A stretch of DNA of 37,917 bases from positions 759,445 through 797,361 of the forward strand of contig NW_005201192.1 in assembly GCF_000372725.1 (NCBI RefSeq), given 5' to 3'. Positions 1-37,917 of the stretch are shown one piece after another; positions within the stretch are counted from its first letter, which is position 1; each line of letters starts with the position of its first letter. This DNA is from Emiliania huxleyi CCMP1516. Taxonomy: Eukaryota. Below the pieces are notes generated by a model. That model saw nothing but the letters and a program-made list of their open reading frames with translations, had not been told where the DNA came from and did no database searches. A program made the position numbers and the translations under genes.

Positions 1-755
1 GGGTGGGGTGGGAGGGGGGGGGGGGGGCACGGGTACGGTGTGGCCTTCGTTTCTTTCGCCAGTCCCGTGCCCAGTGTTGTGCGAGGGAGTTTTGTTGTAA
101 GATTCTTTCGAATTTTCGTTCGGGGTTCATGTACGTGGCATCTCTTCTGTAACGGTCGTTGGAGGGAGCGCCCTGGAGATGAGAGGGTCGCAGCCGGATG
201 TAGGCGTAGTCCGTACACCGTAGAGCGGTGTGACGCAGGTGATGTCGACTCCACGACCTAGATGGTTTTTAAAGCACACTCACACCATACCATGCGAGGT
301 GTCCGAGGAGGGGGCTGGCTTTTGAGCCTCTCTCCGCAACCGTTGCCGAATCGCTTGGCTGCCCCTCGGTAGAGCTCTACCCGTTACCGCTTGGGCTCTG
401 CCAGCTGTGACGTCCCCGGGCGCCGCGGGGCAATATATGTATGTATTAGTAGGAAGGTGATAGTACAGTCGTTGGTGCGCTTTTTCGTGTGGCGATTCCG
501 GGCAACGATTTTCATCTGACCCCTCTGGCGCCTACCATGGGCTCTAGCAGTGCACTGACTGCCTCGCTCTTCACAAGTAGAAGAGAAAGAAAGTGCGGAT
601 GACACTAGTTGTAGTTCACTCTCTCTCGCACTCACTCCCCGGCACACAGCGAGGCACACAGCGAGGCACTTGTGCGCAGTGCCGCACGGCCGACGCACGC
701 AGCGCCGTGTCGCAAAGCCAAAGGCACGCGTTCTCACACATGCTGGTTTCTCGAC

Positions 756-2534
756 TCATGCCACAGCGTTGCAGTACTTCTTGTGGTATGCCCAGTCCCG
801 CTTCTGGCATTCTCGAGAGCAGTAGCGCACCGCCTTGCATCGCGAGCATTTGCTCATGCGATTGACTGCCAAGCGGGCCATGCAGCTCGAGCACCGCTTC
901 GGATCCAGCTCCAGCAACTCCTGCCTCCAATCGACGTTTCGCTCCTCAAGTAAATCTTCTGCTGTCACGCAGAATCGTGCATTGAACTGCTCCATCCCGC
1001 TCGTCCCGAGGCTCAAATCTGCTGCCCATGCGGAACCGTGTTTGTACGGTTTGTAGGGACAGAACCAGCTGGATTCGTCGTCATCGTTGATCTTCATGGC
1101 ATACCCAGCGCCAGCCCACCGTGGGAGCCCCGTGGAGCGGATCTCGACGAGGCCGTAACGGTGCATCAGCCATTGGATGCGAAGCGGCAAGTGTTCGAAT
1201 TGCCCAAGAAGCCGATTGTGGTAGATGTCAGCGTACTCCTCTGCCTCCTCCATGCACACGGCACAGTGGCTAGCCACCTCCGACGACGGACCGCCGTCGT
1301 CAGATCCCACAAGCGAGCTCCGAATAGCGACGACCCTACGCAGGCGCACTTGCTGCTCCAAACAGGCAACGGCGTACCACGGGAGCTCCAGCCCGATGCG
1401 TTCACCGCTGTCGAGCCCTAGCTCGCGCCGCAAGAACGCGAGGCTGAATCCGCGTTCGTCACCAACGGATGACATGGCTCTTTCGAGCTGGCGATTGGCG
1501 ACCACGCTAATTCCAGCATCGGCCAACCCGCGCTGCCTCAGAGCTCTTATCGCCACATCCATCTGGCGCGTGCAATCCGCGTACGCACGCTGCAACTCGA
1601 TGCACTCGTCGGACGAAACGTCGTCGCGCCCGTGGTATCTTGCCTGCTGGTACCGGCTGTCGGGCCGTGCCTCGAGCGTCACGTTGCTCAGCAATGGCAC
1701 GAGGCTCTCGCCTGCGTCGCCCGCCTCACCCGCCGCTGCCGAAGGCTCCGCCATGCGCTGACCCGAAAAAACGCCCACGCCGCCCGATGCCGCCTGTGCC
1801 GTAACCTCTGCAGCGGCCTCGCGCCGACGCCGATTCGCCACCCCCTCCTCATGCGCCTCCTCGAGATATGTCCTGAAGGCCGCGATGCACTCCTCATGGC
1901 CCTGCTGCTGGGCAAACTGCAGCGCAGTCTTGCCGTCCTCATCGCGGGCCATGCACCCTTCGCGCCCAGCCCGAAGAAGCACGAGGACCGTGGCGGGATG
2001 GTTGAAGAAAGAGGCGGCCATCAGCGCAGTCCTGCCGTTTTTTGTTCGCTGATTGACCTCCGCGCCGTGCTCCAGCAGCGCTTCGACCACCCGCACGTGG
2101 CCGTTGTTGGCGGCGGCCATCAGCGCCGTAGTGCCGATGCTGTCTTGCGCGTCCGGCTTCGCGCCCCGCTTCAGCAGAAGCTCGACCAGCTGCTTGTGAC
2201 CGTTGGCGGCGGCGATCAGCAGGAGCGTCCAGCCACTCGCACCGCCACGCACGCACGTCGCGTCAAGCAGCCCGTCCCCGGTGAGCCACGTCTGCACCAC
2301 GCCCGCCTTGCCGTCCTCCGCCGCGGCTTGGATCTTTTTCGGCAGCGCGAGCGACGCAGCCTGTGACGCCTTTGAAGCGCGTCCGCGCCGGGAGGCGGCT
2401 GAGCCAGCTTTTGGTCGGCCAGGCATGGAAGCGCTCGTCGTAAAGAGAAGCCCGGCGGCGGTGGCGGGGAGCGTGGCGGGGAGTAAAGAATTTACCGTGG
2501 CGCGGTGCTCCGCGGTCGCCGCCTGCGGCATCAT
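756..2534 (-). CDS. Ankyrin-repeat protein with C-terminal MYND zinc finger (intronless ORF, 592 aa)
   Basis: About four ankyrin repeats (GWTLLLIAAANGHKQLVELLLKRGA, GTTALMAAANNGHVRVVEALLEHGA, GRTALMAA, GKTALQFA) and a C-terminal CSSC..CSRCKAVRYCSRECQKRDWAYHKKYC MYND pattern. The start codon is uncertain. Confidence 0.9.
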   Translation of the reverse strand: MMPQAATAEHRATVNSLLPATLPATAAGLLFTTSASMPGRPKAGSAASRRGRASKASQAASLALPKKIQAAAEDGKAGVVQTWLTGDGLLDATCVRGGASGWTLLLIAAANGHKQLVELLLKRGAKPDAQDSIGTTALMAAANNGHVRVVEALLEHGAEVNQRTKNGRTALMAASFFNHPATVLVLLRAGREGCMARDEDGKTALQFAQQQGHEECIAAFRTYLEEAHEEGVANRRRREAAAEVTAQAASGGVGVFSGQRMAEPSAAAGEAGDAGESLVPLLSNVTLEARPDSRYQQARYHGRDDVSSDECIELQRAYADCTRQMDVAIRALRQRGLADAGISVVANRQLERAMSSVGDERGFSLAFLRRELGLDSGERIGLELPWYAVACLEQQVRLRRVVAIRSSLVGSDDGGPSSEVASHCAVCMEEAEEYADIYHNRLLGQFEHLPLRIQWLMHRYGLVEIRSTGLPRWAGAGYAMKINDDDESSWFCPYKPYKHGSAWAADLSLGTSGMEQFNARFCVTAEDLLEERNVDWRQELLELDPKRCSSCMARLAVNRMSKCSRCKAVRYCSRECQKRDWAYHKKYCNAVA

Positions 2535-2954
2535 CGCCGCCCAGGCGTCGCTAGCAGGGGCGTTCCGATGTGCTCCGATGTGTTACGACTCGCTCTCCAG
2601 TGTCACGCTTTTGGTCGACGGGATACCCCCCCCCCGACCCCCCCCCCCCCCTGGACGCGTCCACCCTCCGTCCAACATTCGCATCCCCTCTTTTACATAC
2701 ATAAAACCTTCTAGCGAGACACGCGTGGCGCTGGCGGGGGCCAGTGTCTCGAGTGTGCACGGCGAATGGCAATGGGCGAACCCGCGCCTGATATACTCTG
2801 CATACATCGAAATGGCAAGATGGAGTGTACAACTACAAGTAAAAATGCGGGCAACGCAAATTTAAGTGCACCCTTAGTCGGCAAGAGTGCGCCTGCAGCC
2901 ACACTGCATCGCGCCGACCCGCGACCGCCGCCCGCCGCACACCGCCGCCCGCCG

Positions 2955-5455
2955 TCACGCTCCTACCAGCAGCGGCAAGCCCACCGAGAAGAGGTCGAGG
3001 GTGGGGTCGAGCTGCCTACCCAGCCCCTCGAGGACGACGATCGCGCAGACGAGGGTCGTGAAGACGGGGTCGGGCTGCACGTGGTGCGTGCGCACGAGGC
3101 TGGTCACCTCGAGCAGAACCTCGCCCACCTTGAGGTGGCGCAAGTTGAAGGCGCCGCGCTCGCCCGCGCGCGCGCTCTCGACGAGATTCCTCATCCCGCG
3201 CCGGAAGGCGGCGGGGTCGTCGCAGCGCTGCTCGCGCGCGTGGCGCAGCATCAGGTCGCCCGCGAGCTCGCCTAGCCGAGATGCAGCCGAGATGCAGCCG
3301 AGATGCAGCCGAGATGCAGCCGAGATGCAGCCGACATGCAGCCGAGATGCAGCCGAGATGCAGCCGAGACACACCCGCGCTCGTCTGGCAGAACGCGGAG
3401 TGGAGGGAGCGGGCCAAAGGCGCGGGAGGCGGGGCGAGGAAGGGGGGAGGGGGAGGGGGGGCGAGTCGCACCGTCGCCCTGCCCGATGGCCTTGAAGAGG
3501 CTGAGGAAGTTGCGCCGGTCCCGCTCGGTCAGCTCGACGACCAAGCCAGCCTGCGAGAGAGGCGCACGAGAGAGGCTCGCCACGGGTGGGCTCCGAGAGG
3601 TAGCAATCTCGGCCTGCTCTCGGCTGCGAGCAGGCGCGCGTCGATAATGCCGAGCCTGACCTCCCCCGCGCCTCCTCCGCCGCCCTCGCCGCCGGCCGGC
3701 AGGACGAGGATGTTGCCCGGGTGGAGGTCGGCGTGGACAAAGTTGTGCCTGCAGAGCGGCGGAGGGGCGGAGCCGATGTGGCGGGGAGGGCGGCGGAGGG
3801 GCGGAGCCGATGTGGCGGGGAGGGCGGCGGGGTCCTGCTCCAGGGTGCCCCGGTCACTCAGGAGCGCGCGCAGGAGGCAGCACTCCTGATACCATAGGGA
3901 GGACGGCGCCACCCCGGGAGCGCGCGCGCGCCGCGCGCTCTCTCGGCTACATCGCGGCGGCTCGCGCGCCGAAGCACCATAGTAAGGAAGGTGCGCAGCC
4001 CGAGCCTCGCCAGCTCGCTTCTCCGCGCCTCCCGCGCCGCGCCGCGCGCCTCGAGCTCCGCCGCCGCGCGGACGGCAGCGCTCGCGTCCGCGCTGCTCGC
4101 GGCGCCCATCCCCGCAGCCTGCATCGCCTCGGCCGCCGCCTCGTCCGCCGCGAGCAGCGCGGCCGCCTCCCCCTCCGCCGCGGCGGCGTCCTCCTCGAGC
4201 AGGGAGGAGAGGGTCTGCCCGGGCAGCAGCGTCTCGACGAGCACCCTCCGCGCCACCAGCCCTTCCTCGCGCAGAGGCCGCGGCACCTCCACGCGAGGGT
4301 CGACGGCGAAGTTCGCGCGGAAGGCGTCGAGGTTGCGGGCTTCGAGCCGCAGGTCGAGCTGGGACCGCATGAAGGCCGCAAACTCGTCGACCATCTGGGG
4401 AAGGGCGAGCCAGCGCAGGCCAGGCAGCAGAGGGGAGAGGAGGAGCTCGAAGGCGCCGCACGCGCCGCGAAGCAGGTAGAGGTCGTCAGCGACCTGGAGG
4501 CAGGGTCCGAGAAGGGTCCGAGAAGGGTCCGAGAAGGGTCCGAGAAGGGTCCGAGAAGGGTCCGAGAAGGGCTCCACAAGTGGTGCAGCTGCCTGCCGCT
4601 CGACATGCGGGTGGAGCACCTCGAGGGCAGAGGGGCGGGCCGTGAGGAGGCGCTCTTCGGAGTCGACGCGTGAGTGGGCGCACCACCTTGACGGCGAGGG
4701 GCACGCCGCCCACTGTCGCGCGGTGCACCTGCGCAATGCAGCCCGAGCCGAGGGGCGCAGCAGAGAGGCTTCCCAGCAGCTCCTCGGCGGGCGCGGTGGC
4801 GCCGAAGGAGGCGGAGATCGCGGCGCGCGAGAGCTCGAGCGCGTGCGGCTCGACTCTCGAGTGCAGCTCGCCTGTCCACGCCTCGAGCCGTGAGGCGTTC
4901 ACACCCTCGCGCCCGCCCTCGAGTGGAGGCCCTCGAGTGGAGCTCGCCGAGCGTCGCGCAGAGCGAGGCGGGCAGCACGTCGGGTCGCGTGGAGGCCCAC
5001 TGGCCGAGCTTCGTGAGGCACGGGCCGCCGCGCTCGAGCGCGTGCACCAGAGCGCGCTCGAACCGCGACTGCCACGCTCTGCCGCGAAGCAGGAGCGCCG
5101 GCAGCAGCAGCAGCAGCGGTCGCAGCAGCAGCAGGCCCAGCGCAAAGGCGCGTGCGAGCAGTCGCAACGCACCGAGTGCTGAGCGCGGCCGACCATCGAG
5201 CGATAGAGAGGCCGATTCGGCTTCGGGTACTATCGCCGCCTGCCGGGCCGCGACCCGCCTCTGCACAGCAAAGGCTGGCGTGCCGCCGTGGAGGAGGAGC
5301 AGCGCGGCAAAGCTTTGCGGCGGTGGGCGGCAACTTAAGATACGGTGCAATGCGGTGCTCCGGCCGCAGAGAGAGCGACGAGGCAAAGCGACGGAACGCG
5401 CGAGCCGTAACGCGGTCGGAGAGCTGTCGGCGACGGTTCGGGCCAGTCGGAGCAT
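2955..5455 (-). CDS. ABC1/UbiB atypical kinase, ADCK2-like, multi-exon, with probable mitochondrial presequence
   Basis: Spliced motifs GPCLTKLGQWASTRPD, PLGSGCIAQVHRA, AVKV, LDLRLEARNL, HNFVHADLHPGNILV, IIDAGLV, VVLEGLGRQLDP. The N-terminus is Arg/Ser-rich (MLRLARTVADSS). About six introns inferred, e.g. 4872-4947 and 3551-3639. Confidence 0.9.
3275..3369. repeat. Intronic 11-bp tandem repeat (GCCGAGATGCA), about 8 copies
   Basis: Directly visible; lies next to the 3' acceptor of an ABC1 kinase intron. Confidence 0.95.
4502..4571. repeat. Intronic 11-bp tandem repeat (AGGGTCCGAGA), about 6 copies
   Basis: Directly visible, inside an ABC1 kinase intron. Confidence 0.95.
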
Positions 5456-5642
5456 TGCGACAAAAAAAGTCGCGGGCGGAAACAGAAAGAAGGAGCCTCC
5501 ACACAGGGATTTCAAAGGAGAAAGGACCCGCCAATAAAGGCGAGTTTCTTATGAGCGCCCGCCGAGGGCGAGGCACCCTCTCTCCATCTCTCTCTCTCAC
5601 CGGCCGGTCCTTCCTCCCCAGCTGCTCGCCCCAGGAGAAGAC

Positions 5643-6233
5643 ATGAGTTCACCCGCCGATAGCGTGAACGCGTCGGGTGACGATCACCTCGATGCGGCAG
5701 CCTCGGCGATGCTGCACTCCAGGTCGCGCCTCCCGGGCCAATGCGGCGATAGAATGGGCCAGTGCACCGCGGGTGGTCACCTCGCCCGGCTCTCGATGGA
5801 GGAGCGGGGACTGGTGGTGATGGAGTCACCGGCTATGGGTCGGGCGCGCGTGGCGACGGCTACGGATGCGCGGCTAGCTGAGATCCGTGCCCTGCCGGAC
5901 ACGAGCGGAACCTGGGTCACCCCTGCTCGCCGCGTGCCCGACTCGCCAGAAGGGGGAGGAAAGTCGGCTCTGCGACCCTCGAGCAGCCCAGGCGCGCGGG
6001 ATTGCGGCTGCGGCCGCACGGTCAGCTTTGCCCCGTTCACCGACGAGGGTCAGCCAGAGGAGGGCGCCGCGTCCTCCGCCAGTGACGGGCGGGTGAGTCA
6101 CTGGCTCGCAGCGGCACCCGAGTGCTTCGCCATCGCCTTCCTCATCGCAATCGCGCTATCGCTCGCCTTCCACTCGCTGCATATGCCGCCGGTGTCGCCG
6201 CCGTCGCCGCCACCGCCACCGCCACCACGGTGA
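5643..6233 (+). CDS. Hypothetical protein with one TM segment and a Pro-rich tail
   Basis: 196-aa ATG ORF divergent from the ABC1 gene, with hydrophobic CFAIAFLIAIALSLAF followed by poly-Pro. No family recognised; it may continue through an intron. Confidence 0.4.
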   Translation: MSSPADSVNASGDDHLDAAASAMLHSRSRLPGQCGDRMGQCTAGGHLARLSMEERGLVVMESPAMGRARVATATDARLAEIRALPDTSGTWVTPARRVPDSPEGGGKSALRPSSSPGARDCGCGRTVSFAPFTDEGQPEEGAASSASDGRVSHWLAAAPECFAIAFLIAIALSLAFHSLHMPPVSPPSPPPPPPPR

Positions 6234-6702
6234 AAAGAGACATGAAAAGGACATGAACTGGTGACGCAACGATCGGGCCGTTCGGGCTCACCATCCTCGC
6301 CCTCGGATTCTCCTCCCGCTAAACCTAAGAAAGAAAGAAAGAAGACAGGGAACCCAAGGGAGGACGGCACGCCGCCACGTTGAGGCTGCTCTGAGCGGCA
6401 ACAAGGCGATGTCCGATGACATCCTGCCTACCGGCGCGCCGGGAGGAGGTGCAGGTGGTTGCTCCGCCGCCGGACCGCCCTCTCCACCACCCTCGCCCAG
6501 GGATCTACAATGCTGTCTTAAGGTCCGCCGACAGCATCGGGCACCGCCTCGGTACTCGAGTAGACAAAATGCGCCTGCGGGCGGACCCTGACAGATCACA
6601 GATCACTTGTACGATGCTGCTACTGCCTTTTTCTCACCTCACTCTCACATCTTGTTTGCTGCGTTTCTTCACCCCACTCGTGCGCAGCTGTAGGAATACA
6701 CA

Positions 6703-8017
6703 ATGGTGCTGAGCGGCAGCATCACCTTCCTCTACTCCTCGCGACTCGCCGACGCACGACGCTTCTACAGCCACGATCTTGGCCTCCCGCTCCGCCGCGA
6801 CGGTGGCGTGCTCTTCTTTGCTCTCCCGGGTGGCGCCGCGTCGCTCGGGATCGTGCCAGAGGGGACGAGCGCGGCGGCGAGTCCACCCGTGAGCGCGGTG
6901 ACCGCCGGACGCGACACGGCCATGGTGTGCCTGCTGACGGACGACGTCGACGGCACCTACGCAAAGGCGCTGGCGGGCGGGCGGTGCTCGGCGGAGCAGC
7001 CGCCGCGAGCGACGGAGCGGTTCGGCATCTACAACGCTCTGCTGCGCGACCCGGACGGGTACCTCGTCGAGCTGCAGCGCTTTACCGACGCGGCGGAGCA
7101 GCGAGAGTTTTGTGGCGGGTCGGCAGCGTCGGAGGCGGCGTCGGATCAGGCGGCGGCGGCGGCGGCGGAGGCGGCGGCGGCGGCGGCGGAGGCGGCGGCG
7201 GCGGCGGTGGAGGAGTCGGCGGTGGCGACGGCAGAGGTGGCGAAGGCTCCGCTCGTCGTCGCCGTCGGGAGCAAGAACCCTGTCAAAGTCAACGCGGTGC
7301 GCGCCGGCTTTGCCGCCGCCTTCCCGCTGACAGCGCTCGAGGTGGTTGCGTACGACATCCCGAGCGGCGTGTCCGACCAGCCGTGGGGCGAGGCGGAGAC
7401 GCGGCAGGGGGCTCTCAACCGGGCGGAGAACTGCCTCGGCGCGCACTGCCTCGGCCACGGCGGTGCGGCTCCTCCTCTCGCGCCCACCACCGCCCTCTCC
7501 CTCTCCCTCCCTCTCCCTCCTTCTCCCCCTCTCCCTATCTCTCTCTCTGTAGCAGCCGCACCGCGACTCCTCCTCCCCGGCGCCACCACCTCCCCGGCGC
7601 CACGCAGGTGCGATGCCCGACTTCGCCGTCGGAGTCGAGGGCGGCGTGGCGGAGTGCAGCCTATCATCCCTCCACCCAGGCACGCCCGGCCTCGACTCCT
7701 GCACCGAGTGCTTCGCCTTCCTCGCCGTGATGCGCTCGCCGGCGAGCGAGGCGGGCGTCGCGTGGGGCGTGGCGCGCACCGGGTCCTTCGCGCTGCCTCC
7801 GCGCCTCGCCGCCCTCGTCAAGTCCGGCGTCGAGCTCGGCGACGCCGACGACAGAGTCTTTGGCGACAGCGGGAGCAAGCGCAAGGGCGGCACGGTCGGC
7901 AAGCTCACGCGCGGCCTGGTGGACCGTACCGCGTACTATGAGCATGCGATGCACCTCGCGCTGGCGCCGTTTGTGCACGGAGAGGAGTTCCCAGGGCTGT
8001 ACGACGCGGGGGAGTGA
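6703..8017 (+). CDS. Fusion of a glyoxalase/VOC domain and a YjjX-like non-canonical purine NTP (ITP/XTP) phosphatase; one intron 7463-7607
   Basis: N-terminal ARRFYSHDLGL...LRDPDGYLVELQRF (VOC fold), then an Ala-rich linker, then VAVGSKNPVKVNAV, PSGVSDQPWGEAETRQGALNRA, DFAVGVEGGV, GVELGDADDRVFG and GTVGKLTRGLVDRTAYYEHA (YjjX motifs). The GT-AG intron restores the frame. Confidence 0.85.
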
Positions 8018-8188
8018 GCGTGTGGTGAGTACGCACGCCCCGTGTTGCATGTCTGACTGTCACTGTGCGGTTTCGGGGCCCGGGGTTGTGCGTTTCGAAG
8101 TGAGTGCGCACACCCAATTCGACAGAAAACTTCTTTTTTTATTTCATCAAATACGGCGACCATCGACCCACGCTGTCAGTGACGAAGG

Positions 8189-9747
8189 ATGGCCAGCTCT
8201 GTGATCGCCGTGTCTCCCTGGAGCACAAATATTACTGTCGTTGATGGCATGCCCGCGGCGTCCAGCTCTCGGTACGCCATTGAGATGCTGGCATGCTGGC
8301 TAAGCTTTGTCACCTTCAACCTCGGCTGGGTCGCCATGACATCGCCGAAGGACGACCGCTGGCGGCGGATGCGCTTCATCTGTATGATGTGGCCGCAGCA
8401 GTTTCTCGCCATCGTGAGCCGGTTTCTCGTCATGAGGTTGGTCAAGCTCGCCTCATGGGAGGGGCTCGACCATCCGGCCCTCTACTGGCCTCTCCTCTTG
8501 CCGATCGGCGTCTTTGAGACCTGGTCCATCCAGGCGATGGCGGACGTGTACGAGTCGCGGCCCGTCAAGCCCGTGTGTCTGAAGCAGGTGCTGAACCAGC
8601 TCAAGATCACCACTGCAGAGTCCATCGGGGTAACGGTGGGCTACAAGATCTGGCCTTGGGTTCGCATCGACGACCCGACCGTCGAGTCGCTTCTCCACGC
8701 CACCTGGCGCACCTTTGTCTTTGACATCGGGCTCGACATCGGCTTCTACACCTTCCACCGCGTGTGCCACGTCAACCGCGCGCTCTGCTGCTGTCGCACC
8801 TCGCGGCACCGCCACGTCCGTGACTTGTCCGTGGCCACGTCCCGCAGGCACGCTCTACCGCTGGCTGCACGCGCAGCACCACACCGACACGGCCAAAGAG
8901 CACGGTCACCTAGTCGCGCACGAGACCTACGAGGTCAGCCTCGTCGAGGCGATCTCCATCCTGGGCGCGCACAGGGACCTGGCCGAGATCTCGCCGAGAT
9001 TGCCCGAGATTTCCCGAGGCAAAGCGCGCGCCTCCGTCCTCGGCTCCTGCCTCCATCAAACCTCCCCGAGCCATCACACAACGACACGACCCAAAGTGCC
9101 CTCAGGCTCGTACCTCATCGGGTTCGAGCTCATCGGCCTGCTCTACAACTACACCCTCTTCGACATCGCCCTCCTCGTCTCGTGGGCACCGAATCGCCAC
9201 CGCAGTGGCAAATCGCGCGACTCGTCCACGACGCACCCACGCGGCACGACCCCATAGGCGCTCAGCGTCGCGCCGCTCGACCAGGTCGGGTGTGTGTGAA
9301 GGGGGAGTCTTCACCTCTTGAGCCGTGAGTAGGCCCACCTCGTCGAGCTGCTCGGCCACACGCAAATGTCGTGGACCGTGAACGGCCCGCCCGCCCCTGC
9401 CCCATCCCTGCCCCACCGCCGCCACCGGCCGCCAGAGACGGACAGTCCTACCTCGCCGCGCCCGCATGCAGGCCACCCTCTGCGCATCATCCCAGAGGTG
9501 CTCAACCTCGACCTCAAGGCGAGAGACCCGAGACGACCCGAGAGGACCCGAGAGGACCCGAGCGCACTCCCTCCCGCAATGCTCCCAGGTGCCCGACCAC
9601 ACCATGCACCACACCAAGCCCCTCTCCAACTTCTCCAAGCGCCTCACGCTGCTTGATCACCTCTTCGGCACCTACGAGCCGCCCGGCGACGAGTACGGCA
9701 CCATCACGCTCAAGGACCTGGCCAAGGCAAAGGCCAAGGCGGCGTGA
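8189..9747 (+). CDS. Fatty-acid hydroxylase / sterol desaturase superfamily membrane protein, multi-exon
   Basis: His boxes FYTFHRVCH, LYRWLHAQHH, ELLGH and DHTMHH...NFSKRLTLLDHLFGT, plus several TM segments. Introns include 8778-8847. Confidence 0.85.
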
Positions 9748-10016
9748 GGGTGGGCGACGGGCGTTCGCGCAGACCACTGACCAGTGTGCTGCCCCTGCGC
9801 CGCGCGCGCTCGACTGCGCCCCGCTCTGGCCTCTGCTCAACGCCTGGAACCGGGCCGTGTACGTTTTAGCTTACTGGGAGAAAGGGGGGCGGCAGGTGTC
9901 TCTCTCTCGCGTGTACGATTAATTGTGATTCCTTTTGCGATTTGCAAGAGGATTTACCCGCTTCAGCGTCCGTCCCGAAGCGGACGCACGCGCGGCCGTG
10001 GAGTTGGCAATGCAAT

Positions 10017-13000
10017 ATGATCACGTCTACTCCAGGTTACGATGAAGCCCGCTTCCAGTCCGAGGCGGAACTTGGTCTCGTTGCCGATGTCGTCCTCGCC
10101 CATCGCGCAGAGGGCGCCACCAAGGAGTCAGAGGTCACTGGCAAGATGCCAAAGCCGACCGGGGGAGAGCCGGGGTTGCGCCAGTCGGGTGGCGAGAGCA
10201 GCCTGCTGAGGAAGGAGGCCGAGAGGGAGTCTCAGCGTGAGTCGGAGCTGGAGGCGAAGCGTCGCGAGCTCAAGACGCTGCTCGAGTCGGTCGGGCTGCG
10301 CGTGCGGGTGCAGCACTCACGAGACGGCGGCGAGGTGATGCTCAAGGTCAGCACTGCAAGCGCGCGGTGCATTCTCCCACGCACCGCGGACGCCTGTCTC
10401 GTGGCGGGCCCTAGGTGACGGCCACGCTGGAGCGCCTCGAGGATGAGGCCGAGCGCAGCGGCATGAAGATGGGCATCGCCGGCTCGCAACGCCAATACGA
10501 GCCCTTCACGCGCTCGCGGGCAGGGGAGTTTGTGCTCAAGGAGGGTCGGACCTTCTCGGCGCTGGAGCGGCAGCGGCTCATCCTCTCTATACTGGAGGCA
10601 GAGCACAACGGACTGCTCTGGAGGCGATACACCCCTCATTTTGATGTCATCGCCCATGTTAGGCGGAGCGCGAGGTTGGCGGCGCTGGGCTTGACCTCGA
10701 CGAGCTCGTTGTCAGCGGCGTACTGATCTGCTACTTTGGTCTGCACTCCATTGCAGAGAGGAACTCGCTCAACGCAGAGTGGCTAACCGTGCGCTCGTGG
10801 CCGTTTGCGAACCGGCGGCTCTTTCCGGACCTCGGGCTGATGCAGCAGCCGATAGGGGAGGTCCGGGAGTACTATGGCGAGAGCATCGCCATGTACTTTG
10901 CCTGGATGGAGCACTACACCAACTCGCTGACGGTGCGTGCGTCCCTTCTCCTCCTGCGCCCCGCGCATCAGCCACGCACCGCTGGAGCCAAGCGGCCGCT
11001 GCTCCGTAGACCAGACCCTCTGCTCCTACCACCCGAGGCACGTCCCAACGCGCGTCCCAACGGCGTGCCTGCAGGTGCTTGCGCTCATCGCCGCTGTCGT
11101 CGAGCTGTCGCCGGTTGGTGCGCTCGGCACGCCGCTGTACGCATGCGCCTCTGCGCTGTGGTGCACGTTGATGGCGGAGTCGTGGAAGCGCCGCCAGGCC
11201 ACGCTGGCGCACGAGTGGGGAATGGTTGGCTACGAGAACGAGGAGCGGCCCCGGCCCGAGTTCATCGCAGCCTTCCACAAGGGGCTGTGGGCAGCAGACC
11301 ACGAGGCGGATCCACCCGAGGTGGATGATGGCGATGGGCTTTCGGAGAGCAACGCGAGCATGCGGCTCGACGCGGAGAGCAAGCCAATGGTGAAGAAGCG
11401 GCAGTCGTCCCTCACGAAGATCGTGCGGGGCAACAAGGGCGGGATGGAGCGGCGGAGCGGCTTTTACGACCGGCGCGGCTTTGTGCCGCATGACGACGCT
11501 CCGGAGACGCTAGTGATGCCCGAGGGGTCCCGGCTGCGCGTGTACCTCATGAGCATCCCGACGCTGGTGCTGTGCACCGTGCTGATGCTGGTGGTCACAC
11601 TCGGCATCCTCACCTTCCGCATGCTCATGTCGCTGTCGCGGCAGCTGGAGGAGCATCCGTACTTCAACCCGTCCACCGCGACGACGGTGGGCGCGCTGCT
11701 GAACACACTGTGGATCACAGTCATGAATATGGTGTACGCCAAGCTAGCCGCATGGCTCAACGATCTCGAGAACCACCGCACCGACACGGAGCACGAGGAC
11801 GCGCTCATCGTCAAGACCTTCCTCTTCCAGTTTGCAAACTCGTACATCGTGCTCTTTTACATCGCTTTCATCCAGGGCCTCAACTTCTCGCTCTACGGTG
11901 CCTTTGGCTACACCAACGCGGCGGGCCAGGCGTACCACGACATGTGCGGCCTCTCGGGCGGTGAGTCTGGGGCCGACTCGTGGGCCTTTGCCGGCTGCAA
12001 GGGCCCCGGCGGCAGCGCAGGCGTACCGCCCCCGACGGCGGGCGACCCGCTCGACGCATCCAACCCTCAGGGGCACTGCGAGCGGGCGATCTTTGTCGAG
12101 GCGCGCCACGTCTCTGGCCGCTGCCACCTCGCAGCCTCCGCCCCCTTCTCACTCTCCGCAGCGACGCCCCCTCGCCGCAGGACCCTGACGGCTGCGTCGG
12201 GCTGCTCCGCACGCAGCTGTTCTACTACACCGTCTTCAAGCCCCTCTACGAGGTTGCGCTGCAGGCTCTCATCCCGTGGCTGCAGCACCGCTACAACCTC
12301 TACCAGCTCCGCCAGCGCGTCGGCCGGTCCTCCATCGCGGCCACGGGGATGGCCAGCGCGGAGGCAGCAGACAGCGGCGGGAAGATGGCGGGCTGCGTCG
12401 ACTGGATGACGGGGCTCGTGGGGGCGCCGCCGGGGACGCAGAGTAGTACGGTGAGCATCGACCTGAGCTCCGAGGAGCAGGTTGCGCTTCGCTTCGTCGA
12501 GCTCGGTCAGGAGATCGAGGAGCAGATGGCCATGCCGGCGTTCGACGGCACCTTTTCCGAGTACAACACCAAGGTGATACAGTACGGCTTTGTCTGCATG
12601 TTTGCCTCCGCCTTCCCACCCGCCGCCATCGCCGCGGCGATCGCCAACTTTGTCGAGCTACGCTTCGACGCGCACAAGATTGGCTACTCGCATCGCCGGC
12701 CGGTCTACCGCGGCGCGGAGGACATCGGCTCCTGGCAGCACGTGATGGACGTGCTCTCGTGGCTGGCGCTCGTCATCAATGTGCCACCCGATCCCTCTGC
12801 CGCGTCGCGCGGCACACGAGGCCCAGTGACCACGCGCTGCCGTTCTCCGTCGCCCGCAGGCTCTGATCGTGGCGTACACGTCCAACAGCGTGCGCGACAT
12901 GCTCGTAATACCGTGGCTCGCCGACAGAAGCGACTGCTCCAGCGACGCGGCCCCCTCGTGGGATGAGGACTGCGTCTCCAACTGGCGAGAGTGCTACCTC

Positions 13001-13324
13001 AACATTGGCGGCACGCCTGAGTACCCGGCATGGCAGTACCTGCCCACAAACATCACCGTCTCGGTCCCGCTGCTCACGGCGCTATGCGAGAAGAAGGTGG
13101 CGGCCGAGATGCAGACGCTGTACGACGAGGAGCATTGCTTCGTGTGCCAGGCGCGGCAGCGCGCCGTCTCATTATCGCTCGTCTGGACCGTCTTTGTTCT
13201 CGAGCACGTTCTCGTCCTCGTCAAGCTCTTCCTCGCCGCCTTGGTGCCCGACGTGCCGCGCTGGGTCGAGCTTGAGCAGGCAAAGCAGCGCTATGTGAGC
13301 GAGCGCCAGCGCAAGAAGCAATGA
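10017..13324 (+). CDS. Anoctamin/TMEM16 family channel or scramblase, multi-exon
   Basis: VREYYGESIAMYFAWMEHYT, WKRRQATLAHEWG, ENHRTDTEHEDALIVKTFLFQFANSY, EYNTKVIQYGFVCMFASAFP, ELRFDAHK, AEDIGSW, FVLEH..VPDVPRWV. Confidence 0.93.
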
Positions 13325-13929
13325 CCCGGGAGACGCGAGCGCGCATGTGCGGTATCGTGAGCGTGCCGAGCGCATGTGCTAAGGGTTGGCCCTCGCGCTC
13401 GCCACCGTTCTCGGACCTCGGGCTCGGCGCTCGCACCTCGAGAGCTCTCGACGTCGACCGTCGACGGCCGCGCTGCTGCGTGCTCCTCTGCACTGTGGCG
13501 CTGCCGCTGCGCGCTGGGGACTGGGCACCGGACCTGGCTCCTGGCCACCTGGGGGTGGGGCGCCGCCCGGGCGGCGGGCGCGCTGGACCTGTGGAGCGCT
13601 GGGCCGCTCCTGGCGCTGCTTCCGGTTCCGCGGGGCCGGGGGGCTCGCGCCTCGCGCCCCCTCGACGGTGGGCCTGAACATATTTTGACATGTCGTAGAT
13701 GTAGAAGACGTTTCAACTAACAGCGAAACGCGCGGACACAATCATACACTGCTGCGCTCGCACGTGACACATACCCTTGATAATCGCGCTCCCGCCCCTC
13801 CACGCCTTCGCTCCCGGCGCCGAACATCCTCGGCCTCTCCTCTGCCCCTCCGGCGCCATCCGCAACGCCATCCGGCGCGCCGCCGAACGGGGCTGCCGCA
13901 GCGGCGGCGCAGGCCGTGTGGCCAGCCGC

Positions 13930-14996
13930 TTAGAGCGTCTCGCCGATCGGGAAGATCGGGTTGCCGGTCAGGCCCTCGTGGATCAGCATGCCTGGGGGGG
14001 GGGGGGGGGGCAAGGGGTGAAAGGGGCAGGGACGGGGGCCGGGGGAGCATGACGCAGGAGTATGTGTGTGTGCCGCTCCTCGAGGGAGGGTGAAGGGGGG
14101 GGGGGGGTATGCACCGGTGATGCCCATCATCGCAGCGCGGCCGTTGTTGCGCTCGGCGTTGAGCTTCCAGGTCTTTCCGAGGAAGAGCTCGTCCTCGCCG
14201 ACCTGCGGCGGGGCAGGGAGGGGCGCGTGGGAGGGGGGCGGCAGATTGACGGGAAGAGGGGGGGGGGGGGCGAGGGTAGAATGGTGTGTGGGAGGAGCGG
14301 CGGCGGCGGCACCTGCTTGGTCGAGCCGTCGCCAAGCCAGACGTCGTAGCCGTCGGGGTAGCGCGCCCACGCGACGCCCTCGGGGACGACGTCACCGGGG
14401 TCCTTCTCGGGGTCCTGCTTCAGCGCGTACACCTCGAGGAAGGAGATGAAGAGGACGATCTGCAGCCACGCCGAGGTGGGCAGAGCCGCCCACGACGCAA
14501 TCGCGCCGCCGGGCAGGTCGGAGAACTTGATGCCCTCCGCGAGGGAGAGGTAGCCGGGCCAGCGGATGCCCGAGTAGGTGGTGATGACGCCGAGGAAGGC
14601 CGCCATCGCGAGCCGCCCGTGCTTGATCTCCATCTCCACGAACCTGCGGTACCGCTCCGGCCCCTGCTCGCGGATCTGCAGCGGGTCCCAGCGGCCGATG
14701 GGCGGAAGCACCCCGATCTCGTCGAACTGCGGGACGAAGGTGTCGACCTCGACGTACGGCTTGCCGGTCACGTCGACGAACGAGCCAGCGGTGCGGCGGG
14801 TGGAGATCTTTGCGTAATCCTTGCCGCCGCCGCGCTTGGCCGCCTTGGCAGCCTTCTTGACGGGCTTCTTGGCCGCCTTCTTGGGCGCCGCAGCCTTGGA
14901 GCCGGAGAAGAACATCTCCGGCGCCGGCGTGCGCACCGCCGCGAGCGGCGCGACGGGCGCGGTGAAGGAGAGGGCGACAGGGGCGAGCGAAAGCAT
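13930..14996 (-). CDS. Fucoxanthin-chlorophyll a/c light-harvesting protein (Lhcq-like); introns 14203-14312 and 13992-14114
   Basis: Bipartite plastid targeting (MLSLAPVALSFTAP), WDPL, EMEIKHGRLAMAAFLG, AWLQIV, KLNAERNNGRAAMMGITGMLIHE. The Lhcq subfamily call comes from the remembered ERNNGRAAMMG pattern. Confidence 0.93.
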
Positions 14997-15605
14997 GGGA
15001 GGCGATTCTCAGGGGCGATCTGCGCGACAATTCAGAGGATCCCGAGACCTCGGGAGCAAGTTGGCTGCACCCATGAAGGTTTTCCACATTCGTCAAAGGA
15101 AAGAGGCGCATGAAGCGCGAAATGCAAGCCAACTGCAGAGAAAAGAAAGAGCGCACCGCCCATACTTGGCGTGAGGACCGCCAGTGGAGTTGGGAGTCCA
15201 CAGTGCACCACCGCGCTGCGAGCCTGTCGTGGTTGGTGTCGACACTGATCACTGTGTCTGTGAGAAATTGGTGATTTCTTGTTGGTTTTCAAAAATATCA
15301 AAACAACAAATGTGAGTGTTGGAGTTGTTTGGTATTGTCCGCGTTGCCGTTGGGTCGTGCGCGGCCTTGTCTGCTGCCTTTCCCCGCAACTTGAGCTGCC
15401 CCTGCACCGCGACCATCGCGTTGGCGGTCTCTGCGCAGCAAGCTTGGCCGCCTTCGCCGATCTCTCTCGCTCTGCCGCCGCCGCCGCGTCCACGGGGCGG
15501 GTCGTCGCGCAGCTCGGCGTCGGCAGCCTCGATCATGGGACATGGCAGCCTCGCTCATACCACATACGTACGGGAGCGCAGAGACCTGAATACGGTCCGT
15601 CGACA

Positions 15606-15659
15606 AATTCGAAACGTCCGCAGCTCCCGCCGAATTCGAAACGTCCGCAGCTCCCGCCG
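15606..15659. repeat. 27-bp direct tandem duplication (AATTCGAAACGTCCGCAGCTCCCGCCG) x2
   Basis: Directly visible. Confidence 0.9.
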
Positions 15660-15751
15660 ATCTCCCGCTAACGGATCTTACCCCGCCTGTAACCTCTCTT
15701 TAAGGTATTGCTAAACGCCTCTCTCTCTCACCACCACATCCACAACCACAC

Positions 15752-17317
15752 TCTAAATAAAATAAATCAAACGGACATCCCAATGCTATAGGGCTGGGTC
15801 GAGGACAGACACGTCCCCACCTTTGCAGGATTTTGCAAAAGCGAGGGGGGAAGGGCGCATCGCCGCGCGGAGAGGGCTGGGCACAGGGCACAGGGGATCT
15901 CTCTCGCATAGCCATAGGATACACACTCGGCGGCACGAGGGCAGGGCTGAGCGTCCTATTTGTGCTCCCCCCCGGACCCCTCGCTCTCGGGCACTATCCA
16001 TCTGACCACTAACGGACTTGGAGCACTTGGAGTGCAGTCATCAACCTCACATCCAGGGCCGGGGAGCTGAGAAGCGCACCCAGCGAGCCGGATGATCGGC
16101 ATCGGGCTACGGGCTAGAGAGCCCTGACCCCTAGCTAGGGGGGGTGCGCATTCGCAGGGCAAGGGCCTTAAAGTAAACACGGGTCTCCGAGGGTTGGTTC
16201 TGCGCTTTGGGTGTCCCCTAGCGGCGGAACGCCCCCTCTACTCGGAGCTAGTAAACACCAGACTCTAGACTAACATGTTTTCTTTCTTTTTCTACTCGGA
16301 GCCAGTGAGACGAGAATACGCACATCTTACAAGAATACATACTGCCCCCACGGAGTACCTGCACTACTCGACGATAATACAAGAAGAATACGCAGGACGC
16401 AGCTTGGAAGTTGCAGACGCCTATAAAGAAAAAACAGCCAGCTAAATTTCGGCGGCTAAAAAGCAAAGGACGGGCGCTTTTGATCGGCAAAGCAAAGTTG
16501 GAGTAACGGCGACCGCGTCGCCACAATGCCAGTCGCCTGTCGAGCAGCCTTGGCGGCGCGCATGCGCCGCAGGGTTGACCGACAGCCGCGCGCCTCGAGC
16601 CTCTCGCTCCAAGCGCCGGCAGCCACGCAGCGGCAAGACACGCAGTGGCCGCACTGCGGCGGTTGGACCCCGGCCCGTGCGTCGACAAAAACGCGCTATC
16701 CGCGCGGCGGCGGGCCCTCGCGCCAGTCGCGCTCCCCCTCCCCTGACTCGCCGCCCGCGAAGCGCGCCTCCTCCGCCGACTCCTCCGGCTACGACTCCGA
16801 GACGCCCGACGAGGTCCAGACGGAGGCGGTGCGCAGGGTGTGCGGCGCGCTCGGCATAAGGGAGCGGTTCGACGCGGCGCTGGCGGCGGGCGAGCTGCCC
16901 GAGCTGCTCGAGGGATTGCCGTGTGGAATGGTTGAGGCCTCCATCCGTCTCATGCGGGGGTACATGCGCACGGGCAAGTGGCCCGAGCCCACCCTGCCCA
17001 GCCCTGAACCGGAGCGCGGCCGCTCGCGTAGTAGCTCACACTGCCCCTCAGAGTGGTCGGAGGATTAGTGCCCCAAGAGCGAGGACCCCGAGGGGAGCAC
17101 CAATAGGAGGCCCAGCCTTGCCCTCGTGCCGCCGAGTGTGTATCCTATGCGAGAGAGATCCCCTGTCGCCTGTGCCCTGTGCCCAGCCCTCTCCACGCCG
17201 CGATGCGCCCCCCCGCCCCCTCCCCCTCGCCCTTGCAAAATCCTGCAAAGGTGGGGACGTGTCTGTCCTCGACCCAGCCCTAGCTTGGGATGACGGATGT
17301 CCGTTTTATTTATTAGA
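15752..17317. mobile_element. Segment bounded by ~260-bp imperfect inverted repeats (15752-16010 and 17052-17317); probable non-autonomous element or two head-to-head repeat copies
   Basis: GGGCTGGGTCGAGGACAGACACGTCCCCACCTTTGCAGGATTTTGCAA and the flanking sequence recur as a reverse complement. Both arms end in (TTTA)-like tails. Confidence 0.7.
16016..16263 (-). repeat. Dispersed ~250-bp repeat, copy 1 (copy 2 at 28897-29153, opposite orientation)
   Basis: Aligns by eye; 16016-16068 is the exact reverse complement of 29101-29153. Confidence 0.9.
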
Positions 17318-17552
17318 ATTAGTGCTTGAGCAGCCGGGCGGTCGCCGCAGCCACCTCGAACGGTAGCTCGTCGAGCCACTCGCCGAAGGTGCCCTCGTCT
17401 TGCGCCGCGGCGTTCAACTACTTTTTCTTTTTGCCTCTGTGTAGTGTGTAGCAAGGGGCTCTGCAAATGCGAATATGCTAAAAGTCTGTTTCTTTTTCGG
17501 TAGCGGGCGAAAAAAAACTCGGGGCGCAGGCAATCCCGAGAGTCAGCATGAT

Positions 17553-19845
17553 ATGCCTCTGCCCGACCTAATCGAGGTTGTGCCGCTCAGCCCCGAGGCG
17601 CTGGCGCGGCTCAAGGCGGCGCCCGCCCAGATTGCCATCCCAGGGTCCAAGTCCATCACCAACCGCGCAATCGTGCTCGCTGCGCTCGGCGACGGCGCTG
17701 TAACGCTCCAGGGCGCGCTGTGGTCCGAGGACACTGAGGCGATGACTGAGTGCATGCGGACGCTCGGGATCAACGTCGAGGTGGCGGCCGACCCACTAAA
17801 TGCGGCCAACCGGCGGATCACTGTCCACGGCTGCGGCGGCGTGGTGCCTCCGGGCGGCACCGAGGAGGCGCCGACCGAGCTCTTTGTGGCGAACGCCGGC
17901 ACTGCGGCCCGCTTCCTGACGGCGATGGTGTGCCTGGGGAGCGGCGTGTACCGCCTCTCCGGCGTCCCGCGCATGCACGAGCGGCCGCAGGCGCGCTAGC
18001 CACTCAGTGGACATCTTCTCAGAGCCCTCCTCGAATCTTCTCGGAAGCTTCCCCACAGGCGGAGCTCGTCCGAGCGCTGCGAGCGCTCGGGTACCGCGTC
18101 GACACGCCCAATGAGCGGCTGCCGGCGCTCGTGCACGGCGGAGGGCCGCGGCCGGGTCCGGTGCTGGTGAGCGTGTCCGACTCGTCGCAGTTTGCGTCCG
18201 CCCTGCTGCTCTCGAGCGCGCGCGGCGGGTGGGTCGTCTCGGCGCGGGTGCGGCACGCCGTGAGCTGCGTCTCTTCACGCCATTGGCCGTGAACAGGTGG
18301 GTCGTCTCGACTCCGGAGGGGTCCAACCCGGACGAGCTCCCGCGCGCGATCCTCTGAGAGCGGCCCCTCTGCCTCACGGCGGAGGCGCACACGGGCAGCC
18401 GTTGGAGACTTTGTAGGCGCGGCGAGAGAGGGCGCGCCTGCGGGGGAGAGCGAGCCTCCTCGGAGCCCGTTCGGAGCCCTCCCGGTAGGTACGTCGAGAT
18501 GACGCGCCGGCTGGTGGAGACGTTCCCACACGGCGGCGGCGACTTCCAGGTCGAGCCGGACGCGTCCAGCGCCAGCTACTTTCACGCTGCAAACGCGCTC
18601 TTCCCAGACCACCTGCCGGCGCGGCGGCCTGCCCCTCCCCTCGGAGCCCACCCCGTCTAGGCGCAAGCCCTCGAGGGCGACACTTGCGGTAGGTGCGCGT
18701 GCTCGCCTGCCAGCCCCCAAAGAGGGAGGGAGGAACCGGCTGGCAGATCGACGCAGAGTTCCCACGTTTGGCGCCGACGGCGGCGGCCGAAGGCGACAAC
18801 GGTGGCGGCGACGGCGACGGCGGCGCGGCGGCCGATCCGGCCAAGCGAGCGAAGCTGGCGCCGCGTGTCATTTCGCGGCACGCGCCGACGGATTTGGGCG
18901 ACTCGGTCACGATTGCCATGCTGGCATGTCCGCGACACGTCCGCGACACGTCCGCGACACGTCCGCGGCACCGGCCACAGGTGATGACGGCGATCGCCAT
19001 CGCGCCGCTCGCCTCGCAGCCGCACGCCTTCGCTTCGCTCGGCGTGCTGCGCAAGCAAGAGTGCGAGCGCGTGGCGGCACTGAGGGACGAGTTGCGCAAG
19101 TGCAAGGTGATCGCCGCCCGCGAGGGGGGCGTGGGAAGGAGGAGGGGGGGGAGGGGGGAGGAGGAGGCCCGCACCTCGAGCAAGCGCCCTCCCGCCCCGC
19201 CCCTCCCACCTCTCTGCGGCCGCCCTCGCACACCCCTCAGGCGAGCGTCGAGGAGGAGGTTGCGACGGACACTCTCTCCATCGCCCCGACCGCCGCCGCC
19301 TCCCTCGGCGACGCGACAGTGGCGACGTGCGTCGACCCGGATGGCGGCACGCGACGATGATTGCGGTCGAGCGTGACGCGGTCTTGGCATAGGTACCACG
19401 ACCACCGGATGGCGATGTGCTTCGCCACTCTCGCGCTCAAGGCGCCGCCTTCATGGACGCTTCCTAGACACTTCCTAGACACTTCCTAGACACTTTCAAG
19501 ACGCTTCATAGACGCTTCATAGACGCTTCATAGACGCTTCATAGACGCTTCATAGACGCTTCATAGACGCTTCCGGACGCTCACGAGGCGACACCGCCGC
19601 CGCCGCCGCCGCACCCGCGCCGCACTGCGCGAGCCGCGCCCCCCTGACGCGCGGTCGGGCTGCGGCAGGTGCGAGGCATCAAGATTGAGGGGCCGCGCTG
19701 CGTGAGGAAGACGGTGCCCTCCTTCTTCCAGATCCTTGCCGCGTCGCCGCCGAGCGGGCTGGGCGTGGAGGTCTGGGAGTGCAACGCCGCCACGGGCGAG
19801 CGGCTGCGGCGGCTTGAGGCTCCCGAGGACCTCTTCGCCGCGTGA
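17553..19845 (+). CDS. aroA: 3-phosphoshikimate 1-carboxyvinyltransferase (EPSP synthase), monofunctional, about 8 introns
   Basis: IPGSKSITNRA, NAGTAARFL, RMHERP, SDSSQFASALL, PYVEMT, EPDASSASYF, LRKQECER, YHDHRMAMCF, CVRKTVPSFF. Introns include 17991-18058, 18229-18296, 18342-18488, 19107-19240 and 19327-19392. Confidence 0.93.
19456..19572. repeat. Intronic 11-bp tandem array, GACACTTCCTA grading into GACGCTTCATA, about 10 copies
   Basis: Directly visible in the last aroA intron. A further 11-mer (GTCCGCGACAC) lies at 18928-18966. Confidence 0.95.
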
Positions 19846-20339
19846 GCCAGACGTTTTAGGATACGCGATCGCGCACGCACACGTACTCCTCATCTTTGAA
19901 GCATGTGTCATGTCCATGGCCGATGATGCGATGAAGGCTGAGATCCGCGTCATCTGTGCTGGGGAGTCTCGCGCTCGTTGCGACGTTGGCCACAGTTCTA
20001 CACGGTCTTAAACGAGTGGGCACTTTCTTGTAGTAATTGCTGCGTCCACATTTTGCACATACCACATTGTCAGCATTATTGTCTCTTTTTGCGACACGCG
20101 CGTTTTCATTTTTTATACCGTCATGCGTCAATGTGTGCGCGCGGCGCCGCCGCGAACCCCACGGGAACCGCGCCCCGTGGCGGCGTGGGGGCGCCAGAAC
20201 TTGGGCCAGGTACCAATTTTGTCGAATTTATTTCAAAATCTGCAGGCGCGGAGCGCCTGCGAAAATTTTGAAGAAATTTGCAGTCGGGCCTGATTTTCAT
20301 CAAGATCTTTCAAATTTGCGGTGTGGAGTTGGGGGGTGG

Positions 20340-20400
20340 GTTAGGTTAGGGTTATTAGGGTTAGAGGGTTTGGGTTAGGGTTAGGGTTAGGGTCAGGGTT
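20340..20400 (+). repeat. Interstitial degenerate telomeric repeat (TTAGGG)n
   Basis: GTTAGGTTAGGGTTATTAGGGTTAGAGGGTTTGGGTTAGGGTTAGGGTTAGGGTCAGGGTT. Confidence 0.85.
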
Positions 20401-20553
20401 GTCTGGTTGTGTCTGTATATGCCAGCGTTGCAGGGTTCTGCGCTGGTATCTGGCCCCACAGCGCCGACGACTACGCCGCCACCACACAGGGATTTTAAGG
20501 AGAGGTGTGTGGTGCGCTATCCGTCGCCCACCCTAGGGAGTCTGCCTCTTCCT

Positions 20554-20631
20554 ATCTCTCTTCGCAGTCTCTCGCCGATTCTCGCTGCAACCTTCATGCC
20601 ACCTCGCGGTCGTCCCACCCTCGTCGTTCTC
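20554..20631 (+). repeat. ~78-bp dispersed direct repeat, second copy at 23970-24048
   Basis: ATCTCTCTTCGCAGTCTCTCGCCGATTCTCGCTGCA(A/C)CCTTCATGCCACCTCGCGGTCGTCCCACCCTCGTCGTTCTCT occurs at both sites. Confidence 0.9.
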
Positions 20632-21536
20632 TGGGGACGAGTAGGATCTTGTAAGCCCACGTAAAATTCTTTTCTTTAGCAGCTTGTTCGCGGGCTTTGC
20701 GCGCACCAAGGACGCAGAGCTCGCGCCACCCTCCGGACGCCCATATGCGCCAACTCGACGAGGAGGCTGGCGAAGAGAGCTGCGTTATTATCAAGCAAGA
20801 CTGCAGCAGCGGCGGATGACGACCGGGCGGTTGTGGTCGCGGCGGGAGTGCTCCGCCTCTGGTACGCGTGTGCATGGCGATTCCAGGCCCGCTCCGCCTG
20901 CCGACCACGTTGCTGCTCTGCTTCGGCAGCGCTTACGCCATCGTCCACGTCTGCTCCTTTGCGCTGAGTGCGGCGCTCTAGGGTCAGTCGGCAGCCTTGC
21001 AGCGCCAAATGATGTGACCACGCCCAATCGCTCTCCTGCGGCGCGTGGTCCTGAGCGCACGCGCTGTGCCCGGCGCACTTTTCTCGCTACGCGGTAGAGG
21101 TTTTCGGTTTTCGGTCCGTCGCTCTGAAAGAGCCTCGCCCACCTTGACAAGGCGCCGAGGCCGTTCATGGATCTTGGGGCCTTTTTTTTGAATTTTGTCA
21201 CTGACAGAAGGACCTTTTTGGACTGTCCAAGATAGTGCATTTCGGTTCCCCCCAAAATCCAGAAACAGCATACACATATAGCCGCGCGCCGCATATCTAG
21301 AGTGCGCCAGCACGACGCGGCGAGGGGAAACGGCGCAGCTCCCTCCGCGCTCTCTCTCTGGTGCATGTCTGTGGGACTCTCTCCGAATATGGCTTCCTCT
21401 GAACACGCCGCGCCCGACGGGGTCGGCGCGCCCCGGCAGGTCCGTCCCAGAAAATCGCTGCCTCCCTCCCCTGAGTCCCGCCTTTGGCCGCGGCTCCAAC
21501 TTCGGGCTTGGGAAGGAAAGGGGGGGGGGGGGGGCC

Positions 21537-21788
21537 NNNNNNNNNNNNNNNNNNNNNNNNNNNNNNNNNNNNNNNNNNNNNNNNNNNNNNNNNNNNNNNN
21601 NNNNNNNNNNNNNNNNNNNNNNNNNNNNNNNNNNNNNNNNNNNNNNNNNNNNNNNNNNNNNNNNNNNNNNNNNNNNNNNNNNNNNNNNNNNNNNNNNNNN
21701 NNNNNNNNNNNNNNNNNNNNNNNNNNNNNNNNNNNNNNNNNNNNNNNNNNNNNNNNNNNNNNNNNNNNNNNNNNNNNNNNNNNNNNNN
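21537..21788. other. Assembly gap (N run)
   Basis: Run of N following a poly-G tract. Confidence 1.
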
Positions 21789-23140
21789 AGGAAGGTGAAA
21801 TAGGCGGGTTAGTGGAGGGTGAGAGAGAGTGGGCAAAAGAGTTAGAAAGGAGATATGAGCAGAGACGGATTCTGACGGGAGGATGATATAGTAGAGAACA
21901 AATTAAGATAGTCGTACTCCTTGGGGGGGAGAAAACGAGGGCATAACGGCGGAGAGGCGTGCGGAGGCGGTGCCTCCGCGCCCGACTTGGAGTCGCGCAT
22001 GTCTGAGAGGTTGACGTTGACTGCCGAGGAGGCCGAGGAGCAGTTGCTGCCGCCAGCGGGGTAGGGCGAGGGAGGGGACAGGGCTGAGAGAGGTGGTGTG
22101 TGGGACGCGTCGCAAGGCGGCCTCGCTGCCGCGCGGGGCTGGGCGCGCGCGTGCGACCCGGAGTGCGCCGCTCGCCCCCCCCCTCCCCCCCTCCCCCCTC
22201 CTTCCCCCCGCCACACACACACACCCGCCCCACCCCTTCCCTGCAGTGTGCGCGGTGCACCTGACCATCACCGACGCACACGAGGCGTGAGAGACGACGG
22301 ACTGCGCGTGCGAGGCGTGCGAGGTGGCCGACGACTGGAACGATTTGACCGACGCGTGCCTGCGAGCGCGGGACCTGCACTGAGACGGGCGGGATGCGGC
22401 CATTCTGAGGGCCGCGGCGGCCCGGCGCGCACGAGTCAGTCTCTTCTGACGATGAGGCGTCGTTCAGGTTGCTCTGCCGCGGCGCCTGGTACCTGCGCTT
22501 CGTCTTGCGCGCCGGCGGAAGCTTGACCACAAACTCCTTGCTGCACTCACACCGGACGGTCGTCGGCGTGTCGTCCGGGAGCACCGCAGTGAGCCTCGCG
22601 CCACACGCTGGGCAGACGAACATGGCTGGGAAGTGGCCACTCGGGAGTGGCCCTCGGACGAGCAGGCCCCGGTCCGGGTCCTCGTTCTCGCGCGAGCACG
22701 GCCCGGAGAAGAGCATGCTGGTTGCAACCAGCCCCCGTCCACAATAGCAGGGGGCGGGCGAGAGAGCGCGACCAACGTGATTTTTTCTTGCTTTGCCGCC
22801 AACTCCCTCGAATCGCTCTCTGCCGCCTCCCTTTCCATTGACTCTTGCCGCCACCTCCTCTCCGCCCGCCTCGCCTCCGTCTTCGCTGCTCTCCTTGCCT
22901 CCGCCGTTCTCCTCGCCGCTTGCCTTGCCTCAGCCTCCGTCGCCCTTCGCGCCTGCTCCCTCGCGTCAGTCCTACGCTGTAGAGCTTCGCGTACAAGTCT
23001 TGTGGGGATATATATCCGCTGCATTCAGCATAAATGCCTTTGCATAAATGAAGAGGAAGATCACTTGAAAAGTCTGCTAACAAACCTAAAACTTGAAAAT
23101 TTGGCCGAAATTGCGTCGACGAGCGCGCCTCTCTCTTGCC

Positions 23141-23970
23141 ATGCTGCCACTCTGCACTGCGTCATTGGCCTCAGAAACATGCGACCTCAGCGCAAAGGTG
23201 TTCCGCGACCCACACATCAATTTCGCCTTCGGAGGTTCCGCCGACCTCCGCGGACACCACAACGCGCTCTACAACTTCCTGTCTGCGCCCGGCTTCTCCG
23301 TCAATGTAAAGACCGAAGCGGCTGTCTTCAAGATGCACGGCGGAGCCCTGACCATCAATGGCACTTTTCTCACTGAGGCGCACATCACCACGCAGCTCTC
23401 GCCGCAGAAGCTCGCCACCGCGTCATACTGGGCGTCCGAGCTGGATCCAAACAACTTTGGCTGGAGCGTGGTCAACGGCACCTGCGTCGGCCGCCCGTTC
23501 CGGTTCGGCCTCCACGGCCACAAGGCTTGTTTTGACTTCAAAATGTCGATGGACCACTCGAGCGCCACATTTGAGCTCGGAAATTGGACCGTCACGGTGC
23601 ACGGCAGCCGCTCGTGCAAGGGCTGTCTGGTCGCGGGCCCCGAGCACCGTCTAGACATTGGCTTCACAGCGAGAGGCGACGCGCCGGCCCGCGACAGGCC
23701 GCACGGCATCGTTGGGCAGTCCTATGCCACGCCGGGGCTCGAGCGGCACGGCAAGAAGGACCTCTACCCTTTTTCAGGCTCCTACACCACCAGCGCCCAA
23801 GCCGAGGGCGCCATTGACGGCACGGCGTCAGATTATCAGGTAGCGAGCCCTTACGCGACCGACTTTGCCTTTTCGCGCTTCAACGCCGCCAGGGGCGCCC
23901 CCGCGTCTGCGGAAGCCACCGGCGGGGTCGACGCCTCGTCCATCGATCGCATCGCAGACCCCGCCGCCCA
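23141..23970 (+). CDS. DPH-motif VWD/root-cap-like domain protein, intronless copy; 3' end probably disrupted by a repeat
   Basis: RDPHINFAFGGSADLRG..YNFLS..SVNVK, GTFLTEAH, RPHGIVGQSY, EGAIDG..DYQV..FSRF resembles VWD/root-cap-type extracellular domains. After ~23970 the ORF runs into repeat-derived sequence. Boundaries are approximate. Confidence 0.65.
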
Positions 23971-24339
23971 TCTCTCTTCGCAGTCTCTCGCCGATTCTCG
24001 CTGCACCCTTCATGCCACCTCGCGGTCGTCCCACCCTCGTCGTTCTCTCCCTTGTCACTTCCTCCTCTGTCGCGTCGTTCTCTTCTGCCTCGTCCTGCGA
24101 CGCCGCCGCCTGCCGGTCCCTTGTTCTCGCGGCTTCTTTCGCCTTTCGGCGCAACTCCGTCCTCCTCGCGGCGTATCCTGGCCCCTCGAGTCTATCGAGC
24201 TCCCCTCGCGCAAGGACCACATTTCTGACTCCCACTCCGATCATTTTCTCGCGAGCAGGATCTTGGAAACCGAGCCGATTTCTTTTGTCTGTACAAGCCA
24301 AACCCAGTGCGCCAGTCCCGCCAGCGTTCTCGCCAGCGC

Positions 24340-25185
24340 ATGCTCCTCGACAACACTGCTCTGGTCACCGGCGCGAATCGCGGCATCGGCCTGGCGACTG
24401 CAGGCCGGCTCGCGGAGTTGGGTGCGAGCGTCGTCCTCGCCTGCCGTGATGAGTCCGCGTGCCGCGAGGCGGCTGCTGCCCTCTCGGTCAGAGGCCTGGC
24501 CGCCGAGCCGTACGCCGCGAGCTTCGACGCCGAGTGCCCGCGCAGCACGTCGGCGCTCGCCGCCGCGTGTGCATCCCTCCGCGTCGATCTCCTGGTCAAC
24601 AACGCCGCCGTCTGCGAGCCAGGCTGGGGCCGCGATGTCGCCCTCCGCTCCTTTCGCACCAACGTGCTGGCGCCTGCCACCCTCACCCGCGCGGTGCTTC
24701 CCGGCATGTTGCGGCGACGGCGCGGCGCCGTCCTCCACGTCTCGTCTGGCGACGGCGAGCTCGTCTTCCTCTCGAGCGACCTCGCGCCGCGGCTGGCCGG
24801 CGCGGCCTCCGAGCGCGAGCTGCTGCGGCTCCTCGCGCGGCTAAGTCGCGGCCGCGACGGCTTCCGCTTCCCCGACCGGCCGCCCGCCCACGGGCCGACC
24901 CCCGCCTACTCTGTCTCCAAGGCGGCGCTCAATAGGCACACGCGGCTCGTCGGCGACGCGCTGCCGCGCGACGGCGGCGTGTGGGTCGGCGCCGCCTGCC
25001 CGGGTGACGTGCGGACGCGCATGTGCTCCTGCGAGCGTCACGAGGGTGTGGCCTCGCCCGAGAGCGCCGCGGACGACCTCGCCCGGCTCGCCGCTGGCGC
25101 GCTCGGCGGGGGAGGCGGCGAGGCGGCGGCGAGGCGGCTCGAGTCGGGACGGTTCTGGAGGGCGGGGAGGACGATACCATTTTAG
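24340..25185 (+). CDS. Short-chain dehydrogenase/reductase, carbonyl reductase-like
   Basis: ALVTGANRGIG, DLLVNNAA, VSS, YSVSK catalytic motif, CPGDVRTRM. Confidence 0.92.
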   Translation: MLLDNTALVTGANRGIGLATAGRLAELGASVVLACRDESACREAAAALSVRGLAAEPYAASFDAECPRSTSALAAACASLRVDLLVNNAAVCEPGWGRDVALRSFRTNVLAPATLTRAVLPGMLRRRRGAVLHVSSGDGELVFLSSDLAPRLAGAASERELLRLLARLSRGRDGFRFPDRPPAHGPTPAYSVSKAALNRHTRLVGDALPRDGGVWVGAACPGDVRTRMCSCERHEGVASPESAADDLARLAAGALGGGGGEAAARRLESGRFWRAGRTIPF

Positions 25186-25186
25186 C

Positions 25187-25250
25187 TGCCCTCTCTCGCC
25201 CTCTCTCGCCCTCTCTCGCCCTCTCTCGCCCTCTCTCGCGCCCTCTCTCC
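25187..25250. repeat. 10-bp tandem repeat (GCCCTCTCTC) immediately after the SDR stop codon
   Basis: Directly visible. Confidence 0.9.
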
Positions 25251-26476
25251 CCCACCTTCCTTTGTAGCGTGCGCCATTGACATATCGCTACAGCGACTCA
25301 ACACAAAATACACGGATTAAGGCGCTCACACAGAGCGGAGCGAGCGGGTGAGCGGCGAGGGCCGAGGCGTGGCTAGGGGGCCCACAGCAAAATCCGCCAC
25401 TGTGGGATTTCGCGCCCAAAGCTTGACTCTGAAAAGCTCGCATATCCCTGCGGTGAGCGCTGTGGTCGCCGCAGACTGGCTCCGACTTGACGGCGGCATG
25501 GAGACGTGATGCCTCCATGCCGCCGTCGAGTCAAAATCGACATGCGAGTCGATCTTTGGCCCGCCAGAGGGATATGCGGCGTTTCGGGCGACAAGCAGCG
25601 CTGCGACCGCGAAGTGGCGGTGGACATGCTCCCACGGTGCCGACGCAGCGCCGGAGTGGCCGGTGCTGCTCGCCGCGACCACGACGGCTACTCCGATGCT
25701 CCGGGCCGGCCCGTTCTACCCGACGGTGGCACTCTTCCACGTCTCGCTCACGCTGAGAAAAATTCTGAAACGGCGTGCAGCAGAGTCGCCGACGAGTCGG
25801 TCCGCGTGCCTCCTCGTGTCCCGTACCGTTCTCACACATCCATAAACTCACTTTGGCCTCACTAAAGCGAAGGCCGAATCCTTAATCCTCAGATTTTAGA
25901 TTAGGACGCTGTGGGCCCTCTAGCGTGGCCGGACCGCGGACGAGAGAGCCGGCGACACAAATTCTCACAAAACGTATAGTGAAGTAGTTTATACGGCTTG
26001 CTGCAAATCGTGCAACGTGGGCGGCGAGGGCCACTGAGGGGGTGTGTCATGAAGTCAACACAATGTGGCCACTCGTTTTCGTTTGAGACGCTTGAGACGG
26101 ACCAGAGAGACCGCAGAGACGGGGAGCTCCGTGTCGGCGTTGCCCTCCCCCTCCCGGCGCCCTCGCTCCCTGCGAAAAGGCAGAAGCTCCTAGTATGGGA
26201 GGTCATCTGCCTACCGCGAGAGCGACCCAACTCGTCGACATCGTCCGATGGTTGTTTGTGCCTCAAAGTCAGCCTTCGGAGGCTATCGTGGGATCGAGCC
26301 GGCGGTGCCGTGACATGTGGGTTTCTCGATTTCTGTTTTCGACTCTCTATTCGCGCCGTACGCAGTTTTCGAGGGCAGAGGACGCGTTTGGCGGGTGTAC
26401 AACGCGGTCAACGACGTCTCCCTCGAGTGAGATGATGAAGAGGGGGGACGACACTGCTCCAGCAGCGTGCACCTAC

Positions 26477-26601
26477 CTCGATCCTGTACCGTGTTTGTTA
26501 GGACCCCCCCCAATGAACACACCAGTGAGTGAGGGAGGGCGAGACGATCGAGGGGTTCCGTACCATGCGGAATCGACCCTATCCAGTGCTCAAGTGCTCA
26601 A
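26477..26601 (+). repeat. Dispersed repeat, second copy at 32573-32732
   Basis: Shared CCTCGATCCTGTACCGTGT..CCCAATGAACAC..CGATCGAGGGGT..CGTACCATGCGGAATCGACCCTATCCAGT..GTGCTCAA. Confidence 0.88.
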
Positions 26602-27113
26602 CGCGGTCACGCATGAAGAGAGAGAGAGAAGTTGCTTTTCCAAAATCTCTCTCTCGCTCGCATGAACCAAAAACTGTCTGCTTACAGTCTGTTGCGGGCA
26701 TTAAGAAAGCGTCCCATTAAGAAACCCTACCAAGCAATTTCCGCGAAAATCTAAGAAACCACGGCGCGCCGCAGGCGCGGCCCCAAGAAAGGGCCCACAC
26801 ACGAGTGTGAACAGGAGCCCCGCTCAAATTTTCTCCTCGCCTGCGGCGCGCGCACTTGTCATTTTGCCCAAGTCTGCGGTGTTCTGGGCGGTGTGGATGG
26901 AGGTGTGTGCGTCTTCCTGTCATCCCAAGACTGCTGACTGGCGCATCGGTCCAGCGCTTCCTTCTTGTCATTTTACCTAAAAATTCCTAGATCCCGGCTG
27001 ACTGTAACCCCCAAATTAGCGAAAATTCGTGCCGTCGGGGCACTGCCACTGGACGCGGTCCGTCGCGGATCCCACAGCCGCGGATCACTCGAACGCGGAA
27101 TCGGCCAGGGATC

Positions 27114-27923
27114 ATGAGCGGCTCGGGGAATGCCGCCTGCGCTTCCGCAATTGTCATCAAGGATCCTCATCTAAACTTTGCCTTCGGCGGCAAGGCCGAC
27201 TTTCGCGGCCGACACAACGCGTTGTACAACTTCCTCTCAACCCCCAGTCTGTCGGTCAACGTAAAGATAGAGGAGGCTATCTTCACTCTCGGTCCCGTCT
27301 CTTCAGCCTCCTCTTCCTTCAGTCCTCGTCCCTGTGAGCTCGCTTGGGCGCGCTTGTAGGTTCTGGCGACGGGCTCTTGACCGTTAATGGCACCTACCTC
27401 ACCGAGGCACACCTTGTGGCGAAGCTCCAAGCCGGCTACACCGCCCAGGCGTCGTTCTGGGGGTCTGAGCTCAAACATGACAACTGGGGGTGGGACATCG
27501 TCAATGGCACATGCGGGGGGCGCCGGTTTAAATTCGGCAAGCATGGGACTCAAAAGTGCCTCGAGCTCTCAATGTCAATGGGGCACTCCGCCGCAACTTT
27601 CGTGCTGCCCGACTGGACCGTCAAAGTCAGCGCCGACCACGTGTACAATCGGATTTCGGGCCCCGAGCATCGGCCCGCCGTCCAGATGCGAATACATAGA
27701 AGCCCTTCTCTCGAGCACAGGCACGACCCCTGTACTCGTTAGCTGCCTCACCCCCCTCATCCCCTCCACCGTGCAGGATCGACGTGCGCTGCACCGACCC
27801 TCGCTGCCGCCACCATCGCACTAGCGGACCACAACACAACTCAGCAAGGCTCTGATGCTGCAGGTGGGCTTCACAGCCAATGGCGACGCGATTGCGCGCT
27901 CCATCCCCCACGGCCTCATCGGT
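27114..27923 (+). pseudogene. Paralogue of the 23141 DPH-motif gene with three introns (27292-27359, 27673-27776, 27784-27863), truncated after IPHGLIG
   Basis: KDPHLNFAFGGKADFRGRHNALYNFLS, GTYLTEAH, GPEHR|ID|VGFTANGD..PHGLIG align colinearly with the first copy. The downstream QSY..SRF part is not found, and retroelement-like sequence follows instead. Confidence 0.7.
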
Positions 27924-27924
27924 C

Positions 27925-28343
27925 TGCGTACCAGCGGGGCGACGGCGTCTTCGCGGCAAGTGGACGGGGTCGGCGCGTATCACGGCGTTCGACGGCACGT
28001 GCGTCACCGCGGTACACTTCGGCATGCTGCGCCCGCTGACGCGCGGCACGCGCCTCGCCACCGACTACGCCGAGGCGACGAAGAGGAGGGCTAAAGCCGC
28101 GGCGTGCGAGACCAACAACTTCGACTTCATGACGTGGGCGTCGAGCACGCGCGGCGGCATCGGGCACGAGGCGGCGGCGTGGTTCACCACCAACTCTTCG
28201 CCACTAAGATTGCTCGGGCATCCTCCGACAGCGAGCGATGGCGGATCAGCGGTGAGCGCAAGCGCTTCCTGCAAGAGCACTCGGCCATCGTCACGAGACG
28301 CAACTTTGCCATCTTCGGCTACAACGCGCAGGCGCCCCAGTAA
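27925..28343 (+). mobile_element. Degenerate 3' fragment of an RLE-type (CRE/R2-like) non-LTR retrotransposon ORF
   Basis: AFDGTCV...AEATKRRAKAAACETNNFDFMTWASSTRGGIGHEAAAWF, then a frameshift to FLQEHSAIVTRRNFAIF*. This matches the remembered restriction-like endonuclease C-terminal pattern (D-x-T, E-x2-K, F-P-x3-E-T-x-G-G-x-G-x-E-A, Q-R-x-S-x4-R-x-N). Confidence 0.65.
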
Positions 28344-28896
28344 CAGTTTGAGTAGGGACGGGCGGAGGGAGGCGGGCGCTAAGCACGGACTACTACGTGC
28401 CGGAGGTTCGAGGACGACTACTCGCCGCCTGGGTCGCTCGGGGCGCGCGGCTCCGTCGAGGACCGGGCGCGCCCCCCACCCGGCGCGGCGTAGGTCCCAC
28501 TCTGACGCAAAAAGAGGGGAGGCACGGACGATAGCCCAATCCATCATCCATCAACTACATTCATCTTCTGGTGCTTAGCCCCGTGCAACAGCGGTCCGGC
28601 AGGCTGCCCCCAAGGCCCCCCGGGCCGCTGCGGGTTTGGGAGTTATGCTTAGGCACAGCTTCGGCGATGGCAGCCCCTCTCTGGGGGTTGCATCACTGGC
28701 GCCCTCCCGCCCACAGTACGGCCACTGCCATCGCGGAGCCGCGAGGCGCGTCCGCTGCTGCCCATTCGCCACCCTTGTCCCGCGCCGGACTGCCGATCCT
28801 TTTCTCTAGGCCTCGACAGGTCGACAGGCCTACCCCTCGACAGCAGCTCGACACACCCTCGACACCGGGCCTCGACACCTTGACACCAGGGCTCAG

Positions 28897-29153
28897 GTCT
28901 GGTGTTTATTAGCTCCGAGTAGAGGGGGCGCTCCGCAGCTAGGGGAAACCCGGAGCGCGGACTAACCCTCGGAGAACCGTGTTTACTTTACGGCCCTTTC
29001 CCTGCGAACGAGCACCGGGTCCCCCAGGGCTAGGGCTCTCTAGCCCGCAACCCGATGCCCATGCCGATGCCGATCATCTGGCCCGCTGGGTGCGCTTCTT
29101 AGCTCCCCGGCCCTGGATGTGAGGTTGATGACTGCACTCCAAGTGCTCCAAGT
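28897..29153 (+). repeat. Dispersed ~250-bp repeat, copy 2, with predicted stem-loops
   Basis: Reverse complement of 16016-16263. Confidence 0.9.
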
Positions 29154-29893
29154 TCAGCAGGATCCGGGCCGTCGGATGCACTCTACCTCACTGGGCCTGA
29201 GTACACCTACCTACCTATTGCGGACCGCGCCAACCGCCAGGGCCCAGGCTCCGTGCCCCACCTACCTACCTCTTCCCAGGCCGCGCAGCGAAGCAAAAAA
29301 TACCCGTTAGTTAGCCCTCTGTGAATAGGCTCCCAGCGCCCGGGCGCGTTCGCCGGCGCTGCCGTCCCGGGCGCCGCCGCCGCGGGTTTCGCCGCCGACT
29401 CCGTCTCGGCTGGCGTCCCAACCGCAGGCGACTCGTCTGGCATGGCCCCGTTCGCGGCTAACCGCGCCGTCTCCCGCGCGAGCGAACGAAGCGGTATTTT
29501 ACCCCCCCCCCCCCCCCACCACCACCACAGTCACACCACCAAACAAACAAAACATTCTGTGTCTCCACCACCACCACCTACCTACCGATTGCGGGGCCCT
29601 CCCTCTGGGGCGGTCAAATCCGGACCTACCAGCTACCTACCTATTGCATAGGGTCTGATTGATTGATAGGAAGGCGAAACACAGTCCGACCAACGACTGG
29701 GACACCAAGCTCCAAGGGTCTGTCCGTGTTGAGGGCTGGGCAATAAGAACAAAAAACTCAGGCGAGGCGGGGGGGGGCGCGGGTGCGGGGTGCGGTGCGG
29801 TGCGAGTGTGTGCGTGTCATGTGGCTACAGCAAGTGTCCATCCGTCTGTATGAAAAAAACAAAAAAAAGAACGTCCGGCGCTATCGACGCACC

Positions 29894-31300
29894 ATGCCGC
29901 TCCGAGTCGGCTTTATCGGCCTCGGCGCGATGGGACTGCCGATGGCACTCAACGTGCTCGACGAGGGCCACGTTGTAAAGGCGTTTGACGTAGCGTCCTC
30001 AGCGGTCGACGCCGCTGTCGCCAAGGGATGCACCGCCGCGGCCTCTCCTCGCGATGCAGCCACCGGACGACGTGCTGGTGACGATGGTGCCAAACGACCG
30101 GGTGCTGAAGCAGGTCGTCTGCGATGAGTCGACCGGTGTGCTGAGCGCCGCTCAGGCCAACAGCCTCGTGCACGTCTCGTGTTCAACGGTGCACCCGGAC
30201 ACCTCCCGGGAGCTTGCGGCGCTGCACGAAGCAAACGGGCTGAGGTTTGTCGGCGCGCCCATCTTTGCACGAGCCGATGGCGTCGCACGGCGGCTCGCGT
30301 CCTTCTGTGTCGGCGGCAAGGACGGCGCGGTGCAGAGCGCGCTCCCGGTGCTTGAGGCCAACTGCGGCGCGGGCGGCGTCTTCCGCTTCGGGGAGGACGC
30401 GGGCGCGGGGAATGTCGTCAAGCTGGCCGGCAACTTCATGATCGCTTCGGCGATCGAGTCATGTGCTGAGGCGCTCTCCCTGGCGGAAAAGTCGGGCCTG
30501 GAGAGGGAGGCGAGGGGTAGGCGAGAGAAGGGCGAGGGGTGGGCCAGGTGTGGGCGAGGTGCGGGCGTGTGGGCGAGTAGTCGATGGCAGGTTGGGCCGA
30601 GAGAGCGGGAGAGAGCGGGAGAGAGCGGGAGAGAGCGGGAGAGAGCGGTAGAGAGAGAGGGAGAGGGAGAGGGAGCGGGAGCGGGAGCGGGAGCGGGAGC
30701 GGGAGCGGGAGCGAGGGCGAGGGAGCGAGTGTAGCAGGCGCTGCCGGCGTCGCTCAGCCACTCCTCCGCGCACCGAGCTTCGCAGGCCGTCATGTCGATG
30801 CTACACTCCACTATCTTCGACTGCCTCATCTACCGCGGCTACGGCGACCGCGTCGCGCAGCGCTGCCACCACCCCGGCACGCCCTGCCCGGCCCCAGCTC
30901 GAGCCGCGGACGGTGTCTCCTCACCCCTCTCGCTGCGAGCAGGCGAGCCTCTGGTCGGGCCGGGCTTCCAGCTCGATCTCGGACTCAAGGACGTCACACT
31001 CGCCCTCGACGTGGCGGCAAAGGTGCACCACCGCCACCACAGACGGCCTAGGCCGCGGCTTGCGAGGACGCCCGCCCGCCCCACGCACGACCGCAGGTGC
31101 AGGCGCCGATGCCCGTCGCTTCCCTGCTGCGCGACCGCTTCCTCGGCGCGACCGCGCGGGGCCGCGGCCACATGGACTGGTCGGCCATCGGGCTCAGTGT
31201 GTCTGAGGACGCGGGCGTTGACGTGTCGGAGAGCCTCGCCCTGCCGCCAAAGAAGCGCAAGCTCGCGGCCGGCGGCGCGGAGACGAGGGAGGTAGCCTAA
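29894..31300 (+). CDS. Beta-hydroxyacid dehydrogenase (3-hydroxyisobutyrate/6PGD NAD-binding family), three introns, apparent frameshift near 30067
   Basis: VGFIGLGAMGLPMA, DVLVTMVP, SCSTVHP, FVGAPIF, GAGNVVKLAGN (catalytic Lys), GFQLDLGLKDV, MPVASLLRDRF, DWSAI. Confidence 0.88.
30599..30727. repeat. Intronic 10-bp (GAGAGAGCGG) and 6-bp (GGGAGC) tandem repeats
   Basis: Directly visible. Confidence 0.9.
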
Positions 31301-31581
31301 AACCCCATCTTGCACGTCTTAGGAGGTGGGACGTGGGGCCCCAGATAGTTCCAGGCGTATACGCGGGAGTCTGCCTCCAACTGTTCCACCGGGGAGGATT
31401 TTCTCTGGCCCTGGTGTGAGAAGGTAACAGGGTACTTTCCGCTGAAACTCGCGCGTCCCAACCAGCCGGAGAGATCAGCGGGGCGCATCCTCATCTACAA
31501 TCATACAGGACCCGGCCTCCGAGCGCCCACCAAGCACACAGCTAGTCGCCGCACCGGAGAAGTTCAGATTACGCTCTCTAG

Positions 31582-32376
31582 ATGGGATCTATCTCCTCCA
31601 AAATGCGCTCGAGCGCGGACACCGTCCGCGGCGAGGCAGAGGGCGCCATCAAGCGGAGCAAGCTGGCAGACTTGAGAGTGCGCAAGGCGGAGCGTGACGG
31701 CGCCATTGCGATGCGCATGGCGGTGCTCCGCGACCAGCTCCACTTCTCGCTCGCCTTTTACGTCTCCCTAGTCGTCGCGACGGGTCTCCGGTGCATCCAT
31801 CGCCGCCGGCTGGAGGGGTTGCCGCTGAGCTCGCTGCCCCTGTTTGCGGGCCCATTTATCTTTGCGTACAACGTCGATGCGGCATATGGGAACAAGGTTG
31901 AACGGCTCAACATGGAGGCGCAGACCATCCTGCGCACAGAGGCGCATTGGTTCAACCAGCCGATGATTTTGCCTACCTTCCTTGAGCCCGAGTACCGCAA
32001 GATGCGAGAGGAGAATAATCGGCGCCTACACTCAGCGGGGATGCCGCCCGAGAGCGACTGGGCCACGTTCCGATCAGCGATCAGCGACGATGAGGTGTGG
32101 CAGTTCGCAGCGCCTCTGAGCAAGCTGATGCACGAAAGCCTCGCCGATGACGTAAACGTGGACCCCGAGCGAGGCCTGCTAGGGTTGATGCGCAATCGAA
32201 TCGTCTCGATCGTGAGGGCAGCTGATGGGCATGCGACCTTTACAGCACGCACCGCGCTCGACCCGCCCGACGTGACGTTGCGCACCCACGCAAGCGTCTA
32301 TGCACCTACGCAATGGGCCGACTCGCTACCTCCCCCGCCTGATCTCGTCCCAGACCATCCGCGCCGCAAGGTGTAG
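31582..32376 (+). CDS. Plasminogen receptor KT (PLGRKT/DUF2368)-like membrane protein with C-terminal extension
   Basis: MG start, AMRMAVLRDQL, two hydrophobic segments, and AYNVDAAYGNKVERLNMEAQTIL, which resembles the PLGRKT YxxDxxYG..ER...EA..IL motif. Confidence 0.7.
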   Translation: MGSISSKMRSSADTVRGEAEGAIKRSKLADLRVRKAERDGAIAMRMAVLRDQLHFSLAFYVSLVVATGLRCIHRRRLEGLPLSSLPLFAGPFIFAYNVDAAYGNKVERLNMEAQTILRTEAHWFNQPMILPTFLEPEYRKMREENNRRLHSAGMPPESDWATFRSAISDDEVWQFAAPLSKLMHESLADDVNVDPERGLLGLMRNRIVSIVRAADGHATFTARTALDPPDVTLRTHASVYAPTQWADSLPPPPDLVPDHPRRKV

Positions 32377-33949
32377 TGAGACCCAAGGCGAGGGTCTGCC
32401 CGCAGGCGCGTTGTATATCTCGAGGCGGTGCCGGCGCCGAACCTGTCCGCTGTCGGACCAAAGACAGCGTTGAAATCCTAATAGTAAGTCCAATGCGCTT
32501 CTCCATCAAGTACGTGAACAGAAGGTGCGCATACAAACGGGCAAAACAGGTTGAAACGACTGCTTCGGCGGCCCTCGATCCTGTACCGTGTGTGTTATGT
32601 CTTATGACCCACCCAATGAACACAAGAAGAAGAAAATGAACCGCCCAGTGAGAGAGGGCGAGAGACGATCGTCCGATCGAGGGGTCCCCCGCGTACCATG
32701 CGGAATCGACCCTATCCAGTAAAGGTGCTCAAGGTTGAAAGGTAGGAGCGTCCCTGATCAGAAGGAGTGGCCGACTACGGAGATTGAACGTAGCTCATCG
32801 GAAAAGGCGGGAGCGCCGTGAATTGGCTGAGGGGACGGACGACCACCAAGTTTAGCACATTATGCGCCTCGCGCTCGTCGGTGGCGCGGTCGCTGTGGGC
32901 GCGATTGCGGCCCGCGCGCTCGTGCGCAGGATGACTGGCCAAGCCTCTAACTCTGCGAAGTTGCGCCTTCGCCTACGAGGTGGAGGTGGAGACACAGAGA
33001 TGCTGAAGAAGGCGTCCCTCGTATGCCCATGGGGCGGCTGGCTGGCACTCAAGCTCTCCAAATCGCGGCCCCCGACAGCGCCCGTCTCGACCCCATTCAT
33101 GTTCCTTTTTACCCATCTCACAGTAGAGAGGTGTCCGTTTTTATTTATTTATTTAGGTATGATATTGGTTGCAAAATCTGTAAATCTCCCGAAGGTAGCT
33201 AACCCAACCAAACGAGGTGCGCCAAAGAGGCACATTGCCGCTCCAGTCGTTGACCACGGACGTGCGTACGTGAAAAGGATTCGCGCCGCCGGGGAAGCAG
33301 CACCCTCGAGGCAGCACCCGACGCGTCTACGGCATTTGAGCACCTCGCCACGCCGGAGAGCGGGCCTCCTCGTGGGCGTCTCGTTTGTCCGCCTCTTGCC
33401 AACCGGGAGAAGCACAGCGCAACACGAATGGAGTCTTTTTCTTCTTTTACCTGCGTCTCTCATGCCCGAACAACAGAGACGGGTACCGCCGCAGGTCCCA
33501 CACTAGTGTTATCTCCCCTCCGTCTATGTTCCACTTCCACTTGAACGCCGCCCCGGCCTCGTCCTCCTCGGCCCCGCTCTCCGTCGCCGAGGCCCTGACA
33601 GCAACGCGATGGCCCAATGCGCCGATGCGCTCGGCTCTCCATGCTCTGTGCCTCACCGCGTCGCGGCGGAGGCGGCGAGCACCTCGTGTGCCAGCGGCCC
33701 CCGCGGCCGCCGCCACCACGTAGTCCTCGTCTTCCATTTGCGGCGGGCGCCCGGCAGCCAGCGGCAGCCGGCGGCAGCCAGGTGCAGCCAGCGGCAGCGA
33801 ACGCAGTACCACGCAATTCGCCGCCCTCGTCCCGCCAACTCGTACCCCCCCCCCCCCCCCCAATCTTCTGGTTCCACTTCCTACATACATATTGTTATAT
33901 TGTATAAACGAGGAGCGAGGTCTAGCGTGTGTGAACACTCAGCGGTGGG

Positions 33950-35220
33950 TCACTTCACCCTTTCCCCGAAGCTTTCAAGCTTGGCGATGCAGCCGCGGAG
34001 CAGCTCGAGGTTGTACTCGCGCACCGACCCGGAGTCGACAGCCCCGGGCCTCGGCGCTCGCGCATGCAGCCAGTTGGGAGGCGTCTGCCCTGCGGGCAAG
34101 CATCCGCTCCAGGTCGGCTTGCCGCACGGGATGGACACGACTACGCACCGATCGTTGAGTAATCCGCCGAGAGCGGAGTACATCGACTCGGTCGACATCA
34201 TGAACAGGTCGCTCCGGGAAAACGCGGCTAGCGCACTACCCCACGGCGCCGCGCTGGGGTAGTGAATGTGCGCCCCGAGCCGGGTCAGATTCTCGCCGAG
34301 GCGGGAGCGCTCTGTGAAGACGTGCACGTCTGCGTCCGGCCGCAAATGTCTCACCAGCGCGATGAGCTCGGCAAACACCTATGGCGGTTCGCAGTCAGTG
34401 TCGTGCGGCTCCGACCAACCACCCCATGCGCCCGCACTGTGCATGCCTCGAGTCCGATAAAGCGGAAGCCCCGAGAAACGTCTCCGCGCCGGATGTGCAC
34501 CGCCACAGCCAGAGGGCGCAGACCTCCCTGCGCAGCGGGCAGGCGGCCGCGCGCAAAGAAGGAAGGCAGCTGCTGGACGCACCGTGGCCGCTGAGCCCGG
34601 AGCTGCGCAACGAAGCGGGGGTCGACTAGCGGCACGGAGCCCGACGGCGTGGGTGGCGGAGAGAAAGCCCACGACGGAGGCGTGATCATCCGAGAGAGCT
34701 CATGCGGAACAGGCTGGACGTAGATCGCCTCTTCACGGCTTGACGCAGCCTTGGTGAGAGCCGTGTAGTCACGAGGCAACGTCCTCGCCCGAAGACCGAC
34801 GATCGAGCGGAGCTGCGTTGTAATCGTGATACCACTTGCTCGACGGTCGGGGGGCGAAGTGGACAGCCTTTCGCCCGATTGGTCGTCAAATGTGGCGACA
34901 GGAAGGCAGGCAAAGGCCTGCGCGATGGCGTCAAAGTTATTCACCTCCTGGTGTCTGGCATTGCGAGCGCTGAGCCTCTCTGCACGAGGGAAGACGACCC
35001 CGCCGTAGCTCATGTTGAGCTGGAGCGCAAACGCCGCCCACTGCAGCATGTTTACTACAATCTGCCCTGGCCCATCCGCCCGGCGAGGGTGGAAGAGCCA
35101 AACGCCGCCGTGCTGCCGTAGCCACGAGTCGGAGCAGTTGTCGGCGCGACTCCCACAGAGCATACCGTAGAGGGCCCTCAAACTGAGCACCGGGTGCGCC
35201 TGCACCGCTCGAGCGCACAC
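33950..35220 (-). CDS. Putative GT-B fucosyltransferase-like protein (HxRRGD motif); GC-AG intron 34379-34446
   Basis: LAVAVHIRRGDV, VHVFTE, SDLFMMSTESMYS. The intron joins FIGLE|VFAELIAL in frame. The start is uncertain. Confidence 0.6.
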
Positions 35221-35393
35221 GCGTGGCGTGAACGCGCGCGGATGTGAGTGTGCAGACTATACTCGAGCGCGTCGGAGAGTGTTTCAGTTTAATCATATCG
35301 AATGATATCCCGAAACGTAAGGAATTCACACTCGCTAGCGTCCGCCCTTCTGAAGGCGGCGCTTTTCTTTTTTTAGCACATATACATGTGTGT

Positions 35394-36728
35394 ATGTCTC
35401 CTTCACGCGCAGCGGTCCTGGTAGCAAGCGCGTCGCTCGTCGTCATCGTTCTGAGCCTCCGCCGCCGCACGCCCAGCAGCGCCAAGCACCGCCGCAGGTC
35501 GACGGCTGCCGCGCCACCGAAAGTGTCTCGCGGTCCGAATGGGCTTGAGAGGATGGCTGGCGGTAACCCAGCAGGCGAGCCGTGTCCGTCCATTGCCCGG
35601 TTCGGCAAGTGCAACAAGCGTGCTTGCTCCTACTCGCACCAGCTTGCCCATGCCCTCTCGGCCAGAGGCGGCGGCGGTGGCGATGCGACGGGCAGCGGCG
35701 GCGGCGGCGGCGGCGGCAGCGGCAGCGGAAAGCCGCGGCGCGGCGGCCAATCGGCTCTGCGCAGTCGCTTCTACGCAAAGAGCGCGGACGGGCTCCTCCC
35801 GTGCAGCCTCCGCTTTGTGGACCGCTTCCTGCGCTGGGAGTGCGGCCGCCACCTCCTCGGGCTCGGCCTCTTCCCCGACGCGAAGGAGATCTCCGAGTCG
35901 GTCGCGTGCCTGCAGGCGGTGCTCGAGCACTGCGCACAGCACGCCTTCTCGCCCGCGAGCGGCGACACGCTCGTCGTCTGCGTCGGCGACGGCCGCACGC
36001 CGCGCACGGCGGCCCTGGTGGCGATGCGTTCGCGGTGGGACTGCGTGTCCATCGACCCGGCGCTAGCTGGCCTCGAGCCGCCGGCCGCCGGAGAAGAGGG
36101 GGAGGGCGGCAGCGGCGATGGCGGCAGCAGTGGCGGCGGCGAGTGCGACAGCCGCTGCGGAGAGTGCAGCGACGGGGACCCCGCCGCCGAGCCTCTGGCG
36201 CGGCTCGAGAAGGTTGCGCAAGCGCGGCGGGGCGGCGGCGGAGGCGGCGCGCCCAAGCCGCTTCCGGTGCCCAAGGAGCTGAGGCACGCCAACCTGCTCT
36301 CCCAGGAGGCGAGCGACGCAGCGCGCGCGCAGCGGGCGCGGCTGCGGACGGAGCTCCGCTCGATCGCGCGGCTGCGGCTGCTGTCGTGCCGAGCCGAGGA
36401 GGCTGCTGTCTGGGTGGCTGCGCGCGTCACCTCGGTGGTTGTGATGCTTCCGCACGCGCACGTCACGCCCGACGAGGCGCTCGGCTGCCTGCGCTTCGGC
36501 GGCGAGCGAGAGCGGGGGTCGGCCGTCCCGGCCATTGCGGTGGTGCAGCTCCCTTGCTGCGGCTACGTCTGGCACGGCACCGCTCTGGGGCAGCCGCCCG
36601 ACGTCGAGAGGCTGGACGGGCGGATCTGCGCCGCAGCGCGGACGGTGCGGGTGTGGAGGGACGTGTCGGCGCACTTCAACTTTGGCGCCTCCGCGCGCGG
36701 GCTGGGCGCGAGGACCGCGGGAGGGTAG
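35394..36728 (+). CDS. Protein with N-terminal TM, CCCH zinc finger and SAM-methyltransferase-like domain
   Basis: AAVLVASASLVVIVLSL, then CPSIARFGKCNKRACSYSH (C-x8-C-x4-C-x3-H), then FPDAKEISES, VCVGDGRTPRTAAL, SIDP, PHAH, LPCCGY. Confidence 0.7.
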   Translation: MSPSRAAVLVASASLVVIVLSLRRRTPSSAKHRRRSTAAAPPKVSRGPNGLERMAGGNPAGEPCPSIARFGKCNKRACSYSHQLAHALSARGGGGGDATGSGGGGGGGSGSGKPRRGGQSALRSRFYAKSADGLLPCSLRFVDRFLRWECGRHLLGLGLFPDAKEISESVACLQAVLEHCAQHAFSPASGDTLVVCVGDGRTPRTAALVAMRSRWDCVSIDPALAGLEPPAAGEEGEGGSGDGGSSGGGECDSRCGECSDGDPAAEPLARLEKVAQARRGGGGGGAPKPLPVPKELRHANLLSQEASDAARAQRARLRTELRSIARLRLLSCRAEEAAVWVAARVTSVVVMLPHAHVTPDEALGCLRFGGERERGSAVPAIAVVQLPCCGYVWHGTALGQPPDVERLDGRICAAARTVRVWRDVSAHFNFGASARGLGARTAGG

Positions 36729-37189
36729 CGTTGGCCGTTCTCTCCGTTGGCGTTGCGTCTTGCGTGATACACACACACAGTATATTCGGAAATGATATCT
36801 TAGAGATTGCGCGGCGCACGGCTCGAGCTCGGACGACGACGAGCGGCGTGACACGTGACACGCGTCATTTCAGGCCGGACGTCTGCCTCGCAGACGCTCA
36901 GCGAGGAGTGAGCAGTGACGAGTGCGTGTGTGTCTGTGACTGCAGTCCAGTGTGTGAGTGAGAGTGTGTGTCGGTCGTCTGTCGAGGAACACGTCGTACG
37001 AGACTACGAGGACCGGGCGGGCCTTTGATCCCGCAAACACCAATATAAAGGCATCATCAAAAAGAGACACTCCCTGAACTAGTGTGCGCGAGACTCGCGC
37101 GTTCCGACGACGACACTCGGAGCCGCGGGCCACAGCCTATGGGCCCGCAAAGTGGGTGCTGCTGCTGGGTCGGAGGGCTTCGGTGCACA

Positions 37190-37917
37190 TCAATACCCGT
37201 AGCCGCCGCCGCCGCCGTACCCTCCCATTTGCTGCGGCATCCCGCCGCCCATGCCGCCGCCCATGCCCGCGCCGTACACCACCATCGCGTTGGGGTCGCC
37301 CGCGCCGTAGTCCGAGTAGCCCGACGCGAGCGCCTCCTCCGCCTTCTTCTTCTCCTCCGCCGCCGCCTCCTCCTTCTTCCGCTCCTTCTCGACCAGCGTG
37401 TCGAGCTTATTCGTGATCTCGCGCATAGTCTGCACCATGAAGGGCATCGCAAAGTCGTTCAGGTTGTTGCGCCAGGCGAGCTCCATCACGACGTCGGGCC
37501 GCAGCTGCGCGTAGCACGTGTAGAGCGCCGCGGCAAAGCACGTGTTGAGCTTCTGCTCCACGAAGAAGTTGATGAGCTCCTCGGCGATGGCCGAGTCGCC
37601 CGACTCGGCCGTCGTCTCGATGGCCTCGTCCCACACCTTGTCCTTCTTGGACAGCTCCACCGACTTGGACCACTTCTTCGCGCGCTTGTAGAGCATGGCG
37701 CCGATGCGGCGGAACTGCAGCAGCGAGTGCTTCTCGCACATCTGCGCCATCTCGACCTGGTCGAAGTTGTCGAAGGTGACGACGCCCTTGGCGAGCGCCT
37801 CGTGGTCCTCGTCCTCGACGTACAGCGCGTAGAGCGCGTCGTTCACCTCCTTGATGTTTGCGGGCTGCGTCGTAAGCAGGTACGGCTTCACGAGCGGCAG
37901 GTGGCCCGCGCGCTTCA
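37190..37917 (-). CDS. CHC: Clathrin heavy chain, C-terminal part (gene continues beyond the window)
   Basis: GHLPLVKPYL, FDNFDQ, EKHSLLQFRRI, ELSKKDK, AEELINFF, CYAQLRPDVVMELAWRNNLNDFAMPF. Confidence 0.97.
   Translation of the reverse strand, partial: KRAGHLPLVKPYLLTTQPANIKEVNDALYALYVEDEDHEALAKGVVTFDNFDQVEMAQMCEKHSLLQFRRIGAMLYKRAKKWSKSVELSKKDKVWDEAIETTAESGDSAIAEELINFFVEQKLNTCFAAALYTCYAQLRPDVVMELAWRNNLNDFAMPFMVQTMREITNKLDTLVEKERKKEEAAAEEKKKAEEALASGYSDYGAGDPNAMVVYGAGMGGGMGGGMPQQMGGYGGGGGYGY

What the first reader, a model, noticed from the sequence alone, without database searches (positions are those of the whole stretch)
3273..31096. Intron 5' ends copy the start of the next exon: candidate intron-generating mechanism via target-site duplication
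Seen in sequence (intron start vs next exon start): aroA 18229-18296 GTGGGTCGTCTCG vs GTGGGTCGTCTCG (13/13); ABC1 4872-4947(-) GCGAGCTCCACTCGAG vs GCGAGCTGCACTCGAG (15/16); hydroxylase 8778-8847 GCGCGCTCTGCTGCTG vs GCACGCTCTACCGCTG (13/16); 27784-27863 GTGCGCTGCACCG vs GTGGGCTTCACAG (10/13); ABC1 3551-3639(-) GCGCGCCTGCTCG vs GCTGGCTTGGTCG (9/13); anoctamin 10933-11074 GTGCGTGCG vs GTGCTTGCG (8/9); aroA 19107-19240 GTGATCGCCG vs GCGAGCGTCG (7/10); aroA 19327-19392 GTGCGTCGACCCGGATGGCG vs GTACCACGACCACCGGATGGCG; dehydrogenase 30877-30942 GCACGCCCTG..CCAGCTCGA vs GCGAGCCTCTG..CCAGCTCGA. Many of these introns are 66-89 nt. Inference: the layout exon1-[TSD-insert-AG]-TSD-exon2 splices back to the exact original reading frame, and the range of divergence implies a continuing process. 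Established knowledge: introner elements co-opt TSDs as splice sites. Here, however, the duplications look longer (10-30 nt) and the intron bodies show no shared sequence or TIRs by eye, which points to staggered-break repair or retro-type insertion rather than a MITE family.
Basis: partly seen in the sequence, partly recalled or inferred. Interest (0 to 1): 0.9.

Follow-up and report, generated by a model that had tools for sequence, protein, structure and literature searches.

The report
Introns that copy the next exon
In this stretch of the bloom alga Emiliania huxleyi, about a third of the introns begin with a worn copy of the first 10-25 letters of the exon that follows, likely the footprint of new introns being inserted at staggered DNA cuts, which would also help explain the alga's unusual GC-starting introns.

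Summary
The window is Emiliania huxleyi. I defined 33 introns, 10 of them seen as joints in public contigs. Intron starts match their own next exon far above shuffled pairs (p<=1.6e-4, also phase-matched, and p=2e-4 after dropping the seven best). The excess reaches about +16, starts exactly at the junction, and has no counterpart at intron 3' ends. All 33 next exons start with G, 31 with GT or GC. Two 147-nt introns that looked negative are two ~73-nt units, and the second unit carries the exon copy. aroA is intronless in its sister lineage and in a Chrysochromulina-type contig, so these are likely lineage-specific gains. No intron families or terminal inverted repeats were seen among the 33. 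Best reading: an insert ending in AG lands at a staggered cut, and the duplicated target supplies the donor. Not shown: the source of the insert, genome-wide extent, or that it is ongoing. The geometry is known from introners and Daphnia; the long, variable, family-less form in Emiliania was not found in print. Earlier scan notes describe only single similar introns in other genomes.

The parts
17553..19845 (+). aroA (EPSP synthase) gene of E. huxleyi, 8 introns (9 units); intronless in relatives
18229..18296 (+). aroA intron 2, GT-AG, 68 nt; first 13 nt (18229-18241) identical to exon start 18297-18309; the 55 nt that follow begin with a donor-like hexamer
   Evidence: joint in 4 of 4 runs
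18342..18416 (+). aroA intron 3, first unit (75 nt, GC start, ends TAG)
   Evidence: whole 147-nt skip seen in 4 of 4 runs; split inferred
18417..18488 (+). aroA intron 3, second unit (72 nt, GC start); matches its own next exon better than any of 32 other exons (11/18)
18619..18692 (+). aroA intron 4, GC-AG, 74 nt; 7/12 at +3..+14
18906..18980 (+). aroA intron 5, GT-AG, 75 nt; 7/12 at +3..+14
19107..19240 (+). aroA intron 6, GT-AG, 134 nt; 7/10 copy
19327..19392 (+). aroA intron 7, GT-AG, 66 nt; gapped copy of about 20 nt, followed directly by a donor-like hexamer
4872..4947 (-). ABC1 kinase intron 1, GC-AG, 76 nt; 15/16 copy of exon start (4871-4856)
4620..4686 (-). ABC1 intron 2, GT-AG, 67 nt; resembles both the next exon start and the previous exon end, and exon 1 ends in AG: tandem-duplication candidate
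3551..3639 (-). ABC1 intron 5, GC-AG, 89 nt; 9/13 copy
9186..9257 (+). hydroxylase intron 3, first unit (72 nt, GC start, ends TAG)
   Evidence: modelled; split inferred
9258..9332 (+). hydroxylase intron 3, second unit (75 nt); 18/26 ungapped copy of exon start 9333-9358, then 0/12
   Evidence: modelled; rank 2 of 33
10933..11074 (+). anoctamin-like gene intron 3, GT-AG, 142 nt; 8/9 copy
   Evidence: modelled
27784..27863 (+). intron, GT-AG, 80 nt; 10/13 copy; follows a 7-nt micro-exon; the paralogue near 23139 has no intron here (read by eye)
30877..30942 (+). dehydrogenase-like gene intron 2, GC-AG, 66 nt; gapped copy
   Evidence: modelled

Best explanation
These spliced introns start with a decayed copy of the next exon's first 10-25 bases and were likely born in the Emiliania lineage, when a short piece of DNA ending in AG was likely inserted at a staggered cut in an exon. 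Repair would duplicate the target. If the target begins GT or GC, the upstream copy serves as donor and the insert's AG as acceptor, so splicing restores the message exactly. Only events of about 65 nt or more would be spliced and survive. The copy then decays and the intron grows by short-repeat expansion. Shown: junctions (10 by contig joints), the one-sided copy, absence in relatives. Inferred: the cut, the insertion, the length filter. Untested: where the 30-60 nt filler comes from. My estimates: tail of another intron's RNA copied in by a reverse transcriptase about 0.5, repair filler about 0.35, a decayed element about 0.15.
For: (1) Locus-specific identity at +3..+16. (2) No locus-specific identity upstream of the junction (-1: 0.82 vs 0.82; -2: 0.48 vs 0.48; -3: 0.24 vs 0.23) or at intron 3' ends (p=0.4-0.7; junction-spanning p=0.4-0.7 and offset scan p=0.16). 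(3) 33 of 33 next exons start with G and 31 with GT/GC, against 15-20% GT/GC inside exons; the second base agrees within a locus in 22 of 31 (p=0.015). (4) aroA is intronless at sites 1-6 in its sister L006/P0002 (SH-aLRT 100, quick tree) and at all 8 sites in L007; its listed relatives outside this clade include Verrucomicrobiota proteins. ABC1 homologues are full-length ORFs on 7-13 kb contigs. (5) At aroA sites 2, 3, 4, 5 and 7 no relative has AG at the end of the upstream exon, and the residues (Gly, Pro, Pro, Ser/Ala, Thr) are conserved, so the acceptor came with the filler. Only 2 of the 12 best copies follow an exonic AG. (6) Short introns keep the better copy (rho -0.38, p=0.028; shortest 65 nt). 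(7) The copy reappears behind an internal TAG in two 147-nt introns: 2 of 3 internal sites with both units >=55 nt rank first of 33 (P=0.003), or 2 of 10 of all internal sites (P=0.035).
Against: Only 33 introns from one window; 23 were modelled by me without a joint row. No empty allele and no source for any filler was found. Four introns (4620-4686, 8778-8847, 7463-7607, 18342-18488) rank first or second for 3' resemblance to the previous exon (about 2 expected), which points to tandem duplication for some. In 2 of 9 strict copies a strong donor-like hexamer follows the copy directly (background 0.3% and 0.7%), which also fits an older intron extended at its 5' end. Relatives may simply be intron-poor, so absence dates the gains only loosely (0.23 changes per site on the Emiliania branch).
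Confidence: 0.55

Rival explanations
1. Local tandem duplication of 65-80 nt of exon (Rogers-type). The intron is next-exon start plus previous-exon end; the 3' half was later rewritten into an acceptor while the 5' half decayed slowly.
For: Intron 4620-4686 follows an exonic AG and fits both flanks: 0 of 32 foreign upstream exons score as well. Introns 8778-8847 and 18342-18488 end in a likeness of the previous exon end. Intron 4872-4947 aligns loosely with the previous exon (3 of 32 foreign as good). The window is full of tandem repeats.
Against: No 3' excess in any test. The model needs AG at the end of exon 1 at birth, which is excluded at 5 of 8 aroA sites. The perfect copy at 18229 gains nothing from its own upstream exon (28 of 32 foreign as good), and the copy at 9258 drops from 18/26 to 0/12.
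Confidence: 0.2
2. An existing intron had its 5' end extended or overwritten by repair synthesis that copied spliced RNA or cDNA across the junction (an aborted intron loss). The copy marks editing of old introns, not their birth.
For: It explains anchoring at the junction and one-sidedness without a special insert. A donor-like hexamer directly follows the copy at 18229 and 19327 and lies one base on at 9258.
Against: It does not create introns, yet aroA relatives have none. What remains after those copies is 46-55 nt, shorter than any of the 33 introns (minimum 65), and the best copies are in the shortest introns. 7 of 9 strict copies are not followed by a strong donor.
Confidence: 0.15
3. 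Ordinary introners: one or more MITE-like families with a long fixed duplication, now too decayed or too sparsely sampled to be recognised.
For: Same geometry as Symbiodinium and Polarella classes that carry the acceptor and recruit the donor (10.1101/2020.10.14.339549, parts 1-2 of 4 read). Introners are reported in a Chrysochromulina genome (10.1101/2022.06.06.494994, passages).
Against: No intron-to-intron match beyond 14-15 nt chance hits and low-complexity sequence, and no terminal inverted repeat. Copy cores vary from 9 to 33 nt. The two youngest-looking introns share no filler.
Confidence: 0.07
4. Splice-site consensus, GC richness and hand-picking, or selection for matching ends, produce the pattern without any duplication.
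For: The GT/GC exon start could reflect acceptor preference; the unpicked set alone is weak.
Against: Shuffles keep consensus and composition yet fall far short, also within genes and phases. 3 of 33 introns have >=9/12 against 0.06 expected.
Confidence: 0.03

Closest known systems
Dinoflagellate introner-like elements (Roy et al. 2020, 10.1101/2020.10.14.339549; parts 1-2 of 4 read; Symbiodinium example also in 10.1101/2022.06.06.494994, passages)
   Same: [quoted passage not shown]
   Different: Those have fixed 3-8 nt duplications and multi-copy families, and the Symbiodinium ones have inverted repeats. Here copies are variable and longer (set-wide to about 16 nt, single cases 20-33 nt), with no family or inverted repeat among 33 introns.
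Intron gain by staggered double-strand-break repair in Daphnia pulex (PMC4202315, passages; reviewed in PMC3443670, passages)
   Same: Family-less new introns with a direct repeat shared with an adjacent exon; source of filler mostly unknown; later internal repeats lengthen the intron.
   Different: Daphnia repeats are 4-12 bp (33 found in a set of 90 new introns) and are polymorphic in populations. Here they are longer and always on the donor side; no polymorphism was seen.
Tandem genomic duplication model (Rogers; as reviewed in PMC3443670, passages)
   Same: The intron begins with the next exon's start, and splicing restores the frame exactly.
   Different: It needs an AGGT-like site and a copy of the previous exon's end at the intron 3' end. 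This fits one intron here (4620-4686) but is not met for the set.
Chrysochromulina sp. introners (10.1101/2022.06.06.494994, figure legend read)
   Same: Haptophyte, duplication without inverted repeats.
   Different: 4-bp duplication; they carry the donor and co-opt the acceptor, the opposite orientation.
GC-AG majority in E. huxleyi (PMC4028052; passages and supplements 1 and 6 read)
   Same: 56-65% GC donors reported; 18 of 33 here. Supplement legends note a few bases that can be moved across junctions.
   Different: The paper attributes GC donors to genome GC content and, in what I read, does not describe copying of the next exon or intron origin.

Membership tests
Introner / ILE (MITE-like) | Multiple introns with similar bodies (a family) | tested here: not met
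   33 introns all-vs-all and against the window: only low-complexity or 14-15 nt hits. Window only; genome-wide not testable.
Introner / ILE (MITE-like) | Terminal inverted repeats (present in many, not all, families) | tested here: not met
   No consistent end-to-end inverted match.
Introner / ILE (MITE-like) | Target-site duplication overlapping a splice site, locus-specific | tested here: met
Introner / ILE (MITE-like) | Fixed short duplication length | tested here: not met
   Strict cores of 9, 11, 13, 16, 20, 26 and 33 nt; ends of decayed copies are uncertain.
Staggered-break (NHEJ) intron gain | Direct repeat between new intron and adjacent exon; unique filler | tested here: met
Staggered-break (NHEJ) intron gain | Intron absent in relatives | tested here: met
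   aroA in L006 (sites 1-6) and L007 (all 8)
Staggered-break (NHEJ) intron gain | Presence/absence alleles within the species | tested here: inconclusive
   Read-through proteins P0121 and P0123 from other isolates carry the same introns; no strain DNA was available.
Staggered-break (NHEJ) intron gain | Repeats on either side of the intron, as a random filler would give (my inference) | tested here: not met
   Excess only on the donor side.
Rogers tandem duplication | Upstream exon ends in AG | tested here: not met
   2 of the 12 best copies; excluded at 5 of 8 aroA sites; met for 4620-4686.
Rogers tandem duplication | Intron 3' part copies the upstream exon end | tested here: not met
   No set-wide excess; met for 4620-4686.
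Retro-type (target-primed) insertion | Variable duplication longer than DNA-transposon targets (recalled feature) | tested here: inconclusive
   Excess to +16 firm, to +26 weak.
Retro-type (target-primed) insertion | Filler matches a source RNA elsewhere in the genome | not testable with these tools
   No genome held; no further Emiliania DNA found.

The most novel reading that the evidence does not exclude
Most introns of E. huxleyi were made by one family-less route: tails of excised intron RNAs, which end exactly in AG, are copied into staggered cuts; the duplicated exon supplies the donor. This would explain the GC-donor majority, the near-universal GT/GC exon start and the head-to-tail double introns, and would be a genome-scale case of intron-to-intron transposition without a transposon.
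Probability: 0.2. Interest if true: 0.88.

Novelty: new variant of a known kind. Interest (0 to 1): 0.66.

Why it matters
Most newly gained introns have no known source, and mass gain is so far credited to transposon families. If a third of Emiliania introns carry a long, junction-anchored copy of the next exon with no family behind it, this well-sequenced alga offers thousands of datable events from a different route. The test is cheap with public genome and RNA data. It would also give a mechanistic reason for the GC-AG majority, now put down to GC content: 78% of GT/GC dinucleotides in these exons are GC (618 of 792, overlapping stretches), so donors borrowed from exons would often be GC. 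The flanking repeats would further predict exact intron loss and exact doubling by recombination between the copies.

Tried and rejected
No genome is held for the window. No holder was on record as RNA; the runs laid are guessed RNA. A second laying of contigs on 2800-13400 gave no result, so ABC1, hydroxylase and anoctamin junctions lack joint rows. Searches for more Emiliania DNA found nothing: viral contigs by protein, viral and prokaryote contigs by a repeat pattern. The metagenome scan returned 80 aroA loci, none Emiliania; I examined 14 of them for introns, and none showed an intron-sized break (L033 has frame shifts only). The hydroxylase search returned one read-through protein, so it does not confirm splicing. 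An apparent loss of signal at third codon positions did not hold: mismatches 10/50, 18/47, 11/50; dropped. An internal YAG followed by GT/GC is not enriched by itself in long introns (3 of 11 observed, 2.0 expected). The two units of aroA intron 3 may be tandem copies: the best split falls exactly at the internal site and beats 60 of 60 shuffles, but p=0.12 against dinucleotide shuffles; the hydroxylase units are unrelated. An annotation-free scan for such repeats had too little power in the window, L006 and L007. A template-switch or assembly artefact was rejected: ends are GT/GC-AG, the spliced frame matches intronless homologues, and other isolates carry the same introns. The careful tree did not finish; the quick tree of 47 rows (37 of 120 protein hits, 10 of 80 loci) was used.
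Full report
Identity and data. The first aroA exon is 100% identical to an Emiliania huxleyi CCMP1516 protein. Contigs of four runs from four studies (RNA by the tool's guess) join across all eight aroA introns; two light-harvesting-gene introns are joined in 2-3 runs (15 of 86 joints shown). I modelled the other 23 introns from reading frames. Splicing all 33 gives long open frames in the eight genes, apart from one frame shift early in the dehydrogenase. ABC1 junctions agree with homologues. 18 introns start GC and 15 GT, in line with the 56-65% GC reported for this species (PMC4028052, passages).

Observation. Over all 33 introns, identity between the intron start and its own next exon exceeds shuffled pairs: +3..+12, 4.33 vs 3.26, p=5e-5 both overall and within genes. 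It holds when matched for phase (p=1.4e-4) and for exon dinucleotide (p=1.6e-4), and after dropping the best seven (p=2e-4). 15 of 33 reach 6/12 where 4.7 are expected. By position it is significant at +3..+6, +7..+11 and +12..+16, weak to +26 and absent at +27..+40.

Anatomy. The repeat's left edge is the junction: identity at -1, -2 and -3 equals the shuffled value. Intron 3' ends show no excess likeness to the previous exon in ungapped, gapped, junction-spanning or offset tests. Every next exon starts with G, and 31 of 33 with GT or GC, against 15-20% inside exons. The second base agrees within a locus in 22 of 31 (p=0.015; 14 of 22 among unpicked, p=0.14). Shorter introns keep better copies (rho -0.38, p=0.028). 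The shortest is 65 nt; 17 of 33 are 65-80 nt and 6 are 134-147 nt. Introns share no family sequence and no terminal inverted repeats.

Compound introns. The length pattern led me to two 147-nt introns that had scored as negatives. Each has an internal TAG followed by GC at its middle: 9257/9258 and 18416/18417. In both, the second unit matches its own next exon better than any of the 32 other exons (12/18 and 11/18); the hydroxylase unit matches 18/26 and then 0/12. That is 2 of 3 internal sites with both units >=55 nt (P=0.003) or 2 of 10 of all internal sites (P=0.035). The split was found after looking, and such internal sites are not enriched by themselves. Using these units, the unpicked 24 reach p=0.008. 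The aroA pair may be a doubling of one unit (suggestive only); the hydroxylase units are unrelated. Stepwise splicing at these sites was not observed.

Gain or old? In a quick tree (47 rows, SH-aLRT only; the careful search did not finish), Emiliania aroA is sister to P0002/L006 with support 100. L006 is a contig with other reading frames upstream, so it looks genomic (read by eye), and it is intronless at sites 1-6. L007, a 31-kb contig whose protein sits with no distance beside one named Chrysochromulina tobinii, is intronless at all eight. The listed relatives outside the eukaryote-like clade include Verrucomicrobiota. The perfect copy at 18229 carries Emiliania's own synonymous states, not those of L006. 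Gain on the Emiliania branch is the simplest reading, though intron-poor relatives date it only loosely. Other isolates carry the same ABC1 and hydroxylase introns, so nothing here shows the process is ongoing.

Mechanism. Plain tandem duplication needs AG at the end of the upstream exon and a copy of that exon's end inside the intron. No relative has AG at aroA sites 2, 3, 4, 5 and 7, only 2 of the 12 best copies follow AG, and only intron 4620-4686 gains clearly from its own upstream exon. So the acceptor most likely arrived with a filler, and the donor was borrowed from the duplicated target. A random filler should make donor-side and acceptor-side repeats about equally often (my inference). 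The one-sidedness suggests the filler reliably ends in AG, as an excised intron's RNA tail does, but stronger selection at 3' ends could also erase acceptor-side copies. A donor-like hexamer directly after the copy in 2 of 9 strict cases fits either a whole short intron being inserted or an old intron extended by RNA-templated repair; the remainders (46-55 nt) are shorter than any intron here, which counts against the latter. I put insertion with target duplication at 0.55, tandem duplication 0.2, overwriting 0.15, decayed introners 0.07 and no duplication 0.03.

Known and new. The geometry works like dinoflagellate introner classes that carry the acceptor and recruit the donor (10.1101/2020.10.14.339549, parts 1-2 of 4 read), but family and fixed-length criteria are not met in this sample. 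It also resembles Daphnia break-repair introns with 4-12 bp repeats (PMC4202315, passages), and direct repeats near splice sites are reported broadly (PMC11782384, abstract only). Also read as passages: PMC3443670, PMC7789003, PMC11282704, PMC10288648, PMC11347168, PMC12130899 and 10.1101/2022.06.06.494994. The last two surveys do not mention Emiliania in the main text; their species tables were not seen and may bear on this. Nine searches found no description of this pattern in Emiliania. The 2013 genome paper (recalled) was not read, supplements 2-5 and 7 of PMC4028052 were not read, and figures are not held. Earlier scan notes hold nothing on this genome and single comparable introns elsewhere.

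Verdict. A real, statistically solid feature in a small sample; most likely a new variant of duplication-coupled intron gain, with the source of the filler open and a decisive genome-wide test at hand. Interest 0.66.

Noticed in passing
window 27777-27783: A 7-nt micro-exon between two introns; the paralogous gene near 23139-23960 reads straight through the same region with no introns (by eye).
   Followed up: partly
window, all 33 introns: Lengths cluster at 65-80 nt (17) and 134-147 nt (6), about one and two units; none is below 65.
   Followed up: partly
window 18906-18919: The start of aroA intron 5 matches the exon of relative L001 (11/14) better than its own exon (9/14), as if it kept older synonymous states (read).
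   Followed up: no
window about 30040-30055: The dehydrogenase-like frame shifts here with no intron; an assembly error or a broken allele.
   Followed up: no
window 16016-16263 / 28897-29153 and 15753-16010 / 17052-17322: Two dispersed repeats of about 250 nt (84% and 81% identical, inverted pairs) with many contigs laid on them; possibly non-autonomous elements.
   Followed up: partly
window about 20340-20400 and 21537-21788: A short telomere-like hexamer run inside the contig, and an assembly gap of N.
   Followed up: no
window 3272-3471, 4494-4592, 19442-19668, 30510-30785: The longer introns are swollen by 6-11 nt tandem repeats.
   Followed up: no
P0001 and P0122 versus window 18870-18905 and 4686-5000: Public protein models drop residues that homologues support (and, for aroA, contig joints): 12 residues before aroA intron 5 and parts of ABC1.
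   Followed up: partly
window 6703-8017: One spliced frame of about 390 residues seems to fuse a glyoxalase-like and an NTPase-like part (names recalled, not searched).
   Followed up: no
window about 27920-28340: The gene starting at 27114 stops resembling its paralogue here and unrelated sequence follows; a further intron or an insertion.
   Followed up: no

What the first reader, a model, noticed from the sequence alone, without database searches (positions are those of the whole stretch)
23141..27923. Paralogue pair: intronless copy vs copy with three introns and a 7-nt micro-exon
Copy 1 reads FKMHGGALTING and GPEHRLDIGFTA without interruption. Copy 2 has introns at 27292-27359, 27673-27776 (GC donor) and 27784-27863, leaving the micro-exon GATCGAC (27777-27783) that supplies R|I-D. 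The last two introns begin with mimics of their downstream exons. This is a natural test of intron gain against loss or retroposition.
Basis: partly seen in the sequence, partly recalled or inferred. Interest (0 to 1): 0.72.

Follow-up and report, generated by a model that had tools for sequence, protein, structure and literature searches.

The report
Late-gained introns leave 7-base exon
In the alga Emiliania huxleyi, one of two neighbouring, distantly related and likely broken copies of a large gene family carries three introns that its relatives lack, two of them predicted to enclose a 7-base exon; this is likely ordinary late intron gain rather than loss from the other copy.

Summary
The coordinates hold. 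The three introns give the best spliced model: best of 1052 around the micro-exon, best of 11 at intron 1. The 7-nt exon supplies a near-invariant Asp, and 31 of 20000 shuffles gave such an exon by chance. No RNA covered copy 2, so splicing is predicted only.

The pair is not a clean test. The genes belong to a large VWD-like family of Emiliania huxleyi and related algae, and copy 1 has far closer relatives than copy 2. Outside copy 2's own alleles, 285 and 289 relatives run straight through the intron sites, with four unclear breaks. The three introns were therefore most likely gained on copy 2's branch.

- A fourth intron site at 27922 is broken in 46 relatives.
- Both copies are cut at the 3' end by repeats, so both are likely pseudogenes.
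- GC donors are the majority class in this species.

The mimicry is real for intron 3 (9 of 11) and borderline for intron 2. It also recurs in neighbouring genes, which hints at intron birth with target duplication across this genome.

The parts
23141..23969 (+). Copy 1: intronless VWD-like domain gene, cut after the domain; linker and C-type lectin of its relatives are absent
   Evidence: 94-95% nt identity to L001/L003 ends at 23965; their continuation encodes a linker and lectin-like domain; Lectin_C in the 97% relative P0181; fold
23967..24220 (.). High-copy repeat joined to the 3' end of copy 1 (right end approximate)
   Evidence: 98% match to 20551-20632; summed contig depth up to 11,601 and loose ends at 23970; the same junction text in P0007
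24340..25185 (+). Unrelated single-exon short-chain dehydrogenase gene between the copies
   Evidence: adh_short E 3.8e-27; covered by long contig pieces in 4 of 4 runs
27114..27291 (+). Copy 2 exon 1 (an upstream exon is not excluded)
27292..27359 (+). Copy 2 intron 1, GT-AG, phase 1; the spliced product has two extra residues in a predicted hairpin turn
   Evidence: best of 11 models; turn at model residues 47-50
27360..27672 (+). Copy 2 exon 2
   Evidence: 14-member cluster of near-identical metagenomic ORFs (representative 99% identical) with the same intron read-through text
27673..27776 (+). Copy 2 intron 2, GC-AG, phase 2; holds a rival in-frame GT donor at 27680
27777..27783 (+). Predicted 7-nt micro-exon; completes Arg and encodes Ile and the near-invariant Asp (D153 of alignment A1)
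27784..27863 (+). Copy 2 intron 3, GT-AG, phase 0; first 11 bases match the downstream exon at 9
27864..27921 (+). Copy 2 last recognisable exon
27922..27929 (+). Likely donor of a fourth intron at a site broken in many relatives; no acceptor or later exon found
   Evidence: 46 relatives break at this codon, 227 run through (after my re-sorting of 10 rows); no later profile hit
27930..28317 (+). Repeat remnant with a frameshifted ORF; resembles a non-LTR retroelement C-terminus (recalled, untested)
   Evidence: a diverged copy (31 other letters, 4 gaps) in run X7; no Pfam family

Best explanation
Copy 2 likely gained its three introns late and on its own branch, two of them seven bases apart so that a 7-base exon is predicted between them, while the uninterrupted state of copy 1 at these three sites is likely the family's old state. 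SHOWN: the exon model fits the family best, relatives run through these sites, and both copies are cut short by repeats. INFERRED: at least intron 3 was born by an insertion that duplicated the exon start and took its donor from the duplicate, as neighbouring introns suggest. INFERRED: a fourth intron at 27922 is older and has been repeatedly lost or swapped among paralogues, so copy 1's line probably lost that one. INFERRED: both copies are now pseudogenes of a family of predicted extracellular VWD-like domain proteins.
For: Of 356 family proteins held, 15 are copy-2 alleles. Among the rest 285 span the intron 1 site with 2 nearby breaks, and 289 span the intron 2/3 site with 2 nearby breaks. 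All 9 metagenome loci are continuous at the intron 2/3 site, and the 7 that cover it are continuous at intron 1. L008 and L009 carry introns at other positions, so their assemblies are unspliced DNA. None of the 46 proteins that read into the fourth intron is among the breaks at sites 2/3. Copy 2 is a long branch outside copy 1's clade. Mimicry in 29 hand-set neighbouring introns: 112 of 261 matches at positions 3-11 against 85.1 +/- 6.8 in shuffled pairs, p 5e-5. The part missing from copy 2 holds 12 of the 16 invariant columns.
Against: No spliced read or contig shows any copy 2 junction, so use of the exon is unproven. Many continuous proteins may come from RNA assemblies; their origin could not be checked. 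P0098 breaks one residue after the Arg and could share intron 2; P0032, P0135 and P0211 break near the sites, unclear. The AU test did not reject copy 1 + copy 2 as a clade (p 0.075). The three introns resemble neither each other nor other held sequence and show no terminal inverted repeats, so no mobile donor is identified. The donor-independent mimicry test was significant at >=10/11 (3 of 29 vs 1 of 106, p 0.03) and by rank (p 0.004), but not at >=8 or >=9 (p 0.11, 0.28). Members look mosaic, which weakens tree mapping.
Confidence: 0.62

Rival explanations
1. One intron, not two: the GT donor at 27680 joins to the 27863 acceptor, giving a product of the same length with Pro-Ala in place of Ile-Asp, and the micro-exon is a relic or is skipped.
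For: This is the best single-intron model, stop-free and of the same length, 135.1 bits. It uses a canonical GT. Intron retention and non-canonical junctions are common in this species (PMC4028052, passages).
Against: It scores 9.5 bits below the micro-exon model and loses the near-invariant Asp. A flanked Ile/Leu-Asp block arises in 31 of 20000 shuffles, so the micro-exon was very likely once used.
Confidence: 0.12
2. The introns are ancestral and copy 1, with its many intronless relatives, derives from spliced RNA (retrocopy or cDNA conversion).
For: The fourth site is patchy: 28 present, 73 absent, 4 unscored among 105 rows, 11 changes, which fits repeated loss. Copy 1, L001 and L002 share only 127 and 58 nt of 5' flank.
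Against: For introns 1-3 no relative outside copy 2's alleles clearly has them. Members that keep the fourth intron or other introns lack them. The shared flank with L001 starts just behind a TATA-like stretch (sequence read directly). I saw no poly(A) tract after the L001/L003 stop in the translated read-out (not tested formally).
Confidence: 0.13
3. Copy 2 is an intact expressed gene whose 3' exons lie beyond a long, repeat-filled fourth intron or are missing through mis-assembly.
For: No stop or frameshift in the exons seen. Near-identical alleles are widespread (14 sequences).
Against: No profile hit to the 3' part on either strand of the window, and the next gene starts about 2 kb on. Alleles vary at 6 of 104 exon residues and 1 of 27 intron-read residues, no sign of extra constraint, low power.
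Confidence: 0.13

Closest known systems
Plant microexons with intronless paralogues (APC11, VPS55; PMC8831610, passages seen)
   Same: A very short exon between two introns in one copy, continuous coding sequence in other copies.
   Different: There the microexons are RNA-verified and old, and intronless copies are read as losses. Here the exon is unverified, confined to one branch, and best read as a gain.
Introners that take the 5' splice site from a target-site duplication (Symbiodinium, Polarella, Aureococcus; 10.1101/2022.06.06.494994 and 10.1101/2020.10.14.339549, passages seen)
   Same: Intron start matches the downstream exon start; GC donors frequent; G always follows the acceptor (29 of 29 neighbours).
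   Different: No shared intron family and no inverted ends in copy 2. Match lengths vary, up to 13 of 13 and 15 of 16, rather than a fixed 4 or 8. The five E. huxleyi introner families listed in the supplement of PMC9860276 have TSD status '?' (4) or 'N' (1).
Intron gain by tandem genomic duplication or double-strand-break repair, and intron transfer between paralogues (review PMC3443670, passages seen)
   Same: Short direct repeats at intron borders; higher gain in paralogues; spread or loss by recombination, which fits the fourth site.
   Different: No excess similarity between intron 3' ends and upstream exon ends (72 vs 69.6 +/- 6.2, before three coordinates were corrected), as a full tandem duplication would give. 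The review warns that conserved introns can be flanked by repeats as often as new ones.
von Willebrand factor type D (VWD) domain of mucins, FCGBP, VWF and RGM
   Same: Beta-rich fold; top Foldseek hits MUC2, FCGBP D10, RGMB, VWF at E about 1e-4 to 1e-3; an Asp-Pro-His start recalling the GDPH cleavage motif (recalled).
   Different: 9-11% identity and TM about 0.4-0.5. No Pfam VWD hit and no PDB sequence hit.

Membership tests
Microexon (<=15 nt internal exon) | Flanked by AG and GT/GC with introns of normal size, restoring conserved frame and residues | tested here: met
   best of 1052 models; chance 31 of 20000
Microexon (<=15 nt internal exon) | Included in transcripts | tested here: inconclusive
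   none of 4 laid runs covers copy 2's exons
Introner-derived introns | Family of sequence-similar introns at unrelated sites | tested here: inconclusive
   no similarity among the three, or to the window and 9 loci; whole genome not held
Introner-derived introns | Target-site duplication supplying a splice site | tested here: inconclusive
   intron 3 9/11, intron 2 7/11, intron 1 5/11; no fixed length
Introner-derived introns | Terminal inverted repeats (present in part of known families only) | tested here: not met
   best 10-nt match 6, 6 and 7 of 10
Processed retrocopy (copy 1) | Lacks introns present in the parental or ancestral gene | tested here: inconclusive
   not met for introns 1-3; possible for the fourth site
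Processed retrocopy (copy 1) | Poly(A) tail and flanking target duplication | not tested
   copy 1's own 3' end is replaced by a repeat
VWD domain (Pfam PF00094, accession recalled) | Profile match above cut-off | tested here: not met
   no VWD family hit for copy 1 or 10 relatives
VWD domain (Pfam PF00094, accession recalled) | VWD fold | tested here: met
   model pLDDT 94.2; all 11 matches at E<=0.001 are mucin, FCGBP, RGMB or VWF chains; no second aligner result was obtained
VWD domain (Pfam PF00094, accession recalled) | Autocatalytic cleavage at Asp-Pro | not testable with these tools
   motif seen only

The most novel reading that the evidence does not exclude
A sizeable share of Emiliania huxleyi introns were born by insertions that duplicated the exon start over a variable length (roughly 5-16 nt) and took their donor from the duplicate. 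This would explain the species' GC-donor majority and the constant G after the acceptor. Copy 2 records two such births 7 nt apart, and its multi-copy, polymorphic family lets the process be followed in wild populations.
Probability: 0.3. Interest if true: 0.65.

Novelty: new member of a known kind. Interest (0 to 1): 0.3.

Why it matters
As a single locus it matters little: late intron gain, a micro-exon and probable pseudogenes are all known kinds. Two side results could matter. First, the excess match between intron starts and downstream exon starts in this species is cheap to test genome-wide and could give a mechanistic reason for its GC-AG majority, which PMC4028052 ascribes to high GC content. 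Second, the genes belong to a large family with a VWD-like fold and no Pfam model (1153 clusters at E<=0.001), with varied partner domains and one intron site that comes and goes among close paralogues.

Tried and rejected
RNA: no RNA holder listed on record. Four guessed-RNA runs, 4 of the 14 listed, gave no cover of copy 2's exons at 90% likeness, and copy 1 was covered only by roughly 90-94% alike pieces, the long ones in run X2. This is no evidence on expression. No second laying was obtained, so neighbouring introns rest on hand annotation.

Genome: no whole genome is held, and genomic DNA for protein hits was not available.

Collections: viral contigs gave no relative with either query, genome contigs none, PDB sequences none.

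Unanswered: the ESM Atlas and VIA-align jobs.

Earlier findings: three look-ups returned nothing.

Rejected readings: introns 2 and 3 as duplicates of each other (p 0.76); full tandem duplication (no 3'-side excess); the GC donor as unusual (16 of 29 neighbours are GC); a recent tandem pair.

Corrections: one search held three mis-set intron coordinates, corrected. Two EPSP synthase introns of the 29 are not checked by an open frame, because one junction upstream stayed unresolved.

Literature: searches for a description of the mimicry in Emiliania turned up none in their listings. Most listed papers were seen as listings only and subscription papers are not held, so this does not show it is unpublished.
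Full report
Organism and family. A window ORF (31603-32373) is in the protein collection letter for letter, and a cluster-mate is named as an Emiliania huxleyi protein, so the window is taken as E. huxleyi. The two genes encode the same domain of about 230 residues. It has 85 relatives of similar length and 41 longer ones, and 1153 clusters at 50% identity. No Pfam family passes and no PDB sequence matches. A confident model (pLDDT 94.2) matches VWD domains of MUC2, FCGBP, RGMB and VWF. Relatives carry varied partners: C-type lectin, TSP3, receptor L, glycosyltransferase 2 and a weak RCC1-like match. An extracellular role is inferred, not shown.

Observation. The three introns and the 7-nt exon are at the stated places and splice to a stop-free frame. 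I enumerated all stop-free one- and two-intron models with GT, GC or GA donors around 27640-27900. The micro-exon carries the Asp that is nearly invariant in alignment A1 (D153), inside a predicted strand. Such a block arose in 31 of 20000 shuffles. Intron 1 was best of 11 models and leaves two extra residues in a predicted hairpin turn. Fourteen near-identical metagenomic ORFs share exon 2 and the same intron read-through, so the structure is not an assembly artefact. No laid run covered copy 2's exons; splicing stays a prediction.

Copy 2's similarity ends at 27921, just before a GT. Of the other relatives that reach this codon, 46 break there with 15 different following texts and 227 run through (217 matched my pattern and I re-sorted 10 more that begin with Gln as continuous). 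Three read through an in-frame insert of about 20 residues there. So 27922 is very likely a fourth donor. Eight bases later a repeat begins (27930-28317; diverged copy in run X7), and no later exon is found in the window. The missing part holds 12 of 16 invariant columns. Copy 1 is also cut: identity to L001 and L003 (94-95%) ends at 23965, where they continue into a linker and lectin-like domain, while the window enters a high-copy repeat. P0007 shows the same junction. Copy 1 differs from L001 by 22 synonymous and 9 non-synonymous codons, so its domain was constrained until recently. Copy 2 alleles vary at 6 of 104 exon and 1 of 27 intron-read residues, which is uninformative.

Gain or loss. 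Of 380 proteins held, 356 align to the domain and 15 are copy-2 alleles. Among the others, 285 span the intron 1 site (2 nearby breaks: P0135, P0211) and 289 span the intron 2/3 site (2 nearby breaks: P0032, P0098; the last could share intron 2). Some continuous proteins may come from RNA assemblies. However, all 9 metagenome loci are continuous at sites 2/3 and the 7 covering site 1 are continuous there, and L008 and L009 carry introns at other positions. The tree used 105 rows: the two copies plus distinct proteins, of the 338 aligned, that cover the core at 47% identity or more; shorter and more distant ones were left out. It puts copy 1 in a 62-row clade (100/98) and copy 2 outside as a long branch (0.69). 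Forcing the two together costs 36.6 log-likelihood units but is not rejected (p-AU 0.075). The fourth site needs 11 changes (28 present, 73 absent, 4 unscored), and 'present' occurs only in copy 2 and the 62-row clade. Parsimony therefore favours three gains on copy 2's branch, and repeated loss or transfer of the fourth intron, likely including copy 1's line. The tree is unrooted and members look mosaic (for example P0009, P0172), so this is a lean, not proof.

GC donor and mimicry. PMC4028052 (passages) reports GC at 56-65% of curated or read-based E. huxleyi donors, so the GC donor is ordinary; 16 of my 29 hand-set neighbouring introns have it. Those 29 introns lie in seven genes. Six genes (23 introns) splice to stop-free frames; in EPSP synthase four keep the frame and two are unchecked. 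Their starts match their own downstream exons beyond the donor dinucleotide more than shuffled pairs do: 112 of 261 against 85.1 +/- 6.8, p 5e-5; 6 of 29 reach 8 of 11, against 14 of 812 mismatched pairs. Extreme cases are 15 of 16 (ABC1 kinase-like gene) and 13 of 13 (EPSP synthase). I chose donors by eye and had seen some of these matches, so bias is possible. A test that ignores my donor choice gave 3 of 29 against 1 of 106 at 10 or more (p 0.03) and rank p 0.004, but no significance at 8 or 9. Copy 2's intron 3 (9/11) belongs to this tail; intron 2 (7/11) is borderline; intron 1 (5/11) is background. Intron 3' ends do not resemble upstream exon ends. The pattern is the one described for introners that recruit the donor from a target-site duplication (10.1101/2022.06.06.494994, passages; 10.1101/2020.10.14.339549, passages). 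E. huxleyi is listed with 653 introner elements in five families with unclear or absent TSDs (PMC9860276, supplement rows; file cut when stored). PMC12130899 does not name the species in its main text. PMC11347168 (passages) notes many non-canonical introns in it. Copy 2's introns show no family or inverted ends, so the insertion agent is unknown; repair-type insertion is as possible (PMC3443670, passages). bioRxiv supplements could not be seen and may bear on this.

Verdict. A real, well-supported but RNA-unverified micro-exon in a probably dead paralogue; late intron gain is the best reading (0.62). This is a new member of known kinds (PMC8831610, passages, for microexons with intronless paralogues). 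The wider mimicry in this genome is the lead worth following. Interest 0.3.

Noticed in passing
window 4872-4947 (-), 18229-18296 (+), 8778-8847 (+), 10933-11074 (+): Introns whose start copies the downstream exon start at 15/16, 13/13, 13/16 and 8/9 bases, in four unrelated genes.
   Followed up: partly
window 4593-4619 (-) and 9258-9284 (+): Two predicted 27-nt exons, in the ABC1 kinase-like and sterol desaturase-like genes (names recalled from motifs); short exons are not rare here.
   Followed up: partly
P0005, P0163, P0167 versus P0172, P0188: Near-identical family members with and without an in-frame insert of about 20 residues at the fourth intron site; possible presence/absence polymorphism or RNA origin.
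   Followed up: partly
L001 1255-1750, L004 975-1810, L006 870-1970; P0178, P0181: The same N-terminal domain and Arg-rich linker are followed by quite different C-terminal domains, even among 95-99% identical members (C-type lectin versus RCC1-like); looks like a cassette-swapping surface-protein family.
   Followed up: no
window 30040-30080: The dehydrogenase-like gene starting at 29895 appears to change frame here without an obvious intron; a sequencing error or real frameshift.
   Followed up: no
window 6703-8018: Predicted fusion of a glyoxalase-like N-terminal part to an inosine/xanthosine triphosphatase-like C-terminal part (names recalled from motifs; frame open).
   Followed up: no
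P0201: A planctomycete-type cytochrome domain protein (PF07583, PF07635) joined to this algal domain and its intron read-through; probably a chimeric contig.
   Followed up: no
window 28897-29153 and 16016-16263: Two inverted copies (84%) of a high-copy non-coding repeat.
   Followed up: no
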